Source: a virus (lineage: Duplodnaviria; Caudoviricetes). From it: a stretch of 64,000 nt of DNA. The stretch covers positions 32,001 through 96,000 of IMG/VR virus record IMGVR_UViG_3300022723_000184, one strand, 5' to 3'. Every line of letters begins with the position of its first letter. Position 1 is the first letter of the stretch. Made by a program: the position numbers and the translations under genes. This document shows positions 1 through 64,000 of this stretch, piece after piece. A model generated the notes under the pieces. It made no database searches, had not been told where the DNA came from, and was given only the letters and a program-made list of their open reading frames with translations.

Positions 1-183
1 TCCGGCCAGAAGCTCTTCTACCACGACGAGGTCGAGGAGCATCAGCGGTACATCGAGTCGATGACCGAGCTGGTTAAGATGGCCCAGGCCCAGGGCACGC
101 CCGGCGACTCCGGCGTCGCTCGTGACGCCAGACGCCGCCGCAAGAAGACGGTGGTCATGCCCGGGACCCGGGCCAAGTTCTAG
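1..183 (+). CDS. 3' end of a truncated hypothetical phage protein (SGQKLFYHDEVEEHQRY...PGTRAKF*)
   Basis: Frame 1 is open from base 1 to TAG at 181-183 with GC3-rich codons; the next gene starts at 195 after a GGAG. Confidence 0.6.
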   Translation, partial: SGQKLFYHDEVEEHQRYIESMTELVKMAQAQGTPGDSGVARDARRRRKKTVVMPGTRAKF

Positions 184-194
184 GAGAAGCACGG

Positions 195-593
195 ATGCTC
201 ACTGACCGCCAGAACTTCAAGCTCGCCTTCATGTCCCGCTGCATCGAGGACGGCATCACGACGCCGGCCGAGATCCATGAGCGGGTGAAGCGGGCGATCG
301 ACGAGCTGAACAACGGCCCGGAGAAGCAGGCCCTGGTCGGCGAGGTCCTGGACTTCGCCGGCCGCCTCGGCGGCATGGCCTTGCCTATCGCCTTCGCGGC
401 GCCCCCGGTCCTCGGGGCCGGTGCCGGGTACCTGGCGGCCAGGGCCACGGATGTGGATGACGCGGACATCGAAGAGGTCAAGCGTCAGGAACTGATCGAC
501 GAACTGCGTCGCCAGACCGCAAAGGCCCGGCGACGCCACGCGGTAAAGGATTACCGCCAAACCGTTGCGCCATTCGGGAGGGCGGCAGGTTAA
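195..593 (+). CDS. Putative internal head protein, 132 aa (EKQA motif, Gly/Ala hydrophobic segment)
   Basis: Operon-like spacing; EKQA followed by GGMALPIAFAAPPVLGAGAGYLAA. Confidence 0.65.
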   Translation: MLTDRQNFKLAFMSRCIEDGITTPAEIHERVKRAIDELNNGPEKQALVGEVLDFAGRLGGMALPIAFAAPPVLGAGAGYLAARATDVDDADIEEVKRQELIDELRRQTAKARRRHAVKDYRQTVAPFGRAAG

Positions 594-604
594 GGTGGTA
601 ACCG

Positions 605-1060
605 ATGTCAGAGGGATCGAGTCTCGTCCGGTTCATGAACGAGCGGGGCGAGCAGGACGACAGAGGGAAGTACTTTTGGAGCAGGGCGAGCATCGACGGC
701 GCCCCGTTCCGTGGCCACTCGCCCCCGATGCTCCGCGACGAGGAGTACGAAAATCGGGTCGTCAGGGTCGGAGATCCGAAGGTCCGGATCTTCAACATCA
801 ACGACGCTGACGAGCGGCGAGAGTACCAGGGAATCCTGGCCAAGGTCGTCAACGGCGGCTGGGGTCAGGTCCTCCACGTGGACCGGCAGTTCGACTCCGA
901 ACAGCGGGTCTGGCTGGTTTACCTGGAGTGGGTCGAATGGTTCATGGAAGACGGCAGCCCCGATGCTGCCCAGGCTCAAAGGACGGAGCCCACGAATGGA
1001 CAACAACAAGTCAAAATGCCACCACCTGGCCTCCTCCCTGGCCAAACAGGCCAGCCCTGA
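605..1060 (+). CDS. Hypothetical protein, 151 aa
   Basis: Globular-looking sequence with GC3 bias, in operon. Confidence 0.7.
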   Translation: MSEGSSLVRFMNERGEQDDRGKYFWSRASIDGAPFRGHSPPMLRDEEYENRVVRVGDPKVRIFNINDADERREYQGILAKVVNGGWGQVLHVDRQFDSEQRVWLVYLEWVEWFMEDGSPDAAQAQRTEPTNGQQQVKMPPPGLLPGQTGQP

Positions 1061-1790
1061 CCAGCGGGTTCTGCGGGCCTCGGCCGCCAAGGATCTCCAA
1101 AACATCCTCTTGACCGGCCTGGGCATCGGTGCTGGCGCCCGCGGTCTCTACGGCCTCTACAACCTCGCCCAGCGGTCCGGCCGCGGTCCCGAGCAGCCCA
1201 GGACCCCTGGCCCCTTGGTCCTCGACTATCCGATCCCGACCCGGGAAGAGGAAGACGAGCTGCGGCCCAAGCTGGCGGCGGACGACGAGAGCTTCTGGGA
1301 CTCGCAGAGCAAGACCGGGATCCCCTGGTACCTGCCCGGCGGTCTGGCGGCGGGGGCCGGCGGCGTGTACGGCGGCTGGAAGCTGATGGACATGATCCTC
1401 GACCGCCGCCGCAACCAGGAGCAGGAGGACGACCTGGAGCAGGCCCGTGCCGAGTTTCGGGCGGCTCTGACGGGTGGCGGCCCCAAGCTGGCGTCGGACG
1501 GCGGCAACACGCTGGGCCACGACCTGGACCGGCTCTACGACATGCTCCAGGAGAAGCAGGCCGAGTTCGAGAAGACCTCGTCGAGCGCCGTGGGCGATAT
1601 CTGGGGCAAGATCAAGGGCGGCTACGGGGTGTACAGCGGTCTGACCAGTCTGGCGGCCGGGCTCTGGATGTACAATCGAGCCAAGAAGATGCAGCGACGC
1701 ACGCTGCTCGAAAAGGCCAAGAAGGAGCGGGAGCGTCAGCGGTTCGAGCGACGTCCCCCTGCGATCGAGGCACTGCCCACCCCCGCGTGA
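996..1790 (+). CDS. Putative internal head/ejection protein, 264 aa (start MDNNKSK)
   Basis: ATG at 996 after GGAG; K-x-A motifs (AKQAS, PKLAA, PKLAS, EKQAE) alternate with glycine-zipper segments (GLGIGAGARGLYG, GGLAAGAGGVYGG). The ORF-track portion 711-995 looks non-coding in this frame. Confidence 0.7.
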   Translation: MDNNKSKCHHLASSLAKQASPDQRVLRASAAKDLQNILLTGLGIGAGARGLYGLYNLAQRSGRGPEQPRTPGPLVLDYPIPTREEEDELRPKLAADDESFWDSQSKTGIPWYLPGGLAAGAGGVYGGWKLMDMILDRRRNQEQEDDLEQARAEFRAALTGGGPKLASDGGNTLGHDLDRLYDMLQEKQAEFEKTSSSAVGDIWGKIKGGYGVYSGLTSLAAGLWMYNRAKKMQRRTLLEKAKKERERQRFERRPPAIEALPTPA

Positions 1791-1808
1791 GGCGTATAAG
1801 GGGCGAGC

Positions 1809-4800
1809 GTGACGACCATCTCGAACAACCTGTTCGACCAGGACCCTGCCAACTCGATCCTCCCGGATCCGAGTTTTCCACAGCCCGTCCCCAAACCGGC
1901 TCCTCAGGAGGAAGAGCCGGAAATGCGGCGTTTTGGCGACCCGATTGCCACACGCCGCGCCATTTACGACAGGGTTTTCCAGGCGGCCCAGGAGATGGAG
2001 CCGGTCGTGGGCCAGACCCACACGCTGCGACTGTCCAACCTCAACTGGGCGGATCCCGAGGAATACTCCAAGCGGAAGCGGAAGGAAGCGATCCTCTCCG
2101 GCCAGACGCTTGGTCGCCGTCTTCGCGGGACCTGGGAGTTGGTCAACAACGAGACCGGTGAGGTCCAGGACCGCACGGACAAGACGGTCGCTCGCATCCC
2201 TTACGTGACGGGCAGCGGGACGTTCGTCCACCGGGGCAACGAGTACGCGATCAAGAACCAGCAGCGGCTGCGGGCCGGCGTGTTTACCCGGGTCAAGGAC
2301 AACGGGGAGGTCGAGGCCCACGCCAACATCCTCCGCGGCGGCCCGAGCCACCGGTACTTCCTGGACCCGGCCAAGGGTGTGTTCTACATGCGCCTCGGCC
2401 AGGCCAAGATCCCAATGATGCCCCTGCTCAAGGCGATGGGTGCGACCGACGCCCAGCTGCGTGAGGCTTGGGGCCCGGAGATCCACGCCGCCAACTACGG
2501 GGCCAACGACGCCAGCGCCCTGGTCAAGCTCAAGGAGAAGATCCTCAAGGACCGCTCGGCGAAGCAGGAGGAACTGGTCTCGGCCTTCAACCAGATGGAG
2601 CTGGACCCGGAGGTCACGCAGCGGACGCTGGGCCAGCCGTACGAGAACATGGGCCTCGACACGCTGCTCGACACGTCCAAGAAGCTGCTGGCGGTCAGCC
2701 GGCAGGAGGCAGACGTCGACGACCGCGACCACCTGGCCTACCAGACGTTCCTGGGTCCCGAGGATCTGCTCGCCGAGCGGATCCGCAAGGACCGGGGCGG
2801 CGTCCGCCGCAAGCTGCTGTGGAAGCTGGCCCGAGAGGGCAACCTGAGCAAGTTGCCGGCCGCCGTGCTCCAGGACCAGGTGGACAGCGCCCTGCTCGAA
2901 TCGGGCCTGGGTCAGGCCCTCGAAGAGATCAACCCGGCCGAGGTCTTCGACAAGCAGACCCAGATCAGCCGGATGGGTGAGGGCGGCATCCCGTCGCTGC
3001 AGGCGGTGCCCGACGAGGCCCGCGGCGTACAGCCCAGCCACATGGGCTTCATGGACCCGCTGCGCACCCCCGAGTGTTACGACGAGCAGACGGAGGTCAT
3101 GACGAAGCAGGGATGGAAACCGTGGCCTTCCGTTACCGAGAGTGATGAGTTCGCTTGTCTGGTGGACGGTCGTCTGGAGTTTCATCTCGCAGACAAACTG
3201 GTGTCGTACCGGTACGTCGGGCAGATGTGTGGCGCGAAGACAGCCTTGGTCGACTACCTGGTCACGCCGGACCACCGCATGTACGTTCGCCGCGGTTACG
3301 ATACACCTCACTGGCGGATCGAGACGGCGAACGAGACGCATGAGGCTCATGTTCGGATTTTGAAATGCGGCGGCCACTCGCCTTACGTCGGGATGGCGTT
3401 CGATCCCGGTCTACCTGTCTTTGAGTCGCGGTCGAACAACAGCAAGGCGATCGACCTGGCGACCACGGACCCGTGCGACTGGGCGGAGTTTGTCGGGTGG
3501 TACCTGTCGGAAGGCAACTTGGCTGTTTCCGAGTCTAGACAGTCTTATAAGGTCATGATCACTCAGAGCCCGGAAGCGAACCCGGAGAACCATACCCGGA
3601 TCCGGGACTTGTTGGATCGTCTACCGTTCGACTGGTCTTTCTGTAACCACGAGAAAGCATTTGTCGTGAGCCGCCGCCACCTTTATGAGTGGGCCAAACC
3701 GCTAGGAAAGTGTGACGACAAATTCATTCCCGCTCGTTGCTTCGATTGGCCCGAGGAAGCTCGTCGATCGTTGTTGGAGGGTCTGTTACTGGGCGACGGC
3801 CGTAAGGCAGTTAAAGGCGGCAGAGTGGGCCGGCCCACACAGTACTGTTCGACTAGCCGCAGGCTGGCTTATGACGTTCAGAGGCTGTTGTTCACCCTTG
3901 GTGTCTCGTCCCGGGTGGTATTCGAGCCGGACGAACGGGAGGATCACTATCTCGGATGCTGGGTCGTGCATATCCACGCGAGAACGCAGCGGCGAGTTGG
4001 TCGTGCTCATGCAGCTAAAGAAAGCGATTTCCACCTGGAGAGTTACGACGGTCATGTCTACTGCGCTTCTGTTCCTGGTGGGCTTTTGTACGTGCGTCGC
4101 AACGAGAGCTGCGGCATTTGGTGCGGCAACAGCTTCCGGGTCGGTGTCGACGTGCACCTGGCCCGCAATGCCCGCAAGGGGCGTGACGGCAAGCTCTACG
4201 CCCAGTTCCGTGACGCCCGGTCGGGCAAGGACGTGTGGCGCACGCCGCAGGACGTCGCCGACCTGGCCGTGGCGTTCCCCGGCTCCATGAAGTCGGAGGC
4301 CAGGCGGGTGCCGGCCATGAAGAACGGCCGGATCCGGTGGGTGCCCAAGGAGAAGGTTGACCTGGTGCTCAGCACCTTCGAGAACGCCTTCAGCCCGTTG
4401 GGCAACATGGTCCCGCTCAAGAGCATGGTGAAGGGCCAGCGGGTGGCGATGGCCAGCCGGATGAGCGTAACGGGTGACGCCTGGGTTGTAGTGCTGCGAA
4501 AATCTGGTGACGCCTATTACGGCCCGATACGAGATTACGTGTGGAGGAAAGGCGACAAGTCTCCGTCTATCGATAAGGTTACGCACCGGCTGGTGTGGAA
4601 ACCGGTGCGAGCTAAGCTAGTACACCGGAACACGAAACGTCTTATGCGGGTGACGGTTGATAGCGGTAGGAGCTTTGTTGCTACTGAGGATCACAGTTGC
4701 GTTACGCTAGGTAAATCTGGACGTCTTGAAAAGATTAAAACCGGTGATTTATCTAAAGGCCTACCCGTTCCTTATGCCGCGACGCTTGATTGCCCCGAGA

Positions 4801-7800
4801 CGTACCAGAAAACGTGGAATGTGCCGAACGGAAACAAGCACAACGCCCATCCGGGTGTCGCGTTTCCGTTAACACGGGATGTAGGCTGGTTTTTGGGGTT
4901 GTACGTTGCCGAGGGTTACGGGGTCGGCAAAGATGCTCGCGCTGTGGCGCTTGCTAACATCTCTCCCGAAGTGCAGACCAGGGTTTGCCGGTTTATGGCT
5001 GACATTGGTTTGTGCGTGAAGCCGTCTTCCGGCAGCGACGGGGTGAACGACCGGGTTGTTATCAACTGGCTGCAGTTATACAGAAAGTTGCGAGAGGATT
5101 TCGGGGACGGGGCTTATAACAAAAGGCTTCCCGCCTGGGTGCATTTTTCGCCGAAAGCGTTCCGGGAAGGTCTGTTGTCGGGATACATGGCTGGCGATGG
5201 GATCGTATCGAAACCAGTAGCCCGTTCAACAACAACCGGCGGCGGCAGCCGCAGCCTGGACCTGGTCAACGGGTTGACGCTTCTTTGTGCGTCACTCGGT
5301 ATTTCAACGTCTGTGTCCTCGCCCTGGGTTAATACCGGCCCGGGAGGATCCCGGGTGCAACAACACAAGTTCACGATACGTAAAGAGCACCAACATCTAC
5401 TCCCCGTGATCGGCCACCCGGAAAAAGACAAAAAAATGCAACGGTCGTCGTGGTCGGGCAAGCGGTCTTACGACTGGATACCGATTTTCGACGACCTTAG
5501 ACCTATGTTTAATCGGCGAACGCAGCGTCGCGACAACCGCCGCCGGCGGCTGGATAACCGTTATATGGGTCGCTTGGATCGCCGCGACGTAATCGACTTA
5601 TTTGGGGATGACGCGGAGTGGGCTACCAGGGGTTGGTCGTCGTCGTCTGTCTGGTGGGATCGGGTGAAGCGGGTGGACGAAGTCAGTTCGGACCATGAAT
5701 TCGTTTATGACCTTGACATGGAAGACAACGTGTTCCTGGCCAACGGCGTGTTTGTGCACAATACAACGCAGGCCCTGCCCGTGGCTAACCCCGAGGCGCC
5801 ACTCGTCCAGTCGGCGGTTCCCGGCAGCGGCGGGGCAATCAGCTTCGAGGACGAGTACGGATCGCACATGGGTGCGGTGCGTGCCGATCAGCCCGGTCGC
5901 GTGGTGGCGGTCACCGACGACGAGATCACCGTGCAGTACGCCGACAACAGCCGGGCGAACATCGAGCTGTACAACAACCATCCGTACAACCGTAAGAGCG
6001 TGACCGGTGACACCGAGATTCTGATCCGCAGAAGGGCGGAATCTGGGCGGTCGAGGCAAGGGCTTTACATCTGGCGAGGCCCGATTCGCGAGTATCAGTG
6101 GCGAGACGACGACTACGTCCTTTCGGTGTGTCCGAAAACGAAGCAGTCTGCGTGGAAGAAGGTCATCGCGAAAACGGCTCATCCCAACGACAAACGTCTG
6201 TTGCGGGTGAAGACAGCGTCCGGCCGTCATGTTGTGGTGACCGAAGACCACAGCCTGGTGACGATGGGTAGCGATGGAACACTCGTGCCTATCTATCCGG
6301 ACGATTGCCAGGTCGGCAAGACACGGTTGCCTGTGGCTAAGATCCCCGAAATGGTCTCGTCGAAGACGTATCCGGGCAAGTCTCGTAACGACGGTCGCGT
6401 GGTCGGCCTATACCTTGCGGAAGGGCACTGCCCGCCCAGTCAGCCAAACCTGGTGACGATTTCGGTTGAGCCGGACGATCGGGCAGAGACGGTACTGGCT
6501 TTGTTGAGAACCGTTTCGGAGGGCTACGAGCCGTTCCGAAACGGCGGTACCGTTTGTATGACGGCGCCGAAACTGGTCAAGAGGTTGGTGAAACAGTTCG
6601 GACACCGGTCACACAACAAGAAGATCCCGTCGCGATTCCTTCGGTACCCAGCCGAGTTCCGAGAAGGACTGGTCGAAGGGTACATGGGTGGCGACGGTTG
6701 CTTTTGGAAGGACGGAAACGGCGGGACTAATTTGGAGGCGACCAGTGTTTCGCGGGAGCTTCGGGACAACCTCGTCGACCTGCTGCTGTCGTTGGACGTG
6801 TTCACGACGCTGAAGACGTCGCCAAGGAAAAAGTACAAGGATGCGTGGCGGGACGGGTATCGCTTCCGCGTCTTGTCCGGGGAGCTACACAAGCTGCCCC
6901 GATGGTTCGTGTACGACGATCGAGAGGAACGGTTGAACGAATCCATCGATTCGCAGTACCGAGCTTCCGTGTACGAGATGGTTCCGGTCCCCGATAAAGA
7001 AGCCAGGACGCTCGTCTATGCCGGCTTCGACAAGACGCCGCTGCAAGGAAAAGTTGCCAAGCACAGGCTGGCCGGATCCAAAAGCGTGTTCGGCAAGTGG
7101 GGTGTCTCTGACGTCATGTGGGATGAGATCGTGGCGATCGAATCGGCGGACCACGAAGAGGAGGTCTACGACCTTTCCGTGCAAGACTCGGAGATGTTCG
7201 CTGTTTGTCACGGCCTGGTCGTACACAACACATACATCCATCAGACGCCGACGGTCCGGCCTGGCCAGTCCTTCAAGGCCGGAGACCTGCTTGCCCGGTC
7301 GAACTACACCAACGACCAGGGCGCGACGGCCCTGGGCGTCAACGCCCGCGTTGCTTACGTGCCGTGGGGCGGCAAGAACTTTGAAGACGCCATCGTGATC
7401 TCGGACTCCATGGCCAAGCGGTTGAGTTCCGAGCACATGTACCAGCACGACCTTGAGATCAGCGCCCGGACCCGCACTGGCAAGAACACCTACCTCTCGC
7501 TGTTCCCCGGCAAGTACGACAAGAAGACCCTGGAAAACATGGACGCTGACGGCGTCGTCAAACCAGGCACAGTCGTGCAACACGGGGATCCGCTAATCCT
7601 GGCTGCCGAAGAGCGGAGCCGGGCGCTGAACAAGGTTCACAAGAAGCGTCAGCCTGGCTTCCAAGACAACAGCATCACGTGGAAGCATCACGACGAAGGC
7701 GTGGTGACCGATGTGGTGAAGACCAAGAACGGCCCGGTCGTCTTGGTCAAGGGCCGGCAGGAGATGAAGGTCGGCGACAAGATGTGTTACGACCCGGAGA

Positions 7801-8831
7801 CTAGCCTACTCACGCGGCAAGGTTGGAAGCCTGTTGCGGAGGTTACGCTCGACGACGAGTTGGCGACGCTGAACCCGGAAACGGAAGAACTGGAGTACCA
7901 CAAACCAACTCACGTGCACTCGTTTGCTCACACGGGGGAGATGTACTACCTGAATACCAAGCACCTCAACATGCTGGTGACGCCGGAGCATCGCTTGTGG
8001 GTTGCTCGTCCGGGCCAGACCTACGGCGAGGTGACGGCTAAAGACTTCTACGAGTCGAAGGGCGAATGGCAGTTCAAGAAAGACTGCAAGTGGGTTGGCG
8101 AAGAACGCTTGTTGATGGAGTTCGAGCCGTACATCGCGAGGAACAGTCGAGAGCAAGTCCTGGAATCTGTACCCATGGACATTTGGCTCAGGTTCATCGG
8201 GTATTACCTGTCAGAGGGTCGAACTTGTCGTACTTCGAGCGGCGGGTATCAGGTGCAGATCAGCCAGTTCCGAACGTCTTCGGTTTGGGAGGACATTCAC
8301 GACACGCTGGTCGAGCTTGGTCTGCGTTTCTCGTACCGAGAAAACGAAAATAGGTTTGAGATCAACTCCAAGTGGTTGTACGGGGTGTTGCTGCCGTTGG
8401 GCAGCGATGCGTACTCGAAGCGAGTGCCGGAATACGTACAAGAACTGTGCTCTCGCCAGATCTCCGTCTTGTTCGATTCTTACATGGAAGGAGACGGACA
8501 TAAGGGGGCGTGCTGGGAGTTTGGAACGTCGAGCGAGCAGTTGGCTTTCGACCTTCAAGTGTTGTGTTTGAAGTTGGGCTGGTGTGTCAAGTTGAAGCCC
8601 GTCGACCGTGAAGACAACCTTCAAAAGAACCCTCACTGGCGGGGCCGAGTTAATCGTTCTCATCTGCGGCCTTGGTGGAAGAAAGGGCAGGCAAAGACCT
8701 ACGCGTCCAACGAAGAGAAGATGGTGCAGTACGACGGCGAGGTCTACTGCGTGACAGTTCCCAATCACATCGTTTATTGCAAGAGGGAGGACAAAACGTA
8801 CTGGTCGCTGAACAGCGGCCGGTACGGCTAG
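1809..8831 (+). CDS. rpoB: Phage multi-subunit RNA polymerase beta subunit, N-terminal ~800 extein aa plus 4 inteins; ends at an in-frame TAG inside the GRxGxKG motif
   Basis: Beta motifs after removing inteins: FVHRGNEYAIKNQQRLRAG, HMGFMDPLRTPE|S, AMASRM|TTQALP, NRK|TYIHQTP..GDLLA, GVNARVAYVPWGGKNFEDAIVIS, MKVGDKM|SGRYG. Confidence 0.92.
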   Translation: MTTISNNLFDQDPANSILPDPSFPQPVPKPAPQEEEPEMRRFGDPIATRRAIYDRVFQAAQEMEPVVGQTHTLRLSNLNWADPEEYSKRKRKEAILSGQTLGRRLRGTWELVNNETGEVQDRTDKTVARIPYVTGSGTFVHRGNEYAIKNQQRLRAGVFTRVKDNGEVEAHANILRGGPSHRYFLDPAKGVFYMRLGQAKIPMMPLLKAMGATDAQLREAWGPEIHAANYGANDASALVKLKEKILKDRSAKQEELVSAFNQMELDPEVTQRTLGQPYENMGLDTLLDTSKKLLAVSRQEADVDDRDHLAYQTFLGPEDLLAERIRKDRGGVRRKLLWKLAREGNLSKLPAAVLQDQVDSALLESGLGQALEEINPAEVFDKQTQISRMGEGGIPSLQAVPDEARGVQPSHMGFMDPLRTPECYDEQTEVMTKQGWKPWPSVTESDEFACLVDGRLEFHLADKLVSYRYVGQMCGAKTALVDYLVTPDHRMYVRRGYDTPHWRIETANETHEAHVRILKCGGHSPYVGMAFDPGLPVFESRSNNSKAIDLATTDPCDWAEFVGWYLSEGNLAVSESRQSYKVMITQSPEANPENHTRIRDLLDRLPFDWSFCNHEKAFVVSRRHLYEWAKPLGKCDDKFIPARCFDWPEEARRSLLEGLLLGDGRKAVKGGRVGRPTQYCSTSRRLAYDVQRLLFTLGVSSRVVFEPDEREDHYLGCWVVHIHARTQRRVGRAHAAKESDFHLESYDGHVYCASVPGGLLYVRRNESCGIWCGNSFRVGVDVHLARNARKGRDGKLYAQFRDARSGKDVWRTPQDVADLAVAFPGSMKSEARRVPAMKNGRIRWVPKEKVDLVLSTFENAFSPLGNMVPLKSMVKGQRVAMASRMSVTGDAWVVVLRKSGDAYYGPIRDYVWRKGDKSPSIDKVTHRLVWKPVRAKLVHRNTKRLMRVTVDSGRSFVATEDHSCVTLGKSGRLEKIKTGDLSKGLPVPYAATLDCPETYQKTWNVPNGNKHNAHPGVAFPLTRDVGWFLGLYVAEGYGVGKDARAVALANISPEVQTRVCRFMADIGLCVKPSSGSDGVNDRVVINWLQLYRKLREDFGDGAYNKRLPAWVHFSPKAFREGLLSGYMAGDGIVSKPVARSTTTGGGSRSLDLVNGLTLLCASLGISTSVSSPWVNTGPGGSRVQQHKFTIRKEHQHLLPVIGHPEKDKKMQRSSWSGKRSYDWIPIFDDLRPMFNRRTQRRDNRRRRLDNRYMGRLDRRDVIDLFGDDAEWATRGWSSSSVWWDRVKRVDEVSSDHEFVYDLDMEDNVFLANGVFVHNTTQALPVANPEAPLVQSAVPGSGGAISFEDEYGSHMGAVRADQPGRVVAVTDDEITVQYADNSRANIELYNNHPYNRKSVTGDTEILIRRRAESGRSRQGLYIWRGPIREYQWRDDDYVLSVCPKTKQSAWKKVIAKTAHPNDKRLLRVKTASGRHVVVTEDHSLVTMGSDGTLVPIYPDDCQVGKTRLPVAKIPEMVSSKTYPGKSRNDGRVVGLYLAEGHCPPSQPNLVTISVEPDDRAETVLALLRTVSEGYEPFRNGGTVCMTAPKLVKRLVKQFGHRSHNKKIPSRFLRYPAEFREGLVEGYMGGDGCFWKDGNGGTNLEATSVSRELRDNLVDLLLSLDVFTTLKTSPRKKYKDAWRDGYRFRVLSGELHKLPRWFVYDDREERLNESIDSQYRASVYEMVPVPDKEARTLVYAGFDKTPLQGKVAKHRLAGSKSVFGKWGVSDVMWDEIVAIESADHEEEVYDLSVQDSEMFAVCHGLVVHNTYIHQTPTVRPGQSFKAGDLLARSNYTNDQGATALGVNARVAYVPWGGKNFEDAIVISDSMAKRLSSEHMYQHDLEISARTRTGKNTYLSLFPGKYDKKTLENMDADGVVKPGTVVQHGDPLILAAEERSRALNKVHKKRQPGFQDNSITWKHHDEGVVTDVVKTKNGPVVLVKGRQEMKVGDKMCYDPETSLLTRQGWKPVAEVTLDDELATLNPETEELEYHKPTHVHSFAHTGEMYYLNTKHLNMLVTPEHRLWVARPGQTYGEVTAKDFYESKGEWQFKKDCKWVGEERLLMEFEPYIARNSREQVLESVPMDIWLRFIGYYLSEGRTCRTSSGGYQVQISQFRTSSVWEDIHDTLVELGLRFSYRENENRFEINSKWLYGVLLPLGSDAYSKRVPEYVQELCSRQISVLFDSYMEGDGHKGACWEFGTSSEQLAFDLQVLCLKLGWCVKLKPVDREDNLQKNPHWRGRVNRSHLRPWWKKGQAKTYASNEEKMVQYDGEVYCVTVPNHIVYCKREDKTYWSLNSGRYG
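3075..4130 (+). mobile_element. Intein 1 in beta (352 aa, LAGLIDADG)
   Basis: CYDEQTEV...WCGN followed by +1 Ser; motifs GWYLSEG and GLLLGDG; more AT-rich than flanks. Confidence 0.9.
4464..5762 (+). mobile_element. Intein 2 in beta (433 aa, Ser1, LAGLIDADG)
   Basis: SVTGDAWV...VYDLDMEDNVFLANGVFVHN followed by +1 Thr; motifs GLYVAEG and GYMAGDG. Confidence 0.9.
5997..7229 (+). mobile_element. Intein 3 in beta (411 aa, Ser1, LAGLIDADG)
   Basis: SVTGDTEI...VYDLSVQDSEMFAVCHGLVVHN followed by +1 Thr; motifs GLYLAEG and GYMGGDG. Confidence 0.9.
7785..8813 (+). mobile_element. Intein 4 in beta (343 aa, LAGLIDADG)
   Basis: CYDPETSL...VYCVTVPNHIVYCKREDKTYWSLN followed by +1 Ser, inside GDKM|SGRYG; motifs GYYLSEG and SYMEGDG. 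Confidence 0.9.
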
Positions 8832-8833
8832 GT

Positions 8834-11800
8834 GATAAAGGAGTTGTTGCCGCGATCATCCCCGACAACCAGATGCCCCACGACAAAGCGGGCAGCCCGT
8901 ACGAGGTGCTGCTCAACCCCCTTGGGGTCATCAGCCGCTGTTACGACGAGCAGACTGAGTTCTTGACGGATCGAGGCTGGGTGTTTGGTCGTGACGTTCA
9001 TCAAGACGACCAGTTCGTTTGCTACCACGTCTGGACCGAGAACCTGTACACAATGCCACAGTTGGAGAAGTTTCACGTTGCGGACTACACAGGCAAAATG
9101 CTGAAGTTTGAGAACAAGCTCATGGACTTCTGCGTCACGCCGAATCACCGCATGTGGGCTGCTTGTGGATACCCCGGCGCGCCATGGCAGGAAGTGACGG
9201 CCGAGCGAATTTTCGACCGAAACGGGTGGAAGGTGCCTGTGGCCGGAAACCCGGTACCCGGTGAAGATCGGGACTTCGTGTTGCCGCAGATCGAGCGCCA
9301 CGTGAAGGATACGCAGTCGTCTGTAGAAGAAATTGTGATTGAAGCCGGGGACTGGGCCGAGTTCCTTGGTTGGTACGTGGCCGAAGGTAACGCCGACGAG
9401 AAAGTCCACATCTCTCAGAGTATCGAGGCTAATCCGGAAAACTGTAGCCGGATCGAGGAGCTGTTGAATCGCCTTCCGTTCGCCTGGAACTACAACGCGA
9501 AGAACACGCAGTTCCACATCACATCGAAGCGTCTTTGTGAGCACCTGAAACCGTTGGGGCTGTGTGATGAGAAGCACGTCCCGGACTGGGTCTTCTCGCA
9601 GAGCCCAGAGACACGGCAGCGGTTCCTAGATAGCTATCTGGCCGGTGACGGCGACAAAGATCAGACGAACAGAGACCATGCGTATTGGGGCGCCGGTACA
9701 ACGTCAAAACAGTTGGCGCAGGACCTCCAGCGACTGCTTATCTACCAAGGCTATTCGGCGAATACGTCGAAGCAGCCTTCGGGTATGTGGCGGGTCGGTA
9801 TTCACGCTAAACGGCACCGAATCTTGGAGAAACAGAACTGGGCCGAAGTTGACTACGACGGTAAGATCTATTGCCCGACGGTGCCAACCGGGTACATCGT
9901 GACTCGCCGCAACGGAAAGGTTTTGATCGCGGGCAACACCAACCCGGCCCAGATGGTGGAGGCCGCGTTGGGCAAGCTCGCCAAGCACCGCGGCCAGCCG
10001 ATCAAGGTCGAGGACTTCGACGAGAACATCGAGGACATGACTGAGTGGGCCAGGGATCAGCTGCGTAAGGCGGGGCTCTCGGACACCGAGGACATTGTCG
10101 ACCCTAGCACCGACAAGAAGATCAAGGGGATCAACACCGGCAACCGCTTCTTCATGAAGCTGCACCACACGGCGGAATGTTTTGACGATCAAACCGAGGT
10201 ACTTACAAAGCGAGGGTGGGTCTCGTGGGTTGATGCGCGAGACGATGATGAGTTCGCGACGCTTGATGGCGGCGACCTTGTTTATGAGCAGGCCGAGCGG
10301 GTAGTTCGCAGCGAGTACTACGGGCAATTGTGTTGTTTTGAGGGCAGATACCTTGACTATGCCGTTACCCCGAATCACCGACTCTGGTTGAAATCTTATA
10401 ACTGGCAAAAGGAGTGGGGGTTTCGCGAGGCCGGTGAGGTTCATGGGCGGCGGTTCTCTGTGCAACAATTCGGTCCCTCGGCGGCAGGTAACAATCCCGC
10501 AACCACTAAGATCGGCGATGACGACGTGGATTGGGATGATTACGCGGAGCTTGTTGGGTGGTGGGTCACTGAGGGGTACGCCAAGGTTACGCGTCGCCGG
10601 GCCTGCGTGATGATCTATCAAAGTGAATCCGCGAACCCGGAAAAACTTGCTAGGATTGAGGAGCTTGTGGCTCGTTTGCCGTGGCCCTGGCATTATTACA
10701 AAGTAAAAGGCGAGATTTTCGGTGTTGGCATTAGTAGTAGGGCACTTGCTGAGCATTTGAAGCAGTACGGAACACATTCACACAATAAGCGCTTACCGCG
10801 GCATCTCCTTGAGGGAGGATTGACCGGGCGACAGCGACTATTCGCGTCGATGATGGATGGCGACGGCAATCGGCAGACCACGCCGACTGGAAACATGGAA
10901 AGATTCACGACGACCTCTAAGGGGTTGGCAGATGATTTTCAGGAGTTGTGTGTTCGATCCGGATTCGGTGCGGTTATCCGCCCGGTTAAGCCGAGGAAAG
11001 AGACGCATTATTTGCCTGCGTGGACTTGCGGCGTCGCGTTGTCGCGAACAACCGCCCAGATCGACGGTGACCGCAATCTGGGCGGGTTCTCCCTTCGCAT
11101 GTACAAAGGCGTTGTTTATTGCGCAACGATGCGAACGGGGATGCTATATGTTCGGCGTAACGGTAAGCCGATGTGGAGCGGTAACTCCAAAGGACAGGGA
11201 CGTGGATCCGGAGGTTATACGGCTGAGGATGCACCGGCGAAGGGCGGCGAGACGGGCAGCAAGAGAATTGCGCTGCTCGATGTTAACGCCCTCCTCTCCC
11301 ACGGCGCTACAGAGGTTCTTCGGGATGCTTCTGCGATTCGCGGGCAGAAAAACGAAGACTACTGGCTGCAGTTCATGCAGGGCTACACACCTAAGCAGCC
11401 GAAGGTCCCGCTCGTCTACGAGAAGTTCGTCAACGAGCTGAAGGGCGCCGGGATCAACGTGGTGCGTGACGGGACGCAGACCAACATCATGGCGCTGACC
11501 GATGACGACATCGATCAGCTGGCCGGCGACCGCACGATCAAGTCGGGCGAGACCGTCCACTTCGACAAGGACCTCAAGCCGATCCCGGGCGGCCTGTTCG
11601 ACCCGGCGGTGACCGGCGGTCACCACGGTCGGCGGTGGGCCGCGATCAAGCTGGCCGAGCCCATGCCCAACCCGGTGATGGAAGAGCCGATCCGTCGAGT
11701 GCTCGGGCTGACTGGCAAGAAGTTCCAGGACATTATCGCGGGCAAGGACACGCTGCCCCGTTACGGCACCGGGCTGCGGGCGATTTCCGAGGCACTCGAA

Positions 11801-12877
11801 AACATCAACCTCGACCGCGAGATCCTGAGGACGCAGGGCGAGATCAAGAACGGGACGAAGGCGGCACGCGACGCCGCCGTGCGAAGGCTCGGCTACCTGA
11901 AGAGCGCCAAGCGGCTCAACATCCACCCGCGACAGTGGATGCTCAAGAAGGCCCCGGTCCTGCCTCCGCAGTTCCGCCCGGTCAGCGTGATGACCGACAA
12001 AGAGATCCCGCTCGTCGCCGATCCCAACTTCCTCTACAAGGAGTTGATCGAGGCGAACAACAACCTCATCGACATGAAAGGTGCGGTCGGCGATGAAGTG
12101 GGTGACGAGCGGCTGGCGGTCTACAACGCGTTCAAGGCGGTGACAGGGCTCGGCGACCCGATCACGCAGGAGTCGAAAGAGAAGAACGTCCGCGGCATCC
12201 TCAAGAGCGTGTTCGGCTCCAGCCCGAAGTTCGGCACCGCGCAGCGGAAGCTCATCGGGACGACGGTCGATAACGTGGGGCGTGCGGTGATCACGCCGAA
12301 CCCCTCGCTCGACATGGACAGCGTCGGCCTGCCCGAGGACCGGGCGTTCGAGGTGTACAAGCGGTTCCTGGTCCGCCGGCTCAAGCGGAAGGGGATGCCT
12401 GTGGCCCAGGCCATGCGGCACGTCAACGAGAAGTCGAGCTTGGCCCGAGACGTCTTGATTGAGGAGATGGAGCAGCGGCCGGTGATCATCAACCGGGCGC
12501 CCGTCCTCCACCGGTTCGGGATCATGGCCTTCAAGCCTCGCCTGGTGAAGGGCAGCACCCTGCAGGTGAGCCCGCTGGTCGTGAAGGGGTTCAACGCTGA
12601 CTTCGACGGCGACGCCATGAACTACCACGTGCCGACGGACGAGGAGGCCCGCAAAGAGGCTCTCGACCGGATGCTCCCCAGCCGCCAGTTGCTGAGCCCG
12701 TCCGACTTTAAGTCGCCGGTCCACGCTCCGAGCCAGGAGTACGTCGGCGGTCTGTACCACGCCACCGCAAGCAAGAGCGAGCGGCCGGTTCGGACGTTCG
12801 CCAGCCAGAAGGACGCGATCGCCGCGTACAGGCGAGGCGAGATCAGCATCGACGACCAGGTGCAGATCATCGGGTAG
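8834..12877 (+). CDS. rpoB-rpoC: RNAP beta C-terminus fused in frame to beta' N-terminal half (catalytic NADFDGD), with 2 inteins; no credible start codon of its own
   Basis: DKGVV, LLNPLGVISR|TNPAQ, FMKLHHTAE|SKGQGR and YEKFVNELKGAGINVV are the end of beta. These run directly into PGGLFDPAVTGG, KLAEPMPNP, PVLPPQFRP, VGRAVITP, RPVIINRAPVLHRFGI and GFNADFDGDAM (12593-12613), which are beta'. Confidence 0.92.
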   Translation, partial: DKGVVAAIIPDNQMPHDKAGSPYEVLLNPLGVISRCYDEQTEFLTDRGWVFGRDVHQDDQFVCYHVWTENLYTMPQLEKFHVADYTGKMLKFENKLMDFCVTPNHRMWAACGYPGAPWQEVTAERIFDRNGWKVPVAGNPVPGEDRDFVLPQIERHVKDTQSSVEEIVIEAGDWAEFLGWYVAEGNADEKVHISQSIEANPENCSRIEELLNRLPFAWNYNAKNTQFHITSKRLCEHLKPLGLCDEKHVPDWVFSQSPETRQRFLDSYLAGDGDKDQTNRDHAYWGAGTTSKQLAQDLQRLLIYQGYSANTSKQPSGMWRVGIHAKRHRILEKQNWAEVDYDGKIYCPTVPTGYIVTRRNGKVLIAGNTNPAQMVEAALGKLAKHRGQPIKVEDFDENIEDMTEWARDQLRKAGLSDTEDIVDPSTDKKIKGINTGNRFFMKLHHTAECFDDQTEVLTKRGWVSWVDARDDDEFATLDGGDLVYEQAERVVRSEYYGQLCCFEGRYLDYAVTPNHRLWLKSYNWQKEWGFREAGEVHGRRFSVQQFGPSAAGNNPATTKIGDDDVDWDDYAELVGWWVTEGYAKVTRRRACVMIYQSESANPEKLARIEELVARLPWPWHYYKVKGEIFGVGISSRALAEHLKQYGTHSHNKRLPRHLLEGGLTGRQRLFASMMDGDGNRQTTPTGNMERFTTTSKGLADDFQELCVRSGFGAVIRPVKPRKETHYLPAWTCGVALSRTTAQIDGDRNLGGFSLRMYKGVVYCATMRTGMLYVRRNGKPMWSGNSKGQGRGSGGYTAEDAPAKGGETGSKRIALLDVNALLSHGATEVLRDASAIRGQKNEDYWLQFMQGYTPKQPKVPLVYEKFVNELKGAGINVVRDGTQTNIMALTDDDIDQLAGDRTIKSGETVHFDKDLKPIPGGLFDPAVTGGHHGRRWAAIKLAEPMPNPVMEEPIRRVLGLTGKKFQDIIAGKDTLPRYGTGLRAISEALENINLDREILRTQGEIKNGTKAARDAAVRRLGYLKSAKRLNIHPRQWMLKKAPVLPPQFRPVSVMTDKEIPLVADPNFLYKELIEANNNLIDMKGAVGDEVGDERLAVYNAFKAVTGLGDPITQESKEKNVRGILKSVFGSSPKFGTAQRKLIGTTVDNVGRAVITPNPSLDMDSVGLPEDRAFEVYKRFLVRRLKRKGMPVAQAMRHVNEKSSLARDVLIEEMEQRPVIINRAPVLHRFGIMAFKPRLVKGSTLQVSPLVVKGFNADFDGDAMNYHVPTDEEARKEALDRMLPSRQLLSPSDFKSPVHAPSQEYVGGLYHATASKSERPVRTFASQKDAIAAYRRGEISIDDQVQIIG
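8939..9937 (+). mobile_element. Intein 5 (333 aa, LAGLIDADG)
   Basis: CYDEQTEF...IYCPTVPTGYIVTRRNGKVLIAGN followed by +1 Thr; motifs GWYVAEG and SYLAGDG. Confidence 0.9.
10178..11185 (+). mobile_element. Intein 6 (336 aa, LAGLIDADG)
   Basis: CFDDQTEV...VYCATMRTGMLYVRRNGKPMWSGN followed by +1 Ser; motifs GWWVTEG and SMMDGDG. Confidence 0.9.
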
Positions 12878-12880
12878 TGC

Positions 12881-12909
12881 TTCACTCGCCTAAAGTTGTG
12901 AGGTACACT
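12881..12909 (+). promoter_or_regulatory. Possible sigma70-type promoter TTCACT-17-TACACT
   Basis: Intergenic, canonical spacing, upstream of the CACGGAAGG RBS of the 12937 gene. Confidence 0.4.
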
Positions 12910-12936
12910 GACAGGATCACCACGGAAGGGCCCAAC

Positions 12937-13605
12937 ATGAGCAACCACCAGGTCAACCCTCAGCTGCACACCATGGCCATGCAGGCCGTCGCCGGTTACA
13001 TCGGCAAGGTGGCTGCGGAGGAGAAGAAAGCGTTTATCCCGGGCAGCGATCCGGCGATGGGCGGTGGCGGCATGCCCCCTGGCGGGGACCCGATGGCGGC
13101 GGCCGGCGGCGGCATGCCGATGGACCCTGCGATGATGGGTGGCGGCATGCCCATGGACCCCGCGATGATGGGCGGCGCCATGCCCCCGGCTCCCCCTGCG
13201 GCACCTGCTCCGGCGCCCGCCGCGCCCGCCGCGGCCCCCGAGCAGGTCAAGCCCAAGATCGACGTCAACGTCGAGATCATGCAGATCAAGCACATGCTGG
13301 CCCGCCTCGCCGACGCGATGGGCGTCCAGCTCTCGGCCGCCGAGATGGCGACCACTCCCGAGAAGCTCACCGAGATGGCACAGGGAGGCGGCCCTGGTGG
13401 TGCGGTGGGCGGCGGTGATCCTTCGGCGATTCAGCCCCCGCAACCGATCGATCCCATGCAGGCGGCGACGCCCGCTGAGAAAGGCGCGTCGATCCACGAC
13501 CGCACCGGCTTCAACACGCCGGACACCGCGGGCCTCGGCGAGACCGCCAGCCGGGCCTCCGCGATCTTGGCCATCAGGGGGCGGTCGAACGGTAGCGCTG
13601 CGTGA
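12937..13605 (+). CDS. Met/Gly/Pro-rich low-complexity protein, 222 aa (probable head-internal)
   Basis: RBS then ATG at 12937; EKKA and EKGA motifs; repeats GGGMPMDPAMM. Confidence 0.75.
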   Translation: MSNHQVNPQLHTMAMQAVAGYIGKVAAEEKKAFIPGSDPAMGGGGMPPGGDPMAAAGGGMPMDPAMMGGGMPMDPAMMGGAMPPAPPAAPAPAPAAPAAAPEQVKPKIDVNVEIMQIKHMLARLADAMGVQLSAAEMATTPEKLTEMAQGGGPGGAVGGGDPSAIQPPQPIDPMQAATPAEKGASIHDRTGFNTPDTAGLGETASRASAILAIRGRSNGSAA

Positions 13606-13868
13606 TCGTCGAAATCATCAGCGACGGCAAACCGCTACGCATCCCGGCGAGTCAGTTGGTCGTCTTTGACGACAACGGCACGCCGATTTGCGTTGCGGGC
13701 GAGTACGGGCCGGACGGTGCGTACAAGGTCTCGCACGCGGCCGACGAAGACTTCAACCAAAGCCTGCGTGCCTTCGGGGTTGGAAGGCACCAGGTCGTCA
13801 CAGATTTCCTAGAGCCACCTCCCGTTCCCGGCGGGGCGAGGCCGCTTACAGGACCATCGAAAGGATGA
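13602..13868 (+). CDS. Hypothetical protein, 88 aa
   Basis: GTGA overlap with the upstream gene and ATGA overlap with the downstream gene. Confidence 0.7.
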   Translation: MIVEIISDGKPLRIPASQLVVFDDNGTPICVAGEYGPDGAYKVSHAADEDFNQSLRAFGVGRHQVVTDFLEPPPVPGGARPLTGPSKG

Positions 13869-14794
13869 GCGTCATGTCCGATCACCCCAAGAACACGAAC
13901 CACATCTACGGCAGCAACAACAAATCGGTCGTCGACAACCGGCATGGTGACCGAAAGGGCAGACCGGGTCAGCCATTGAAAGCGAACCCGAGTTACCTAA
14001 CGAACAAGGACAACCCGTCGGCCGACAAGTACTACCGCAACCCGACGGAGGGCGGCCAGGAGGTGGCCCCGAACTCCAACGTTTCGACCAGCTCTTACCT
14101 CCACCCGCAGAGCACGGCTCCCCTCTCGCTCACGAACGAAGCGGACATGGGCGGGGTCTTCGACCTGATCCTCGGCCGCCTGCGTTCGGGCCAGGCCAAG
14201 GTGATCGTCCAGGTGACCGACGCCAACCTGGAGCGGCGTCTCGACGCCCGCCTCGACATGGCCCAGGCCCGCCAGCAAATTGACAACCGACAGCGTGCCG
14301 CCGTCCAGATCGGGCGCCCCGCTGCCTTGTCCGCGGCTACCGTGGCCGCCCCGACGCCCACCCCGACCACCGAGCGTCAGGCCGACGACGACCTGGCGTC
14401 CGACATCGACCCGGAGGCCTACGTGAACGGCGAGCTGCCCGAAGACGCGATCGACACCAACGCCTCGGCCGTGGCCGTCATCGAGGGCCCGGAGGCAGGC
14501 ACCGACGAGGGCGAGGACCTGGGCGAGGAGCCCGGGCCCGAGGGCGAGCCCGGCGAACCGCAGGCCTCGGACGGGGACGGCGGGGACGATGACGACGATG
14601 ACGACGACGGCGATGACGGGGACGACGATGACGACGAGGAGGAGGATGACGACGATGGCGAAGAAGAAGCTCCGGAAGGCGAGGAAGACGAAGAGGACGA
14701 GTTCGGCGACGTGCTAGACGACGTCGAAGAAGAACTCGACGACGACCTGGCGGACCTCGACGAAGAGCCCGAGTCTCATCTTCCAAGCCGATGA
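13865..14794 (+). CDS. Protein with an extremely acidic C-terminal tail, 309 aa
   Basis: ATG at 13865 coupled to the upstream stop; the final ~100 aa are mostly D/E. Confidence 0.75.
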   Translation: MSVMSDHPKNTNHIYGSNNKSVVDNRHGDRKGRPGQPLKANPSYLTNKDNPSADKYYRNPTEGGQEVAPNSNVSTSSYLHPQSTAPLSLTNEADMGGVFDLILGRLRSGQAKVIVQVTDANLERRLDARLDMAQARQQIDNRQRAAVQIGRPAALSAATVAAPTPTPTTERQADDDLASDIDPEAYVNGELPEDAIDTNASAVAVIEGPEAGTDEGEDLGEEPGPEGEPGEPQASDGDGGDDDDDDDDGDDGDDDDDEEEDDDDGEEEAPEGEEDEEDEFGDVLDDVEEELDDDLADLDEEPESHLPSR

Positions 14795-14840
14795 GCAGGC
14801 ATTGCGCCCGGTCAGTATAACTTCAAAAGTACTTTTTGAA
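14773..14840 (+). repeat. Direct repeat copy 1 (CTCATC-N9-GATGAG inverted repeat plus TTCAAAAGTACTTTTTGAA box)
   Basis: Aligns with 21583-21652. Confidence 0.85.
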
Positions 14841-14857
14841 TCGGGGCACGGAGGCCC

Positions 14858-17800
14858 ATGAAGGCGACGGTCGGTCAACTTCTGGTGAACGACGCACTCC
14901 CGGAGGACATGCGGGACTACCAAATGGTCCTCGACAAAAAGGGTGTGCGGAATCTCATGGCCGACCTGGCCCGTAAGCACCCGGAGGATTACCGGGAGGT
15001 CAGCCACAAGCTCTCACAGATCGGTTGGCGTTCGGCCCAGGAATCCGGCGGCTACAGCTTCGGCTTGGAGCACATGCTCAAAAGCAAGACCGGCCGAGAG
15101 ACCCGCCAACGCATCCAGAAAAAGATCAACGAGATCCTCGCCGACGACCGGCTCACCGACGAGCAGCGTGAGCAGCTGATCCTCAAGCACATCGGCAAGG
15201 AACGCGAGGCCATGCAGTCGGGGATCTTCGACGAGGCCCGCGCCGCGAAGAACCCGCTGGCCATGCAGGTGTTGGGCTCGGGCCGCGGCAACCCGATGAA
15301 CCTGTCGAGCCTGTTGGGCTCGGACCTGCTGTACACCGACCAGCGTGACCGGCTGATTCCGATCCCCGTGCTCCGCAGTTACAGCGAGGGCCTGAGCCCC
15401 GCCGAGTACTGGGCCGGGACCTACGGCGCCCGCAAGGGCGTGATGTGTTTGGCTAAAGGAACTCAGGTGCTGATGGCCGATTACACGGACAAGCCGATCG
15501 AGAAGGTGAAACCTGGTGACTGGGTGATGGGATCTGATCGTCAAGGGCGGATGACGCCTGTGAGGGTTATCCGTCGTTACTACAACGGTGTGCAGCCTTG
15601 CTACCGCTACCGATTTCGCAAAAATAGTTGCCGTTTGCCGTCCTCGCATCGAACACTCGTGGCGACCGAAAAGCATAAGGTCCTTGCCACCGTAAAAGCC
15701 GGACGACCCGGTTCAACCTATGCACACCGGTCAATCTACGTCCCGACACCATTACCGCTTGAAGCGGCGCGTCTGCTTAAAAATCCAGTAAAGAATGAAT
15801 ACGTGGCGACGCCGGCGGCCGGGGAGGCGGGCGAGCAGTCCCGAGTGCGAGAACCGTCGGCCTTGTTGTATGGGTTGATGCTCGGCGACGGGTGTATGGC
15901 AGAATCGACCCGTGGGCGGTATTTGTTGTCGTGCAATGACCCGCTCCTTTTGGACGACCTGCGTGAGTACATCTCATTGTTCGACGTGTTTTTGGACAAA
16001 GCAGGCGGTGATAATTACAACTATACGCTGGCGGGCGATGGGGGGGCTGCGGTTGCGGTCGATTTGAAGACGCGTCTCGGCGAGAAATTGGCCCACGATA
16101 AGGAGCTTCCAGAGGGTTGTTTCGCATGGGACGATGTTTCGGTTGGTCAGTTGCTCGGAGGATTGTTTTCCACCGACGGCTCGATTACTGGCCGAAACGG
16201 TAACGCAACAATTAAGTTGACACTTTCTTCCCGGCGTATGGTGGAACAAGTGCAACGACTGTTGGAACTCCGGTTGGGTATATGGTCCGGCGGGCTGATC
16301 TTCACAGCTAAAGAAAAGAAGAAGAACGCAACGCACGACCAATGGGGTTTTGCGGTGTCACACGCTGCGTCGGTTGCCAGGTTTTTCGCGCGGGTCCCCT
16401 TGTACGGCAAGAAGAGGGTTCAGGCGAAGCGTATCGCGGCTACCATGAAACCGGACCACTCAAACGGGTCACCGGGGTTTAAGATCTACGATCGAGAACC
16501 GGCTGGCGAAATTGCTACATATGATTTGGAGGTTGATCACCCAGACCACCTGTTTGTGCTTTCTAGCGGCCTGGTCGTGTCCAACAGCACGAAGTTCGCC
16601 ACCCAGGAGGCGGGCTTCCTCTCTAAGCAGCTCAACCAGATGGGCCACCGCCTGGTGGTCACAGATGAGGACGGGGACGGCGAGCCCGATTCGCTCCGCG
16701 GCCTGCCGGTGGATGTCGACGACCCGGACTCCGCGGGAAGCCTGCTGGCCCACGACGCCGGCGGCTACAAGCGGAATACGGTGATCACGCCCAAGATCCT
16801 GCACAACCTTCGCCGCCAAGGTCTCAAGCGGATACTGGTCCGCAGCCCCACGGTCGGTGGTAGCCCTGAGGGTGGTATCTACAGCCGTGACGCCGGCGTC
16901 CGCGAGAAGGGCGGGCTCCCGGGTCGCGGCGAGAACATCGGCCTGGCCGCTGCCCAGGCGTTGTGTTTGTCTGGAGGGACGAGAGTCCAGATGGCCAACG
17001 GAGAGGTCAAAGCGGTGGAGGACGTTAAGCCCGGAGATGTAGTTCTGGGATGCAGTGTCGACGGGGTGTTGCGGCCTGTTCCTGTGCTTGACGCTTGTTT
17101 CAGCGGCATTAAATCGTGTGTGAAGGCCCTGTTCAGGCGGGGCACGGGTAAGGCCGCCAAAGACAATCTGCTAGAGCTGGTCGCGACTCCAGAGCACAAA
17201 ATACTCTCCGAGATTGTTGTTCGTTCGGGTAGGGGTTCGGTAAAACGTGTTCCTTACTTCGATCCGGTTGCCGTTCGCCCGCTCGGAACCAAAATCCCAC
17301 ATGAAAAGCGATCAGGGGGCGATCGGTTCTGCGCTAAACTGGCGTCGTCCTTTGACGATACCGGGCTTGGTGTTCAACCTTTAGCTTTTCTTTTGGGTCT
17401 GGTAATCGGTGATGGTTGCTATAGCGGATCAGCGAACTGCGTAGGGTTCAGCTGTTATGATCCGGTGCTCGCCGCTGACGTCGGTGCGTATCTCAAGCCG
17501 TTGAACTTCGAGATCAAAAACAACACGGATAACGAGTACCGCGTTGTCGATACAACGCACCGCCAAGTGAAGCGACGCGAAGATGGTAGCTGGTATCGCA
17601 GCCGTCTTATTGAGCTGCTTCGTGTCGAGGGAATGTTCGGGCAGACGAGCAGTATTAAGACTTTGCCGAAGTCCGTGCACTCGTGGGATAACGCGTCTGT
17701 GGCTGCGCTGATCGCCGGTCTGCTCGTAACGGACGGGTACGTGATATCGACGGGCGGTTTGGGGTTCGGATCGAACTCTAAGTGCTTGCTGGATGGCGTT

Positions 17801-20800
17801 CGGCAGCTTCTAGGGTTGCGGTGGGGCGTCTGGGGTTCGTCGGTTATATCTTCCACGAAGAAGCGTGCTGATGGTGATGAGTACGCCCCTAACTGGCGGT
17901 TTACGGTTAATCGCAGAGACGATGTTAATCTTCTTCGTTCTATTCTTCCTGTCGCTGGCGTGAAACGTGGTCGGCTAGACTCGCTGTTATCGAAGTGGAA
18001 CTCGAAACGGCGTTCGGCAAGAGGCGCGCCTAGAGTCAAGGGTCGGTGTACTCGTATTTCATTGGAACGGGTCGGCGAGTTGCCGACATACGACCTGTAC
18101 ATCGCACACCCTGATCACCTTTTCGTGTTGGCCAACGGACTGGTTGTTTCCAACTCCGAGCCCCTGAGTCAGGCTCAGCTTTGCCTTGCAGCAGGGACTC
18201 TAGTGCGGATGGCCGACTGGACGGTGAAACGGATCGAGCAGGTCCGGGCTGACGAACAAATCATGGGAGCCGACAAATCCGGGCGGCTGTTTCCGGTGCG
18301 CGTTGTCCGGGTCTACGACAACGGAGAGCGGGAGTGTGTTCGGACGGTATTCCGGGAAGCCAAAACGAAGCAACACGTCGATCTGGTCAGCACCGGAGAC
18401 CACAAACTCTTGTCCAAGACAAGGCATTGGGCGATACCGTCCGAGCGAGTGGAACACGGCGTGTTTCCGGTCGCCCGGAAATGTGTTGGCTACTCGGCCA
18501 AGATGCCGTTCGCGGTCGTAAACGATCACGGCTGTGCAGAACCGTTTGCCGGCCTGTGCGGTCTGCTGCTGGGTGATGGAGGGTATACTGTCAGCGTTCA
18601 CGGGGTTCACTGGTCTTGTTTCGAGCCGGACCTGGTGGAAGAGATGCAGCCTTACCTGGCAGGACTGGGTTTGAAGGCTACGAAGCTCCAAGGGCACGAA
18701 GGGCACGAAGGCTATTACCGAATCAGCCAGGTCGAAGACGCGATTCGGCAAGACCCGGAGACCGGACGAGTGCTGCCCGGAGACCGTAATCCGGCACTGA
18801 TCTGGTTGAAGCAGCACCGGATGTACGGCAAGTACGCACACGAGAAAGAGATTCCCGAGGAGATTTGGAGTTGGGACCAAAACTCGGTTGCACGATTGCT
18901 GGGCTGCCTGTTTGCGACAGACGGTAGCGTTTATCCGCCGACGCAGCGACCCGATGAACTCTATATCAACTTCAGCTCAACTTCTTTGGAGCTTGCGAAG
19001 CAGGTCAAGGAACTAATTCAGGTCCGCTTTGCGATTCATAGCTCGTCGATCGGAAGCCACAAGGGAAAACGCAAGCGGAAGCTTTATTCGTTCACGATCA
19101 CCCGCAAAGAACAGGTCAGACGGTTCGCGTCTCGGATCGCGGTTCCGGCGCGTAAAGGACAGATGCTGGCCGACTATCTGCCAAAACTCCAGGAAGACGA
19201 GTCCACCGAGTATTTCCATCGCCAGCGGCAGGAACCCGTGGGCACGGTTGCGACATACGATCTCGAAGTCGACCATCCGGACCATCTTTTCGTGCTGGCC
19301 AACGGTCTGATTGTTTCTAACTCGGCCAAGCACTCGGGCGGCGTGGCCGGCAGCGAGAAGGCGGTCTCCGGGTTCGACTACATCAACCAGCTGATCCAGG
19401 TGCCCAAGAAGTTCAAGGGTGGTGCGGCCCATGCCCAGGTCGACGGCATCGTGAGCCGGATCGAAGAGGCTCCGGCCGGTGGCAAGTACGTCGTGATCAA
19501 TAACGAGAAGCACTACGTCGGTCCGGACTTCTCGTTGAAGGTTAAGCGAGGCGACGAGATTGAGGCGGGCGACGTCCTGAGCGAGGGCATCCCGAACCCG
19601 TCGGAGGTCGTGCGCCACAAGGGCGTTGGCGAAGGTCGGCGGTACTTCACCCAGGCCTTCCGCCAGGCGATGCATGAAGCTGGGATACACGCCAGCCGCC
19701 GCAACGTGGAACTGTTGGGTCGGGGCCTGATCGACCATGTGCGGATGACGGATGAGTACGATCAGTACGTCCCGGACGATGTGGTACCCTACAGTGCACT
19801 GGAGCACCGGTGGCAACCCCGGGAAGGGAGCCGCCGGGTCCCGTACAAGCAGGCGGTTGGCAAGTACCTGGAGCGTCCGGTCCTCCACTACACGATCGGC
19901 ACGAAGATCCGGAAATCGATGCTCAAGGACTTCGAGGACTTCGGGGTCGAGGAGCTGGAGACCCATGACGAGCCGCCGCCGTTCGAGCCCGAGATGATCC
20001 GGGGCATGTACTCGGTCCAACACGATCCCGACTGGATGACCAGGATGTACGGCTCAGGCCAGAAGAAGAGCTTGCTGAGTGCCGTGCACCGTGGCGGGAC
20101 CAGTGACGAGCTGGGCACCTCGTTCGTCCCGGGCCTGGCCCGTGGCGTCGACTTCGGCCGGCAGGGCCTGGTCACGCCGCCCGCCCCACCCCAGAAGATG
20201 GGCAGCGACATGCAGAAGGAAGCGGAGGGCATGTGGGGAACCGGGGCCATCCCGGGCTCACCCAACTTCAACCTGCAGCAGCAGGCCCGCCAGTCGTACA
20301 ACGTCGGCAACAGCATGCTCAGCAGTATGCGTGGCGGCGGTGGCGTGGGTCCGGCAACGGCCGGCGACGCCAACCGGTTCCGACAGTACCTCTCGTCTTT
20401 CGCCGCTGCCCCCGGCCCCACCGGGGCACCTGCCGGTCAGGCTGCTGCGTCCGTGGCCCGCCCGGCGGCTGCTACGGCCGGCAGTGCCGCGACCGGCAAC
20501 GGCCTGACCACCGCCGACTGGCACGCGTGGAGTGCTGGACCGATGGGGGCGGGCGCCGCGACCAAGGCCGGGACCCGTCCGCTGGCCGCTGCTGCCCTGC
20601 GGTACGCACCGGCCGTGGCCAAGGCCCCGGGCATCCGCAACCTGGTGGGCGCTATGGCCCGGCCCTCGGCCGCCGCCCAGGCGTTGAGCGGGGTGAAGCC
20701 GCAGATGCCGGGCACCGTCTCGAAGTGGCTGCGGCCCGGCTACCACCAGTACGCGACCAAGGTCCTGGGTCAGTCCCACAACCTGGCTCAGGGTGCCGGC

Positions 20801-21604
20801 AAGTTCGGGCGGTTCGCGGGCAAGGCTGGGCGACTCGCTGGTCCGTTGGGCCTGGCGGTCGCCCCGCTGGAGTTCGGGATCCGTGGCGGCAGCGAGCTTT
20901 ACGACATGGCCACGGGTCAGGACACCTTCGGGAACATGGTCGACCAGCGGCTGCGGGACGCTGGCAACTGGCAGGGGCCGACGGGTTATGCGGGCGCCGT
21001 GCTCAACACACCGTTCAGTCCGTCGAGCGTGGCGGCCTTGGGCAAAGCCAAATACGACCTGGCGATGGCCCCCATCCAATCGTTTGCCCAACGACGCCAA
21101 TCGCTGGCCGCGGGCAACCGGCTCAACGAGCAGCTGGCCGAGAACCGCGAGGCGGCGGGTGGCGTCGACGAGCTGCTGCAGCACGCTCCGAAGGACATCG
21201 CCAGCCGGTACGCCCGGAAATACGTGGACGACACGCCCTGGTACGGTCTGGGCGGGTTCAATCCGTTCGTGAACGATCAGGGCCGCATGACGTGGGTCGA
21301 CAAGGGGACCGGCGAGGAAGCTGGTTCCGGGGCCATGCAGGCGATCGAGCAGGTCAAACAGCAGAACCAAGATCGTGAAGCGGCACAGGAGGCCGCGAGG
21401 TACGCGAGGCAAAAACCGCAGCAGGCCGCGGTGGTCCAGGCGAAACCGGCTGCTCCGGCACCCGCTCAAGAGGCCCGTGCGGCGTCGCTCCTCGGCAACC
21501 CGATCTACCGACAAGTGCTCAGCCAGGTCAGCGCCCAGAGCCCGGAAATGGGAGCGATGCTCCTGCTGTCAGGTGCCGATCCGTCTCATCTTATGGGCCG
21601 ATGA
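14858..21604 (+). CDS. rpoC: RNAP beta' C-terminal half with 3 inteins and a ~460-aa Ala/Gly-rich C-terminal extension
   Basis: GSGRGNPMNL, SYSEGLSPAEYW, YGARKGVM|STKFATQEAGFLSKQL (bridge helix), ILVRSP, NIGLAAAQAL|SEPLSQAQL|SAKHSGG (trigger loop), GDVLSEG; RBS CACGGAGG. Confidence 0.92.
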   Translation: MKATVGQLLVNDALPEDMRDYQMVLDKKGVRNLMADLARKHPEDYREVSHKLSQIGWRSAQESGGYSFGLEHMLKSKTGRETRQRIQKKINEILADDRLTDEQREQLILKHIGKEREAMQSGIFDEARAAKNPLAMQVLGSGRGNPMNLSSLLGSDLLYTDQRDRLIPIPVLRSYSEGLSPAEYWAGTYGARKGVMCLAKGTQVLMADYTDKPIEKVKPGDWVMGSDRQGRMTPVRVIRRYYNGVQPCYRYRFRKNSCRLPSSHRTLVATEKHKVLATVKAGRPGSTYAHRSIYVPTPLPLEAARLLKNPVKNEYVATPAAGEAGEQSRVREPSALLYGLMLGDGCMAESTRGRYLLSCNDPLLLDDLREYISLFDVFLDKAGGDNYNYTLAGDGGAAVAVDLKTRLGEKLAHDKELPEGCFAWDDVSVGQLLGGLFSTDGSITGRNGNATIKLTLSSRRMVEQVQRLLELRLGIWSGGLIFTAKEKKKNATHDQWGFAVSHAASVARFFARVPLYGKKRVQAKRIAATMKPDHSNGSPGFKIYDREPAGEIATYDLEVDHPDHLFVLSSGLVVSNSTKFATQEAGFLSKQLNQMGHRLVVTDEDGDGEPDSLRGLPVDVDDPDSAGSLLAHDAGGYKRNTVITPKILHNLRRQGLKRILVRSPTVGGSPEGGIYSRDAGVREKGGLPGRGENIGLAAAQALCLSGGTRVQMANGEVKAVEDVKPGDVVLGCSVDGVLRPVPVLDACFSGIKSCVKALFRRGTGKAAKDNLLELVATPEHKILSEIVVRSGRGSVKRVPYFDPVAVRPLGTKIPHEKRSGGDRFCAKLASSFDDTGLGVQPLAFLLGLVIGDGCYSGSANCVGFSCYDPVLAADVGAYLKPLNFEIKNNTDNEYRVVDTTHRQVKRREDGSWYRSRLIELLRVEGMFGQTSSIKTLPKSVHSWDNASVAALIAGLLVTDGYVISTGGLGFGSNSKCLLDGVRQLLGLRWGVWGSSVISSTKKRADGDEYAPNWRFTVNRRDDVNLLRSILPVAGVKRGRLDSLLSKWNSKRRSARGAPRVKGRCTRISLERVGELPTYDLYIAHPDHLFVLANGLVVSNSEPLSQAQLCLAAGTLVRMADWTVKRIEQVRADEQIMGADKSGRLFPVRVVRVYDNGERECVRTVFREAKTKQHVDLVSTGDHKLLSKTRHWAIPSERVEHGVFPVARKCVGYSAKMPFAVVNDHGCAEPFAGLCGLLLGDGGYTVSVHGVHWSCFEPDLVEEMQPYLAGLGLKATKLQGHEGHEGYYRISQVEDAIRQDPETGRVLPGDRNPALIWLKQHRMYGKYAHEKEIPEEIWSWDQNSVARLLGCLFATDGSVYPPTQRPDELYINFSSTSLELAKQVKELIQVRFAIHSSSIGSHKGKRKRKLYSFTITRKEQVRRFASRIAVPARKGQMLADYLPKLQEDESTEYFHRQRQEPVGTVATYDLEVDHPDHLFVLANGLIVSNSAKHSGGVAGSEKAVSGFDYINQLIQVPKKFKGGAAHAQVDGIVSRIEEAPAGGKYVVINNEKHYVGPDFSLKVKRGDEIEAGDVLSEGIPNPSEVVRHKGVGEGRRYFTQAFRQAMHEAGIHASRRNVELLGRGLIDHVRMTDEYDQYVPDDVVPYSALEHRWQPREGSRRVPYKQAVGKYLERPVLHYTIGTKIRKSMLKDFEDFGVEELETHDEPPPFEPEMIRGMYSVQHDPDWMTRMYGSGQKKSLLSAVHRGGTSDELGTSFVPGLARGVDFGRQGLVTPPAPPQKMGSDMQKEAEGMWGTGAIPGSPNFNLQQQARQSYNVGNSMLSSMRGGGGVGPATAGDANRFRQYLSSFAAAPGPTGAPAGQAAASVARPAAATAGSAATGNGLTTADWHAWSAGPMGAGAATKAGTRPLAAAALRYAPAVAKAPGIRNLVGAMARPSAAAQALSGVKPQMPGTVSKWLRPGYHQYATKVLGQSHNLAQGAGKFGRFAGKAGRLAGPLGLAVAPLEFGIRGGSELYDMATGQDTFGNMVDQRLRDAGNWQGPTGYAGAVLNTPFSPSSVAALGKAKYDLAMAPIQSFAQRRQSLAAGNRLNEQLAENREAAGGVDELLQHAPKDIASRYARKYVDDTPWYGLGGFNPFVNDQGRMTWVDKGTGEEAGSGAMQAIEQVKQQNQDREAAQEAARYARQKPQQAAVVQAKPAAPAPAQEARAASLLGNPIYRQVLSQVSAQSPEMGAMLLLSGADPSHLMGR
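15446..16585 (+). mobile_element. Intein 7 in beta'C (380 aa, LAGLIDADG)
   Basis: CLAKGTQV...TYDLEVDHPDHLFVLSSGLVVSN followed by +1 Ser; motifs GLMLGDG and GLFSTDG. Confidence 0.9.
16964..18154 (+). mobile_element. Intein 8 in beta'C (397 aa, LAGLIDADG)
   Basis: CLSGGTRV...TYDLYIAHPDHLFVLANGLVVSN followed by +1 Ser; motifs GLVIGDG and GLLVTDG. Confidence 0.9.
18182..19321 (+). mobile_element. Intein 9 in beta'C (380 aa, LAGLIDADG)
   Basis: CLAAGTLV...TYDLEVDHPDHLFVLANGLIVSN followed by +1 Ser; motifs GLLLGDG and CLFATDG. Confidence 0.9.
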
Positions 21605-21652
21605 GCAGGCATTGCGATCTCGGTCAGTGTACCCTCAAAAGCACTTTCGAAA
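21583..21652 (+). repeat. Direct repeat copy 2
   Basis: GTCTCATCTT-ATGG-GCCGATGAGCAGGCATTGCG-ATCT-CGGTCAGTGTACCCTCAAAAGCACTTTCGAA matches copy 1. Confidence 0.85.
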
Positions 21653-21686
21653 AGACGTATGCCGACGCAAAGCCCCGAAGTAGAGC

Positions 21687-21716
21687 TTGGCAATCGTTTC
21701 AGAGCGGGTTTATAAT
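21687..21716 (+). promoter_or_regulatory. Sigma70-like promoter TTGGCA-18-TATAAT
   Basis: Perfect -10 hexamer in an intergenic region of a GC-rich genome, upstream of AGGAG and ATG 21747. Confidence 0.55.
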
Positions 21717-21746
21717 CGCTGAGACGGACAAAATCAGGAGAGCGGC

Positions 21747-24284
21747 ATGGAAGCGACGGCTCAACTTGGCAAGGTAGCCAGCCGTGAGGACTTGGAGCGC
21801 CTGAAGAAGGCTTGTCTCAAGTTCAATCCGAACGAGAAAATGGCGAGCTTGGGTGGTGAGCAGGAGGCCGGCTTCGAGCAGGCGTTCAGCTCGCTGGCCT
21901 ACGCCTACCTCAAGGACAAGGCTCCCCGTCTGCTCGATTACATCGTCGGGTTCCAGCTCGTCGATCGCAACGAGGACAACACCAAGGCCATGGGCGTCTT
22001 CGGGTTCAAGATCGGAGAGCGGTGGCTCTACGCCCCGGTTTTCTTCCTGAACGGCGACCTGAAGGGGCACGAGCTGCTGTACGTTAAGCGGCAGGACATG
22101 TTCGTGCCTATGAAGGAGAACTGGGTCAACTACCTGATGGCCAAAAAGCCGCACACCTTAGGCGAGCGGTCGCCTAAGGACACGTTCCAGCTCGGCGGTA
22201 TGGCCCCGAACATCGAGCAATTGGCGTGGCCCCCGGAGCAAAGCAAGTTCGGGTCCGACCGCGGTGGTCGTCGGATTGCTGACTGGGCCCAGGGCGTCAT
22301 GCCCATGATCGGGGCCGGCGCCACGAAGAAGGCCCGGTTCATGTACCGCGGTCAGGAGTGGGGCCGAGGCCTGCTACTCGACAAGGTCGCTAGCAGGCCG
22401 ATGCATGCGGCGATGGCCGGCATCAAGCTCGACTTGCCCGGACTGCTCCGGTCCAACGTCCACATCGCGAAGCGTGCCCACATGTTGTCGCAGACCTACC
22501 CCGGCATCAAGAAGGCCTTCGATCGGTTCTACGGTAAGGACTTCTTCAAGGACGTGGCCCTCGACATCAAGAAGGCCTACGACCGCGAGCAGAAGAACAT
22601 CGTCCCCCGCACCAAGAAGGCGGCGGCACCCGCACGCGGCAAGTTCCTGATCCCCGAGGAGCAGGAGAAGAAGGCCGCCGGCCCGCCGGTCAAGGTCATC
22701 ACCCGCGACGACGTGGCCACGGTCCAGAACCTGCCTGACCTGACGGAAGAGGAGCGGCGAAAACTGCTCAACGACGGTGTGCTCATTGTCGACCGCCGGA
22801 AGGGTGACGAGGTCAGTGTCTCGTACAACACGCAGGCCTCGCCGCAGCGGCTGGTGAATCCGGCGGAGACAGGGCTCTACGACATCCTGGAGAAACCGGC
22901 CGAGTGGAACGAGTTCCTCGTGATCTCGAACCCCTACTCCAACCGTCGGCAGCACAACGCCGTGGTCGCCGTGCGTCTGGCCGACGGCGGCAACCAGGCC
23001 TGGCAGTGCATCAGCCGCCAGGCCCTGTGGTCTCGCCACGCCTCGACCCGCGAGGACTTCCAGAAGTGGTTCGACGGCCTGGACGACAAGGAGACGCTGC
23101 AGAAGGGCGGCACGTACCTGGCGATCGGTGAGCGTGGTCAGGGCACCGTCCCGTTCAAGGTCACCGCGGTCTACGACGACGGCTGCTACAAGGTCAACTT
23201 CCTGGACAACTTCCAGCATGGCCCCAAGCACCCCGGCGATCTGTCGCACACGTTCTACGACGACTTCAACAACCACGACGGCGGCTACGTTTCGTCGTAT
23301 GGCGCCAAGCTGTTCATCAACAAGCGTCCCGACGCCGAGATCCGGGCGATTGCCGGCGAGCTGCACATCCCAGACAAGTGCAAGATCATCCAGCTCAAGA
23401 GCCCGCCCAGACCCCGAAAGGCCGAGAACAATATTGTTACCGAGGTCGGCTCAGACGAGTACGAACCGGGCGCCAGCGACCCGCCGCCGATCAAGCCCGG
23501 CAACATCGCAGACATCCAGCTGAGCTTCACGCAGAAGACGGCTCGGATGAAGATCTACGCCGACCACAACGAGGTGACGATTACCACCGAGAAGACGGGC
23601 AGCGACCGGATGAGCGCCCGCCAAGGTCTGATCGAGCTGGTGCGTCGCCACGGCCTGGCCGAGAAGCAGGCCCGGGAGATGCTCAAGCAGGCCCAGACCA
23701 AGGGCAGCAGGATCTTCCGCATCAAGTACGCGATGCCCTTCCCGTTCGCCGAGACGGTGGGCGCTGGTCCCGGCAGCCCGCAGTTCCCGGCCCCCGAGAT
23801 GGGCAGTGAGCAGCGAGGCTACGGCAGCACTCCGGCCATCTACCCGCAGGAAGAGTTCATCCCGGTCGAAGGGCTGCAGTCGGACATGACCGATCCGCAG
23901 ATTTACGATCCGTTCATGATGCCCGATCCGCACGCGGTTAGCATGGCCGAGCAGGCCGGGGCCTCGGGGCAGAAGGAAGTGTTCGACGTCGGCATGATCA
24001 GCGGCCTGCTCAAGGCCGTGCGACAGGACAGCCTGGTCGACCGGTACCTCGGCGACCTCATGAAGGCCCTGGACCGTCTGGGGCGCATGCTGTTCCTGTT
24101 CTACTGGCACCAGGAGGAGTTCGAGGACCGCTACGGCAAGGCCGACTTGCCGGAGCTGGAGGACTCCATCCGCAACGCGTTCGAGACGCTCGGTGACGTG
24201 ACGCTCTTCCTCAAGGAGAAGACGATCGGCGCCGGCCGGGACGAGCTTGGCGATCCTTCGATCGAGGAAGCAGCGAGGAACTAA
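21747..24284 (+). CDS. Large hypothetical (probable virion head) protein, 845 aa
   Basis: Several K-x-A motifs (GKVAS, EKMAS, DKVAS, TKKAA, EKKAA, QKTAR). Confidence 0.8.
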   Translation: MEATAQLGKVASREDLERLKKACLKFNPNEKMASLGGEQEAGFEQAFSSLAYAYLKDKAPRLLDYIVGFQLVDRNEDNTKAMGVFGFKIGERWLYAPVFFLNGDLKGHELLYVKRQDMFVPMKENWVNYLMAKKPHTLGERSPKDTFQLGGMAPNIEQLAWPPEQSKFGSDRGGRRIADWAQGVMPMIGAGATKKARFMYRGQEWGRGLLLDKVASRPMHAAMAGIKLDLPGLLRSNVHIAKRAHMLSQTYPGIKKAFDRFYGKDFFKDVALDIKKAYDREQKNIVPRTKKAAAPARGKFLIPEEQEKKAAGPPVKVITRDDVATVQNLPDLTEEERRKLLNDGVLIVDRRKGDEVSVSYNTQASPQRLVNPAETGLYDILEKPAEWNEFLVISNPYSNRRQHNAVVAVRLADGGNQAWQCISRQALWSRHASTREDFQKWFDGLDDKETLQKGGTYLAIGERGQGTVPFKVTAVYDDGCYKVNFLDNFQHGPKHPGDLSHTFYDDFNNHDGGYVSSYGAKLFINKRPDAEIRAIAGELHIPDKCKIIQLKSPPRPRKAENNIVTEVGSDEYEPGASDPPPIKPGNIADIQLSFTQKTARMKIYADHNEVTITTEKTGSDRMSARQGLIELVRRHGLAEKQAREMLKQAQTKGSRIFRIKYAMPFPFAETVGAGPGSPQFPAPEMGSEQRGYGSTPAIYPQEEFIPVEGLQSDMTDPQIYDPFMMPDPHAVSMAEQAGASGQKEVFDVGMISGLLKAVRQDSLVDRYLGDLMKALDRLGRMLFLFYWHQEEFEDRYGKADLPELEDSIRNAFETLGDVTLFLKEKTIGAGRDELGDPSIEEAARN

Positions 24285-24287
24285 ACC

Positions 24288-24917
24288 ATGGCGACGCCAT
24301 ACGAACGCGAGTTTTACGAAGCATGGACCGCGGGCGAGGTCAAGGCCCTGGACTTCCCCGGCCGGTGCGAGATCACCAAGATCGCCATCGTCCGGATCGG
24401 GACCGGGGCGATCGCTGCGGACATCTACAACCGCCTGTTCGAGGGCCCGACGCACGACGTCTTCGAGATCGTCGACGACGGCAGCGGCAACGTCCAGATC
24501 AACCTGGCGGCCGGCGCCGCGGACCTCGACGACGTGAAGGTCGGCGACGTCCTGGAGGTGGCTGGCAGCTCGGTCGGTGGCTACAACGTCGCCACCCACC
24601 GCATCACGTCGATTGCCGAAGACCTTCGGTCGGTCGTGACCAGCGAGTCGTTCACCTCGGTGGGCACCGGCGGTACGGTGAAGCTCAACATCCCGACCGC
24701 CGAGCAGCCGGCGTACCAGGTGATGCCGCAGATCACGGGCACGGACAGCGTGCTGACCATTCCGCCGGGCACCGGCGACCGGGTCATCTATGTGAACCAG
24801 GACCCGCTGCCCAACGTGAACATCGGCGTCAACCGCAAGCTCTACCTGAAGATGGCCGACGCCGGCACATACCGCGTGCTGGTCAGTGCCGGCCTCAGCG
24901 TGGCGGGTGAGGGCTAA
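24288..24917 (+). CDS. Beta-rich putative virion structural protein, 209 aa
   Basis: VKVGDVLEVAGSSVGGYNVATHRITSI resembles small beta-barrel modules of phage structural proteins. Confidence 0.7.
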   Translation: MATPYEREFYEAWTAGEVKALDFPGRCEITKIAIVRIGTGAIAADIYNRLFEGPTHDVFEIVDDGSGNVQINLAAGAADLDDVKVGDVLEVAGSSVGGYNVATHRITSIAEDLRSVVTSESFTSVGTGGTVKLNIPTAEQPAYQVMPQITGTDSVLTIPPGTGDRVIYVNQDPLPNVNIGVNRKLYLKMADAGTYRVLVSAGLSVAGEG

Positions 24918-24929
24918 GCAGACCACCGC

Positions 24930-25979
24930 ATGCAACACATCGGCTTCAACAAGTTCCACCCCTTCCGTGAGCCGGACTGGCGTTACAAGCGAGTCCTGCA
25001 AATGGTTGACACGTTGGGTAACCCCGGTCGGTCGACGAAGCACGACGACGACTGGGTGCGTGGTCTGCGCAACTTCATCCTGCGGTACCGCAACGGAACG
25101 CGTGAAGCCCGCCGGCGGCTGTCGTACGAGAACCACGACCTCTACTTCGCCTGGACCATCCACGAGCGGGCGGACGACGACTTCGAGACGGCGTTCATGA
25201 TCGAGGCCAGGCTTCTGGCCCAACAGTCGTCCGAGGACATCGCCAAGGAGTGCCACACGCTCCCCGGGGCGATCGACTGGTACGAGGCCCTGTTCTTCAA
25301 CGTCCGTGACCGGATCCACGCACACGACTGGATCCTGAAGCACGTGCTGATGAAGGCCATCTCGCAGAGTGCCGAGCGCCTCAAGGAGGAGGGCGGCGCC
25401 GAGGCCCGATTCACACGAGCACCGTTGTCTGAGCCGTTCTGGGATTCGAGCCTGAAGTTCATGGGCTACTTCGGCGGCCCGATCATGATCGACTTCATGC
25501 TCACCGGCTACCGCCGCGGCGTGCACGCCAACAGCATGGACGACGTCTCGAACTGGCTGACCGATTACGTGGCCCACCAGGTCCACCGCCGGACGGGCAT
25601 GGCTGTTGGCCACTTCGAGGTCAACAAGTACAACGTCCTGGAGCTGGTCGGGCACCACACGCAGCTGGTGCAGCTGCAGAAGGCTCTGGCCGACCAGGGC
25701 GGTGCCCAGAACACGTTCGAGAAGAACGTCGAGCAGTTCCTGTCCGACATCCCGTGGAGCGTGGGCAAGGACGGGGCCACCAACTTCCAGGGGACCCCGG
25801 TCGCCGAGTTCGACGGGGGTGCGGCGGAACTACGAGACGACGAGTTGTTGCTGCTGTCCTCGGGCGAGTCTGCCGATACAATCAGCAAGGAAGTGGCGTC
25901 GATGAGCTTGCCGGCTGCCAAGCCGATGGAAAAGCGTGGTCAGGAGGACCAAGATGCAGACCCTCAGCAAGGAGCGTGA
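24930..25979 (+). CDS. Hypothetical alpha-helical protein, 349 aa, possible HTH
   Basis: Coding-like codon usage; the segment LLAQQSSEDIAKECHTLPGAIDWY is HTH-like. Confidence 0.75.
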   Translation: MQHIGFNKFHPFREPDWRYKRVLQMVDTLGNPGRSTKHDDDWVRGLRNFILRYRNGTREARRRLSYENHDLYFAWTIHERADDDFETAFMIEARLLAQQSSEDIAKECHTLPGAIDWYEALFFNVRDRIHAHDWILKHVLMKAISQSAERLKEEGGAEARFTRAPLSEPFWDSSLKFMGYFGGPIMIDFMLTGYRRGVHANSMDDVSNWLTDYVAHQVHRRTGMAVGHFEVNKYNVLELVGHHTQLVQLQKALADQGGAQNTFEKNVEQFLSDIPWSVGKDGATNFQGTPVAEFDGGAAELRDDELLLLSSGESADTISKEVASMSLPAAKPMEKRGQEDQDADPQQGA

Positions 25980-27333
25980 GGAAGCGCTGGTCGAGGGCGT
26001 GAAGCGGGCCGTGGACCTGGTGGACAACCAAGGCCTGACGCCCGACGCCGCAATCGAGAAGGTGGCCCGGTCGAACAAGTGGGGCGAAGGGATGATCCGC
26101 TTCGCCTCGCACGCCTACAACACCGGCCGGCAAACCGCTCAACGTGAGACCAACACCAGCATCCTCGACAAGTTCGCCGAGTTCCCCCTGGCCGATCCGG
26201 CCAAGGTGATCGAGGCCATCTACCCGTCGAGCGTGAAGTCGGCCGCCGATCTCCAGCAGGAGACCGGCGTCTCGTCCGACTACATCGCCCCGCCCGCCTG
26301 GCTGGGCCGGCGTCGCAAGGTCGCTTCGATGGAGAAGGCTGCTGCGGCAGACGACCTGCTCGCCAGGCAGCCGCGGCCCGAGCCCTACCAGCCCGACCCG
26401 CGGGTCAAGATGGCCAAGACGCACAGCCAGTACGTCGAGCTGCAGAAGGAGGCCGAGGAGGCCCGCCACCAGGCGGCCGTGGCCCACGAGAGCCTGATCG
26501 GCTCGATGGGCCGCCTCGCCGAGTACTTCAAGAAGCAGGCCCGCGACCGCTACCCGTTCCACGTGGTGGAGCACGCGGTGCAAACGTACTACCCCGAGTC
26601 GGCCGGGACCCTGATGGACTTCGCCTACAAGCGGAGCCGCCTGAAGGAGGCCCGGGCCAAGGACACCAAGCTCCCCCACGTGGCGATCGATCATGACGCC
26701 GCGCCGTTCAACCTGATCAAGGAGTGCATCGACCAGGGCGGCCGTGTCGTGCGACTCCGCGAACACCACAAAGAGGCGCAGGACGCCGTCGCTCGCTTCA
26801 AGGAGGGCGAGCTTGCCCCTTTTGTGGCAGCGCCTCCGGCGTCGCCGGAGGAAGTCAAGACGGCTTCCTCTCGCTATCTGATTGACGAGGAGCCCGCCCC
26901 CGCGAAGGAGGCCGGGTTCATGTCGTCGGTGGCCGGCTCGTCGGTGGCCGACCGGACCAAGAGCATTCTGGATCGGGCCATGTCCGATGCCCCGGTGCAG
27001 GAGGCGAACTACGCGACCCTGGAGGAACTCTCCGACCCGTCGCACGAGGCTGAGCTGAGGAAGATCCGGGCCCAGTCGTTGCTCTCGGAGATGATGGACG
27101 ACGAGGTGATCGGCGGCTATCGGCCTGAGCAGGTGTTGCAGGCGTACAACGAGATCTCGCAGCTCTCGCCCCGGGGGGCCATGCAGCCGCTGATCGCACG
27201 TTCGCTTCTCCGCCGGCACCTGCAAGGCAACATGGAGCCGTTCGAGGCCAAGGAGATCACGGACATCGAGAAAGGGGTCGGCGCCACCGAGGGGCCGAAC
27301 CTGTTGGGGCAACCTGCCAATGCACTCGTCTGA
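25954..27333 (+). CDS. Putative internal head protein, 459 aa (start MQTLSKERE)
   Basis: AGGAGG RBS before ATG 25954; motifs VKSAA, RKVAS, EKAAA, VKTAS, AKEAG. Confidence 0.8.
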   Translation: MQTLSKEREEALVEGVKRAVDLVDNQGLTPDAAIEKVARSNKWGEGMIRFASHAYNTGRQTAQRETNTSILDKFAEFPLADPAKVIEAIYPSSVKSAADLQQETGVSSDYIAPPAWLGRRRKVASMEKAAAADDLLARQPRPEPYQPDPRVKMAKTHSQYVELQKEAEEARHQAAVAHESLIGSMGRLAEYFKKQARDRYPFHVVEHAVQTYYPESAGTLMDFAYKRSRLKEARAKDTKLPHVAIDHDAAPFNLIKECIDQGGRVVRLREHHKEAQDAVARFKEGELAPFVAAPPASPEEVKTASSRYLIDEEPAPAKEAGFMSSVAGSSVADRTKSILDRAMSDAPVQEANYATLEELSDPSHEAELRKIRAQSLLSEMMDDEVIGGYRPEQVLQAYNEISQLSPRGAMQPLIARSLLRRHLQGNMEPFEAKEITDIEKGVGATEGPNLLGQPANALV

Positions 27334-28261
27334 CGAACAACTCGACATGGCTTCGATGACGCTCGCCAAGCGGGCGGCCGTCGTGCGCATGCTCCCCCCG
27401 ACCCGAGAGAAGCGGGCCCAGACCGGGTCCAACAGTTTCCTGAGCAACCTGGGCGCGATGTGGGCGGCGACCCCCGACGCGGCCAAAGGTGCCCTGATGG
27501 GTGCGGGTCTCGGCGGGGTGGGCGGTTACCTGAGCCAGGCGGGCCGGGACGAGGAAGACAGGCGGCCATGGGGCTCGGCGTTGACCGGGGCCCTGGCCGG
27601 CGGCGCCCTCGGCGGTGGCATGGGCTTGGCGGCACCCCGTCTCCGCGAGCTGTACGACACGCATCAGCTGGACCGTCAGATCGCCGAACTTGAGGCGAAG
27701 ACTCAGCCCGGCGTGGCCAACGAACTGGGACACAAGGCGGTGGGCGCAGTGAGCGGCGCTGCCCCCGGCCTCCTGGGCCTCGGCGCGTACCACGCCCACC
27801 GTAACCTGCCGGAGTACGTTGGGCAGGGCCGCTGGTTCGGCGGGCGTATGGTGAACCCCGACGACCTGGCGGCCAGGGTCCAGGCCGGCACGGCCAGTGC
27901 CGCCGACCGGAAGTTCGTTGAGCGGATCACTGAAGGAGGCCGCAAGTCGCTTTCCGAAACGCTCAAGAGCGGTTACGGCGCGTCGGGAGGTAAGGGCGGT
28001 CCGTGGTCCGCGACCAAGTTCACGCCGGGCGGGGCCCCGTACCTTCGTCGTGAGCACGGCTTCCTTCAAAAACTCCTCGGCAGCGGTCGGTACTACCCGA
28101 CTGGTACTGGACGGGCCAAGATACGGGGATCGCTCGGATCCATCGCCGCGTTCGCCCTGCCGATGCTCTTGCAGCGGATGGGTGAAAAGGCCATGCCCAG
28201 CGACGATTCGCGGCAGCTTCAGGAGCTGTACCGACAGCGTGCGGCGGCAGTCGCCAGGTAA
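27320..28261 (+). CDS. Glycine-zipper protein (putative ejection/membrane-interacting), 313 aa
   Basis: GALMGAGLGGVGGYL and GALTGALAGGALGGGMGLAA segments; AKRAA and EKRAQ motifs. Confidence 0.75.
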   Translation: MHSSDEQLDMASMTLAKRAAVVRMLPPTREKRAQTGSNSFLSNLGAMWAATPDAAKGALMGAGLGGVGGYLSQAGRDEEDRRPWGSALTGALAGGALGGGMGLAAPRLRELYDTHQLDRQIAELEAKTQPGVANELGHKAVGAVSGAAPGLLGLGAYHAHRNLPEYVGQGRWFGGRMVNPDDLAARVQAGTASAADRKFVERITEGGRKSLSETLKSGYGASGGKGGPWSATKFTPGGAPYLRREHGFLQKLLGSGRYYPTGTGRAKIRGSLGSIAAFALPMLLQRMGEKAMPSDDSRQLQELYRQRAAAVAR

Positions 28262-28273
28262 AGGAATACCGAC

Positions 28274-31200
28274 ATGTCCATGGTGAAAATCGTCGACCCT
28301 CGTGGCTGGAACTGGGACCGTCCCGTGGCCCAGGCCATCAAGGTTTCGAGTCGAGGTCTGATCGGCAACGACCGGTCTGACTTCCTCAAGACCGCGAGCC
28401 ATGAGTTCGTGGACATGATCGACAACATGAAGGTGGCCAAGGACGAGCAGCCGGTGCATTTGATTGCGCTCGGCGCCAGTGAGGCATATGGCTGCTTTCC
28501 TGCCGGTACCCCTGTCCGAATGTCTGACGGAACACTAAAGGCAATCGATCAAATTGCTGAAAACGAGTACGTTGTTGATCGTCTTGGTCGACCAGCCAAA
28601 GTGCTAAAAACATGGCAGAAACCGTGGGACGGTCCTGGAATCTCGCTGAAGGTAGAAGGGCTGTTAGACAATCTGGTGCAGACAGCTGATCATCGTTTTT
28701 ACGTGATCAAAGGGTCGCAGGTTGAATGTCTAATAGACAAGGCCAAGCACTGTAAACCGGATACCTGCCAACAGAACAAGATCTGTTCGACGCGTAATTG
28801 TGCCCGCGCATCGGTGTCGTACGACCCTGGGTGGGTAGAAGCCAAGGACATCGTGGCAGGTGATTACGTGTTGGCGGCTGTTCCGGACCGCGGTGTAGGC
28901 GAGCAAACATGGGGTTGGTCGAAGCCGTTGGCCCGCGTCATCGGCTACTTCCTGGCAGAAGGCTCTTACGAGAAATCTAAAAGCGACGGTACCCGGAAAG
29001 CACTGAGATTCGATTTTGGATTCGACGATGAACCCCATATTATCCCGGACTTTTTGGATTGCGCTTCGGCCCTCCTCGAAGACTATGACGGGCTGACGAT
29101 CAAAGGCCCATACCGCAGCGAAGACAAGCACACTATTACATACGCTCTTCGGCACGACGCTCTGGTGTCGCGAGTGCATGCTGCTGTCGGAGAGTACTCT
29201 ACCGGGAAGCGATTGTATGGGTCTGTTTTCTCACAACACCCGGACATAATTGCCGAAATGGTCGGGGCCTATCTGGACGGGGACGGTACTTGTCCTCGCT
29301 ACGCCAGGCGGGATTTGGGTACCGACGAAGGTAGGTTCGCGTGTGGTACGGCTTCACGCGATCTCGCGATCGATCTTCAATGGCTCCTTGGAAGGCTGGG
29401 CGTACCGGCGACGGTCTGTGCTGTGTCCGAAGACGCTTTGGCCGAAAACGCCTCGGGATTTTATCACGTAGGTTTTTCTAATACCGCCGGCTCGTTCTTG
29501 CAAGGGCGGTGCTCCAAGTACCGGCGGGAGGAACCTCGACAGAGTAAGCAGAGATCGTTCGCTTGGAATGGTTACATTGCTCGCCCGGTACGTGAGGTGA
29601 ATCCGGTGAGGTTGGAAGAGCCTGTGTTCAACCTGGAAGTGGAAGGTGATCATACTTACACCGTCGGTAACGGCGTGGTTGTTCACAACTCAAACCGAAA
29701 CGGCGACGGCTTCAAGGAGGCCACCTGCAAGAAGTACCACCACACGTTCAAGAAACACGCACGGTGGTACCGTAACCACCGCAACAAGAACCCCGAAAAG
29801 TCCTACGGCTACATCAAGGCCTCGGCCTACAACCATCCGATGCGTCGTGTCGAGTTGCTGACGATGCTCAACAAGACCAAGGAGGCCGCGGAGCGGAACG
29901 GCGGCCTGGTCGCCGACAAGGAGATGGCCAAGATCGCGGCCGGTGACGACATACCCGTAAGTATGGCTTGCTTTCCGGGGGATACGTTGGTGCGTAGGTG
30001 GACCGGAGAACACGTACCCATCGCTGAAATTTGCCACGGCGATCGGGTGCGGACTCATCACGGGAATGAGGGGGAAGTGACGCTGACGTCTCGCCGCCTT
30101 TACGCCGGGGATTTCGCGAGAATTTACGCTTACGGTCTGCCTGACGCGTTGTCGGCGACTGAAAATCACAGGATTTGGGTTCGCCCCGCGCTGAAAGGAA
30201 AAACACCTCGGTGTCCGGTGTGTGGAAAGCAATTCAAATCTTTGGGGTGCCATTTCCGAGAACAGAAGGACGCGCAGCACGCGTTGGCTGCGGCAAACTA
30301 CGGCCGGTACGCCGAGGGCTGGGTAGAGGCAGGCCAGGTCGTAGCCGGCGATTTTGTCCGCGTTCCGATCGACCAGGAAGTGCTCGAAGAGGGCGACGCG
30401 ACCTATGCGGCCTTGCTGGGTCTCTACTTGGCGGAAGGTAACACTTGGCAATACGCAAGGTACGAGAAGTCTCCGCTAGACACCTATCGCGGTGTCGATT
30501 TCTCGTTCCACCGAGAAGAAAAGGAACTGGCGGACAAAACGATCGGACTGCTTCACGAACTGGGTTATCGTCGTACGCACGTATATTTGAGGAAGAACAA
30601 CGTGCGACTGGTTCGTGTTTGCTCGGCAGAGTTGGCGGATCGTCTGGAGGTTGACGGAGGCAAAGGAGCCTGGGGCAAGCGAATTTCTCCGGGCATCATG
30701 AAGTGGTCGCCCCCGACGCAAAAGCTGATCCTTGAGAACTGGCTGGAAGGTGACGGTACGTTCAGCCGCCAACACCAAACGGTAGTCGGCGTGTCGGTAT
30801 CCCGCGAACTATGTCGGCAGATGGCGGAGATCGGCTGGCGCAACGGTATTTGCGTCAAACTCGGGAGACAAAAAAGAGGGAAAGGGTGCGACACCTGTAC
30901 GATTCGTCGCTCCGAAGTGAGTAGGCTTTCGTTGTCTAAGGTCCCGGCCGATTTCTTTCCGCCTTCGCCTGTGTCTGTTTCCTGCGGGCACCTGAAAAAC
31001 CAGGCAACGGCCGCCACGACTAAGCCACGTATTTCTTCCAAACCGATGACGTTTATCGAAAACGGTTTCCTTTACTTGCGGGTAAGGAAAGTAGAGCGGT
31101 TCTACGACGAGACGTATGTGTACAACATGACCGTCGAGTCGGACCACTCGTACACTGCCAACGACGTGGGCGTGTCCAACTGCCGCGTCCCTTACGACGA

Positions 31201-32167
31201 GTGCAGCGGTTGTGGTAACAAGGCCAGGACCCGCGACGAGTATTGCACCAGTGCCACCTGCAAGTACGGCGGGTGCCGCGACAACCTGACGAAGGTGGCG
31301 GCCGATGGTCACATCCTTCACGTCGACAACCCGAATCCCAACTGGTTCGACATTTCCAACGTCTACCGCCCGGCCGACCGGATCGCTTACGGCGGTGCCG
31401 CCGACTACCTGCAGAAGGCGGCGAGCGCCATCGACTTCATGGGCGGTGCCGAGCTGGCGCAGCACCTGGGCGTGACCGCCCCGCTCAACGTGATCCTCAA
31501 CCAGGACGAGCCGTACCACTGGAACACGGCGATCGACGGACAGATCAAGCTCGCCTACGGCCTGGCCATGCTGGAGAAGAAGGGCCACAACGTGCCCAGC
31601 GAAACCCTCCGGGCTTTCGCCGCTCCGGTCCAGCCCCAGATGAACCAGGAGATGTTCTTGCTCCTGGGAAGCCCGGGCACCGAGAAGTCGGCCACGGCCC
31701 TCGCCGCCTTGGCCGATCGGAAGGTGGTCCTGCCCCTCCGTGAGTTTGCTCGCTGGACCGGCAAGTCGGCTTCGGCCGATGCCGCTGAGGCCCTGCTCCC
31801 TGGCGTGTTCGGACGCCTGGTGGAGCGTGGCGATCTCGAAAGTCGCTTGACGGTCAACCGTTACGCGACTACCGAGAAGACGGCGTCGATCGCCCAGCGG
31901 ACCCTGGCCACCAACCTGGAGGGCGGTTACGGTCTGACCTCGACTGCGGTCAGGGACCGGGCCATGCGGTCCTCGATCCGGCAGGCTCCGGCCCCGGATT
32001 CAAAAAGTACTTTTTGGAATGAGAAGCAGGCCGCAGACTCGCCAGAGGCGGCGAGCTTGGCGGAAGAATACGCCCTCTATAAACTGGCAGCCCTCCACCG
32101 TATCGCGGCCTATGATCAAGAGTTTCATTTGACAGGACGCTTTGCTCTGGCACAGAATTGTGTATGA
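28274..32167 (+). CDS. Prohead (capsid maturation) serine protease with 2 inteins; ~494 extein aa
   Basis: GASEAYG|SNRNGDGF, RNHRNK, PVSMA|CRVPYDECSGCG and WFDISNVYRPADRIAY match the phage prohead protease pattern; located upstream of scaffold and capsid genes. Confidence 0.82.
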   Translation: MSMVKIVDPRGWNWDRPVAQAIKVSSRGLIGNDRSDFLKTASHEFVDMIDNMKVAKDEQPVHLIALGASEAYGCFPAGTPVRMSDGTLKAIDQIAENEYVVDRLGRPAKVLKTWQKPWDGPGISLKVEGLLDNLVQTADHRFYVIKGSQVECLIDKAKHCKPDTCQQNKICSTRNCARASVSYDPGWVEAKDIVAGDYVLAAVPDRGVGEQTWGWSKPLARVIGYFLAEGSYEKSKSDGTRKALRFDFGFDDEPHIIPDFLDCASALLEDYDGLTIKGPYRSEDKHTITYALRHDALVSRVHAAVGEYSTGKRLYGSVFSQHPDIIAEMVGAYLDGDGTCPRYARRDLGTDEGRFACGTASRDLAIDLQWLLGRLGVPATVCAVSEDALAENASGFYHVGFSNTAGSFLQGRCSKYRREEPRQSKQRSFAWNGYIARPVREVNPVRLEEPVFNLEVEGDHTYTVGNGVVVHNSNRNGDGFKEATCKKYHHTFKKHARWYRNHRNKNPEKSYGYIKASAYNHPMRRVELLTMLNKTKEAAERNGGLVADKEMAKIAAGDDIPVSMACFPGDTLVRRWTGEHVPIAEICHGDRVRTHHGNEGEVTLTSRRLYAGDFARIYAYGLPDALSATENHRIWVRPALKGKTPRCPVCGKQFKSLGCHFREQKDAQHALAAANYGRYAEGWVEAGQVVAGDFVRVPIDQEVLEEGDATYAALLGLYLAEGNTWQYARYEKSPLDTYRGVDFSFHREEKELADKTIGLLHELGYRRTHVYLRKNNVRLVRVCSAELADRLEVDGGKGAWGKRISPGIMKWSPPTQKLILENWLEGDGTFSRQHQTVVGVSVSRELCRQMAEIGWRNGICVKLGRQKRGKGCDTCTIRRSEVSRLSLSKVPADFFPPSPVSVSCGHLKNQATAATTKPRISSKPMTFIENGFLYLRVRKVERFYDETYVYNMTVESDHSYTANDVGVSNCRVPYDECSGCGNKARTRDEYCTSATCKYGGCRDNLTKVAADGHILHVDNPNPNWFDISNVYRPADRIAYGGAADYLQKAASAIDFMGGAELAQHLGVTAPLNVILNQDEPYHWNTAIDGQIKLAYGLAMLEKKGHNVPSETLRAFAAPVQPQMNQEMFLLLGSPGTEKSATALAALADRKVVLPLREFARWTGKSASADAAEALLPGVFGRLVERGDLESRLTVNRYATTEKTASIAQRTLATNLEGGYGLTSTAVRDRAMRSSIRQAPAPDSKSTFWNEKQAADSPEAASLAEEYALYKLAALHRIAAYDQEFHLTGRFALAQNCV
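28493..29689 (+). mobile_element. Intein 10 in the protease (399 aa, LAGLIDADG)
   Basis: CFPAGTPV...VFNLEVEGDHTYTVGNGVVVHN followed by +1 Ser; motifs GYFLAEG and AYLDGDG. Confidence 0.9.
29969..31180 (+). mobile_element. Intein 11 in the protease (404 aa, LAGLIDADG)
   Basis: CFPGDTLV...VYNMTVESDHSYTANDVGVSN followed by +1 Cys; motifs GLYLAEG and NWLEGDG. Confidence 0.9.
31999..32019. promoter_or_regulatory. AT-rich palindromic box TTCAAAAAGTACTTTTTGGAA (copy 3), inside the protease 3' end
   Basis: Same box as at 14822-14840, 21636-21647 and 57965-57982. Confidence 0.55.
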
Positions 32168-32238
32168 TGTCCGGAACTCGTGGACACCGGCACAATCGCC
32201 GCAGGCAAGGACGACCAAAAACGAGAAGGAGTCTCACC

Positions 32239-33654
32239 ATGAGCAGCGCCCAGGAGAGCATGCAGACCATCGAGAGCTTCCTCGATCAGGTCGGCGCTCA
32301 ACCCGAGAAAAAGGCCGCCGAGGCCAACACCGAAGCCGGCGGTTACGACGGCGCTACCACCCACCCGGTGAAGGACGTCGACGACCGGACGGAGGACGCC
32401 GACGAAGGCGCCCGCTCGTCCGAGAACTCCGAGGACACGAAGGACGACAAGATCGGCCCGGGCAAGCCCTCGGTCGACGCGACGTCCGAGGCCAAGGCCA
32501 AGGTCGGTGCCGACGAGGGCACCGCGGCCAGCGACCAGACGCAGATCGGCACGAACAAGCAGCCGACCGGCGACGACCCCTCGAACGAGACGCAGGGCAC
32601 CAAGCCCGGCAAGGAGGACGGTCAGTACGACGGTCCCTCCACCCACCCCGCCCGCACCGACAACAACGAGCTGGACGGTAACAAGTACTCGGCCGACCTC
32701 TCGGGCATGTCGATCGCTCAGCTTGCCAAGGAGGCCGCGGATCTCGGCAACGAGATCTGCGCCGACATCGCCAACGAGGCCACCACGGCCAAACAGGCGA
32801 TGGACAAGTGCCCCGGTTGCAAGGAAGACAAGGGTTCTTGCAAGTGCGGCATGTACGGCAAAGACAAGTACGACAAAAGCATGCACGGCAAAGACAAGTA
32901 CGACAAAAGCATGCACGGCAAAGACGAGTACGACAAAGAGGCAGGCGATCAACTCTCGCAGCAGGTCGGCTGGGAGATGGCCGGCCTGGTGACCGGCAAC
33001 TTCGACAAGAAGGCCGCGGACTCGATGGTGCACAGCGCCCTCAAGGACGTGGTGAAGACGGCCAGCGACGACGCGGACAACGTTGTCGAGTACCTCTCGG
33101 CCTATGACCTAGCCGAAAAGGAGGCTGCGGAGAAAGCCGCGATGGGCGGCGATCCGCTGGGAGGTATGCCGGGCGGTGACGCCGGCGCCATTCCTCCCGA
33201 GGCCCTGGGCGCTGCGCCCGGAGCTGCGCCGGCCCTCGCTCCGGCTCCGGCTGGTCCCGAAGGCGGTGCTCCCGAAGGCGGTGCTCCCGAAGGCGGTGCT
33301 CCCGAGGGCGGTGCCCCTGAGGACGAAGCGGCCATGCTCGCCGCGGTCCTCGACGAACTGGGTGTGAGCCCGGAGGAGCTGGAAGCGGCCCTGGCCGCTC
33401 AGGGCGGCGGTGGCGGTCTCCCCGGTGCCGAGGCCCCCGCTGGCCCTGCTCCAGCGGGCGGTGAGGGCGACGAGGAAGCCGGTGCGATGGAGGCCCAGGC
33501 TTCGGCCGGCGCCACCAAGAAGGCCGGCGATCCGACCACCGAAGAGAAGAAGGCCGAGATGAAAAACTACATCTCGGAGATCGTCACCCGCTCCCGTCAG
33601 AAGCGGGCCGCGGACAAGGCGAAGAAGGACACGGAAGCCGCGAAGGGCTCCTGA
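32239..33654 (+). CDS. Capsid scaffolding / prohead core protein, 471 aa
   Basis: Acidic, low-complexity, many K-x-A motifs, positioned between protease and capsid genes; AAGGAG RBS. Confidence 0.7.
   Translation: MSSAQESMQTIESFLDQVGAQPEKKAAEANTEAGGYDGATTHPVKDVDDRTEDADEGARSSENSEDTKDDKIGPGKPSVDATSEAKAKVGADEGTAASDQTQIGTNKQPTGDDPSNETQGTKPGKEDGQYDGPSTHPARTDNNELDGNKYSADLSGMSIAQLAKEAADLGNEICADIANEATTAKQAMDKCPGCKEDKGSCKCGMYGKDKYDKSMHGKDKYDKSMHGKDEYDKEAGDQLSQQVGWEMAGLVTGNFDKKAADSMVHSALKDVVKTASDDADNVVEYLSAYDLAEKEAAEKAAMGGDPLGGMPGGDAGAIPPEALGAAPGAAPALAPAPAGPEGGAPEGGAPEGGAPEGGAPEDEAAMLAAVLDELGVSPEELEAALAAQGGGGGLPGAEAPAGPAPAGGEGDEEAGAMEAQASAGATKKAGDPTTEEKKAEMKNYISEIVTRSRQKRAADKAKKDTEAAKGS
32849..32938 (+). 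repeat. 3 x 30-bp coding tandem repeat (M[YH]GKD[KE]YDK[SE])
   Basis: GCATG(T/C)ACGGCAAAGAC(A/G)AGTACGACAAAA repeated three times. Confidence 0.9.
33256..33315 (+). repeat. 4 x 15-bp coding tandem repeat (PEGGA)
   Basis: CCCGAAGGCGGTGCT repeated. Confidence 0.9.
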
Positions 33655-33715
33655 CCCTGCAGCGGATGAAGCAGCAACAGGAAACCCTTCGACTGCAAAG
33701 TCACGGAGGACTCAG

Positions 33716-34141
33716 ATGAACGCACAACTCGCCCAGAAGACGCTTCGTTTCGTGCAGCTCTCCAGCGAGCTGTCCAAGCGGGCGCTCGACGAGCGGAACC
33801 AGCTGACCGAAGATCGCGAGAAGGCGGCGGCCGGCCGGGACCAGCTCATCGGTTCGATGTTGGAGGCCGAGGCCATCAACGATAACCAGCAGACCAAGGT
33901 GGCCGAGATGCTCGGCTTCCATGATGGGACAACCAAGCTCCTCAAGTCGGCGATCGCCCGGATCGCTGAACTCAGCAAGACCCAGAAGCAGGCCGGTGAA
34001 CTCGGCGAAGGAGTCGATCCCTCCGTCGTGGATGGCTCGCCCAAGGAGGCCGCGGTGAACGACAACTACGTCGGCGCCCGGTCGTCCGAGAAGCGGGCGT
34101 CGGACCGGGCACTTCTCGAAGGCCTCGGCCTCGGGGGGTAA
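33716..34141 (+). CDS. Helical head-module protein, 141 aa
   Basis: CACGGAGG RBS; QKQAG and EKRAS motifs. Confidence 0.75.
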   Translation: MNAQLAQKTLRFVQLSSELSKRALDERNQLTEDREKAAAGRDQLIGSMLEAEAINDNQQTKVAEMLGFHDGTTKLLKSAIARIAELSKTQKQAGELGEGVDPSVVDGSPKEAAVNDNYVGARSSEKRASDRALLEGLGLGG

Positions 34142-34242
34142 CCCTAGATCGTGACGGCCCCGCGGTGTATACTGCGGGAGCCATTTAGGAACGGATTTCC
34201 TTGGGGCTGAAGCAGCCCTGAAAGACTCACGGAGGACACACG

Positions 34243-34782
34243 ATGGCAGCTCCTCGCCAAATGACCGCCCACACGCTCGACGCTCTCAAGGGTTGGCCGG
34301 CGCCGCACGCGCTGGACTTCGCTGCGGAGCTGAGCGAGTCGATTCCCGGCGCCAACCTTCCCGTACTCTCGGGCACGGTGGTCCGCCTCAACGCGTCCGG
34401 CAAGTTCGAGCTGGGCGTCGGCACCAGCTCGGTGATGCCGCTGTTCCTGTTCAGCAACAGCGACGACCCGGACGTCGAGAATGACGGCGGCGACGCTTCG
34501 ACCGACAAGGGTGTCTTCGTCCCGATCACGCCGTCGGGCAAGGCCATGGCCCTCGTGGCCACGGGCGCCTACGAGCTGACGAGCACCGAGTTCGTCGCCG
34601 ACACGTACGCCCCGAACGACGCGCTGACCGCGGCCACGGCCGGCGGCAACGCCGGCAAGCTCGCCAAGGGCACGATGTACACCGACATGATCGTCGGCAT
34701 CGTTTCCCGCGGTCAGGTCGACAACGGATACGGCACCGACGCCCTGGCGTTCTGGCCGCACCCGGTCTTCCCGACCCCGTAA
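34243..34782 (+). CDS. Head decoration/cement protein, 179 aa
   Basis: Small beta-rich gene directly upstream of the MCP; SGTVVRLNASGKFELG and GIVSRG patterns. Confidence 0.65.
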   Translation: MAAPRQMTAHTLDALKGWPAPHALDFAAELSESIPGANLPVLSGTVVRLNASGKFELGVGTSSVMPLFLFSNSDDPDVENDGGDASTDKGVFVPITPSGKAMALVATGAYELTSTEFVADTYAPNDALTAATAGGNAGKLAKGTMYTDMIVGIVSRGQVDNGYGTDALAFWPHPVFPTP

Positions 34783-34853
34783 ACCCTGGACTGACCCCGT
34801 AGTGGGTCAGTCCCGCACGGACGTACCCACAGAAGATCACGGAGGACACTTCG

Positions 34854-35792
34854 ATGTCGATCACCACCCAAGAGGAGAGCAAGCTCCTCAACGAGACGCT
34901 CTTCGAGAAGCTGTCGTCCCGCGACCCCGTGCTGGAGAAGCAGGCCGTCGACGCGGTCAACGACTTCACCCGCACGAAGATGCGTGAAGACGGCTTCTTC
35001 CGTCGGATCATGCCGCCGCTACCCATCTCGAACGACGAGCTGGACCGCCAGGTGGACACCGACAAGCCCGTGAAGGTCGTGGACAAGGAGCCGGACAGCC
35101 CGGCGGCCATCTCCATCCCCTTCGCCACCCTGCCCCAGAACCTCTACATCCGAGGCCCCCGGTACAAGGTGACGTTCGACCGCATCGTCACCCCTCGGTT
35201 CACCAAGGACGTAGACGAGCTGCGCACCTGGATCATGGACATTCGCCAAGTCCTTTCAGACAATGCAATTAAGGACATGTTGGCGGAAGAGGACGGTAAG
35301 TTCATGACCGCGGTGAACACCGCGATCGTGGGTGCCGGCCTTACGGTCCCGACCTCGGGCACCGTGCAGCACGAGGTGATCGCCGGTGGCATCACCCGCG
35401 ACACGCTGTTCGACGGCCTGAAGATCATGCCCAACACGCCCTCCAACCTGGAGGTGCACACGGTCCTGATCAACCACATCACCATCAAGGACGTGGCGAA
35501 GTTCAGCCGCAACGAGATGGGTGGTGACCTGTCGCAGGACATCATGCGGCAGGGTTGGACCCTGCAGGAGTTCCAGGGCAAGCAGTGGATCATCACGATC
35601 AAGAAGGGTCTGGTGCCCACCAACACACTGTACTACTTCGCCGATCCGAAGTTCATCGGCAAGTTCTACGTGCTGGAGGACACGACCATGTACATTCGCC
35701 GCGAGGCCTACATGCTGGAGTTCTTCGCGTACGAGACCATCGGCGCGACGATCGGCCACACCAGCGGCATCGCTCGGGCGGACTACGTCTGA
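34854..35792 (+). CDS. Major capsid protein (HK97-fold), 312 aa
   Basis: Follows protease, scaffold and decoration genes; strong RBS; very high GC3; followed by a terminator; EKQA near the N-terminus. Confidence 0.8.
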   Translation: MSITTQEESKLLNETLFEKLSSRDPVLEKQAVDAVNDFTRTKMREDGFFRRIMPPLPISNDELDRQVDTDKPVKVVDKEPDSPAAISIPFATLPQNLYIRGPRYKVTFDRIVTPRFTKDVDELRTWIMDIRQVLSDNAIKDMLAEEDGKFMTAVNTAIVGAGLTVPTSGTVQHEVIAGGITRDTLFDGLKIMPNTPSNLEVHTVLINHITIKDVAKFSRNEMGGDLSQDIMRQGWTLQEFQGKQWIITIKKGLVPTNTLYYFADPKFIGKFYVLEDTTMYIRREAYMLEFFAYETIGATIGHTSGIARADYV

Positions 35793-35815
35793 GCCCTGAT
35801 CAGCTGAACCGATGA

Positions 35816-35846
35816 GGGGCCTGGTCCTCGGGCCGGGTCCCTTTTT
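35816..35846 (+). terminator. Intrinsic terminator after the MCP
   Basis: GC-rich stem GGGGCCTGGTC/GGCCGGGTCCC (with G-U pairs) followed by TTTTT. Confidence 0.7.
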
Positions 35847-35899
35847 CACGAACCGGGCCAGCCCGCCGGCTAAAAGGCGGGACCACGAAGGGAAGACCC

Positions 35900-36340
35900 A
35901 TGAGCGACCAGACCAAGCAAGCTGAGACGGCGTCGCTGCCCTCCCCGGAGGACGCGTACAACCACCTGCTCGGCAACGTCCACTCGCAGGTATTCTTCGG
36001 CAAGCTCGCCCAGGTCGGCATCCATCCCCAGACGGAGAAGGAAGCCAACGACCTGTTGGAGCTGGCCGGTAAGCTGCGGCTCGTCAACGACGACCCCGCG
36101 GTGAAGCAGGCTGCCGAAGCGGACAGCAAGTACGCCAAGGCCAACGCCGCCCTCGACGAGCTGTTCGGTAAGAGCGGCGCCATGAAGCAGGCCAGCGCCC
36201 AGGAGCAGGACGTCGCCCTCGACCAGGCTGCCCGCACCCTGGCCCAGGATCCCCAGATCTACAACTCCGTGCTGAGCATCAAGGCGGCCCAGGCCGAGGA
36301 GATCGCGAAGCAGCTGGGGCTCGGGCAGGACGCGGCCTGA
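35900..36340 (+). CDS. Helical head protein, 146 aa
   Basis: Three KQA motifs (TKQAE, VKQAA, MKQAS). Confidence 0.8.
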   Translation: MSDQTKQAETASLPSPEDAYNHLLGNVHSQVFFGKLAQVGIHPQTEKEANDLLELAGKLRLVNDDPAVKQAAEADSKYAKANAALDELFGKSGAMKQASAQEQDVALDQAARTLAQDPQIYNSVLSIKAAQAEEIAKQLGLGQDAA

Positions 36341-36396
36341 ATCTGAGCGAATCCGGACCGATCTAATCGGCCCGCATCCACGGAAGGAACACGACC

Positions 36397-36744
36397 ATGA
36401 GCGATTTCACGTTCGACATGAGCTGCCTCTTCTCGACCGTCAAGAACAACAGCGGTCAGAAGCGGAAGTTTGGCTTCCTGCCGCCGCACGGCCGGGAGCT
36501 GGACGTCGACGAGGAGTTCACCTTGTTCGGCCACGTCACCGAGGCGATGATCGCCTTCGAGCGTGTGACCAACAAGCGGAGCATCGACGCCCTTCAGCGC
36601 TCGCTGGACAGCGGCGACCTCCTGATCCTCAGCACACCGAACCCGGTCCTGCAGGACGTCACGACGGCCGCCGTCCAGATGATCCAGCTCGACAACGGTT
36701 CGCTGACCGTCGTCGACCCATGCTGGAAGGTCTCTGCCTCCTGA
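36397..36744 (+). CDS. Small structural protein, paralog A (115 aa)
   Basis: Shares STVKN.SG...FGFLPPHGRELDVDEE and TPNP..QD..TA.VQM...DNGS.TV.D.CW with 37471-37842. Confidence 0.8.
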   Translation: MSDFTFDMSCLFSTVKNNSGQKRKFGFLPPHGRELDVDEEFTLFGHVTEAMIAFERVTNKRSIDALQRSLDSGDLLILSTPNPVLQDVTTAAVQMIQLDNGSLTVVDPCWKVSAS

Positions 36745-36777
36745 GCGGCTGCCTGACGGCGACACATCGACACCAAG

Positions 36778-36810
36778 ACGGCCCGCAGGGATACCCTGTG
36801 GGCCGTTTTT
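36778..36810 (+). terminator. Intrinsic terminator
   Basis: 13-bp stem ACGGCCCGCAGGG/CCCTGTGGGCCGT, 3-nt loop, T-run. Confidence 0.8.
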
Positions 36811-36830
36811 CGTAGGCCAGGGAGGGCGCT

Positions 36831-37409
36831 ATGACCGTCGAGGAAAAAAACGAGAAGAAGGGCAAGATGAGTCCGTTCGCCAAGGTCTGTGTCTACATCG
36901 TCACGGCCATAACCCCGGTCGCCGGAACCGCCGTGGTCAACTTCATCCGCGACCTGGATCAGCGGGTCGAGGACGTGGAGAAGACCCAGACCGCGGCGTT
37001 TCACACGATCTACGAGAACGAGACGATCAACCAGCGGCAGTGGGAGATTCTTGGGGCGGTCCGCACCAACTCCGAGGCCAACAGGCGTGTGCTGGACCTG
37101 TACAACCTGCTGCTGGTCAGCGACCAGATCGACATTGAGAAGCTGTCGGAGGCCATGGCCGTGGTCCGGGCGATCGAGCAGTCCGGGCTCTCAGAGGCCG
37201 AGATCAAAACGGCACTCCACACGCTGCAACGGCTCAAGTCGCTCAACCCGTTCGGACACAACGCCCCGAAGCCCGCGGTGCTCCCCACGCTACCGGCGCC
37301 GGTCCCCGTGCCCAACGTCCAGCAGCAGCAATCCACCCGCCCAGATCTCCTGTCGCCCGAGGAGCTTCAGCGGTACATCGAGCAAAAGAAGGGCGGCGTC
37401 AAGAAGTAG
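36831..37409 (+). CDS. Predicted membrane-anchored coiled-coil protein, 192 aa
   Basis: N-terminal hydrophobic segment VCVYIVTAITPVAGTAVV preceded by basic residues. Confidence 0.7.
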   Translation: MTVEEKNEKKGKMSPFAKVCVYIVTAITPVAGTAVVNFIRDLDQRVEDVEKTQTAAFHTIYENETINQRQWEILGAVRTNSEANRRVLDLYNLLLVSDQIDIEKLSEAMAVVRAIEQSGLSEAEIKTALHTLQRLKSLNPFGHNAPKPAVLPTLPAPVPVPNVQQQQSTRPDLLSPEELQRYIEQKKGGVKK

Positions 37410-37414
37410 GTTTA

Positions 37415-37423
37415 TGCTATACT
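37415..37423 (+). promoter_or_regulatory. Possible extended -10 promoter TGCTATACT
   Basis: Intergenic TGn-TATACT upstream of paralog B. Confidence 0.35.
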
Positions 37424-37470
37424 TCTTTCGGCTGCAGGGATGTAGCATGCTCACCGGATGGATCTGTTGT

Positions 37471-37842
37471 ATGAGCACCATCTGTCTTTACTCAACCGTC
37501 AAAAACACGTCCGGCATCCGGATGCGGTTTGGCTTCTTGCCTCCGCACGGCCGGGAGCTGGACGTCGACGAGGAACTGTCGATCTTCGGGTTCGTGGCTG
37601 AGCTGCTGGACGCCCAGGGGGCCAAGGCCTTCCAGCGGGCGATCGACGCCGGCTACCTGGAGATCCTCGATACCCCGAACCCCATCGTCCAGGACGCTGC
37701 GACGGCCGTCGTCCAGATGGTGCGGACCGACAACGGTTCGATCACCGTGGCCGACACCTGCTGGGGCGTTACCGCCAACCTGGTGACCGAGGACGACGAG
37801 GAGCTGTTGACCGAGGGCGATGACGAGATTGTCGTCGAGTAA
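37471..37842 (+). CDS. Small structural protein, paralog B (123 aa)
   Basis: Homology to 36397-36744 begins at MSTICLYSTVKN; acidic LVTEDDEELLTEGDD tail. Confidence 0.75.
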   Translation: MSTICLYSTVKNTSGIRMRFGFLPPHGRELDVDEELSIFGFVAELLDAQGAKAFQRAIDAGYLEILDTPNPIVQDAATAVVQMVRTDNGSITVADTCWGVTANLVTEDDEELLTEGDDEIVVE

Positions 37843-37859
37843 GCAAGGAGGCTTATCCC

Positions 37860-39107
37860 GTGGCCGATCAAGTGAAGATTTCAGCGTTGCCCGCCGCCAC
37901 CACGCCGCTCGCCGGTACGGAGGAGGCGGTCATCGTCCAGGGCGGACAGTCCCGCAGGGTCGCGGTCAGCGAGTTCGCTGGCTCGGTCGCCGTGTTCGGT
38001 CAGGGCAGCGACGGCCTGGTACCCGGTCCGTCGTCCGGCGACGTGTCCGCCAACCGGCTGCTCCAAGCTGACGGTAGCTGGGTGGACCCGCCGACCACTT
38101 TCTCCCAGGACGTCGCGGGCCTGGTCCCCGGACCGACGGCGAGTGACGTCTCGAACAATCGACTGTTGCAGGCCAACGGCGCCTGGGTCGACCCTCCGTC
38201 CGGCGGCGGCATGAACCAGGCCGGCGCCGGTACGTTCAGTGTCACAGGTACCGGCGCCAACGCCGGAGGTCGATGCGACTCGGGCACGGTGACGGTCGAC
38301 GGCAGCGGCGCGCTGTTCAGCGGTTACAAGGCCGGCCCGGCGACGCTGAACGTGAGCGGCGAGGGCGCCACGGTGCTCGGCCTGATTGTGAGCGGCACCG
38401 TTGACTTGGACGCCGACGGCACGTTCGCGATGACGTATCACCTGGACGGCTCGCTGACCAACCCGAACGGGAACACCGGCGCGTCGTTCATGGGCCACAT
38501 GCAGGGCTCCTCGACGGCCGTCGTGCTACAGGGCGACGGCACCTCGGTCCGAGGCCACTTCACCGGCGGCACGGTCACGGTCAGCGGCTCCGGCGCCCGA
38601 TTCCGCGGTCGCTCGATCACGAGCGGCACTTGCACGGTGAGCGGCAGCGCGGCCGTGTTCGATGGGCTCACGCAGAACGGCGCGACCACCACTCTCAGCA
38701 GTGACGTGGCCCGGTTTGAGGGAGCCAACGTCGGCGGCACGGTGCTCGTTGATTCGACTGCGGCCAAGGCGTCGGGCTACTTGGACAATGCGAGTGCCGT
38801 GATGAATTCGACGGGGCTCGCATCGTTTGTGCATGCGTACATCCCCGGCGCCGGCACGGCCGAGGCTACCGCAAACGGCTCGTGGCAAATCGGTATCGGG
38901 TCCTGCACGGTTGCAAACGCTTTCCAGTTGGGTGCCGGTGTGTTGCACTGTCGATTTGAAGCCGGTAGCGAGACGTTCGCGATGTTCGGGGCAACTCCGG
39001 TGGCACAACAGAGCGATCCAGCCAGTCCGGCGGCCGATACCGGCGAGCTTAAGACGGCTGTCGACGCTCTCCGAACCATCATGCTCAACTACGGCATGAC
39101 GGCCTGA
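37860..39107 (+). CDS. Fibre/spike protein with beta-helix-like repeats, 415 aa
   Basis: N-terminal VKISALPAAT...GTEE..VQGG anchor; duplicated GLVPGP...NRLLQA.G.WVDPP; G/T/V-rich repeats. Confidence 0.75.
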   Translation: MADQVKISALPAATTPLAGTEEAVIVQGGQSRRVAVSEFAGSVAVFGQGSDGLVPGPSSGDVSANRLLQADGSWVDPPTTFSQDVAGLVPGPTASDVSNNRLLQANGAWVDPPSGGGMNQAGAGTFSVTGTGANAGGRCDSGTVTVDGSGALFSGYKAGPATLNVSGEGATVLGLIVSGTVDLDADGTFAMTYHLDGSLTNPNGNTGASFMGHMQGSSTAVVLQGDGTSVRGHFTGGTVTVSGSGARFRGRSITSGTCTVSGSAAVFDGLTQNGATTTLSSDVARFEGANVGGTVLVDSTAAKASGYLDNASAVMNSTGLASFVHAYIPGAGTAEATANGSWQIGIGSCTVANAFQLGAGVLHCRFEAGSETFAMFGATPVAQQSDPASPAADTGELKTAVDALRTIMLNYGMTA

Positions 39108-39149
39108 TGTCTGTTGGATTGTGTTAACCCATTCGGGTAACATCTCGGC

Positions 39150-39470
39150 ATGAACATCAACTTCGACCTTGAGGTCAAACGGCTGTCCGGGGCACCGTTC
39201 CTGGACGGAGGTGCGGCGAAAGAGGGGGAGGAAGCTCCCCCGCTCTTGCTGAAGAACGGCGTGGTCAACTGCCTGTTGGAACCGCAGCAGGCCGATGCCT
39301 CAGCCAAGGGTGCGACCAAGCTCGAACTCTACGAGCTGGCCCGCAAGATTTCGGCGGGCGGCGAGGTCGACCTGTCGGCCGAGGAGATCACCAAGGTCCG
39401 TGAGCGGGTGCAGGCCAGCTCGTACGGCATCGAGGTGATCGGCGCGATCTGCGACATGGTCAAGGCGTAG
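39150..39470 (+). CDS. Small helical protein, possibly a fibre-assembly helper (106 aa)
   Basis: Follows a fibre gene; globular. Confidence 0.65.
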   Translation: MNINFDLEVKRLSGAPFLDGGAAKEGEEAPPLLLKNGVVNCLLEPQQADASAKGATKLELYELARKISAGGEVDLSAEEITKVRERVQASSYGIEVIGAICDMVKA

Positions 39471-39489
39471 ATGGAGGAGGGCGGTACAG

Positions 39490-40692
39490 GTGCTCTCCCT
39501 CTTCACTCCGACCCATGACCCGAAGCATCTCGAAGAAGCGTACGACTCCCTCCTGGTCCAGGACTACGAGGACTGGGAGTGGGTGTTGGTCCCCAATGGC
39601 GGCATGAAACAGCCGGTACCCGCCCGGGTCACGCAAGATCCCAGGGTCCGGCTGGTCGCCGATCCAAAGACCGACAAGATCGGGGCCCTCAAGAAACATG
39701 CCTGCGACCGCTGCCAGGGCGACGCGTTCATCGAGTTCGACCACGACGACCTGTTGGTGCCCGGGACCCTGGCCAAGATCGCCAAGGAGATTGAGGGCGG
39801 CGCGGGCTTCGTCTATTCGGACGCCGCGGTGTTCAACGACGGCAGCCTCAAGAGCTGGTCGTACAGCCCGACGCACGGTTGGGAGAGCTACGACCTACGG
39901 GTGTACGAGAAGCCCTTCCGGGCCACCAAGTGCTTTGAGCTGACGCCTCGCAGCCTGTGCGAGGTCTACTACGCCCCCGATCACGTCCGCGTCTGGAGCC
40001 GGGAGGCCTACGAGAAGACCGGGGGCCACAACCCGGACATGGGGGTGGCCGACGATCACGACCTGGTGTGCCGCACCTACCTGGCCGGCTTCGCGTTCGC
40101 CCACATCGGCTGCTGCGGTTATCTGTACCGGTACCACCAGAACAACACGGTCAAGGCCCGCAGCGACGACATTGCCCGGCTGCAGAACGCCAACCGGCAG
40201 CGGTACATGGCCCCACTGGCCGAGGAGTGGTCGAGGCGACAGGGGCTGAAGGTGATCGAGCTGCACGAGCTGTTCCGCTTGGGCAAGTGGGCCCCCGACA
40301 AGCCGATCCCGTGCGGCGACGGTGAGGCTGGGCAGGTGGTGGCCTGGGACGTCCTGCAGTTCTTCCCCCCGGGCCTTCAGGTGGCGGTGTTCAACGAGGT
40401 CTACCGGGTGCTGGCGCCGGCCGGGATCATGAACCTGGCGGTGCCCAGCTCCAATGGTCGGTACCAGGACCAGGACCCTCGCCACCGCACCCGGTTTAAC
40501 GAGAACAGCTTTCTCTATTACACGGTCAAGGACTTCGCTCGGGCCAATCCCGAGGTGGCCTGCAAGTTCCAGCTGGTCCAGGTCTACGATGGATTCCCGT
40601 CAGAGGAATACAAGAAGCACGACATGCGCGTGCTCTTCGCGGACTTATGCGCCCTCAAGGGGCAGAGACAGCCGGGACGAGTCCACATCTAG
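39490..40692 (+). CDS. GT2 family glycosyltransferase fused to a SAM-dependent methyltransferase-like domain, 400 aa
   Basis: SLFTPTHD...QDYEDWEWVLV, FDHDD (DxD), ADDHDLVCR, then NEVYRVLAPAGIMNLAVP...DPRHRTRFNENSF. Confidence 0.85.
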   Translation: MLSLFTPTHDPKHLEEAYDSLLVQDYEDWEWVLVPNGGMKQPVPARVTQDPRVRLVADPKTDKIGALKKHACDRCQGDAFIEFDHDDLLVPGTLAKIAKEIEGGAGFVYSDAAVFNDGSLKSWSYSPTHGWESYDLRVYEKPFRATKCFELTPRSLCEVYYAPDHVRVWSREAYEKTGGHNPDMGVADDHDLVCRTYLAGFAFAHIGCCGYLYRYHQNNTVKARSDDIARLQNANRQRYMAPLAEEWSRRQGLKVIELHELFRLGKWAPDKPIPCGDGEAGQVVAWDVLQFFPPGLQVAVFNEVYRVLAPAGIMNLAVPSSNGRYQDQDPRHRTRFNENSFLYYTVKDFARANPEVACKFQLVQVYDGFPSEEYKKHDMRVLFADLCALKGQRQPGRVHI

Positions 40693-40716
40693 CTCGCCGT
40701 TCGGGACGGCCAGTGG

Positions 40717-40722
40717 TATAAT
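40717..40722 (+). promoter_or_regulatory. Possible -10 element TATAAT
   Basis: Perfect hexamer in the intergenic gap 40693-40798; the -35 match is weak. Confidence 0.35.
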
Positions 40723-40798
40723 GCCACCAGGACTACGTTTGGCGAGTATCAGCGCAATGCCCGCTCATCGGCCTGGAAGATGAGACGCGGAGGCAAGG

Positions 40799-41158
40799 AT
40801 GCCCGATCTCTTTCCCATCTTGGACGACAAGCCTGAGACGTCCATCCGGGAGTTCGGGGAGATCGCCGCCCTGGCCGCGGATGCCACGGGCACGGTCCTC
40901 TCCTTTACCAACGCGGGTCCCGGTGTTGCCTGGATCGATGGCGTTCGTGGCGAGGGCGATGGCGACGCACGCTGGCAGCTGGTGATCGAGACCGTGGTTA
41001 AGGACTCGACCCGGACCAGCATTGCGACACCCAAGGCGGAGTTTTTGTTCCCAACGCCGCAGCGGTTGGAGGCCGGCGAGACCCTGGAGGTCAAGGTCAC
41101 CAACTGCATCGACGGCCTGGGCAAGTACAACGCCTCGCTCTTCGGCCACAGAGACTGA
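40799..41158 (+). CDS. Small beta-sandwich protein, 119 aa
   Basis: RBS and GC3 bias; in operon. Confidence 0.7.
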   Translation: MPDLFPILDDKPETSIREFGEIAALAADATGTVLSFTNAGPGVAWIDGVRGEGDGDARWQLVIETVVKDSTRTSIATPKAEFLFPTPQRLEAGETLEVKVTNCIDGLGKYNASLFGHRD

Positions 41159-41160
41159 TC

Positions 41161-41472
41161 ATGGGAGACATCGTTCGCTCCGGCGACAACTCGCAGAAGA
41201 TCATCAAGGCCGACATCGGGCTGACGCTCAAACGGCTGCGGATCATGATCTCTGAGAAGGAGGTTCAGCTGGACGGGATCAACGTTCGTATCCAACAGCT
41301 CAAGAGCGTCGAGATTAAAAATCTGCAGCTGCAGCAGGACGTGATCGTCCGAGAGATTCAGGAGCTGAAGGTAGAGGCACAGGAGCTGACTCGGAAGGCG
41401 ATGGAGGAAGGTCGGGAGGACGCTATCATCGACGCCGAGTTTGAAGTGAAAGAAGATCAACCCACCGGTTAA
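41161..41472 (+). CDS. Coiled-coil protein, 103 aa
   Basis: Heptad pattern. Confidence 0.7.
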   Translation: MGDIVRSGDNSQKIIKADIGLTLKRLRIMISEKEVQLDGINVRIQQLKSVEIKNLQLQQDVIVREIQELKVEAQELTRKAMEEGREDAIIDAEFEVKEDQPTG

Positions 41473-41503
41473 CGCCGGCTGACTGTTCAAGGAGGAACAG
41501 CTC

Positions 41504-42937
41504 ATGGTAGACATCCGAGCAGGCCAACGCGTCCGGATCTGGGACGACGACAACGATACAGAGGTGATGGTAGCCGTCCGCGACGTCGCGGCCGGCGGCG
41601 CCGAAGCCGGCATCACGGCCATGGCCGTCCGCGACGATGGCGGTGGCTCCCTGGTCTCGGCCGACGGTGACTACACCCCGCTCTCCGTCGACGCCAGCGG
41701 CAACCTCCGCGTGGTTGTGACCGGTGGCGGCAATGCCTCGGTCGCGGTCGATGACAGCGCGTTCACCCCGGCGACCGACTCGGTTACCGTGATCGGGGCG
41801 TTCGCCGACGAGACGACGCCCGATTCCGTGGATGAAGGCGACCTGGGTGCGGTCCGCATGACGCTCGACCGCCAGCTCCGCGTCCGTGTGGAGTCAGAGT
41901 ACCCCGAGTCGTCGACCCATTCGTCCGGCGACTTCGGCATTCTCAACCTCGCGGTCCGCAACGACGCCGGCACCCCGCTGGCCGCGGACGGCGAGTACAT
42001 CCCACTGACGACCAATGCCTCTGGCGACCTGCGGGTCGCGGTGGCCTCGGGTACGACCGCCCCGTCCAAGACTGACGACGACGCGTTCGCGATCGGCTCG
42101 GACCTGGTCAGTCCGTCCGGCTTCCTGGCCGACGAGACGGCCCCGGATTCCGTGGACGAGGGCGACGTGGGCCTGGCCCGCATGACCCTCGACCGTCGTC
42201 AGCTGATGGTCCTCACCGACGCGACCACCGAGTCGCAGCGGCTCGGGATCGACTCCGACGGCGAGCTGACGGTCAAGATCAACCAGACCGGCTCGAACAA
42301 CAATGTCCAGAACGACGAGACGATCGCCGACGATGCGGCGTTCGCCGTGGCCACGAGCCCTGTGTTCCCCATGGGCGCCCTGGCCGACGAGACGGCCCCG
42401 GACTCCGTGGACGAGGGGGACATCGGCGCTCCCCGCATGACCCTGGACCGGAAGCTCCTGGTTCGCGTCGTGGGTTCGACGGACGCCAACCGCCTGGAGG
42501 TTACGGCCTCGGGTGCCGTTCACACCAACCTCTCGGAGGTCAACGGCGCCACTCACAGCGAGACCAACCCGGTCTTCGTCCAGGTGGTGAGCACCGCGGT
42601 CAGCGGCAGCGAGATCCACGACTACAGCGTGGCGACCGTGGCCAAGGACGCGACGGACAACCACGACTACACCGTGGCCAACAGCACGTTCTTGCTCAAG
42701 AGCGTGGCGGTGACGGCCTCGGGCGCGATGAAGGCCGAGATCCAAACCGGCCCGGTGGCCGGTTTGGCGACGGTGGCCGTGATCTTCACCAGCCCGAGCA
42801 ACCCGTTCAACCAGATCTTCTTCGACCCGCCGGTCGAGGTCCCGGTGGCCTCCACGGGCACGGTCCGGGTGATCCGGCGGAACGATGACAACCAGAGCCA
42901 GGACCTGTACTCTACGATCATCGGCAACGACGTCTGA
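41504..42937 (+). CDS. Repeat-built fibre-like structural protein, 477 aa
   Basis: Three copies of DD.AF.......ADET.PDSVDEGD.G..RMTLDR and two of AVR.D.G..L..DG.Y.PL...ASG.LRV. Confidence 0.8.
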   Translation: MVDIRAGQRVRIWDDDNDTEVMVAVRDVAAGGAEAGITAMAVRDDGGGSLVSADGDYTPLSVDASGNLRVVVTGGGNASVAVDDSAFTPATDSVTVIGAFADETTPDSVDEGDLGAVRMTLDRQLRVRVESEYPESSTHSSGDFGILNLAVRNDAGTPLAADGEYIPLTTNASGDLRVAVASGTTAPSKTDDDAFAIGSDLVSPSGFLADETAPDSVDEGDVGLARMTLDRRQLMVLTDATTESQRLGIDSDGELTVKINQTGSNNNVQNDETIADDAAFAVATSPVFPMGALADETAPDSVDEGDIGAPRMTLDRKLLVRVVGSTDANRLEVTASGAVHTNLSEVNGATHSETNPVFVQVVSTAVSGSEIHDYSVATVAKDATDNHDYTVANSTFLLKSVAVTASGAMKAEIQTGPVAGLATVAVIFTSPSNPFNQIFFDPPVEVPVASTGTVRVIRRNDDNQSQDLYSTIIGNDV

Positions 42938-42981
42938 TAGGCGGGTGTCGGCCGATGCCAATCTCTTAGGAAGGATTTGTC

Positions 42982-43233
42982 ATGGCCGACATCCGAAGGA
43001 ACGACGACGAGCCTGGAGAGCAGCACGACCCCGTCCAGGTCGAGAAGAAGACGACCAAGAAGGACATCGACCTGGACGAACCCAAGGACTCTTTCAGGGA
43101 GATCCAGTTGAAGCTGCCTGAGACGGGCAACCTCGACGTCGTCCAGATCGAGCTGCTGGCCACGATCAACAAGCAGCTGTCGGAACTGATCAAGCTGAAC
43201 GACCGGATCGCCAAGGCCCTGGAAGCCAAGTAA
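42982..43233 (+). CDS. Hypothetical protein, 83 aa
   Basis: AGGAAGG RBS; C-terminal coiled coil. Confidence 0.65.
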   Translation: MADIRRNDDEPGEQHDPVQVEKKTTKKDIDLDEPKDSFREIQLKLPETGNLDVVQIELLATINKQLSELIKLNDRIAKALEAK

Positions 43234-43245
43234 GGATGATGGCCC

Positions 43246-43653
43246 ATGGCCGACCTGCCACGCAGCGAAGGCGTCGAGACCAACATCAGTGGCCTGAACG
43301 AGGTCGGCACCGATGAGCGGCGTGCGGGTGTCACCGACCTTCTGGAGTTGAAGGTCGATGACGGGCCGGGCGACAACGTGCTGCACGGGAAGACGACTGT
43401 TACCACCGCGGGGACGGCCGTCTCCGTTATGGGGGCGGCCACCGCCACCCGGTCCATCACCATCCGGGCCAACCGAACCAACTCCCTCAGTTCGATCATC
43501 TACGTTGGCGGCTCGACGGTCAGCTCGACCGATGGCTTCGAGCTGGGCCGTGGGCAATCGGTGACCTTGGACGTCGACAACAGCCAGGACGAGATCTACA
43601 TCGACACCAACGTGAACGGCTCAGGCGTCAGCTGGATCGCCGTGGACAAGTAA
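43246..43653 (+). CDS. Small beta-sandwich structural protein, 135 aa
   Basis: SITIRAN.TN...IYVGGSTVSSTDGFELGRGQSVTL pattern typical of small phage jelly-roll proteins. Confidence 0.7.
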   Translation: MADLPRSEGVETNISGLNEVGTDERRAGVTDLLELKVDDGPGDNVLHGKTTVTTAGTAVSVMGAATATRSITIRANRTNSLSSIIYVGGSTVSSTDGFELGRGQSVTLDVDNSQDEIYIDTNVNGSGVSWIAVDK

Positions 43654-43656
43654 CGC

Positions 43657-44790
43657 ATGCCAGGAACTCGATCGACCGACGGTCTTGACGCAGTCGGTCT
43701 CATCCTTGGGGATGGGACCATTGTCGACATCGGCCCGGTTGCCGACGGCGAGGTGTTGCAGCGATCGGGCTCGCAGATCTTGGGGGCCGTCGTCGACCCG
43801 CGACTGGCCGCCGAATACTACTTCCTGGCCGACTTTCTGGAGAACATCAACCCGGCGGGCACCGACTGGGCGGTGAACGCGCTCTCCGAATTGTTGCCTG
43901 ACCCTTTCAACAACGGTATTCCTGTTCGACACTTTGACGATTCGGTGGAAGAAGGAGCCGGACTCACGCTCCGCATCCCGGGCGAGGCTGGACAAGTTAC
44001 GTTTGACCTGACGGCCCGGGCCTTGGCTACGGGCGGCGGTGACGTGCAGTGGAACCTGTACTGGAGAGAGATCACGGATGGCGCCGCTACAGGGGCCTGG
44101 TCTGCAGGCGTACCGTTCGCCACCCACAACTTCGAGCCCAACAACAACTGGTCGCGGGTCAGCGGTACGTTCGACCTGAGCGGTTCTGGGTTGAACGCGG
44201 GCAGTACATACCAGTTCGAGTTGACTCGTGACGGTACCGCCGGTGCCGATGATCTGGTGTCGGACGTCCTGCTCTACGACATCCGCGTGAGGTTCGACGC
44301 CGCCAAGTTCCGGCAGTACTTCGCCGGTCACTTCTCGACGCCAAAGAACGCCGACTGGGCGGTGAACGCGTTTGCCCCTGAGGACATCGATGACATCAGC
44401 GCAGCCCTCAACGTTCGATACTTTGACGACACGGACGAGGAGGGCGTGGGCTTCGAGGAGCGTGTTCCTACCTGGGCCAAGACCCTGAAGCTCGACTTCC
44501 AGTCCCGCGCCCAGGCCACGGGCGGCGGGGACGTCGCCCTCAACCTGTACTACCGCAAGATCGAGGCGGGCGGGACGACCGGGGCCTGGTCGTCGGCCTT
44601 TTCGCTGACGGACCTGACCTTCGGGGCGAACACCAACTGGGCTGACGACACGCAGCTGATTGCCTTGAGTACATTGGGCATTGACGCAGGCTCCCCCTAC
44701 CAGTTCCAGCTGACGCGTAACGGCGGGGACGCGGGCGACACCCTGGTGAGCGACTGGCTTCTCCATGAAATGGATGTGACCTGGATCTAA
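43657..44790 (+). CDS. Structural protein with two tandem 'DWAVN' beta-sandwich domains, 377 aa
   Basis: Internal duplication DWAVNA...VR.FDD..EEG.G...ATGGGDV..NLY.R.I..G..TGAWS...YQF.LTR.G....D.LVSD. Confidence 0.8.
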   Translation: MPGTRSTDGLDAVGLILGDGTIVDIGPVADGEVLQRSGSQILGAVVDPRLAAEYYFLADFLENINPAGTDWAVNALSELLPDPFNNGIPVRHFDDSVEEGAGLTLRIPGEAGQVTFDLTARALATGGGDVQWNLYWREITDGAATGAWSAGVPFATHNFEPNNNWSRVSGTFDLSGSGLNAGSTYQFELTRDGTAGADDLVSDVLLYDIRVRFDAAKFRQYFAGHFSTPKNADWAVNAFAPEDIDDISAALNVRYFDDTDEEGVGFEERVPTWAKTLKLDFQSRAQATGGGDVALNLYYRKIEAGGTTGAWSSAFSLTDLTFGANTNWADDTQLIALSTLGIDAGSPYQFQLTRNGGDAGDTLVSDWLLHEMDVTWI

Positions 44791-44792
44791 CG

Positions 44793-45488
44793 ATGGCGGC
44801 TAACTTCGTTTCAGGCAGCTCGCAGTACCTTCAGCTCGATTCCGGGCTGGTGACGCCGCTCGGCGCTACGGCCTCGGTAGCGCTATGGTTCCGCACGACT
44901 CAGGCGGGCAGTGGCAGCTTTTGGGAGTGGCCCGGCCCCGGCGTCGGTGTTGAGTCGGCCGGCGACGGCAACGACTACTTCTACGGGATCATCGACACGT
45001 CCGGGCACCTGGTGATGAAGAACGGCGACGACGTGCAGAGCGTGTCGTTGGCCCCGGTCAACGCCGGCAACTGGCATCATGCAGTGATGGTCCGTGACAT
45101 CCCGAGCCTTGACGTGCGGCTGTCGGTCGACGGCGTTTTGCAAGAGCAGAACGTGCCAACGGACACCGCGACCAAGACCACCGACACCAGCAGCATCGGT
45201 CGTTTCGAGGACACCGGAGGTACCCCGGCCTACTACAACGGCGACCTCGACGACTTAAGGATCTACAGCCGCGCGATTTCCCCCGACGAGGCCCTGTCGC
45301 TATTCACCTATAACGGTGCGGACACCATCCGCCAGGACATGGTCTTTCGTTGGCGATTTAACGAGAGCCACGCTGGTCAGGTAATGGGCGGCGTGAAAAA
45401 CGAGACTCAAACGCCTAACGATGGAGCCGGCGTAAACTCTCCGATCTATACCGCCGGTTTTACCAAATGGCGGAGGCGGGTAGCGTGA
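44793..45488 (+). CDS. LamG/concanavalin-like adhesin 1, 231 aa
   Basis: SVALWFRT, NAGNWHHAVMVR, YNGDLDDLRIYSRAIS. Confidence 0.85.
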   Translation: MAANFVSGSSQYLQLDSGLVTPLGATASVALWFRTTQAGSGSFWEWPGPGVGVESAGDGNDYFYGIIDTSGHLVMKNGDDVQSVSLAPVNAGNWHHAVMVRDIPSLDVRLSVDGVLQEQNVPTDTATKTTDTSSIGRFEDTGGTPAYYNGDLDDLRIYSRAISPDEALSLFTYNGADTIRQDMVFRWRFNESHAGQVMGGVKNETQTPNDGAGVNSPIYTAGFTKWRRRVA

Positions 45489-46282
45489 GCATCGACTTCA
45501 TTCCCAACTCCAGTGTCTTGATGGGCCTGAACATGCCCTTCGCCCAGAACGTGTCTGGCGGCACGCTCATGGGCTGGGTCGAGCTAGACGCGTTGCCTGC
45601 TTCGGGTACCGACAGCTTCAACTCGATCTCGATTAACAACGGCGGGGCTGGTACCGCCAGTAGCCGGTTCAACATGGATGTGCAGAGCAACGGAGCGATC
45701 CGTGCCGGATACCGGACAGGCGACGGAGGCGCATTCCAAACTGTTTCGTCGGCAGCGGGTGTCGCGGTGGTTGGCGAGCGGGCTCATTTCTCGGTGACCG
45801 TAGACCTGCCGACGGGCGCCGTGGTGATTTACAAGGACGGCGTACAGGTGGCGACGGGGACCGGCGCGACCGCGGCAGCCTGGCCCGATACGACCAGCGA
45901 CAACAGTCGCATTGCTTCAAACGACCAGTCCAACGGCGAGTTCGTCGACGGCCGGATTGAGGACTACCGCCTGTATCACCGCGTGCTCAGCCAGGAAGAG
46001 ATTGCGGCGATTGCTACTGGAAACGGCCAGGACGGGATTGTGGATACAATGGTGTTTCGGTGGGAGATGCACGGCGAACGCGAGGCCGTGGCGCCCGAGA
46101 CACTCGGAACAGAGACGGGCGGCAACGAGGTCGGTACCGAGGCGTCCGACCAGATCGGCATTGCCGGATCGGGCGACGTGCTTGACGTCTCGAACAACAA
46201 GTACATCGGCCTCGGCGAGGAGCCGACCAACACTCCGCTAAGGCACTTCCGGTTCACCCGGTCGGTTAGGAGAACAGCATAA
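45485..46282 (+). CDS. LamG/concanavalin-like adhesin 2, 265 aa
   Basis: GTGA coupling; TLMGWVEL, AVVIYKDGVQV, VDGRIEDYRLYHRVLS. Confidence 0.85.
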   Translation: MSIDFIPNSSVLMGLNMPFAQNVSGGTLMGWVELDALPASGTDSFNSISINNGGAGTASSRFNMDVQSNGAIRAGYRTGDGGAFQTVSSAAGVAVVGERAHFSVTVDLPTGAVVIYKDGVQVATGTGATAAAWPDTTSDNSRIASNDQSNGEFVDGRIEDYRLYHRVLSQEEIAAIATGNGQDGIVDTMVFRWEMHGEREAVAPETLGTETGGNEVGTEASDQIGIAGSGDVLDVSNNKYIGLGEEPTNTPLRHFRFTRSVRRTA

Positions 46283-46923
46283 TGGCGACCGTGCTCAAAA
46301 AAGACATGACCCAGATCCATCGGTCGGCCCCGACCCACAAGTTCCCGACCAAGGACTGGTTCATCAACCCTGACCTTACGGCTGTGGACGGTGTCCCAAT
46401 GAAGTACTGGAAGGACAGCGGCAACGTCAACGGCCGAGGTCAGGCCATCATCGAGCCAATGGTCAAGGGCGAGCAAGACGCTGTCGATGCTGCCAGGCTT
46501 CCTGCGTACAAACTGACCCGTATGAACCAGATCGACCAGAAGACCGGCGAGCTGATCGGCGAAGGCTTTGACTTCGACGATCATCACTTCTCGCTGTCGC
46601 AGAACGCCCAGATCAAGTGGTCTGGCCTCAAGCAGTTCTACGACGCCGGCATCATCCAGTTGCCTCGCAAGATCTCGACGGCCGAAGACCCGGACCGCGT
46701 CGAGTACGAGATCAACCCTGGGAACATCCCCGCCTTCTACATGGAGGGCGTGGCGACGTACGAGGCGATCGTTGACAGCGGCCGGGAGCTGAAGGTCTTG
46801 GTGTCCGCCGCCACGACGCCCGACGAGGTCGACGCGGTGGTCGACGATCGGACCCGGGAGAACTTGCAGAGCCGGATCGACGCGAAACTTGGGCAGTCGG
46901 TTTCAGATTCGGGCGGAAGATAA
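46282..46923 (+). CDS. Tail-fibre-associated protein (DUF4376-like), 213 aa
   Basis: LTRMNQIDQKT..LIGEGFDFDDHHFSLSQNAQ...AATTPDEVDAV pattern. Confidence 0.6.
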   Translation: MATVLKKDMTQIHRSAPTHKFPTKDWFINPDLTAVDGVPMKYWKDSGNVNGRGQAIIEPMVKGEQDAVDAARLPAYKLTRMNQIDQKTGELIGEGFDFDDHHFSLSQNAQIKWSGLKQFYDAGIIQLPRKISTAEDPDRVEYEINPGNIPAFYMEGVATYEAIVDSGRELKVLVSAATTPDEVDAVVDDRTRENLQSRIDAKLGQSVSDSGGR

Positions 46924-46943
46924 CCAGAGCGTAGAGGTCAAGG

Positions 46944-47408
46944 ATGGCCATTGTCCCCATTTCAAGTTTGCCTGCGGCTTCTGCCCTCGACGGGACGGAG
47001 GAGATCGCTGCGAACCAGGGCGGGACTACGGTCAAGGTCACAGCCGAGCAGCTGGCTCAGCTGCAACCCAACCGCAACACGGTTACGACCTCCGACGCCA
47101 CCCTGACCACGATCGCCACGATCCCGCTGACCGACAACACGGTCTACTTCATCAACGTGGACATCGTGGCCCGACGTACCGACGCTCCGGACCGGGCCGT
47201 GTACAAGCGGTACCGAGCCTTCTACCGAGAGGGTGGCGGTGGGGCGACGGCGCTCGGCGCCATGCGTAACCGGTTCACCGAAGAGTCGGACACGAGCTGG
47301 ACTGTGCAGATGAACGTCTCTGGTAACAACGTACTGATCCAGGTGCAGGGGGCCGCGGCCAAGAACGTGAACTGGGCGGCCAACTACAGCGTGCAGGAGG
47401 TCGGCTGA
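46944..47408 (+). CDS. Small fibre-anchor/beta-sandwich protein, 154 aa
   Basis: N-terminus PISSLPAASALDGTEE..NQGG.TVKV is shared with the 37860 gene. Confidence 0.75.
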   Translation: MAIVPISSLPAASALDGTEEIAANQGGTTVKVTAEQLAQLQPNRNTVTTSDATLTTIATIPLTDNTVYFINVDIVARRTDAPDRAVYKRYRAFYREGGGGATALGAMRNRFTEESDTSWTVQMNVSGNNVLIQVQGAAAKNVNWAANYSVQEVG

Positions 47409-49339
47409 TGGCGGTTATCAGTGTCAACGATCTCGGCGATCACGTTCACGTTGTTCTGGTCGACCACGACCCGGAGAGCGTGGCGACCGACGCGCCCCTC
47501 GGCTCATTTATTGTCGAGACATCGACCGGTGACTGGTTTCACAAGAACGACAACGGCAGCTCGACAAACGTCACCCTGGTCAGTCCGTCGCCGGCCCCCG
47601 GCGGCGTGGCGGGCGGCGACCTGACTGGTACCTACCCGAACCCCACGGTCGCGGCCGACGCGGTGACCAACGCCAAGCTCGCGAACATGGCGGCGAACAC
47701 TGTTAAGGCCAACGCCACGGCCGGTGCGGCAGACCCCGCTGACTTGGCGGTAGGTACGAACACAGTTGTCGGCCGGGCGGCGGGCAACATCGTCGCCGCG
47801 CAACTCGTAACGGCTCAGATGGCGGACAACGCCGTCACCAACGCCAAGATCCGGGATTCGGCTGCCCTATCGGTGATCGGCCGCTCGGCCAACTCTACGG
47901 GCGACCCGGCGGACATCGCGGCGGGCACCGACGGTCATGTTCTGCGGCGAAGCGGTACTGCGCTAGGCTTTGGCACGGTGGCGACCGGGGGTATCGCCGA
48001 CAACGCGATCACCAACGCCAAGCTCAATGACATGGCCGCCAACACGATCAAGGCCAACCCCACCGCGGGCACGGCAGATCCCCAGAACCTGGCGGTCGGC
48101 ACGAACAGCGTCCTTGGCCGCGTGGCCGGTAACATCGTGGCGGCCCAGCTCGTCAGCGCTCAGGTGGCCAACGACGCTATCGGCAACACCAAGCTCGCCA
48201 ACATGGCCAACGCCACCATTAAGGGGCGGACCACGGCGGGCACCGGCGACCCTGAGGACCTGACCGCGGCCCAGGTCGTGGCCATTCTCAACACAACACT
48301 CAACGGCGAGTACCTTCGCCTGGACGGTACGACCACGATGACCGGCGACCTGTCGGTTAGCGCCGATGGTTCAACAACAGGCGCGCCGCGCGTCGTGGGT
48401 TTCGTCGATCTCACGTCGGGCGAGGCGTGTCGTATTCAGTTCGGTGACACCAGCAACGTCTGGCAGAACAGCCATGGCGGCGCCATGACGATGCACGCCT
48501 ACCACACGATCGAGATTCTGGGCAACCAGAACGGCGCGGTCGGCGGGTTCAGCACGCGGTCCGATGTCGGCGTGTACATGAAGCCGGGCAGCGCAACGGC
48601 CGCCCATCGATCGGCGGCGATTGCCCGGGGCAGTATCGGACAGACCGGCGCCCTGCTGGAGTTCCTCGACGAGTCGGACGTGGCCCTGCCCTTCTCGGTC
48701 CTGGCCGACGGTGAGATTGACGGGGACATCGTCGACATCACGTACACCCCGAGCAACTACGAGCCGGACACTACGCCGGCTGAGGCCTCGGACGCCGACG
48801 ACCTGACAGCTCACCTGGCGGGCATCGACAACAAGCTTGCGACGATCGTCGAGAAGTATTACGCCGATCAACTCGACTTCCCGGTGAACAGTGACTGGGC
48901 GGTTAACGCGAGGGCCGCGGCGGCCGTCGACAGCAACAACAACGGGATCAAGGTCCGGCTCTTCGACGACACGACCGACGAGGGCGTAGGCTTTAACACC
49001 CGGATCCCGGCCGGGGCCACGGGCTTTAACATACACACCGTGAGCCGCGCCGAGGCCACGCCGGCCGGGGCCGTGGCCGTTCGCCGCCAGCTCTACGCCC
49101 GCGATTTCCCGGACAACGCCGCGGTCGGCAGCTGGAACAGCACGGCGCTCGCCGACGCTGCCTTCACGACCAATGAACTGTGGCAGTACGACACCGACAG
49201 CGTCGCCCTCGCCTCGCTGAGTCTGACGGCCGGCGAGGAGATCCAGTTCGAGTTGGTGCGGGACGCCGACCACGCCAACGACACGCTGGTCAGCGACTGG
49301 GCGTTGTACAGCATCATGATCGAATGGACTTTCGACTGA
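47408..49339 (+). CDS. Tail fibre with (D)AVTNAKLANMA repeats and a C-terminal 'DWAVN' domain, 643 aa
   Basis: Repeats NAKL.NMA.NT.K...TAG..DP..L; the C-terminus is homologous to the 43657 domains. Confidence 0.85.
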   Translation: MAVISVNDLGDHVHVVLVDHDPESVATDAPLGSFIVETSTGDWFHKNDNGSSTNVTLVSPSPAPGGVAGGDLTGTYPNPTVAADAVTNAKLANMAANTVKANATAGAADPADLAVGTNTVVGRAAGNIVAAQLVTAQMADNAVTNAKIRDSAALSVIGRSANSTGDPADIAAGTDGHVLRRSGTALGFGTVATGGIADNAITNAKLNDMAANTIKANPTAGTADPQNLAVGTNSVLGRVAGNIVAAQLVSAQVANDAIGNTKLANMANATIKGRTTAGTGDPEDLTAAQVVAILNTTLNGEYLRLDGTTTMTGDLSVSADGSTTGAPRVVGFVDLTSGEACRIQFGDTSNVWQNSHGGAMTMHAYHTIEILGNQNGAVGGFSTRSDVGVYMKPGSATAAHRSAAIARGSIGQTGALLEFLDESDVALPFSVLADGEIDGDIVDITYTPSNYEPDTTPAEASDADDLTAHLAGIDNKLATIVEKYYADQLDFPVNSDWAVNARAAAAVDSNNNGIKVRLFDDTTDEGVGFNTRIPAGATGFNIHTVSRAEATPAGAVAVRRQLYARDFPDNAAVGSWNSTALADAAFTTNELWQYDTDSVALASLSLTAGEEIQFELVRDADHANDTLVSDWALYSIMIEWTFD

Positions 49340-50019
49340 TGAGCTACGAGCACGACGGAACCGCAGCCGCACGCATCGCTGTGCCCCACGACACCGAACT
49401 GGACTTCGGCGGGACGGCCCAGCAAACCATTTCGGCCTGGGTCACGCTGCCATCGGGCGTCAACCAGATCCAGTGGGCGGCCTTGTTAGCCAAGCTCGAC
49501 AACACTTGGCGAGTCTCGGTGATCGGCAACAACGACTACGGCTGGCACTTTCACAAGGGCGGTTCGGCCCTCGATGTTACGCACAACAACAACGACGACA
49601 TCCTGCACCATTACTGCTTCGTGTCCGACGGCACGAACAAGATTCAGTACGAGGACGGGGTGAACACCGGCAGTAACGCCCAGGGCTCGGTGGGCACGAA
49701 CACCGGCGAGCTGTGGCTTGGCAACAACAGTCAGCAGCAGGACCGTGGGTTGCAAGGCCGCTTAGAGGACATCCGCCTGTACAACCGCGGCCTGAGTCTT
49801 GAAGAGGTGCAGGGAATTTACCACGGCCGAGGCCACGACGGGATCGTCGACGGCCTGGTGGCCCGCTGGATGTTCCAGGAGCTGCATCCGGGGCAGGGCC
49901 TGGCCAACGCCTATGACGTGGCGGCCAGCGCCACGACGCACGACGGGACCGATACGAGCCCGGCCGGCGGCGTGACCCATGGGGAGGGCGACCTGGCCTT
50001 CCGCCGGCGGTGTGCGTAA
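49339..50019 (+). CDS. LamG/concanavalin-like adhesin 3, 226 aa
   Basis: TGATG coupling; TISAWV, LHHYCFV.DG, QGRLEDIRLYNRGLS. Confidence 0.85.
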   Translation: MSYEHDGTAAARIAVPHDTELDFGGTAQQTISAWVTLPSGVNQIQWAALLAKLDNTWRVSVIGNNDYGWHFHKGGSALDVTHNNNDDILHHYCFVSDGTNKIQYEDGVNTGSNAQGSVGTNTGELWLGNNSQQQDRGLQGRLEDIRLYNRGLSLEEVQGIYHGRGHDGIVDGLVARWMFQELHPGQGLANAYDVAASATTHDGTDTSPAGGVTHGEGDLAFRRRCA

Positions 50020-50058
50020 GACCCTGGTCCGTGAGGCCCTGGCGGGTATCATGGAGGG

Positions 50059-50169
50059 ATGGCCGACGAACCGCAGCAACCGCCGATCGGTGGTGGGCCG
50101 GCTTACAACATCTGCTCCAGGCCGTGTTTGGGGCATGACATGCTCACCCTGACGAAGGCGGGTGACTGA
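50059..50169 (+). CDS. Possible 36-aa small ORF (MADEPQQPPIGGGPAY...)
   Basis: Fills the intergenic gap; the GGAGGG lies unusually close to the ATG. Confidence 0.3.
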   Translation: MADEPQQPPIGGGPAYNICSRPCLGHDMLTLTKAGD

Positions 50170-50189
50170 TCGCACGGAGGCGATAGCCG

Positions 50190-51242
50190 GTGACCGAAGA
50201 CTTCACGCTAACGCTTCGCGACGGTCTGACGATTTACTATGTCGTCCATGACCTGAGCAACAACACGGTCTGGGACCAGGACGACAACGAGTTCCGGGCC
50301 CTGGTCGCTGCTGCGTCCCCCGCCATCCCGGCCCCGGCCACCTCTGTTTTCGGGGGCGGCCGGTTCGCCACGTACAACGCCCGCATCGAACTGGAGGACG
50401 TCCATAACGGGACGCAGAAGAGCTTTCACGTCGCGGCCTACCGCCAGGCCGGCGGGGCGCCCGATCCTTTGACCGACAGGCCGGCCGGGTACCTGAACAT
50501 CACGATCGAGCGTGGCCGCCTGAAGATCGCCTACTTCGATGTCCAGGACCTGATCGAGCAGACGGGCTCCGGCTCCGAGCTGGTCAACCAGGACTACGGT
50601 GGTCCCAACAATCTGTGCTACACACTGAACGGGGTCCCGGTGGACAACGCCGAGATCTTGATCTACCGCGAGAAAGACTACGAAGACTGCAACCGATCGA
50701 CCGAGAACGTGGTGGCCGCGAGCCGGACCGACGCGTTCGGGGCTTGGGTCAAGGCCGTCATGCTCGACCCTGGTCGATACGTGGTGCAATTCTACAAGCA
50801 GGAGGTGTCAGGCCCCGACGCGTTCCTGCTCGTGGTGAGTCAGGACCCCGACGAGATTTCGGTGACCCCGATCAACGTGCCGAGCTGCGGTGTGCTGCCT
50901 CCGCCACCCCCGCCCGACCCGTGCCCGCCGCAGGAGACCGAAGGCCTCGACGAGTTCGGGGGCGACGGTCTGGTGTTGGTGGATCAGGATTATGGCGGCA
51001 CTAACAGCCTCTGCTACCTGATCGACGGCACACCGGTGGCCGGCGCCGAAATCCTGCTCTTCGACGCAGCCAGCTACAACGCCGGAAACCGGCAGAACAC
51101 CTACGCCATCGCCGCAAGTCGACAGAAGTCAGATGGTGCGTGGGAGCTTCCCGTAAAGCTGGATCCGGGGGAATACGTGATCCAGTTCCATCGCCGGGGT
51201 GTGGCGGGACCTGACGCCTACCCGCTGACCGTCACCGCATAG
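50190..51242 (+). CDS. Structural protein with two tandem Ig/prealbumin-like domains, 350 aa
   Basis: Duplicated QDYGG.N.LCY...G.PV..AEIL...AASR....G.W...V.LDPG.YV.QF, separated by a poly-Pro linker. Confidence 0.8.
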   Translation: MTEDFTLTLRDGLTIYYVVHDLSNNTVWDQDDNEFRALVAAASPAIPAPATSVFGGGRFATYNARIELEDVHNGTQKSFHVAAYRQAGGAPDPLTDRPAGYLNITIERGRLKIAYFDVQDLIEQTGSGSELVNQDYGGPNNLCYTLNGVPVDNAEILIYREKDYEDCNRSTENVVAASRTDAFGAWVKAVMLDPGRYVVQFYKQEVSGPDAFLLVVSQDPDEISVTPINVPSCGVLPPPPPPDPCPPQETEGLDEFGGDGLVLVDQDYGGTNSLCYLIDGTPVAGAEILLFDAASYNAGNRQNTYAIAASRQKSDGAWELPVKLDPGEYVIQFHRRGVAGPDAYPLTVTA

Positions 51243-51252
51243 GAGTAAGACT

Positions 51253-52218
51253 ATGGGACTGGAAGGTACGCCCGTCATCAAACCCGCCCAAGGCGGCAGC
51301 AACTGCAACGACCTCGACGTGGTCAAGGAAGAGGTCGAGTTCCGTGACGGTTGTCCGGTCCTCCCTAAACTGCAAATCCACGCGACCGCTCGGGGTCAGT
51401 GTGCGACGTTGGAAAAGACGATCCGTGATCGAGCGGGCAATCCCGTGGACCTGACCAACTGCGTGTGTTCACCGGCCGGCAGCGAAAGCCTGTCAGACGA
51501 CGATGTGCAGTGTGGCGTGGTCGTGAAGATCATGGAGGCGACTGGTATTAGCTCAGGCGACCCGATCTACGACTTGCAGGGGACGGTGACCGACCCGGCC
51601 AACGGCATCGTTCGCGTGACGCTGCCCCGGAAGCTGGCCGACTGCCCTGGCGTCTACAAAGTGAGTTGGGGCGTGTACGAGTCGACCGGTATGCTGGCCT
51701 ATGTCCAAGAGGGTTGGCTGATCATCGAGAACAGTTTGTTCGGCATCGCCAACCCGGCGAGCGCCGAACGCAACTACGGACCGCCATCGCTCATGGAGCT
51801 GCGACTGGGAATCCGGGACAGCGCCCCGAGCGAGAACGTGCTGCTCGACGACGTCGAGTTCAGCAACATGGAGATCGGCTATGCCTTCCTCCGCCCGGTC
51901 CGAGAGTTTCACGAGGTCAACCCGCCTCTCAACATGTTCTGGACAACCAAGACCTTCCCGTGGAAGGAGCATTGGATCAAAGGCACCCAGGCCTACCTCT
52001 ATTCGATGGCCGAAGCCTGGTACCGCCGCAACCGTCTGGGGACCAGCGCGGGCGGCGTCTCGATCGACCCGGAGAACAAGGAACGCGAGTACATGCGGGC
52101 GTACCAACAATACGTCGGCGAGTACCGTGAATGGATGAAGCTCAAAAAGGTCGAGATCAACGCCGCGGCGTTCAGCGGTGTCGTGGGCTCAACCTATGGC
52201 CAGACGCTCAGAGGGTAA
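51253..52218 (+). CDS. Head-tail adaptor (neck) protein with a BppU-like N-terminal domain, 321 aa
   Basis: PVDLT...DPANGIVRVTL N-domain; helical C-domain LRLGIRDS...LLDDVEFS...SAGGVSID; position after the fibres and before the tail genes. Confidence 0.65.
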   Translation: MGLEGTPVIKPAQGGSNCNDLDVVKEEVEFRDGCPVLPKLQIHATARGQCATLEKTIRDRAGNPVDLTNCVCSPAGSESLSDDDVQCGVVVKIMEATGISSGDPIYDLQGTVTDPANGIVRVTLPRKLADCPGVYKVSWGVYESTGMLAYVQEGWLIIENSLFGIANPASAERNYGPPSLMELRLGIRDSAPSENVLLDDVEFSNMEIGYAFLRPVREFHEVNPPLNMFWTTKTFPWKEHWIKGTQAYLYSMAEAWYRRNRLGTSAGGVSIDPENKEREYMRAYQQYVGEYREWMKLKKVEINAAAFSGVVGSTYGQTLRG

Positions 52219-52221
52219 TAC

Positions 52222-53142
52222 GTGAGCCTTGAAGGTACGTCTGCAACTCCTCCACCGACCCCGCCGGTCGTCAAACCGGTGGAGCCCGACGTGTGCGCTA
52301 CAAGGGACCATGACTGTGAGTCGGTGTTCGACCGCGTCGTGGTCAACTATCTGATCCGCGGCGGCACCCGGGTCATGTGGGAGCTGCGTGACGACTTCAT
52401 GGATGGCCAGCCGTACACCTTCCAGCTGCAAATGGGCCAGACCAACGACAACAACGCCGACGACTGGCAGAACGTGGGCCTCCCGGTCCAGGACCAGTAC
52501 GTGGCGGTCGACGACGAGCAGCGGGCCTTCAACAAGTGGCCCAACCGGACCTTCTACCGCGTTGAGCTGAAGACGAAGAACGACACCTACTACTCGCTGC
52601 CCACGGACGGGGCCGGCACCCTCAGCAAACGGGACTGGCGGATCAGTCGTGAGATCGTCCGGCAGGAGCTGATTCGGTTCCGGCACCACGCCGGCCAGCA
52701 GGGGCTGTTGCTCAAGCGGCGGATCACGGGCGAGGACTGCCCGACGTGCCTCGACTACCAGACCAACGAGATCCGGGACCCCGACTGCCCCGACTGCTGG
52801 GGTACGGGCAAGCGGTGCGGGTACTTCTTCCCGATCGACTGCGTCTGGGCCGACATGAACCCTAAGACCTACCGGACCCACCTGGACGCCGGCCAGGGGC
52901 GGGGGACGATCAACGACGTGGTGGCCAGGGCCCGGATGCTCAACACGTTCCTGTTGGGCGAGGAGGACGTCTGGATCAACCTGGTGACCGACGACCGATT
53001 CTACGTCCACACGGTGCAGAACGTGGCCGAGTACCGGGGCATCCCGCTGATCGCTAACGTGGAGTTGCGGCCGGCGCCCTACACCGACATCATCTACGAC
53101 ATTCCGATCCCACAGCAGCTTGAACGACTGGGGTTTAGCTAA
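52222..53142 (+). CDS. Neck/head-closure protein with a Zn-finger-like CxxC...CxxC.GTG motif, 306 aa
   Basis: LLKRRITGEDCPTCLD...DCPDCWGTG; synteny. Confidence 0.6.
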   Translation: MSLEGTSATPPPTPPVVKPVEPDVCATRDHDCESVFDRVVVNYLIRGGTRVMWELRDDFMDGQPYTFQLQMGQTNDNNADDWQNVGLPVQDQYVAVDDEQRAFNKWPNRTFYRVELKTKNDTYYSLPTDGAGTLSKRDWRISREIVRQELIRFRHHAGQQGLLLKRRITGEDCPTCLDYQTNEIRDPDCPDCWGTGKRCGYFFPIDCVWADMNPKTYRTHLDAGQGRGTINDVVARARMLNTFLLGEEDVWINLVTDDRFYVHTVQNVAEYRGIPLIANVELRPAPYTDIIYDIPIPQQLERLGFS

Positions 53143-53582
53143 TCACAGGTGTTACGAGTTAATTTGGTATGACAAGACTTGCACACAGGCACAACATCGA
53201 ACGCGCTGTCGCCGTCGTATCCGCGAGGGTGGTGGTACTCTACAGCGGGTTTACTGCATTTGCAGGTCAGCGTTTTAGGGTCTGGAAGCTTGCTCTTCAA
53301 GATCGCTTTTTGCACTCGCCAGTATGCTCTGACTCGATCCGGGTGTTTGATTGCATAGCGTTTAGAGGTCTTCGCGTTATTTCTGCGGCCCCTTATCGTT
53401 TGCCGGTACTTGCGGCCTGCCCGCCGGGCGGCAAGTTTTCCTCGTTTGGTACTGGCGTACGATTTGTTGGTCTTATTGCGGCATTGCTTACACCGGTGGT
53501 CTCGACCGCCTTTTCGGCTACGGTCTTTGTAGAACTCCTCGGCGGATTTGGTTTCCTTGCAGCGTGAGCAGGTTTTAGGCAT
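53139..53582 (-). CDS. Free-standing HNH-type homing endonuclease, 147 aa
   Basis: CSRC...CKQC N-terminus, basic linker, CKC...EYHHPRGY...VVPVCKSCH; AT-richer than flanks; only credible minus-strand gene. Confidence 0.8.
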   Translation of the reverse strand: MPKTCSRCKETKSAEEFYKDRSRKGGRDHRCKQCRNKTNKSYASTKRGKLAARRAGRKYRQTIRGRRNNAKTSKRYAIKHPDRVRAYWRVQKAILKSKLPDPKTLTCKCSKPAVEYHHPRGYDGDSAFDVVPVCKSCHTKLTRNTCD

Positions 53583-53596
53583 ACGGAGAGTATACC

Positions 53597-53887
53597 GTGC
53601 CGCACATCCCCAAGAGCGTCACCCACGCCCCGACCAGGCTGACCCAGACCGGCAGCGCCACCCGGCCCGAACTGGTCGGGGTCCGCCCGCCCCAGCCCAA
53701 AGCCCAGATCCCAGTCCGCAGCAAGCCGAAGGCGACCAAGGCCCCGGGTGAGAGCTTCATGCCGCGGATCAACCCGATGACCTACGACGGGCCCGAGACG
53801 CATCCCGAGAACGTGTTCAAGGGCCTGTTCGGTCGTAGTTGGCCGAAGGAGAACGAGTTCGGTGTAGCCAACGGAGGCCGAGTGTGA
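53597..53887 (+). CDS. Pro-rich hypothetical protein, 96 aa
   Basis: GGAG RBS with GTG start; GTGA coupling to the next gene. Confidence 0.55.
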   Translation: MPHIPKSVTHAPTRLTQTGSATRPELVGVRPPQPKAQIPVRSKPKATKAPGESFMPRINPMTYDGPETHPENVFKGLFGRSWPKENEFGVANGGRV

Positions 53888-54564
53888 GCCCGGAGACTCC
53901 AGCAGACTGGTGCGAGAGCGAGAGCCCGTCCCCTGATCCTCAGGATCGGCGACAGCTGATTGGTCCGCAGACGGCCAACGCCCTGTGCCATACGGGATGG
54001 GCGCCCATCATCCTGACCGGCCTTTTCCGGGATCTTTTGGTCCGCCACTTCTCCGACGCTAACTTCATCGAGACGCCTGAGCTGCGAAAAGCAATCTGGC
54101 AGGAGCTACCCCCCACGGGTATACTGATCGAGAGCGTACACAAGTGGCGCGGCGACCTTACGGAAAAACGACCCGCGATCACGATTAAAAGAAACGCCTA
54201 CCGCAACGTCAGGATGGCGATCCTCGACCGGGTGGGCACAGACGAAGAGGGCAACGACAACTTCTCGACTCTCTGGGTTGGAAGTCACACCCTCTTCTGC
54301 ATCCATGGAACGGGTGCAGGTGTTGAGATCTTGGCCACCGAGGTGCAGCGAGAGCTGACCCAATTCGCCCCGGTGATCACCAAGATGCTCGGCCTACATA
54401 AGTTCAAGGTGAACGAGGTCGGGCAAATCAGCGAGCTGGAAGAGGCGACAGAGAACTTCGTCGTGCCGCTCACCGTTGGGTGGGCCTACGAGGAGAACTG
54501 GCGACTCGAACCAGAAGCGCTCAGGCTTTCGTCGATCTCGATCGGCTTCAGCCTGGACTGCTGA
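53884..54564 (+). CDS. Tail terminator/completion-like protein, 226 aa
   Basis: Directly upstream of the sheath; EKRPAITIKR...LWVGSHTLFC...EILATEV...VPLTVGWAYEENW. Confidence 0.6.
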   Translation: MSPETPADWCESESPSPDPQDRRQLIGPQTANALCHTGWAPIILTGLFRDLLVRHFSDANFIETPELRKAIWQELPPTGILIESVHKWRGDLTEKRPAITIKRNAYRNVRMAILDRVGTDEEGNDNFSTLWVGSHTLFCIHGTGAGVEILATEVQRELTQFAPVITKMLGLHKFKVNEVGQISELEEATENFVVPLTVGWAYEENWRLEPEALRLSSISIGFSLDC

Positions 54565-54600
54565 TCAACACGTACGAACACTTTGGCATGGAGGCCTGAA

Positions 54601-57402
54601 ATGGCTACTTACGTTCTGCCCCAGGTCCTGGTCTTCCAGGATTTCCAGGCGTCGCCCGCCGCGGTCGCCAACCCGCTCCGAGCCCACATCGCCGGTCCCC
54701 ACGCGTTCGCCATCCGCTTCGACGACAACGACGAGCGTGAAGACGGACGTCTCGGGTTCTACGACGAAATCCTTGCCACCAACTACCTGTGGCCCAACCG
54801 CCCGGCCGGTGGCGACGTCGACGAGTCGTTCACCAAACTGTACGTGGTGGACGGTCTGCTTAAGTACTTCGAGGACACGGTGTCCGGCGGCTCGACCATC
54901 ACCCGCACCGGCCAGAACACCGTCCGCTCCGACACGGTCAACTTCGCCGAGAACGGGATCTACGCCCGCGACTCGTCGCTGCTCGATCGCGACGTCCAGA
55001 TCGGCGACATCGTCAAGGCCCGGTTCGTGCCGGTCGGCGACGACCCGGTCACCGTCTGGACGTTCGTCAAGGACCTGGTGGGCGACCCGATCGCTGCGAT
55101 CGTGGCCGCGGCCACCGCGGACGTGGACAACGCCGCGACCCAGGGCGCCTCCACGGCCGTCGCCAAGATCTCGGGCCCCGACAACTGCGTCACCCTGACC
55201 CCCGACGGCTCGTCCTACGACGGCCTGGCCGAAGGCGACATCACCGAGACCTACCGGATCACCGTGCTGGAAGGGTCGCTGGACGGCGACCTGACCCAGG
55301 CCAAGATCCGCGTCACCAGCGCCAGCGGCAACGACGACCAGGCCGAGGTGACCCCGAGCCCCGCCGGCAGCCCGACCCCGATCGGCACCCGCGGCCTGCT
55401 CGTGACGTTCTCCGACGACGACACGGCGGCGTGCTCGGCCTCGGCCAGCGACGACGACGTGTCGCCCAACGACCTGATTGCGGGCCAGGCCTGGGACGTG
55501 GCGGTCAGCCAGGCGTTCACCGCCCCGACCCCGACCTCGGGCGGCTCGTACACCGGCGCCCAGGACACCACGTACATCCTCGACGTGGTCCGCGGCGGCC
55601 TGTACGCCGACACCGACAAGCCCCAGATCCAGGTTTCGACGACCAACGGCACCGACGTCAGCGGTCCGACCAATATCACCGCGGCGGCCACTGCCGTGGC
55701 AGTCGGGACTAAGGGGACCACGGTGGCCTTCGACGGTACCGGCCTGCGCAAGGGCGACCGGTACTACATCGTGGTCACGGCCGAGGCCGAGGGCCCGATG
55801 CGGACCATCGTCCTGGGCAACACGATCCCCAGCGACATCACGGACGGCACCGAGTGCGACCTCACGCTGTTCATCCTCAAGCCTGAGGCCGAGATCCCGC
55901 AGAACCGGATCCAGTCGCCGCCGCTCCAGAACTGGACGACCAGCGACACCGAGATCACGGTCAACAGCTCGATTGAGCTATTCGATGAGACGTGGACCGA
56001 CGGCGGTGTCCCGCAGCCCCTGCCCCTGATCTCCGAGGACAGCCAGAACTACGGCATCCTCTACGTGGAGTACCGGGCCTGGCTGCAGGACCTGTGCAAC
56101 GAGGTCGGCACGATCAGCGACGTGGCCAACCTGAACGATCTGATCAGCGGCCCGCTGGACCCGATCAACCCCCTCAAGTGGGGCGTGTTCAAGGCCCTGT
56201 CGAACTCCAACGGCACCGAGGTGAAGTTCACCGCCGTCTGCGACCCGGACAGCCCGGAGAGCTGGGCGGACGTCCTGGAGCTGTTGGAGGGTCGTGACGA
56301 CGTCTACGGCCTCGTCCCGCTGACCCGGGACCGCACGGTCCTCGACCTGTACGCGGCCCACGTGGACGCCAACTCCACGCCGGAAGAGGGTCTGTGGCGG
56401 GTCGCCTGGTTCAGCCTGCTCGGGATCCCGACCAAGGCCATTGTCACCGCCGACAACTCGACGGACGGCGAGGCGGTCGAGGCGACGATCACCGACGACC
56501 CGAACACCTCGGGCACCCAGTACACGCTGGTCGAGGTGCCGGACAAGAACAGCGACTTCATCAAGAACGAGGTGCGGGCGGGCGACATCCTCCGCGCCAT
56601 CTACTCCTCGGACGGTTTCGGAAACGAGACCTACCAGGAGTTCGTGATCGACGACGTCCTGACCGAGGACAGCCTCCGCCTGCTCAGCGGGCCGGGCGCC
56701 GCGGTCAACGTCGCGGCCAAGATCGAGATCTGGCGGAACCTCTCCTTGAACGAAGAGGCCCAGGAGATCGCCCTTGACGCGGGCGCCTGGAACAACCGCC
56801 GCATCCGGGCCGTGTGGCCGGACACGATCGAGACCAGCGGCGTCGTGCAGGAGGGTTACCACCTGTGTGCCGCTCTGTCGGGCCTCCGCTCGGGCGTCCT
56901 GCCCCACCAGGGCATGACCCACCTGGAGGTCGCGGGCTTCACGGACGTGCCCCGCACGATCGACAAGTTCAACAAGCCGCAGCTGGACATCCTGGCGGCG
57001 GCCGGCACCTGGATCGTCACCCAGAACATCTTCGATGGCGAGATCTTTACTCGCCACGCGGTGACCACGGGCGACACCGAGGACATCGGCCAGCGCGAGG
57101 AGATGATCACCTCCAACGTGGACAGCATCAGCTTCCGGTTCAAGGACCACTTCGCTCCGTTCATCGGCGTGACCAACGTCACCCCGTCGATGATCGAGCT
57201 GCTGGGTCTGGAGGCCGAGTCGCTGATCGAGGTCCTCAAGACGGAGAACGCGACGCAGACGTTGGGCGGCCAGCTCATCGACGCGACGATCATCGAGCTG
57301 CGGCAGCACCTGACGTTGAAGGACAGGGTCGTCATGATCCTGGACACCGACATCCCGGTGCCGCTGAACAACTTGGAGATCCGCCTCCAGATCGTGTTCT
57401 AA
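54601..57402 (+). CDS. Contractile tail sheath protein, 933 aa
   Basis: N-terminus ATYVLPQVLVFQ; sheath-like C-domain (AALSGLRSG..PHQGMT, TRHAVTT, PVPLNNLEIRLQI); followed by a tube gene. Confidence 0.85.
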   Translation: MATYVLPQVLVFQDFQASPAAVANPLRAHIAGPHAFAIRFDDNDEREDGRLGFYDEILATNYLWPNRPAGGDVDESFTKLYVVDGLLKYFEDTVSGGSTITRTGQNTVRSDTVNFAENGIYARDSSLLDRDVQIGDIVKARFVPVGDDPVTVWTFVKDLVGDPIAAIVAAATADVDNAATQGASTAVAKISGPDNCVTLTPDGSSYDGLAEGDITETYRITVLEGSLDGDLTQAKIRVTSASGNDDQAEVTPSPAGSPTPIGTRGLLVTFSDDDTAACSASASDDDVSPNDLIAGQAWDVAVSQAFTAPTPTSGGSYTGAQDTTYILDVVRGGLYADTDKPQIQVSTTNGTDVSGPTNITAAATAVAVGTKGTTVAFDGTGLRKGDRYYIVVTAEAEGPMRTIVLGNTIPSDITDGTECDLTLFILKPEAEIPQNRIQSPPLQNWTTSDTEITVNSSIELFDETWTDGGVPQPLPLISEDSQNYGILYVEYRAWLQDLCNEVGTISDVANLNDLISGPLDPINPLKWGVFKALSNSNGTEVKFTAVCDPDSPESWADVLELLEGRDDVYGLVPLTRDRTVLDLYAAHVDANSTPEEGLWRVAWFSLLGIPTKAIVTADNSTDGEAVEATITDDPNTSGTQYTLVEVPDKNSDFIKNEVRAGDILRAIYSSDGFGNETYQEFVIDDVLTEDSLRLLSGPGAAVNVAAKIEIWRNLSLNEEAQEIALDAGAWNNRRIRAVWPDTIETSGVVQEGYHLCAALSGLRSGVLPHQGMTHLEVAGFTDVPRTIDKFNKPQLDILAAAGTWIVTQNIFDGEIFTRHAVTTGDTEDIGQREEMITSNVDSISFRFKDHFAPFIGVTNVTPSMIELLGLEAESLIEVLKTENATQTLGGQLIDATIIELRQHLTLKDRVVMILDTDIPVPLNNLEIRLQIVF

Positions 57403-57414
57403 ACCAGAACGCCG

Positions 57415-57442
57415 ACCCCGGGGCCTACGGGCCCCGGGGTTT
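57415..57442 (+). terminator. Perfect 11-bp hairpin after the sheath gene (terminator or stabiliser)
   Basis: ACCCCGGGGCC-TACG-GGCCCCGGGGT followed by TT. Confidence 0.6.
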
Positions 57443-57494
57443 GATAAAGAAACGCCTCGGCACGCTGAGGCTCTTAGGTACGGAGACCTAGACC

Positions 57495-57947
57495 ATGGCC
57501 GACATCTTCAACCGAAACGTGAGCAAGCTCGGCGGCGTGTTTACCTCGGACGAGGCGAAGCTCACGCTTAAGGGCAACCTGGGCGTGCTCGTCCAGCAGC
57601 TCCAGTTCACCTATGCCCAGACAATCACCCACCTCTACGAGGTCGGTGGCGCGAACATCTACTACGTCGGCGGCCGGACCCAGGGCAACCTGAACGTCAA
57701 CCGCGTCATCGGCCCGACCGGCACAATCTGTGCGCTGTACTCGACGTACGGCGACGTGTGCAACGCCAAGCAGAATGTGATCACCCTGGCCCTGCAGCAG
57801 ACCGACTGCTCGACGGGCGCCGGCGGCAAGAACACCTACACGATGAAGAACTGCGTCATCACGCAGACTGGCATCGCGGTGGCTGCCCAGGACATGATCA
57901 TCAACGAGAACACCACGATGATGTACTCGTCGCTGGAGTGCTCGTAA
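57495..57947 (+). CDS. Tail tube protein, 150 aa
   Basis: LVQQLQFTYAQTITHLYEVG...YYVGGRTQGNLNVNRVIG; follows the sheath. Confidence 0.8.
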   Translation: MADIFNRNVSKLGGVFTSDEAKLTLKGNLGVLVQQLQFTYAQTITHLYEVGGANIYYVGGRTQGNLNVNRVIGPTGTICALYSTYGDVCNAKQNVITLALQQTDCSTGAGGKNTYTMKNCVITQTGIAVAAQDMIINENTTMMYSSLECS

Positions 57948-57964
57948 GACAACCACTCGCCGAC

Positions 57965-57982
57965 CTAAAAAGCACTTTTTAG
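57965..57982. promoter_or_regulatory. AT-rich palindromic box CTAAAAAGCACTTTTTAG (copy 4)
   Basis: Intergenic; same motif as the other three boxes. Confidence 0.6.
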
Positions 57983-58064
57983 ATCGGCCTCAGGGTCGGC
58001 CCTCCTACGGTGGGGTCGGCCCGGGCCACGAGGCCCGCTTAGAAACGCACCGCAAGGTGAGCAC

Positions 58065-60809
58065 ATGGCGGATACCCCTCACGTAAGCCAGGGTGAGGCC
58101 GCGGAGCACACGGCAACTCCGGACAAGCGTATCGTCGACCTGGTCGACGGCCTTGAGGAGACCCTGGCCCGCCTCGACCCGAACCTCTCGTTCGCCGCCG
58201 ACCCTTTGCGGGCGGCCTTCGGCGGGCTCCTCGATTTCAACACCAACAACCCCGTCCAGTTTGGGCGGGTTGTTTATTCGGTTCCCTATTGCAACACGTA
58301 CCGCGTGCAGCTTGACCGGCTGTCGGGCGACCGGTGGTGCTGCGCGGCGGCCGACGGTTCACTGCTCCCGATCGGCGTCCGGTCCTCGACCGTGATCCCG
58401 CCGAACAGCCGGGTGATGGTCTGGATCCCTCCGGGCATCAACTGGGGCATCATCCTGGGCACGGTACCCGCCCAGATGTACGATCCGAACCTGGCGGTCC
58501 CCGAGTGGGTCCAGCAGGGCTCTGGCACCGGCATCAACCGGGAGAGCTGCTACACGTTCCCGTTCAAGAACCTGTTCCGCGAGGGCGGGATCATGGACTT
58601 CAGCAACGGCCGTCCCCTCGACGGCACGTCGCTGGACTGGGGACGGTTCGCTGAGACCGGGATCGGGATCCACATCGACCCGTTCCAGGCCTTTCTCCGC
58701 GTCAATGAGGCGTGCGGCCTGTTCCTCAACTACTTCGACAGTTACATGCGTCTGGCCGGGGTGAACCTCGACATCCAGAGCGCGGTGCACGAGCTGAACG
58801 TCCGGGAGGACTCGGGCGAGAACCGACTGTTCAAGGGCGTCGCCGTCTACCCCTGGGAAGCTCTCGGCCTGTTCAAGAACGGCGAGGAGCCCTGGGAGGA
58901 AAAGGACGACAAGGACGTTCAGTTCAAGAAGCACTATGGCAAGGTCGATCTGAAGGACGGCGACGAGGAGCAGCAGTCGTACTACCGGTACCAGGAGTAC
59001 GGTGGCTACCTGGGCCAGGGTTTCCGCCGGCTGCTCATCAGCCCCGCCGACAAGAGCGGCAAGCAGCTGTACTCGGACACGCCGGATTCTGCGGGCCCCG
59101 ACTTCGGTGTGTTCGAGGAGGGCCTTGGCCTCGATGGCTCGTACTGGGTCCGCTCGGCCAAAGGCATCTACATCTCCAAGCGGTGCCTGATCCCGGTGCC
59201 CAAAGAGATCCGGCTGCCCGAGGACCAGAAAGAGGGCGACGACAAGGACAAGGACAACTACAAGTTTTCCGGCACGTTCGGCGGCGGCGACGAGCACAAG
59301 GTCGGCGACATCGAGATCGAGGCCGAGGAAGACGAGAAACACCTGCTCCAGGCGGCCGGCCTGTTCGACGTGCTCGCCTACCACATGAACTGGAAGGGCC
59401 TGCACCCGTTCCATTACCACGGCGAGGACTACAAGACGCCTGAGGAATCGGCACCGGTCGAGGGCGGACCGACGGCGACCCAGGAGAACATTGACTTCAG
59501 CAAGCTGCAGGACGACATGTACCTGGGCTACCCCGAGCCCAAGATGGTCAAGATCGACGAGCGCTACGGCGAGGTCGAGTACTTCGAGCGGGAGGCGGGG
59601 ATCGCCGTGCTCCCCGACGGCAGCCTGGTGTTGTACGACGGCTACGGCTCGCAGATCACGATGACCGGCGGCGTCATTCGCCTCGACACGCCGGGCGACG
59701 TGCAGCTGATGCCGGGGCGCAACATCCTGCTGATGGGTGGCGACGACATCGTGCTCCGGTCCAAGAACAGCGTCGACATCTCGGCCGGTGACAAGGACGT
59801 GCGGATCAAGGCCGAGAGGAACATGCAGCTGCTCGCCGGCAACAGCGGCGAGGGCGGCATGCTCCTGGAGTCCAAGGCCTCTCGCACGGTCTACGACTTC
59901 GACAACAAGGTCGGCGAGGACGTGGTCAGCTCGGGCATCACGCTCAAGGCCGCCAAGTCGACGGTGGCCGCCTGGGCCGGCGACATCTACCTGCGAACCG
60001 GCAAGGAGGGCGACCCGCTGAACACGGGCGAGATTGTCCTCGACGCGTCGAAGGGCGACGCCGACGTCATCCTCAAGGGCCAGAAGGTCGAGGAGTATGT
60101 GAACGTCGGCCACGAGATCTTCATCGGCCCGCAGGATGAGAACTCGAACGTCAACAACTCGTTCGTCTTCGACCTGGGCGGCGCCCTGATCCCGGTGCAG
60201 CTGCGGGTGACCGGGCCGATCATCAACACCAGCGGGATCAGCACGCAGGGCTCGGTCAACTCGTTGGGCTCGTTCAACTCGAACTCGAACCCCGACGTCC
60301 TGCCCCTGGGCCCGGCCGCGGCCATCGTCGCCGCCCAGATTAGCCAGGCCCGCAGCAGCCAGGAGCAGGCCAACACGACCGGGACCCAGGAGCACACCGG
60401 CCTGTTCACCGACGGCTTGTACCAGGACGGCCAGCCGGGCAACGACAAGACGATCGAGCAGGCCTCGTTCAGCTACCGGGACGACGACGAGCAGGCCCAG
60501 TACAACACACAGAACTTCAAGCTCGCCGAGAGCCGCTGGCAGCAGATGGTCCGCCTCAACCTTGGGACGGGTGGCGTCGAGTGGGAGGAGCCCAAGGTCG
60601 AGTACCAGGCCCGCCAGCAGCTGCCGTGGCCCGGCAAGAAGAAGTGGGAGGACGAAGACACGCTGCTCCAGCTCGGGGAGCTGAGCATGTACGATACGTC
60701 CAACGGATACTCGAAGGATCGTGGTGACGACGGCGGCCCTTACCTGGAACCCAAGCTGGGTGAGCTGGAACGTATCGCACCGAAAACAGGTTTCAAGGTG
60801 CTCGGATAG
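58065..60809 (+). CDS. Baseplate central spike/hub (gp5/VgrG-like), 914 aa
   Basis: OB-fold-like N-domain (GRVVY...YRVQL...PPNSRVMVW...IILGTV) and beta-helix repeats (GSQITMTGGVIRLDTPGDVQLMPGRNILL...). Confidence 0.7.
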   Translation: MADTPHVSQGEAAEHTATPDKRIVDLVDGLEETLARLDPNLSFAADPLRAAFGGLLDFNTNNPVQFGRVVYSVPYCNTYRVQLDRLSGDRWCCAAADGSLLPIGVRSSTVIPPNSRVMVWIPPGINWGIILGTVPAQMYDPNLAVPEWVQQGSGTGINRESCYTFPFKNLFREGGIMDFSNGRPLDGTSLDWGRFAETGIGIHIDPFQAFLRVNEACGLFLNYFDSYMRLAGVNLDIQSAVHELNVREDSGENRLFKGVAVYPWEALGLFKNGEEPWEEKDDKDVQFKKHYGKVDLKDGDEEQQSYYRYQEYGGYLGQGFRRLLISPADKSGKQLYSDTPDSAGPDFGVFEEGLGLDGSYWVRSAKGIYISKRCLIPVPKEIRLPEDQKEGDDKDKDNYKFSGTFGGGDEHKVGDIEIEAEEDEKHLLQAAGLFDVLAYHMNWKGLHPFHYHGEDYKTPEESAPVEGGPTATQENIDFSKLQDDMYLGYPEPKMVKIDERYGEVEYFEREAGIAVLPDGSLVLYDGYGSQITMTGGVIRLDTPGDVQLMPGRNILLMGGDDIVLRSKNSVDISAGDKDVRIKAERNMQLLAGNSGEGGMLLESKASRTVYDFDNKVGEDVVSSGITLKAAKSTVAAWAGDIYLRTGKEGDPLNTGEIVLDASKGDADVILKGQKVEEYVNVGHEIFIGPQDENSNVNNSFVFDLGGALIPVQLRVTGPIINTSGISTQGSVNSLGSFNSNSNPDVLPLGPAAAIVAAQISQARSSQEQANTTGTQEHTGLFTDGLYQDGQPGNDKTIEQASFSYRDDDEQAQYNTQNFKLAESRWQQMVRLNLGTGGVEWEEPKVEYQARQQLPWPGKKKWEDEDTLLQLGELSMYDTSNGYSKDRGDDGGPYLEPKLGELERIAPKTGFKVLG

Positions 60810-60820
60810 GAAGGAAAGTC

Positions 60821-62014
60821 ATGGCCAAGGAAATCGATCTGACAGGGCTGCGTAAACCGGATGGGGCGATGTCCACGCCTCCCCCGGCCTCCGCGCCGCA
60901 ACGAAACGGACCGCCGCTGGGCGTCGGGGAGGTGGTCAAGGCCATCGACCCGAAGGAACTGACGGCGGGCGAGCGGGCGACGCTCGAATCGGTGGGCTGG
61001 AAGGAAGGCGAGCCGGTGCCCGACAACATGCCCGAGATCCTCGCGGCTCAGGCCGAGGCCAAGGCCTCGGTCGGTGGGCCGCTGCCGCCCCCGGTCGACC
61101 CCAGCACGCCGCCCGTGAAGTTGCAGGTGCAAGACATCAGTGAGCTTCCGGCCGACAAGCAGGACGAGGTCCGGCAGAAGATGGCCGAGGCCCTGGGCCA
61201 GGCCGAGGCGGTCAAACAGGACGAGCAGCAAGCGGCCAGGGCCGCGGCCATGCCCGATGTGGCCAGGAAGATGGTCAGCGCCGCGATGAACCCCAAGGAC
61301 ACGGGGCCGGCCGAGCAAGTGGATCGCCCCGCGACCCGGACGGTGCCCGACGCCGATTACACGCCGGACCAGGGCAGCGTGGAGCGGGCCGAGCAGATCG
61401 AAGAGCAGCTGCCCAAGCCGCAGGCCGGCCCGGCCTACTGCCCCCATTGCAACTGGGACATGAGCCGCAAGGACATCGAGCCGCCGGGTGAGGCCGATCG
61501 GGCAAGCTTCTTGCAGGCGCTGCTCGGCATGAAGCCGTACACCAAGAAGGTCCCGCTCATGGGCGGGGCGTTCAGCGTCTCATTCCGGACCCTGACCACT
61601 GCGGAGTCCGACGCCGCGTTCAGCCAGGCGATGGCCGACCGCGACGCCCACGAGTTCATCAGCGAACTGGACTTCTGGGAGAAGGTCAACCGGTACCGGA
61701 TGTACCTGCAGATCTTCGAGATCGACCGGGAGGGTCGGCAGAAGATCGAGCTGCCCGACGGCCTGGACAAGGAGACCAATCCGAACTCCGCGGCCCACTG
61801 GAAGCTGCCGGAGGGCGTGGCCCCGCTCAAGGCGATCGAGCAGTACGTTTTGACCAACGTGCTGCCCAACGAGTCGGTGGCCAGGATCGTGCAGGTCGAA
61901 CTCAACCGGTTCAACCAGCAGGTATCTAAAATGGAGGCGATGGTAGACGACACGGATTTTTGGAAAGCGACCGGACAGCAGTCTTCCTCGTCGAAGCCCA
62001 CGTCAGGGGCCTGA
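60821..62014 (+). CDS. Tail assembly chaperone (G-like), 397 aa
   Basis: PYTKKVPLMGG..SVSFRTLT; located upstream of an overlapping -1-frame ORF and the tape measure. Confidence 0.65.
   Translation: MAKEIDLTGLRKPDGAMSTPPPASAPQRNGPPLGVGEVVKAIDPKELTAGERATLESVGWKEGEPVPDNMPEILAAQAEAKASVGGPLPPPVDPSTPPVKLQVQDISELPADKQDEVRQKMAEALGQAEAVKQDEQQAARAAAMPDVARKMVSAAMNPKDTGPAEQVDRPATRTVPDADYTPDQGSVERAEQIEEQLPKPQAGPAYCPHCNWDMSRKDIEPPGEADRASFLQALLGMKPYTKKVPLMGGAFSVSFRTLTTAESDAAFSQAMADRDAHEFISELDFWEKVNRYRMYLQIFEIDREGRQKIELPDGLDKETNPNSAAHWKLPEGVAPLKAIEQYVLTNVLPNESVARIVQVELNRFNQQVSKMEAMVDDTDFWKATGQQSSSSKPTSGA
61954..61960 (+). other. Candidate -1 ribosomal frameshift heptamer G_GAT_TTT
   Basis: In the 0-frame phase, within the only open -1 window (61930-62011). 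Confidence 0.65.
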
Positions 62015-62466
62015 TCGACTTCAGGGAAGCCCGGCTGAACGATCCCGCCTGGTGGCGGAGACTCCGGGCCGTCTTCAAGACGATGGCCCGGGAGAAAGAC
62101 CGGGAGATCTTCAAGGCAGTTTACGATCTGCAGCTTGCCTTGGTCGCGAACGGGAGTCTGACGGAAGAGAGCTTTGACGCGTCACAGGAGCGTGCGAATG
62201 AACTGAAGACCGACCTGATCAGCACCCACCGGCCATGGGAAGGCAAAAGCTATCAGGAGCGACAAAAGAAGCAGTTCAAGGACTGGCGTCAGCGGTACAT
62301 CGACGCGTTCGGCGTCGATCCCACGGACGAGAAGTTCAAGGAATGGGAGGCGAGCCAGATCGCCAAGATCGAATCAGGCGAGTTGTTCCAGGAGACCGAG
62401 TCGGACGAAGAACGAGTCACCCGCTTGCTGCGTGAGCGGGACGAGAAACAGAGGCAAGGACGCTGA
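61960..62466 (+). CDS. Tail chaperone T-like ORF (C-terminal part of a G-T frameshift fusion)
   Basis: -1 frame relative to the upstream gene, no ATG/RBS of its own, TGATG-coupled to the next gene. Confidence 0.65.
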   Translation: MESDRTAVFLVEAHVRGLIDFREARLNDPAWWRRLRAVFKTMAREKDREIFKAVYDLQLALVANGSLTEESFDASQERANELKTDLISTHRPWEGKSYQERQKKQFKDWRQRYIDAFGVDPTDEKFKEWEASQIAKIESGELFQETESDEERVTRLLRERDEKQRQGR

Positions 62467-64000
62467 TGACTCAATTTGGGTCGCTCAATCCGTACACGAT
62501 GATGAACCCTGGCATGGCCGTGGGCCCGCACACCGGGTTCGAGGGCATGCCGGGGTCGAACAATTTCATCGGCAACCTCCTCTACGGCCGGCTGGCGCAG
62601 CACATGCAGGCGTCGGGCTTCCAGCCCATGGGGCTCAACCAGCAGAACCTGCTGGACCAGGCCCGCAACGCCCAATTCATGCAGATGCACCAGACGATGA
62701 TGCAGCGAGCGGCAATGCAGGATCAGGAGAACACGATCCGCACTATGCAGGGCCTTGCCCGGGCCGCGGGCGCCACTTTCGGCTCTGAGCAGCGCGAGGC
62801 GACCATGGCCATGCTCAACCGGATCATGCCCCACATCGGTGGGCTCGCCGCGGACCCCAACATCGCTAACGCCCTGGAGCTGCTGGGCGGCCCACGGGGC
62901 TCCCAGGCGGTCATGGCCCACCGCGTGATCATGGGCAGCCGGTTCCGGTTCGACCCGGCCACCGGTCGTCTGGGGCAGGGCCCCGAGGCGATCGGGGCGA
63001 CGATCGAGGCCATGGGCGACCTGGTGAACCGGGACGACATCGCCGGCCTCCGCGGCTTCACCGCGGGGCAGGTCGGCAGCATGCAGCAATTCCTGTTGAG
63101 CCGGGGACTTCTGTCTTCAGGCACGGGCCGGGGCGGCGACATCGCGGCCCTGAATGCTTTGAACGACGGGGAGAGCGCCGTTGGACGCTGGCTGGACCGC
63201 CGGGGGATCGGGGCGGGGACCGACATCGCCACGCTCCGCCAGAGCACGGTCGACGAGATGCTGTCCGACCGCGAGATCGGATCGCTGGTCAGGGACGCTC
63301 CAGAGGCCCAGGGAGCCCGCAGGCGGTTCGACGCCCGCCGGGTGGCTGAACGGACCAGGGAGTTCCTGGGGGCAGCCAGGGCCATCGGAGACCTGTTCGG
63401 ACGGCCCGACGCGCTGATCCCTGAGCTGATGGCGACGTTGGAACAGTTCGTGGGGCCCACGGCCATGGCCCAGTTGAGCCCGACCCGGGTCGCTCAGATG
63501 GTCAGGGAGACGGCCGAGATGTCCCGGATGGCCGGGATGACGCCGCAGGCCGTGCTCGGTATGAGGCAGCACATCGCCAACCAGGCGATGGCCATGGGCG
63601 TAGAGCCGATCTTCAACCAGGGCATCCTCCGGGACACCATGGCTTTCTCCGCGGCCTTTACCGGCGTGGGCTTCACCCCGGGCTTCGGCCGGATGAGTGC
63701 TGACCAAGCCCGTCAGGCCTTCACCAACCAGCGGACGGCGGGTGTCGCCTCGGCGGCCTCCAACCGATTGTCGGCCTTTCTCCGGCTCCGCGCCGCTTCG
63801 GGTGGGCAGTTCGCCGACCCCGAAGCCGAGCGGATGGCCCAGGACATCCAGGCCGGCCGCCTCGACCGGATCCCGACCGTGGGCGAGCTGCACCGGCTGG
63901 TCACCCAGTCCGGACATGACGGCGCCACGTTCAACCGGCTGCTGGGGCAGACCGGGGCCAACCGCGAGTTCGGGATGGACGAGGGCCTACGGGCATCGAT
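62466..64000 (+). CDS. Probable tape measure protein, N-terminal part (runs off the window; missing from the ORF track)
   Basis: ATG at 62466 (MTQFGSLNPYTMM...), open to the window end, alpha-helical A/G/Q/M-rich, follows the chaperone pair. Confidence 0.7.
   Translation, partial: MTQFGSLNPYTMMNPGMAVGPHTGFEGMPGSNNFIGNLLYGRLAQHMQASGFQPMGLNQQNLLDQARNAQFMQMHQTMMQRAAMQDQENTIRTMQGLARAAGATFGSEQREATMAMLNRIMPHIGGLAADPNIANALELLGGPRGSQAVMAHRVIMGSRFRFDPATGRLGQGPEAIGATIEAMGDLVNRDDIAGLRGFTAGQVGSMQQFLLSRGLLSSGTGRGGDIAALNALNDGESAVGRWLDRRGIGAGTDIATLRQSTVDEMLSDREIGSLVRDAPEAQGARRRFDARRVAERTREFLGAARAIGDLFGRPDALIPELMATLEQFVGPTAMAQLSPTRVAQMVRETAEMSRMAGMTPQAVLGMRQHIANQAMAMGVEPIFNQGILRDTMAFSAAFTGVGFTPGFGRMSADQARQAFTNQRTAGVASAASNRLSAFLRLRAASGGQFADPEAERMAQDIQAGRLDRIPTVGELHRLVTQSGHDGATFNRLLGQTGANREFGMDEGLRAS

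Follow-up and report, generated by a model that had tools for sequence, protein, structure and literature searches.

The phiKZ/AR9-type RNA polymerases are two-barrel enzymes that lack alpha, omega and sigma subunits, and one phiKZ-type version is packaged (PMC7598289, PMC7824862). Their beta subunit, which is never fused to beta', consists of two pieces in the non-virion enzyme and of three in the virion enzyme; their beta' is cut just past the catalytic barrel (PMC7598289), and phages of this type carry two paralogous polymerase sets. The mReC are uncultured tailed phages with beta and beta' that can be aligned to COG0085 and COG0086 and branch apart from the cellular clades; they have gp23-type capsids (PF07068) and PF03237 terminases (Weinheimer & Aylward 2020, PMC7481178), and the paper leaves split genes, inteins and virions unmentioned and speaks of a fusion only for the crAssphage enzyme. 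The cultured Salmonella phage Arash (OQ632216.1) has the layout considered here, a fusion of beta with the N-terminal part of beta' (beta'N; gp206, 1525 aa) and a separate C-terminal part (beta'C; gp216, 606 aa), for which the original paper uses the names beta and beta' only and does not describe the fusion (PMC10585845). Homologues of these chains also occur in the Vibrio phages D181, D148 and D69. Fused rpoBC genes are also found in cells, namely in Helicobacter and Wolbachia, where beta is joined in frame to a complete beta' and alpha and omega are normal.

We analysed a stretch of 64,000 nucleotides (hereafter the window) from an uncultured phage with a genome of about 202 kb, the contig being about 90% complete. 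The original prediction placed a candidate virion RNA polymerase here and assigned it to an RNA polymerase-encoding Caudoviricetes lineage. This lineage is not new: RNA polymerase-encoding Caudovirales were described in 2020 (PMC7481178), Arash has the same layout, and the fused polymerase has hundreds of metagenomic relatives. Our overall reading, which we consider likely, is that the locus encodes the only RNA polymerase of this phage, a two-barrel enzyme of bacterial type that consists of two polypeptides, with a ribosomal stop-hop needed for the first chain and probable packaging of the enzyme.

Layout of the polymerase genes and their inteins

Three ORFs of the window (1809-8831, 8672-12877 and 14858-21604) gave Pfam matches to Rpb2_6, Rpb1_1, Rpb1_2 and Rpb1_5, together with intein and LAGLIDADG matches. 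Their features are as follows (a slash marks the boundary in end motifs and insertion sites).

1809..8828, plus strand: fused chain, first coding stretch, N-terminal part of beta, 801 extein residues, inteins 1-4 (Rpb2_3 and Rpb2_6 matches; extein text collinear with that of the intein-free relative L006)
3075..4130, plus strand: intein 1, 352 aa, C...GN/S, LAGLIDADG type, site RTPE/SFRVG (end motifs and relatives)
4464..5762, plus strand: intein 2, 433 aa, S...HN/T, site ASRM/TTQAL (end motifs and relatives)
5997..7229, plus strand: intein 3, 411 aa, S...HN/T, site YNRK/TYIHQ (end motifs and relatives)
7785..8813, plus strand: intein 4, 343 aa, C...LN/S, site GDKM/SGRYG of the beta active-site motif (end motifs)
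8834..12877, plus strand: fused chain, second coding stretch, C-terminal part of beta followed in the same frame by beta'N, 679 extein residues, inteins 5 and 6 (stop at 12875-12877)
8939..9937, plus strand: intein 5, 333 aa, C...GN/T, site GVISR/TNPAQ (end motifs and relatives)
10178..11185, plus strand: intein 6, 336 aa, C...GN/S, site HHTAE/SKGQG (end motifs and relatives)
11462..11488, plus strand: beta/beta' junction, end of beta-like text (...AGINVVRDG) to beta'-like text, no stop (pairwise and beta' alignments)
12593..12613, plus strand: NADFDGD catalytic loop of beta', in the second coding stretch
12877..14794, plus strand: three conserved small ORFs between the polymerase genes (12877-13605, 13602-13868 and about 13865-14794; same order in relatives)
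14858..21604, plus strand: beta'C chain with three inteins; polymerase core in extein residues 1-615, with bridge helix and trigger loop
15446..16585, plus strand: intein 7, 380 aa, C...SN/S, in bridge-helix text GARKGVM/STKFA (end motifs)
16964..18154, plus strand: intein 8, 397 aa, C...SN/S, in trigger-loop text AAQAL/SEPLS (end motifs)
18182..19321, plus strand: intein 9, 380 aa, C...SN/S, site SQAQL/SAKHS, nine residues past intein 8 (end motifs)
20174..21601, plus strand: 476-aa Gly/Ala-rich, low-complexity C-terminal tail of beta'C (no Pfam or PHROG match)

The nine inteins have complete end motifs, with boundaries checked against intein-free relatives, and make up 57% of the RNA polymerase coding length. 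By identity, inteins 1, 4, 5 and 6 group together (30-36%), 2 and 3 form one family (29%, E 8e-35) and 7-9 another (30-32%). We infer that they splice. Their removal in silico restores all catalytic motifs and leaves a first chain of 801+679 = 1480 residues (six inteins removed) and a second of 1091 (three removed), in agreement with the predicted lengths of about 1479 and 1091 aa; intein-free relatives of the fused chain have a single open frame of 1478-1490 aa.

The transition from beta to beta' was located by alignment. Residues 840-930 of the product of ORF 8672-12877 (P0002) align to the last residues of Salmonella beta, the alignment stopping at about 930, and similarity to beta' begins about 30 aa past this point and spans E. 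coli residues 180-549. The piece of beta after intein 6 aligned to bacterial beta and the piece between inteins 5 and 6 gave no pairwise alignment to it; a phmmer search of PDB sequences with the short C-terminal piece of beta returned no match. Beta had been predicted to run in frame into beta' near 11462-11488, and at the junction itself there is indeed no stop; beta, however, is itself broken at the TAG at 8829-8831 and resumes in another frame.

The beta' part of the fused chain lacks the bacterial Cys4 zinc element, and its closest solved sequences are bacterial beta' (E 1e-57), whereas phiKZ-type sequences are far more divergent from bacteria. Unlike the Helicobacter and Wolbachia fusions, the chain holds only the first third of beta', which is cut just past the catalytic barrel at about E. 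coli residue 552-570, some 65 residues ahead of the cyanobacterial gamma end. Enzymes of the phiKZ type have beta' cut at this same place (PMC7598289), and phrog_2987 matches the beta'N part (E 8.5e-20) with a profile that ends within about 30 positions of the chain end. The split points were originally described as unlike those of phiKZ/AR9, which is correct for beta, here one unsplit extein series fused to beta'N, but not for beta'.

The remainder of beta' is encoded, as predicted, by a separate gene three ORFs later. None of these three ORFs has a Pfam or PHROG match, and an Atlas search gave no lead for two of them, with low-confidence models. Behind its polymerase core, beta'C carries a tail that shows no alignment to its 660-aa counterpart in relative L006. 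In L006 the fused chain is encoded as two genes, one ending and the other starting with an intein half, separated by a 547-aa ORF that has no endonuclease or other family match in Pfam or PHROG; this ORF and the beta'C tail are unrelated to each other. The split lies 23 residues downstream of the site of intein 6. This arrangement, seen in L006 and not in the window, resembles the 'fractured genes' with split inteins around a free-standing gene (Dassa et al. 2009, PMC2677866), from which it differs in that the intervening ORF is without an endonuclease match.

The absence of a recognisable alpha, omega or sigma gene, noted originally for the window, extends to the whole 202-kb genome, in which no alpha, omega or true sigma was detected. 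A sigma70_r4 match upstream of the window belongs to a LuxR-type HTH protein and is not a sigma, and the sigma of D181 used as a query found no match in the genome. The enzyme shares this reduced composition with the phiKZ/AR9-type polymerases. Whereas phiKZ-type phages carry two polymerase sets, one was detected here: PF00562 and PF00623 match a single locus in the genome, a count that very divergent copies could escape.

An interruption of beta behind intein 4

The first coding stretch ends on a glycine codon, GGC 8826-8828 (...SGRYG). The beta frame meets a TAG five codons past intein 4, and beta text continues 5 nt later. Since the TAG at 8829-8831 closes the first ORF and the text is picked up again at 8834 in a different frame, an enzyme of two chains requires a recoding event.

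8797..8826, plus strand: RNA hairpin of 13 bp closed by a GAAC loop; the last base of the 3' arm is the first of the take-off Gly codon (MFE -30 kcal/mol, z -3.5)
8826..8833, plus strand: proposed stop-hop site, with take-off GGC 8826-8828, stop TAG 8829-8831, landing GGT 8831-8833 and decoding resuming at GAT 8834 (intein-less relatives read SGRYGDKGV)

Homologues of intein 4 occur in about 40 protein clusters. A locus search with the single protein gave no match; an alignment query and DNA patterns did. Thirty-five related clusters stop at the same point (...N[SC]G[RQ]YG-stop), whereas intein-less relatives are uninterrupted (n=10). One pattern match, L018, was excluded as a chance match. 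The interrupted alleles resolve into 11 distinct junctions with inserts of 5, 6, 7, 8 or 9 nt, covering all three frames, and eight different insert sequences. In every one of the 11 the stop lies directly 3' of a Gly codon (TAG in one, TAA in four, TGA in six), and in eight the codon before the resumed Asp is GGY; the other three have GAT (2) or AGC (1), two-of-three matches that are each one G>A change from GGY. Across the junctions, 97.7% of the hairpin cells are paired, four of the 12 pairs show compensatory double changes, and the covariation score was reached by none of 500 shuffles. The outer stem of the hairpin is missing from an uninterrupted allele, L043.

Several conventional causes of such a frame change were considered and rejected. 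A group I intron has no support: the window contains no match to any Rfam family, and both splice ends of intein 4 are present. A suppressor tRNA or an altered genetic code is at odds with the lack of any tRNA gene in the genome and the use of all three stop codons as gene ends within the window. A single frameshift or readthrough would demand shifts of +2, 0 and +1 at one site in different relatives, each adding 2-3 residues inside an invariant motif.

The simplest reading of the interruption is a programmed ribosomal stop-hop. To make chain 1, the ribosome would have to cross the interruption five codons past intein 4: with peptidyl-tRNA-Gly on GGC and the TAG in the A site, it would most likely slide 5 nt to the matching GGT and resume at GAT, and the product of such a hop would be exactly the conserved text SGRYG-DKGVV. 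Stimulation probably comes from the conserved hairpin, whose 3' arm reaches the take-off codon. We lean towards a natural programmed short-range stop-hop of 5-9 nt from one Gly codon to another, which would be driven by the 5' hairpin, be needed for the catalytic subunit and move together with a homing intein.

This proposal has close parallels. Synthetic constructs in E. coli have yielded short stop-hops (Weiss et al. 1987, reviewed in PMC5009743; see also bioRxiv 10.1101/2022.08.31.505936). At the time of the 2016 review (PMC5009743) no in-frame stop-hop was known from nature, so an efficient natural stop-hop is unproven. Both these hops and the bypass of T4 gene 60 have a Gly take-off codon followed immediately by a stop and, just ahead of the point where the text continues, a landing codon that matches, as do the GGY junctions here. 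With bypass of the gene 60 type the locus further shares an mRNA structure where take-off occurs, a link to a mobile homing element, and a product that would be the same as that of the uninterrupted gene. It differs from gene 60 in its gap (5-9 nt as opposed to 50 nt), in its host gene (RNA polymerase beta in place of a topoisomerase) and in its mobile partner (an intein in place of MobA), and there is no sequence homology to MobA or the gene 60 cassette. We therefore regard the polymerase junction as an analogue of that system and not a member of it.

It could also be that the gene really does end at the stop at 8829. Beta would then be made as two proteins, one of about 801 aa ending in SGRYG and the other a beta-C/beta'N chain started at, for example, ATG 8873, and the resulting three-chain enzyme would need no recoding. 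In all relatives gene callers split the gene here, variable insert lengths are what is expected of an untranslated spacer, and splits of beta are tolerated in the clade, the beta of Vibrio phage D181 being cut into 514 + 1006 aa by a free-standing homing endonuclease. Against this, insertions and deletions are confined to the 5-9 nt beside the stop, and the next 13 codons stay in frame and are conserved, with synonymous differences. After the stop, no in-frame ATG, GTG or TTG occurs until codon 14 of the resumed text, ATG 8873 is not preceded by a Shine-Dalgarno sequence, and its Met codon is replaced by ATA in relative L037. A start at ATG 8873 would also remove DKGVV and the text that follows. 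With it would go the essential Lys of GRxG(N/D)KG, the active-site motif of beta. In addition, GGY precedes the resumed Asp in eight of 11 junctions, compared with 1 in 32 by chance, and a covarying hairpin at the Gly codon would be left without a role. We consider a true gene end unlikely.

An assembly error or a recent inactivating mutation, leaving the gene broken in this contig, is very improbable. A frame change in a single contig is most often an error, but here the same break recurs in 35 protein clusters whose source assemblies (JGI, ENA, NCBI, Logan) are independent of one another, with eight insert sequences and intact downstream frames, and the interrupted alleles are spread over the entire intein-4 tree, whose tips are up to about 1 substitution per site long.

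Phage relatives and probable packaging in the virion

The phylogenetic position of the enzyme was examined with the beta'N region (23 rows, including five bacterial and four archaeal; IQ-TREE, LG+C20). The family and the Arash/D181 sequences form one clade with support of 100/99, in which Arash is the sister, outside the sampled bacterial and archaeal rows. The exteins thus do not nest within the five bacteria sampled, whose monophyly has modest support (79/87). A grouping of the family with phages whose beta' is full-length is weak (85/84). At the DNA level no relatives were found among 50,697 phage records.

The enzyme of the window resembles those of the mReC in coming from an uncultured tailed phage, in being alignable to COG0085/COG0086, and in branching apart from cellular clades, here with a small bacterial sample. 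PF07068 and PF03237 had no match in the roughly 90%-complete genome, where the PF07068 control was also silent, which makes the capsid negative a weak one; unlike the mReC capsids, the capsid protein here, of 312 aa, is Arash-like. The genes that bear on this comparison and on that with Arash are listed below.

28274..32167, plus strand: head maturation protease gene with two inteins (28493-29689 and 29969-31180), homologous to Arash gp222 and D181_0277
34854..35792, plus strand: major capsid protein, 312 aa (phrog_2522, E 8e-9)

Arash gp222 and D181_0277 match phrog_18299, 'head maturation protease', and the capsid protein is 31% identical to the Arash major capsid protein gp226 over 310 aa (E 2e-36). 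Both genes lie downstream of the polymerase genes, as the original prediction had it. In addition, K-x-A is enriched 2-3 fold in three ORFs neighbouring the polymerase genes; nine neighbouring ORFs have no Pfam or PHROG match.

Arash gp206 spans 99% of the fusion query, beta'C is 27% identical to gp216 over 617 aa, and the locus is collinear with both Arash and Vibrio phage D181 in the order beta, beta'C, gp218-like gene, protease, gp225.1-like gene and capsid gene. Identity to Arash is only 27-31%, and Arash has no inteins, no interruption and, in gp216, no beta'C tail. Its portal gene is directly upstream, whereas the portal homologue here (G000:C1:192620-194149) lies about 40 kb away and is not adjacent to the polymerase genes. 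Arash and D181 also encode sigma factors, those of Arash being found in the particle as well, whereas the genome studied here has no detectable sigma.

In sucrose-gradient-purified Arash virions, gp206 is the most-detected protein (3516 spectra) and gp216 gave 1210 spectra (PMC10585845). Because the two chains are homologous to these proteins, packaging of the enzyme is probable, and by analogy with Arash it would probably be carried in the capsid and injected. The predicted role as a virion polymerase is accordingly supported through homology, in layout, gene order and virion content, while packaging in this particular phage is still an extrapolation from Arash. The injected enzyme would start phage transcription without the host polymerase.

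Alternatively, the polymerase could be real yet stay out of the particle. It would then be synthesised in the infected cell to serve middle or late genes, and its position within the head module would be a coincidence. The sequence itself bears no sign of packaging, and Rhizobium Y65, Vibrio Va2 and Vibrio 1.031.O, which have a bacterial-like full-length beta', keep the gene among replication genes. Moreover, the Arash preparation held 116 proteins, many of them non-structural enzymes, and the Arash authors consider that abundant proteins may have been carried over (PMC10585845). Against this, gp206 was detected more than any other protein of that preparation, and polymerase, protease and capsid genes keep their order even where identity has dropped to about 30%. 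The phage has a single polymerase set and no recognisable sigma that could retarget the host enzyme, so an unpackaged polymerase would need prior host transcription of its own 20-kb intein-laden genes. On balance, we find the lack of packaging rather improbable.

That the polymerase genes are bacterial DNA, joined to a viral contig by mis-assembly or acquired from a host in the recent past, can be set aside as next to impossible. The closest solved structures are indeed bacterial beta' and three family contigs sit in bacterial MAG bins, but each of those MAGs has its own cellular rpoC on a different contig, and bacterial beta' sequences reach an identity of only 31-35%. The fusion and split of the subunits, the capsid and protease genes alongside and the strongly supported clade with cultured phages all speak for a phage locus. 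These data support the two-chain polymerase as a phage enzyme and not a cellular one.

Significance for phage transcription and the proposed recoding

The placement of nine inteins in the most conserved motifs of one enzyme represents an extreme load of homing elements on an essential gene. If the stop-hop is real, this would be the first natural family of short stop-hops, with dozens of sequence variants that amount to a ready-made mutational series; the interruption, its conserved hairpin and the natural variants make the natural use of short stop-hops directly testable. A minimal bacterial-type RNA polymerase without alpha, omega and sigma, in which beta is covalently tied to beta', is in addition a natural experiment on the cohesion of the two-barrel core, and a large family with a cultured member allows that cohesion to be tested. 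Finally, if the enzyme is injected, it would give the phage host-independent early transcription by a route unlike those of phiKZ, N4 and the crAss-like phages.

Organization of the polymerase genes and their inteins

The source IMG/VR record (201,946 bp, ~63% G+C, ~90% complete by CheckV), of which the window covers bases 32001-96000, carries RNA-polymerase domains interleaved with intein and LAGLIDADG domains in three long plus-strand frames.

Polymerase frames and inteins (window positions)
1809-8831, + strand: frame of 2340 aa with Rpb2_3 and Rpb2_6
8672-12877, + strand: frame with the remaining Rpb2_6, then Rpb1_1 and Rpb1_2
12593-12613, + strand: NADFDGD loop, intact
14858-21604, + strand: frame of 2248 aa with Rpb1_5
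28493-29689 and 29969-31180: two inteins of the head maturation protease, within gene 28274-32167

The limits of the inteins were set by reading the translations beside the intein-free relative L006, a JGI contig. Nine inteins with complete ends lie in the two polymerase chains, each in a highly conserved polymerase motif, and together amount to 3365 aa, compared with 2571 aa of extein; the protease inteins bring the window total to 11. The polymerase inteins fall into three families: inteins 1, 4, 5 and 6 (C...GN or C...LN, then S/T), inteins 2 and 3 (S...HN|T), and inteins 7, 8 and 9 (C...SN|S). At L006:4056-10530 (Ga0604623_0000071, a 238,853-bp contig; 65% identity) the fusion chain is divided between two genes linked through a split intein, with the N-terminal half (CFVGDTLV...) closing gene one, the C-terminal half (...VVSN|S) opening gene two, and an ORF of 547 aa, without a known family, between them. 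The locus is a 'fractured gene', and its middle ORF is not recognizable as an endonuclease.

Intein removal leaves 801+679 = 1480 aa in the fusion chain (beta plus beta'N) and 1091 aa in beta'C, in agreement with the ~1479 and ~1091 aa originally predicted; the fusion chain of intein-free relatives is one open frame of 1478-1490 aa. In alignment, the text 3' of intein 6 matches the final ~95 residues of Salmonella beta, up to ...AGINV, and beta' text is joined to this end with no stop codon between. Query residues 195-560 align with E. coli beta' 180-549 (best bacterial chain E 1e-57), which supports the predicted junction near 11462-11488. The translated fusion chain lacks the Cys4 zinc element found in bacterial beta'. 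It ends ~95 residues past the NADFDGD loop, at about residue 552 of E. coli beta', and the beta'C gene starts at the equivalent of ~residue 575. This cut, ~65 residues ahead of the end of cyanobacterial gamma, falls 'after the catalytic barrel', the site described for phiKZ-type beta' (PMC7598289), and the claim that the split points are unlike those of phiKZ and AR9 thus fails for beta'. The beta'C core (extein residues 1-615) has 27% identity with gp216 of the cultured Salmonella phage Arash, and is followed by a Gly/Ala-rich C-terminal tail of 476 aa without relatives.

A conserved interruption downstream of intein 4

Beta had been described as running in frame into beta', but the frame of beta itself is broken. 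Directly after intein 4 the first ORF ends ...YWSLN|SGRYG-TAG (TAG 8829-8831), and beta text picks up at 8834 in a different frame with GAT AAA GGA (DKG). Ten intein-less relatives run through this region unbroken as GDK[LM]SGRYGDKGV, so the window carries five extra bases. An assembly error is ruled out by the intein-4 search, in which 35 protein clusters from independent assemblies stop exactly at N[SC]G[RQ]YG.

We recovered 11 distinct DNA junctions for comparison. A stop codon lies immediately 3' of the Gly codon in every one, and all three stops are used. The inserts after the Gly codon (TAGGT, TGAGGT, TGAGAT, TGAAGGC, TAACGAT, TGAATGGT, TAACTAGGC and TAACTAAGC) range from 5 to 9 nt, so that all three frames are represented. 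The codon preceding the resumed Asp is GGY in 8 of the 11, and the other three differ by a single G>A. Between the stop and the Lys of the GRxG(N/D)KG motif there is no in-frame ATG, GTG or TTG; the earliest ATG lies 13 codons on and lacks a Shine-Dalgarno sequence, and one relative has ATA in its place. All three stop codons terminate genes within the window, and the genome contains no tRNA genes.

We infer from the junctions that the two beta stretches are joined by a stop-hop. Peptidyl-tRNA-Gly would quit the take-off codon while the A site holds the stop, and would pair again at the following Gly codon; tRNA-Gly with anticodon GCC decodes GGC and GGU alike. This one mechanism fits all junction variants and would give the exact conserved protein text. 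A hairpin adjoins the proposed take-off site.

Proposed stop-hop signal
8797-8826: hairpin, 13 bp with a GAAC loop; its 3' end is the first base of the take-off codon

Of the hairpin cells in the 11 junctions, 97.7% are paired, and compensatory double changes occur at 4 of 12 pairs, such as a Ser codon-family switch (AGC>UCC with CUG>GGU opposite) and UGG/CCG>CUG/CAG. Its covariation score was reached by none of 500 shuffles. The covarying hairpin is a second, independent signal backing the hop; its outer stem is missing from L043, an uninterrupted intein-4 allele.

In interrupted alleles the five codons of extein that follow intein 4 (AGY GGC CGG TAC GGY) are near-invariant at the DNA level (window 8811-8845 compared with relatives), while intein-less relatives show free variation at them; interrupted alleles favour GAT AAA GGA in the resumed text. 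Hairpin and interruption alike seem co-mobile with intein 4. In the intein-4 tree the interrupted state spans the entire clade, with two uninterrupted alleles nested within, which marks the element as old and maintained. The interruption is an analogue, not a homologue, of T4 gene 60 bypassing and of synthetic stop-hops.

Relatives and genomic setting

The fusion chain has more than 120 metagenomic relatives at 58-81% identity, several of them on 210-240 kb contigs. Among cultured phages the whole fusion is covered only by Salmonella Arash and Vibrio D181, D148 and D69, at ~30% identity; the two-chain layout of the window recurs in Arash as gp206 (1525 aa) and gp216 (606 aa). A maximum-likelihood tree built on the beta'N region (23 rows, with few bacteria, n=5, and four archaea; phiKZ-type subunits left out) places the family and Arash/D181 in one clade (support 100/99), joined only weakly (85/84) to Rhizobium Y65, Vibrio Va2 and Vibrio 1.031.O, phages with a full-length beta' gene placed among replication genes. 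The exteins do not nest within the sampled cellular lineages: all five bacteria and four archaea lie outside the family/Arash clade. On this phylogeny the polymerase belongs to the Arash-like clade. Three family contigs (L046, L047/L059 and L048) sit in bacterial MAG bins of Nanopelagicales, Methylococcales and Chloroflexota. Each MAG also has a separate cellular rpoC, so these are most simply phage contigs binned alongside, and are probably mis-binned; the bins give weak hints of hosts.

By tblastn, the order shared with Arash is beta, beta'N, beta'C, gp218-like, gp222, gp225.1 and gp226.

Arash-collinear genes downstream of the polymerase
21747-24284: gp218-like gene
28274-32167: gp222 homologue; Arash gp222 and the D181 homologue match 'head maturation protease'
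34243-34782: gp225.1 homologue
34854-35792: homologue of gp226, the major capsid protein (31% identity, E 2e-36)

The predicted place upstream of the protease and capsid genes stands. The portal homologue does not adjoin the polymerase genes and is located towards the far end of the viral contig (G000:C1:192620-194149). A second portal-like fragment of 37-44 aa occurs ~9 kb upstream of them (G000:C1:24984-25130). The K-x-A-rich neighbours were confirmed as a 2-3-fold enrichment over composition in three ORFs, with 17 tripeptides against 5.7 expected (21747-24284), 13 against 3.8 (25936-27333) and 13 against 6.9 (32158-33654); these could be candidate protease sites. Between the polymerase genes lie three small ORFs whose position is conserved among relatives and which have no recognizable family. 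A direct repeat of ~70 nt, ~85% identical (14770-14845 and 21580-21655), takes in the stop codon and the spacer downstream of it for both beta'C and the ORF preceding it. The repeat may be a recombination scar or a common element acting as terminator or promoter.

A single beta/beta' locus is present in the genome. Profile searches found no alpha (PF01000, PF01193), omega (PF01192) or sigma region 2 in it, extending genome-wide the reported lack of these subunits; the sole sigma70_r4 match, a 122-aa LuxR-type HTH protein, was rejected as a sigma factor.

Probable virion packaging and function

The Arash-like fused-and-split layout is present in public records, and we found no description of it in the literature searched; the new features are the intein load and, most of all, the conserved interruption. 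Arash particles purified on sucrose gradients gave 3516 spectra for gp206, the most-detected protein, and 1210 for gp216; the authors mention possible carry-over in the preparation (PMC10585845). By homology with this relative, at 30% identity, we infer that the enzyme would be packaged in the head of the window's phage. Its working may be likened to that of the phiKZ-type virion polymerase, two of whose defining features, a split beta and two polymerase sets, are absent here. Once splicing had excised six inteins from the fusion chain and three from beta'C, and one hop had joined the beta stretches, the two chains would assemble into a core that lacks alpha; there, part of alpha's assembly role may be taken over by the beta-beta' link. 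The polymerase would then be loaded into the head and injected, allowing transcription without the host polymerase from the start of infection. Because the phage encodes no other polymerase, this enzyme probably accounts for every class of its transcription.

Follow-up and report, generated by a model that had tools for sequence, protein, structure and literature searches.

Inteins in RNA polymerases have been described for archaea (Mja rPol A', Mja rPol A'' and Nph rPol A'') and for the eukaryotic and NCLDV subunits RPB2, RPA2 and RPC2 (PMC1635734). Single proteins can carry several inteins: archaeal MCM and others have four, and Anaeramoeba Prp8 has five (PMC10710043). Among viruses, mycobacteriophages of cluster C1 carry up to seven inteins per genome (10.1101/2025.01.02.630785), CeV carries eight (PMC12550674) and zeta crAss-like phages have three inteins plus 14 introns (PMC7886860).

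We analysed a stretch of 64,000 nucleotides (the window) from the 202-kb, 62.5% GC record of an uncultured jumbo phage. Its RNA polymerase region (3075-19321) contains nine inteins, for which we establish presence, boundaries, motifs, fold, insertion sites, distribution and composition. As in the archaeal, eukaryotic and NCLDV polymerases, these are LAGLIDADG inteins, and they occupy cleft-facing positions where the two largest subunits are most conserved; those cellular and giant-virus enzymes, however, have one or two inteins per subunit, whereas the phage enzyme is of the bacterial type and has nine. MCM and Prp8 are likewise essential, highly conserved information-processing proteins with several non-allelic inteins, but here one chain would contain six, if the ribosomal hop described below occurs, and one enzyme contains nine. 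In C1 mycobacteriophages, CeV and zeta crAss-like phages homing elements also pile up in core genes of large genomes; in contrast to these, the present genome has at least 12 inteins altogether, and nine of these share one enzyme. The published maxima that we found are lower, at four to five inteins for a protein (PMC10710043) and seven to eight for the genome of a virus (10.1101/2025.01.02.630785; PMC12550674).

Nine inteins in a two-chain RNA polymerase

The polymerase is a two-chain multisubunit enzyme, made of a beta-beta'N fusion and beta'C, which are encoded as follows:

1809..8831, + strand: first reading frame of beta-beta'N; GTG start, N-terminus aligns with relatives, contains i1-i4, ends SGRYG-TAG
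8834..12877, + strand: second reading frame of beta-beta'N, from DKGVV via NADFDGD to the gene end; contains i5 and i6
14858..21604, + strand: beta'C gene, 2248 aa; contains i7-i9, with a low-complexity tail of approximately 460 aa

The hallmarks of bacterial-type RNA polymerases are present, namely GDKxxGRxGxKG and NPLGVxSR in beta and NADFDGD, the bridge helix and the trigger loop in beta'. The spliced exteins align to E. coli RpoB and RpoC and to the Thermus and Clostridium beta' structures. Six inteins account for 2208 of the 3687 aa of beta-beta'N (60% of the chain) and three for 1157 of the 2248 aa of beta'C; the boundaries, lengths and sums given in the original prediction were reproduced exactly. 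They fall into three families, A, B and C (slashes mark junctions; residue numbers are those of E. coli):

3075-4130, + strand: i1, 352 aa, family A, GN/S; RTPE/S, beta E565/G566, fork loop 2
4464-5762, + strand: i2, 433 aa, family B, Ser1, HN/T; ASRM/T, beta M685/Q686, NMQRQ motif
5997-7229, + strand: i3, 411 aa, family B, Ser1, HN/T; YNRK/T, beta N762/T763
7785-8813, + strand: i4, 343 aa, family A, LN/S; GDKM/S, beta M1066/A1067, active-site Lys motif
8939-9937, + strand: i5, 333 aa, family A, GN/T; VISR/T, beta R1106/M1107
10178-11185, + strand: i6, 336 aa, family A, GN/S; HHTAE/S, beta D1240/D1241
15446-16585, + strand: i7, 380 aa, family C, SN/S; ARKGVM/S, beta' A784/D785, bridge helix
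16964-18154, + strand: i8, 397 aa, family C, SN/S; AAQAL/S, beta' I923/G924, trigger loop
18182-19321, + strand: i9, 380 aa, family C, SN/S; QAQL/S, beta' M932/R933, trigger loop

Mapping of all nine sites to E. coli beta and beta' confirmed that the inteins sit in core functional motifs: fork loop 2, NMQRQ, GDKM/SGR, NPLGVxSR, KLxH, the bridge helix and, twice, the trigger loop are interrupted. The NADFDGD region, predicted to be free of inteins, is indeed uninterrupted in the window. The extein stretches between the inteins are 27-555 nt long, and i8 and i9 are separated by nine residues only.

All nine inteins have Cys (seven) or Ser at position 1, TxxH in block B, a terminal Asn followed by Ser or Thr at position +1, and two LAGLIDADG motifs, each ending in E/D-G; the claim that both of these motifs are kept throughout thus holds. 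Pfam matches within the inteins are to LAGLIDADG_3, Intein_splicing or Hom_end_hint, with one or other of the latter two hitting i2, i3, i7, i8 and i9. In a 20-member alignment of family A, C1, T64 and H67 are invariant. As expected for class 1 inteins, each insert is in frame and missing from most homologues, in which beta-beta'N aligns without interruption as a single segment. By their motifs the nine inteins look competent for splicing and homing, and we infer both activities from the sequence. The penultimate His, which is common but not obligatory, is found only in i2 and i3 (HN), while the other seven have GN, LN or SN, like their alleles. GN termini and active inteins lacking this His are known (PMC1635734), and the Gly-Asn C-terminus is shared with the Pno RPA2 intein.

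A model of family A (i1, pLDDT 88.5) matches the VMA, PI-SceI and PI-PfuI inteins with E values of 1e-15 to 1e-9, which identifies a HINT fold, and its nuclease domain matches I-DmoI. A sequence search of the PDB gave no match for family A and only noise for i9, and i3 matched PI-PkoII (2cw7) at the sequence level. The predicted combination of HINT and monomeric double-LAGLIDADG domains is that of TliVMA and PhoVMA (7qsu, 7qst), PI-PkoII, PI-SceI (1vde) and PI-PfuI (1dq3). Sequence identity to these solved inteins is 11-22%, and family A differs from them by the missing penultimate His and an invariant block-F Cys. Class 3 inteins (WCT) are defined by Trp B:12, Cys F:4 and Thr G:5 and usually have no nucleophile at position 1. 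Family A has the block-F Cys, but its membership in this class was rejected: Cys1 is kept, the Trp is shifted by one position (H-R-x-W) and G:5 is S, C or A.

The frame break after the fourth intein

The original prediction had six consecutive splicing events taking place on one chain. The six inteins are real, but the 3687-aa precursor is not encoded in one open frame: the reading frame that starts at 1809 terminates at a TAG five codons past i4, and from 8831/8834 onwards the conserved sequence continues in a different frame. Splicing on one chain therefore requires in addition that ribosomes cross a stop and a frameshift. Two features were found at this position:

8797..8826, + strand: 13-bp hairpin made up of the codons that close intein 4 and those for SGRYG, with the 3' arm reaching as far as the first base of the take-off codon
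8826..8833, + strand: frame break, with take-off codon GGC (8826-8828), stop codon TAG (8829-8831) and landing codon GGT (8831-8833)

The coding gap in the window is 5 nt long (TAGGT); 101 canonical relatives have no gap. A break at the same codon, although of differing length, is found in L087 (the closest relative), L003/4/69 and L142, and a hop would in every case restore SGRYG-DKG. Altogether, the four gap variants of 5, 6, 8 and 9 nt (TAGGT, TGAGGT, TAATAGGT and TAACTAGGC) are all flanked by GGY, start with the stop codon and end with a GGY that equals the take-off GGY. Every variant is preceded by a covarying hairpin of 12-16 bp, with compensatory changes conserving it in L087, L004 and L142.

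In the bypass of T4 gene 60, ribosomes take off at GGA, which is followed by UAG and a 50-nt gap, and land at a second GGA; this element is part of the mobA homing cassette. Matched Gly codons around a gap that starts with a stop, an adjacent RNA hairpin and the link to a homing element are found in the phage gene as well, and the codon arrangement is conserved in three related lineages. The candidate hop differs from gene 60 in its gap of 5-9 nt and in its hairpin, which is formed from the final intein codons on the 5' side of the take-off codon. A ribosomal hop from GGC to GGT across the gap, yielding one beta-beta'N chain, is thus likely. Readthrough or recoding of the stop does not account for the break, given that a frame change is needed in the window while relatives have an in-frame TGA or TAA; tRNA scanning of the window found no suppressor tRNA. 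A separate downstream gene is unlikely, since no in-frame start precedes the essential Lys in any of the variants. An inefficient or missing hop would cut the beta chain short and might leave the gene defective.

Occupancy among relatives and origin of the intein load

Among 82 non-redundant relatives with full coverage of both polymerase genes, 65 have no intein, 12 have one, three have two and one has four, which is the maximum in this set; the L069 lineage, with three inteins, was dropped from the tally by de-duplication. L087, with 81% identity over the extein used in the search, has only i1 and i4. When an intein of a relative is compared with those of the window, its best score is with the one at the corresponding site; the inteins thus constitute site-specific allele lineages, seen in relatives with 58-81% extein identity. 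In wider protein searches, inserts were counted with MAFFT E-INS-i, which recovered all six with exact borders; a profile HMM derived from homologues taken as 'intein-free' found only one of four inserts in a positive control and was rejected. These searches showed that all nine sites are recurrent alleles in this polymerase family, which uses approximately 25 insertion sites, one of them, in relatives, directly after NADFDGD. In public data, some beta'C genes contain three or four inteins, and four to seven are found in some beta-beta'N genes. Relative P0016 has seven in one translated chain, and phage L167 has seven in a single beta-beta'N reading frame and two in beta'C, which also amounts to nine. 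The original prediction would be refuted if this number and these sites were commonplace, and in part they are: the load exceeds published maxima, but every site is recurrent and heavy loads occur in relatives. As the related phages show, the polymerase family as a whole is a hot spot for inteins.

The GC3 content is 66% in the inteins (59-73%) and 88% in the exteins (78-96%), and this lower value marks the inteins as horizontally acquired selfish elements. Intein 1 and intein 4, the two common to L087, are among the four with the highest GC3. Between the window and L087, dN/dS is approximately 0.07-0.2 for inteins and exteins and 0.10 for the endonuclease half of i4, rough values since most of the intein comparisons show saturation of dS; they indicate that inteins and exteins alike are under purifying selection. 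Nine retained endonucleases together with low dN/dS could be read as selection for some benefit to the host.

We consider it highly probable that the nine inteins are selfish elements that accumulated in this hot-spot polymerase, with splicing, homing and a probable hop. Full-length LAGLIDADG inteins of three families would have invaded the polymerase nine times. Each would be translated as part of the precursor and excise itself before fork loop, beta active-site lysine motif, bridge helix and trigger loop form, presumably by the class 1 steps (acyl shift at Cys1 or Ser1, transesterification to the +1 Ser or Thr, Asn cyclisation and acyl rearrangement). For synthesis of beta-beta'N, ribosomes would cross the 5-nt gap with its stop, most likely by the GGC-to-GGT hop. 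The endonuclease domains would cut intein-less alleles of co-infecting relatives, into which the intein is then copied; such homing would account for the location of the inserts in the codons that are most strongly conserved and can least be deleted.

The original prediction went further and suggested that the load could gate transcription. In an adaptive reading of this kind, the inteins would have been co-opted as redox, temperature or metal switches or as a maturation delay that times phage transcription. All nine do interrupt motifs where an insert must abolish activity, seven begin with Cys and family A has in addition the invariant block-F Cys, so that a redox-sensitive pair is conceivable in principle, the inteins are under purifying selection and high loads recur in the family. 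However, purifying selection is expected anyway when an essential gene carries an insert in frame, the same polymerase is intein-free in most relatives and the closest one has two inteins, occupancy is patchy site by site with no conserved set, and we identified no condition-sensing feature. Their retained homing endonucleases and foreign codons are what mobile parasites would be expected to have, and no sign of domestication was found. Gating is therefore unsupported and appears very unlikely, and we regard it as very unlikely that the nine inteins and the stop-hop jointly serve as a maturation timer of several steps or as a condition sensor, with active polymerase appearing only after a delay or in a permissive redox or temperature state. 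The patchy distribution, foreign codons and retained endonucleases fit selfish homing elements.

It is highly improbable that strains with few inteins each were merged through shared exteins into one union contig, even though the exteins between the inteins are short and intein polymorphism is common among related phages. An independent Logan assembly made with a second assembler (L170, SRR23862443) is 99.996% identical to the window over 27 kb, with one mismatch, no gaps and the frame break included. This assembly may derive from the same sample as the window. The other phage with nine inteins, L167, comes from an unrelated sample, and the extein composition is uniform. The stop and frameshift together with the intein load might also be symptoms of relaxed selection on a non-functional polymerase, and the break in the beta-beta'N frame at 8829-8833 is real. 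Beyond this break, however, no further stop or frameshift occurs in approximately 17.8 kb of coding sequence, of which 10.1 kb is intein, all catalytic motifs are intact and the exteins have a dN/dS of 0.06-0.2 against L087. The recurrence of the break at the same codon in relatives with a covarying hairpin likewise argues against decay, and no second RNA polymerase was found in the phage genome with PF00623. This makes decay exceedingly improbable.

Uses of the locus as a natural system

The approximately 25 sites in these environmental jumbo-phage polymerases include the bridge helix and both catalytic trigger-loop residues. The locus offers a natural system for the ordered folding and splicing of a chain that is 60% intein, for possible interference between adjacent inteins nine residues apart, for the saturation of an essential gene by homing elements and for the regulatory cost or use, if any, of a heavy intein load. 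Were the timer or sensor reading true, this load would regulate the phage's transcription programme in a tunable way. The family is in addition a source of many new orthogonal inteins, both full-length ones and the natural mini forms found in relatives, and provides a candidate for a short ribosomal hop that is physically coupled to an intein. Elsewhere in the phage genome, at least three additional inteins were observed in a protease-like and a terminase-like gene.

Nine inteins in a two-chain RNA polymerase

In the phage record (201,946 bp, 62.5% GC, estimated to be about 90% complete; the window comprises its bases 32001-96000), RNA polymerase domains are broken up by Hint and LAGLIDADG domains in three long plus-strand frames. 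Boundaries set by motif anchoring reproduced exactly the intein boundaries and sums of the original prediction: six inserts (2208 aa in total) within the 3687-aa read-through of the fused beta-beta'N gene and three (1157 aa in total) within beta'C (2248 aa), altogether spanning 3075-19321 of the window. Every insert begins with Cys or Ser, has a TxxH block B and a terminal Asn, and is followed by Ser or Thr at +1. As predicted, each also keeps both LAGLIDADG motifs, every one ending in Glu-Gly or Asp-Gly, and the NADFDGD motif of the polymerase is uninterrupted. For site mapping, the exteins (the polymerase sequence between the inteins) were joined and aligned to E. coli RpoB and RpoC.

Insertion sites of the nine inteins (i1-i9; E. 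coli numbering; a slash marks the splice point).
i1: beta E565/G566, fork loop 2
i2: beta M685/Q686, NMQRQ
i3: beta N762/T763
i4: beta M1066/A1067, GDKM/AGRHGNKG
i5: beta R1106/M1107, NPLGVPSR/MN
i6: beta D1240/D1241
i7: beta' A784/D785, bridge helix
i8: beta' I923/G924, trigger loop
i9: beta' M932/R933, trigger loop

Only nine residues separate i8 and i9. Against bacterial beta' structures the beta'N extein scores E 1e-57. Among isolated phages, identity reaches no more than about 30%, in Vibrio phages D181, D148 and D69 and Salmonella phage Arash. Between beta'N and beta'C (window 12877-14794) lie two ORFs, 242 and 368 aa long, neither with a Pfam match; small ORFs are likewise found there in relatives.

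The inserts sort into three families.

Intein families.
A: i1, i4, i5, i6; start CYDxxTE, end GN or LN; mutual identity 30-38%
B: i2, i3; start SVTGD, end HN/T
C: i7, i8, i9; start CLxxGT, end SN/S

In families B and C the splicing domain is detected by Pfam. For family A the nuclease alone passes the cut-off, the match to the i4 splicing domain is sub-threshold and a PDB sequence search gave no match; therefore, a 20-member alignment (A2; i1, i4, i5, i6 and 16 relatives) was built and i1 was folded. Invariant in the alignment are C1, T64, H67, the nuclease Gly/Glu, the block-F Cys and N352. The predicted i1 structure (pLDDT 88.5, pTM 0.89) matches the endonuclease-bearing inteins TliVMA, PhoVMA, PI-PkoII, PI-SceI and PI-PfuI (E 1e-15 to 1e-9), and its middle domain matches I-DmoI. 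Alignment and model thus identify family A as predicted bona fide bifunctional inteins. The invariant block-F Cys (VYC.TVP) occurs alongside the invariant Cys1 and without a penultimate His. An assignment to class 3 inteins was rejected, since the family does not follow the WCT rule.

Intein load among relatives

The spliced exteins of the window were mapped onto loci that encode the beta'N extein, 80 of them viral and 80 metagenomic. In most of these beta-beta'N is a single uninterrupted alignment, which indicates that the ancestor of the clade already had the fusion and that inteins are exceptional. The 82 non-redundant loci (window included) in which both genes are fully covered divide as follows: 65 without an intein, 12 with one, three with two, one with four, and the window with nine; the L003/L004/L069 lineage, of which de-duplication retained only the partial copy L003, carries three. 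The closest relative, L087 (81% identity), has inteins at the i1 and i4 sites only. All nine window sites are occupied in some other genome, and inteins of relatives always score best against the window intein of the same site, so the sites host separate allele lineages. In six loci (L006, L007, L008, L113, L136 and L153) the N-terminal half of a Hint domain runs into a stop at spliced position ~943 of beta-beta'N and a C-terminal half (..VVSN/SKR) follows 250-780 aa downstream, sometimes in another frame. The arrangement resembles a split intein; alternatively, the fused gene may be divided by an intein that holds a free-standing insert.

The load had been predicted to be exceptional. No other of the 82 loci exceeds four, but wider searches of 5.8 billion proteins, with E-INS-i site mapping validated on the window itself, changed the picture of its uniqueness. 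Four to five inteins per beta-beta'N homologue are not rare among the top matches, and in phage L167, which comes from an unrelated sample, a single unbroken ORF of 3572 aa (P0016; L167:10001-20719) encodes beta-beta'N with seven inteins; three of them are mini-inteins and one directly follows NADFDGD. Two more mini-inteins, in the trigger loop at sites i8 and i9 (L167:22526-25399), bring this phage to nine as well, five of them without endonuclease. In many beta'C homologues there are three or four inteins, confined to the bridge helix (sites 185-208) and the trigger loop (322-335), and about 25 distinct sites are used across the polymerase family.

Archaea, eukaryotes and giant viruses are known to carry RNA polymerase inteins (PMC1635734). 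In the literature consulted, the maximum per protein was four, then five (PMC10710043), and per viral genome seven to eight (10.1101/2025.01.02.630785; PMC12550674); three inteins plus 14 introns in crAss-like phages were termed an "unprecedented density" (PMC7886860). Our literature search found no description of inteins in phage multisubunit RNA polymerases. The nine-intein polymerase is therefore a record-level case of a known phenomenon and one glimpse of a so far undescribed hot spot, rather than unique.

A frame break after intein 4

Six splicing events on one chain had been proposed for beta-beta'N. The count of six inteins stands, but the reading frame is broken after i4: the five codons 3' of it are followed by a stop (AGC GGC CGG TAC GGC TAG), and the conserved DKGVV resumes at 8834 in another frame. 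The independent Logan assembly of the region shows the break too. A chimeric assembly is improbable. At this point a gap is also found in three further lineages that bear i4.

Gaps between SGRYG and DKG.
Window: TAGGT, 5 nt
L003/L004/L069: TGAGGT, 6 nt
L142: TAATAGGT, 8 nt
L087: TAACTAGGC, 9 nt

Elsewhere in the fetched loci the motif occurs 101 times as gapless SGRYG-DKG, and L162, which bears i4, likewise lacks the gap. All four gaps begin with a stop codon and end with GGY, matching the GGY take-off codon, so that a hop would restore the canonical sequence in every case. A 5' hairpin of 12-16 bp with compensatory changes is kept in all four gapped lineages (hairpin and gap together lie within 8797-8836 of the window); its arms are formed by the final codons of the intein and those for SGRYG, and its end falls on the take-off codon. 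In L162 the hairpin is present only in a weaker form. From these sequence features we read the gap as a candidate for a short, programmed ribosomal hop that is linked to intein 4 and physically coupled to its 3' end. One speculation is that the gap may also ruin the target of a competing endonuclease, since some relatives have inteins a short way downstream, at sites 804 and 808.

Origin of the intein load

GC3 (third-codon-position GC) is 59-73% in the inteins (pooled 66%) versus 78-96% in the extein segments (pooled 88%); lying below every extein, the inteins are compositionally foreign. The four highest values include i1 and i4, both shared with L087, and the lowest are those of i2, i6, i7 and i8. 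This spread is consistent with successive acquisitions, and the GC3 order may reflect the relative chronology of the invasions.

Selfish accumulation of homing inteins is the best explanation. They would spread during co-infection between members of a large clade of environmental jumbo phages and become fixed only at codons where imprecise loss would be lethal; polymerase function would then need splicing of every intein. Specific support for the proposal that the load gates transcription was not found: most relatives do without inteins, the window inteins retain their endonucleases and site occupancy is patchy. The frame break could also mean that the polymerase is a dead gene, which is unlikely because its motifs are intact, selection on it is purifying and the break has a conserved design. 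Compared with L087, inteins (72-78%) and exteins (72-82%) are alike in amino-acid identity, and dN/dS is low (0.06-0.2; 0.10 for the endonuclease half of i4), with dS saturated.

At least three further inteins are present in the genome.

Inteins outside the polymerase.
28493-29689 and 29969-31180 (window): two LAGLIDADG inteins in a protease-like gene (1297-aa ORF, 28274-32167), ending HN/S and SN/C; GC3 57% and 65% versus 81% in the exteins
G000:C1:139906-142866, minus strand, outside the window: terminase-like ORF with one intein (CFVGDT ... LTHN/C)

The exteins of the protease-like ORF have no Pfam match. The interior of the terminase-like ORF's intein is an Arg-rich low-complexity stretch without a recognisable nuclease; its endonuclease may be decayed or out-of-frame.

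What the first reader, a model, noticed from the sequence alone, without database searches (positions are those of the whole stretch)
8826..8836. 5-nt interruption GGC-TAG-GT-GAT in the essential GRxGxKG motif: candidate stop-hop (translational bypass)
Seen: SGRYG (GGC 8826-8828) is followed by TAG, and DKGVV resumes at 8834 in another frame. Removing exactly 5 nt restores SGRYGDKGVV. The downstream frame has no credible start, and its first ATG would lose the conserved Lys. A synonymous Gly codon GGT (8831-8833) sits immediately before the resume codon. Established: T4 gene 60 bypass uses a Gly take-off codon, an adjacent UAG and a matched Gly landing codon, and short stop-hops were shown experimentally in E. 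coli. Inference: the ribosome hops GGC to GGU, perhaps tuning RNAP output. Alternatives are an assembly error, an insertion footprint (CTAG flanked by GG) 15 nt from the intein 4 site, or a pseudogene.
Basis: partly seen in the sequence, partly recalled or inferred. Interest (0 to 1): 0.8.

Follow-up and report, generated by a model that had tools for sequence, protein, structure and literature searches.

The report
Intein-linked ribosome hop in phage RNAP
The only RNA polymerase beta gene of this 202-kb uncultured phage is really broken by a stop codon plus two bases inside an essential motif. About 16 diverged relatives carry 5- to 11-base breaks at the same spot, each with matched glycine codons and a co-varying RNA hairpin, so ribosomes most likely hop over the gap.

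Summary
SGRYG (GGC 8826-8828) is followed by TAG, and DKGVV resumes at 8834 in another frame. An independent Logan assembly is identical over 13 kb.

It is neither an artefact nor a pseudogene. Sixteen non-identical alleles from more than 15 datasets, with inteins 53-89% identical, are interrupted at exactly this codon. There are 11 different inserts of 5, 6, 7, 8, 9, 10 or 11 nt. Each has GGY, then a stop (TAA, TAG or TGA), then a G-free spacer, then GGN directly before GAY-AAA. The exceptions are one GGA and one AGC landing codon. Downstream frames stay open for 675-1347 aa, and no conserved start codon exists. Only a peptidyl-tRNA(Gly) hop explains all three frame offsets.

I also found a 13-bp stem-loop (8797-8826) that ends on the first base of the take-off codon. 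It pairs in 99% of cells, and 5 of 13 pairs show compensatory changes. It is absent from two uninterrupted intein alleles. Its 5' arm is intein sequence, so the hop and the intein form one unit that moves horizontally.

No product was observed. Earlier notes of this scan (unchecked AI notes) describe similar hairpin-plus-hop breaks in phage DNA polymerases on other DNA.

Verdict: a programmed short stop-hop, confidence about 0.8. It is a new variant of a known kind.

The parts
1809..8828 (+). Upstream part of the RNAP beta-beta'N gene (frame 0), up to and including the take-off codon. It contains inteins 1-4. The exact start codon was not established.
   Evidence: ORF list and translation. Pfam RNA_pol_Rpb2_6, Rpb2_3, Intein_splicing and LAGLIDADG_3.
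7785..8813 (+). Intein 4 (343 aa; Cys1 ... Asn343, followed by Ser+1), inserted in GDKM^SGRYGDKG. It has LAGLIDADG-like motifs.
   Evidence: Coordinates. Relatives without an intein at this site read GDK[LM]SGRYGDKG continuously. Invariant C1, T66/H69 (block B) and terminal N. Pfam hits are only weak.
8786..8790 (+). Shine-Dalgarno-like GGAGG, 6 nt 5' of the stem-loop. It is purine-rich in all interrupted alleles. Its role is unproven.
   Evidence: Alignment A1, columns 47-58. Not present in the uninterrupted intein alleles L021 and L055.
8797..8826 (+). 13-bp stem-loop: 5' arm 8797-8809 (last intein codons), loop GAAC 8810-8813, 3' arm 8814-8826 (first C-extein codons). The last paired base is the first G of the take-off codon.
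   Evidence: RNAalifold and RNAfold. 99% of cells paired, 5 of 13 pairs with double changes, covariation 0.246 against 0.095 in shuffles (0 of 500). dG is -18 to -22.7 kcal/mol in all interrupted alleles, against -6.6 and -3.7 in two uninterrupted intein alleles.
8826..8828 (+). Take-off codon GGC (Gly of SGRYG).
   Evidence: GGC or GGT in all 16 alleles.
8829..8831 (+). In-frame stop TAG in the A site at take-off.
   Evidence: Relatives have TAA or TGA at the same place.
8831..8833 (+). Landing codon GGT. It is the first GGN triplet 3' of the take-off codon.
   Evidence: GGC or GGT in 14 of 16 alleles, GGA in one, AGC in one.
8834..12877 (+). Resumed reading frame: DKGVV..., the rest of beta with inteins 5 and 6, fused to the N-terminal half of beta' (NADFDGD).
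   Evidence: Translation. Pfam Rpb2_6 profile positions 230-267, Rpb1_1 and Rpb1_2. Collinear Rpb2_6 pieces 43-228, 230-267 and 269-346.

Best explanation
This is a programmed short-range translational bypass, a 'stop-hop'. SHOWN: the anatomy described here, its conservation across alleles, the covariation of the stem, and the mosaic inheritance of the intein. INFERRED: the hop itself, the hairpin acting as its driver, and any efficiency or regulatory role.

Proposed sequence of events. A ribosome translating the beta gene reaches GGC (8826-8828) in the P site with TAG in the A site. Peptidyl-tRNA(Gly) unpairs, the mRNA slides 5 nt, and the anticodon re-pairs with GGU (8831-8833). Decoding then resumes at GAU 8834. 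The product is one polypeptide reading ...SGRYG-DKGVV..., which protein splicing then turns into the beta-beta'N chain.

Proposed driver. At take-off, the 3' arm of a 13-bp stem-loop (8814-8826) lies inside the ribosome, while its 5' arm and loop have just left the ribosome. Refolding of the hairpin would pull mRNA out of the exit side and push the ribosome forward. This is the mechanism proposed for the 5' and extended stem-loops of T4 gene 60.

Link to the intein. The 5' arm is intein sequence, so the insert and the intein form one unit. That unit spreads by homing or gene conversion.
For: (1) The interruption is conserved. Eleven proteins whose inteins are 53-89% identical to this one all end in ...N[S/C]GRYG. 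DNA of 16 non-identical alleles comes from Logan, ENA, NCBI, JGI and IMG/VR datasets.
(2) There are eleven different inserts, of 5, 6, 7, 8, 9, 10 and 11 nt. Each starts with a stop directly after GGY. Each has a spacer without G. Each ends in GGN directly before GAY AAA GG. The frame offsets are therefore 0, +1 and +2, and only frame-independent re-pairing gives SGRYGDKG in every case.
(3) In 15 of the 16 alleles the landing codon is the first GGN after take-off, read from the sequences. The exception is the AGC allele.
(4) Wherever the contig allows, the resumed frames stay open for 675-1347 aa. D-K-G-[VI]-[VIL] is kept, with synonymous variation (3 Gly codons, 6 Val/Ile codons). No start codon lies between the stop and DKG, and none is conserved afterwards.
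(5) The stem-loop is supported by covariation. One case is a Trp-to-Leu change in the intein (TGG to CTG) that compensates CGG to AGG in L019. The stem is absent from two uninterrupted intein alleles.
(6) This is the only beta gene in the 202-kb record. The motif aligns with GRHGNKG of solved bacterial beta subunits.
(7) Precedents exist. Synthetic stop-hops with matched codons flanking a stop are described, and counterparts over shorter distances were long presumed to exist in nature (PMC5009743). Pairing of exiting mRNA has been proposed as the forward driver in gene 60 (bioRxiv 10.1101/2024.12.09.627546). Bypass of 7-10 nt has been proposed for the phiHau3 terminase (PMC10732093).
Against: No protein, RNA or read-level data exist for any of these uncultured phages, so the hop product is inferred only. 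Unstimulated stop-hops are described as low-level, and the efficiency here is unknown. Two alleles have imperfect landing codons: GGT to GGA in L018, and GGT to AGC in L023/L041. In the AGC allele, the next GGN would delete D-K-G. The gap is too short to hold an A-site stem-loop like that of gene 60, and no nascent-peptide signal was identified. Only two uninterrupted intein alleles were available as DNA controls for the hairpin. Some of the local nucleotide conservation could reflect gene conversion rather than RNA function.
Confidence: 0.8

Rival explanations
1. Other recoding events, differing by allele, carry ribosomes past the stop. These would be a -1 or +1 frameshift (inserts of 5, 7, 8, 10 or 11 nt) or stop-codon readthrough (6 or 9 nt). 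They would leave 1-3 extra residues between SGRYG and DKG.
For: Each single allele can formally be read this way. The window would give SGRYG-LG-DKG by a -1 shift. The AGC-landing allele L023/L041 is in frame and could be read through.
Against: This needs three unrelated mechanisms in close relatives. It does not explain why a Gly codon always lies directly before GAY, or why the spacer avoids G. No slippery heptamer or 3' stimulator is conserved, and the only conserved structure lies 5' of the site. The motif has a fixed length in every uninterrupted relative and in solved beta subunits.
Confidence: 0.07
2. The gene is truly split. One chain ends at SGRYG and a second chain starts downstream, for example at ATG 8873. 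The two assemble without being joined.
For: Gene callers annotate two genes in every allele. Split beta and beta' chains are known in jumbo phages (general knowledge).
Against: No start codon precedes DKG in any allele. The called starts differ between alleles (codon 4, 14 or 25) and are not conserved. DKGV[VI] and the next eight codons remain under protein-level conservation, although such a model would leave them untranslated. The conserved Lys of the motif would be lost.
Confidence: 0.05
3. The interruption is removed before translation, by some unknown RNA-level excision or editing guided by the hairpin.
For: A conserved RNA hairpin abuts the insert.
Against: No known bacterial or phage system excises 5-11 nt. 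Rfam was not searched. The requirements for a stop in the A site and for matched Gly codons are translational signatures that an excision model does not need.
Confidence: 0.04
4. Assembly or sequencing artefact, or a decaying pseudogene.
For: The source is a metagenome-assembled contig, and raw reads could not be inspected.
Against: A second assembler gives an identical junction. The same interruption is found in more than 15 independent datasets, with flanks that have diverged at synonymous sites and with intact ORFs. It is the only beta gene in the record.
Confidence: 0.02

Closest known systems
Phage T4 gene 60 translational bypass, carried by the MobA homing-endonuclease cassette (Huang 1988; Manning and Atkins, bioRxiv 10.1101/2022.08.31.505936; Wills et al., bioRxiv 10.1101/2024.12.09.627546)
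   Same: A Gly take-off codon is followed directly by a stop, with a matched Gly landing codon just before the resume codon. Stem-loop(s) 5' of the site form as the mRNA exits the ribosome. The gap is A/U-rich. The element sits in an essential phage enzyme gene and travels with a homing-endonuclease element.
   Different: The gap is 5-11 nt rather than 50 nt. There is no room for an A-site stem-loop. No nascent-peptide signal or 3' barrier was identified. Here the hairpin abuts the take-off codon, whereas in gene 60 it lies 9 nt 5' of it. The host gene is RNAP beta, not topoisomerase. The mobile element is a LAGLIDADG-type intein, not free-standing MobA. It is not a sequence homologue.
Synthetic 'stop-hops' in E. 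coli (Weiss et al. 1987: +5, +6 and 9-nt hops; reviewed in PMC5009743)
   Same: Matched codons flank a stop. The distances are the same (+5, +6, +9). Re-pairing is frame-independent.
   Different: Those were engineered constructs, working at a low level without stimulators. Here the arrangement is natural, conserved through long divergence, lies in an essential gene, and comes with a co-varying 13-bp hairpin.
Candidate bypass of 10-nt and 7-nt inserts in terminase genes of Streptomyces phage phiHau3 and prophages (PMC10732093)
   Same: A natural short gap (7-10 nt) in an essential phage gene. A 5' stem-loop plus a flanking Shine-Dalgarno-like sequence has been proposed as stimulator. The junction lies in a conserved protein segment.
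   Different: There the A-site codon is the rare sense codon UUA, read as a sensor of host tRNA. Only three genes are known there. No intein is involved and no covariation series is available.
Bypassed inserts ('byps') in Magnusiomyces capitatus mitochondria (as summarised)
   Same: Many natural inserts are corrected at translation, and they spread like mobile elements.
   Different: Those are 27-55 nt long, mitochondrial, use an unassigned sense codon in the A site, and are not linked to inteins.

Membership tests
Programmed translational bypassing (gene 60 type mechanism) | Take-off codon and landing codon read by the same peptidyl-tRNA, with the landing codon directly 5' of the resume codon | tested here: met
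   GGY to GGY in 14 of 16 alleles, GGT to GGA in one, GGT to AGC in one. The landing codon is always directly before GAY AAA.
Programmed translational bypassing (gene 60 type mechanism) | Slow-to-decode codon (stop or hungry codon) in the A site at take-off | tested here: met
   TAA, TAG or TGA directly after the take-off codon in 16 of 16 alleles.
Programmed translational bypassing (gene 60 type mechanism) | The gap is non-coding and resumption is frame-independent | tested here: met
   Gaps of 5, 6, 7, 8, 9, 10 and 11 nt at one and the same codon. The spacers are unconstrained apart from lacking G.
Programmed translational bypassing (gene 60 type mechanism) | Stimulatory mRNA structure | tested here: met
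   A 13-bp 5' stem-loop with 5 compensatory pairs, 99% of cells paired. It is absent from two uninterrupted intein alleles. An A-site stem-loop as in gene 60 is not possible in a 5-11 nt gap.
Programmed translational bypassing (gene 60 type mechanism) | Nascent-peptide signal that promotes take-off | not tested
   The intein C-terminus K-R-E-D-K-T-Y-W-S-L-N-S-G-R-Y-G is conserved. That conservation cannot be separated here from intein function or from the RNA stem.
Programmed translational bypassing (gene 60 type mechanism) | A single polypeptide made from the two ORFs, lacking the gap | not testable with these tools
   No proteomic or reporter data.
T4 gene 60 / MobA cassette (homologous family) | Insert of about 50 nt in a topoisomerase subunit gene next to mobA | tested here: not met
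   The host gene is RNAP beta. The gap is 5-11 nt. The adjacent element is an intein.
Intein with homing endonuclease | In-frame insert absent from orthologues, with Cys1, block B T-x-x-H, and a terminal Asn followed by Ser or Cys | tested here: met
   Relatives without an intein at this site read GDK[LM]SGRYG continuously. C1, T66, H69 and N345 are invariant in alignment A2. 57 inteins were found at this same site.
Intein with homing endonuclease | LAGLIDADG endonuclease domain recognised by profile | tested here: inconclusive
   For intein 4 alone, LAGLIDADG_3 scores E 0.076 (13.7 bits; cut-off 22.5) and Intein_splicing scores E 0.0025. Two LAGLIDADG-like motifs are visible in the sequence.
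Multisubunit RNA polymerase beta subunit | Rpb2 domain 6 with the G-R-x-G-x-K-G motif | tested here: met
   PF00562 pieces 43-228, 230-267 and 269-346 are collinear. An intein-less relative aligns GDKLSGRYGDKGVV with GDKMAGRHGNKGVI of PDB 7l7b chain C.

The most novel reading that the evidence does not exclude
An intein and a ribosome-bypass insert form one composite selfish element. The intein's last codons and the first extein codons together encode the hairpin that drives an efficient 5-11 nt stop-hop. The insert therefore depends on the intein, and the intein cannot be lost cleanly. Such inserts sit in catalytic motifs because they destroy otherwise immutable homing-endonuclease target sites. 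This would make short hairpin-driven hops a general, overlooked feature of phage polymerase genes.
Probability: 0.4. Interest if true: 0.9.

Novelty: new variant of a known kind. Interest (0 to 1): 0.85.

Why it matters
Natural programmed bypassing is known from very few systems. The field's own review says that shorter-distance counterparts of gene 60 were long presumed to exist, and that no natural in-frame stop-hop is known.

This is a whole family in an essential gene. It comes with a natural series of gap lengths (5-11 nt), all three stop codons, variant landing codons, and a co-varying hairpin. That series can be used directly to test the idea that refolding of exiting mRNA drives ribosome sliding.

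It also ties a second class of homing element, inteins, to translational recoding, in parallel with gene 60 and MobA.

On the practical side, gene callers split or truncate these RNAP genes in every assembly examined.

Tried and rejected
- Phage GenBank collection, blastn 'distant' search of 8300-9400: no match.
- Exact-pattern scan of viral contigs for near-identical junctions: none apart from the contig's own record.
- Scan for uninterrupted clade-mates of the H-W-S-x-N-S-G type in viral contigs: no match. A scan for W-C-G-N-S-G-R-Y-G-D-K-G gave one control, L055. Profile-based search for related loci with the intein alignment gave only contigs already found, or inteins at other sites. The hairpin control therefore rests on two alleles.
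- No DNA could be fetched for the uninterrupted allele P0007.
- Phage-encoded tRNA(Gly) that might promote hopping: aragorn finds no tRNA gene in the 202-kb record.
- Conserved 3' structure or barrier: RNAalifold finds none. A hairpin 3' of the landing site appears in the window's own fold only.
- Other hops in this genome: a scan of all long-ORF ends for matched codons flanking a stop gave 85 formal candidates. The two with comparably strong hairpins were an antisense shadow frame and two ordinary neighbouring genes.
- Alternative genetic code: rejected, because all three stops occur at the site and most alleles also change frame.
- Literature: no paper describing this RNAP or intein case was found.
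Full report
**Setting.** The window is bases 32001-96000 of a 201,946-bp IMG/VR virus record estimated at 90% complete. Frame 0 is open from 1809 to 8831 (2340 aa). It encodes the N-terminal four fifths of an RNA polymerase beta subunit interrupted by four inteins. A second frame is open from before 8834 to 12877. It encodes the rest of beta with two more inteins, fused to the N-terminal half of beta', including NADFDGD. This is the only beta gene in the record. The three Rpb2_6 pieces cover profile positions 43-228, 230-267 and 269-346 in order.

**The observation.** The sequence reads AAC AGC GGC CGG TAC GGC TAG GT GAT AAA GGA GTT (8811-8845).
- SGRYG is followed by a stop, and DKGVV follows in the +2 frame.
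- GGT lies directly before GAT.
- The first in-frame ATG is at 8873.
- The insert lies 15 nt after the C-terminal splice junction of intein 4 (7785-8813).

An intein-less relative aligns GDKLSGRYGDKGVV with GDKMAGRHGNKGVI of a solved bacterial beta subunit. The break therefore falls inside a universally conserved motif. A Logan assembly of SRR23862443 is identical to the genome over 13,023 nt across the site.

**Relatives without the intein.** Nine related viral contigs (42-63% identity in the neighbouring extein) and three more found by pattern have no intein at this site. They read SGRYGDKG, or a close variant, without interruption.

**Relatives with the intein.** A protein search with the intein 4 region returned eleven proteins (one is the window's own) whose inteins are 53-89% identical. 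All of them end in ...N[S/C]GRYG. I fetched their DNA. Two pattern scans added alleles from IMG/VR and from metagenome contigs. In total there are 16 non-identical alleles, with eleven different inserts between the Gly codon of SGRYG and GAY of DKG:

| Insert | Length (nt) |
|---|---|
| TAGGT | 5 (this window) |
| TGAGGT | 6 |
| TGAAGGC | 7 |
| TAATAGGT, TGAATGGT, TGAATGGA | 8 |
| TAACTAGGC, TAAATAGGT, TAACTAAGC | 9 |
| TGAACTAGGC | 10 |
| TGACTAAAGGT | 11 |

Every insert begins with a stop codon directly after GGC or GGT, and all three stop codons occur. Every spacer lacks G. Every insert ends in a triplet that lies directly before GAY AAA GG. That triplet is GGC or GGT in 14 alleles, GGA in one and AGC in one. 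The frame offset is therefore 0, +1 or +2, depending on the allele.

**Why this points to a hop.** Wherever the contig allows, the resumed frames are open for 675-1347 aa. The first codons D-K-G-[VI]-[VIL] are kept while their synonymous positions vary. No start codon lies between the stop and DKG. The starts chosen by gene callers fall at codon 4, 14 or 25 and are not conserved. These codons are therefore translated by ribosomes arriving from upstream. Frameshifting or readthrough would need three different mechanisms in close relatives. It would also put 1-3 extra residues into a fixed-length motif, and would not explain the Gly triplet that always precedes GAY. One mechanism fits all alleles and always yields SGRYGDKG: re-pairing of peptidyl-tRNA(Gly) from GGY to the first GGN downstream. 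[quoted passage not shown]

**A new element: a 5' stem-loop.** RNAalifold on the 16 alleles predicts a single conserved structure. It is a 13-bp stem-loop at 8797-8826 whose last paired base is the first G of the take-off codon.
- 99% of cells pair, and 5 of 13 pairs carry compensatory double changes.
- The covariation score is 0.246 against 0.095 in shuffles (0 of 500), and the signal collapses when the partners are slid.
- In L019, CGG to AGG in the extein is matched by TGG to CTG in the intein. That is an amino-acid change (Trp to Leu) accepted in order to keep a base pair.
- The folding energy is -18 to -22.7 kcal/mol in every interrupted allele. It is -6.6 in the one uninterrupted clade-mate with DNA (L021) and -3.7 in an uninterrupted allele of the other intein clade (L055), and neither has an equivalent stem.
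- The 100-nt bin that holds the stem is the best conserved stretch of the intein region in all pairwise comparisons.

At take-off, the 3' arm would lie within the ribosome and the 5' arm just outside it. This is my inference from the usual length of mRNA that a ribosome covers 5' of the P site. Refolding would pull mRNA forward by about the length of the gap. This is the role proposed for pairing of exiting mRNA in gene 60. A GGAGG-like run lies 6 nt 5' of the stem in interrupted alleles, but not in L021 or L055. A stem-loop plus a flanking Shine-Dalgarno sequence was also proposed for phiHau3. I regard its role here as unproven.

**Link to the intein.** Fifty-seven inteins occupy this same site in the proteins retrieved. 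In a maximum-likelihood tree, all 17 non-redundant interrupted alleles fall in one clade (support 100/98) of 24. The other seven members are uninterrupted, and the other 38 inteins have no interruption. A single origin with later losses is not excluded. Most of the uninterrupted clade-mates have altered residues where the stem would lie (intein Tyr to His; extein Tyr to Val, Phe or Leu).

Intein and extein histories disagree. P0004 has an intein 88.6% identical to this one but a neighbouring extein only 65.9% identical. Intein-less P0111 is 73.5% identical in the extein. At nucleotide level against L012, the N-extein is 64-73% identical and the intein 80-94%. So the intein moves horizontally. 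It does so together with the first 15 nt of the C-extein and, presumably, the insert. Because half of the hairpin is intein sequence, the insert depends on the intein. Whether the insert serves the element remains speculation. It might, for example, destroy a homing-endonuclease target in an otherwise immutable motif, as the gene 60 insert protects against MobA. It might also make clean loss of the intein lethal.

**Limits.**
- No product, RNA or reads were seen.
- The efficiency of the hop is unknown.
- Two alleles have imperfect landing codons.
- Only two DNA controls lack the insert.
- No phage tRNA gene exists that could assist the hop.
- No second hop was found in this genome.
- I found no publication on this case.
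- Two earlier notes of this scan, which are unchecked AI notes, describe similar hairpin-plus-short-gap breaks in the DNA polymerases of other phages. I did not test them.

**Verdict.** It works like gene 60 bypassing and like synthetic stop-hops, but it is not a homologue of the gene 60 cassette. It is a new, intein-coupled, short-gap variant.

Noticed in passing
window 1809-12877 and 14858-21604: The RNAP is encoded as a beta-beta'N fusion carrying six inteins (four before the hop, two after). A separate long ORF of 2248 aa lies three genes downstream and is presumably beta'C with further inteins. Relatives show the same layout with fewer inteins (their beta parts run 1388-1928 aa).
   Followed up: partly
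L023:3257-3285 and L041 (minus strand, about 3407-3450): One interrupted allele, seen in two datasets, has AGC instead of GGN as the triplet before GAT (insert TAACTAAGC, in frame). Either landing tolerates a first-position mismatch, or this allele uses readthrough, or it is defective. Its downstream frame is still open for more than 1138 aa.
   Followed up: partly
proteins P0007, P0015, P0016, P0019 (DNA only for L021, about 6340-6420): Most of the uninterrupted members of the same intein clade have unusual motif residues (SGRVG, SGRFG, SGLLG instead of SGRYG) and His instead of Tyr in the intein tail. This is where the stem would be, as if the insert had been lost and the stem then decayed.
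   Followed up: partly
L052:2620-2650 versus L053:2530-2560: In another phage gene, shortly after a related intein, L052 has an in-frame TGA where L053 has CGA (Arg): ...SRHGSL*AIQCGVTPV versus ...SSRHGSFRAVKCGVTPV. This could be a simple nonsense change or another recoding site.
   Followed up: no
window 8829-8856: In the window's own fold, a second hairpin starts at the landing codon (GGUGAUAA / UUGUUGCC) with AGGAG in its loop. It is not conserved in the alignment of 16 alleles.
   Followed up: partly
L012:1-2644; L015:1-1905: Related phages carry an intein-containing ribonucleotide reductase and a LigD-like ligase/primase upstream of the RNAP block. These genomes are rich in inteins.
   Followed up: no
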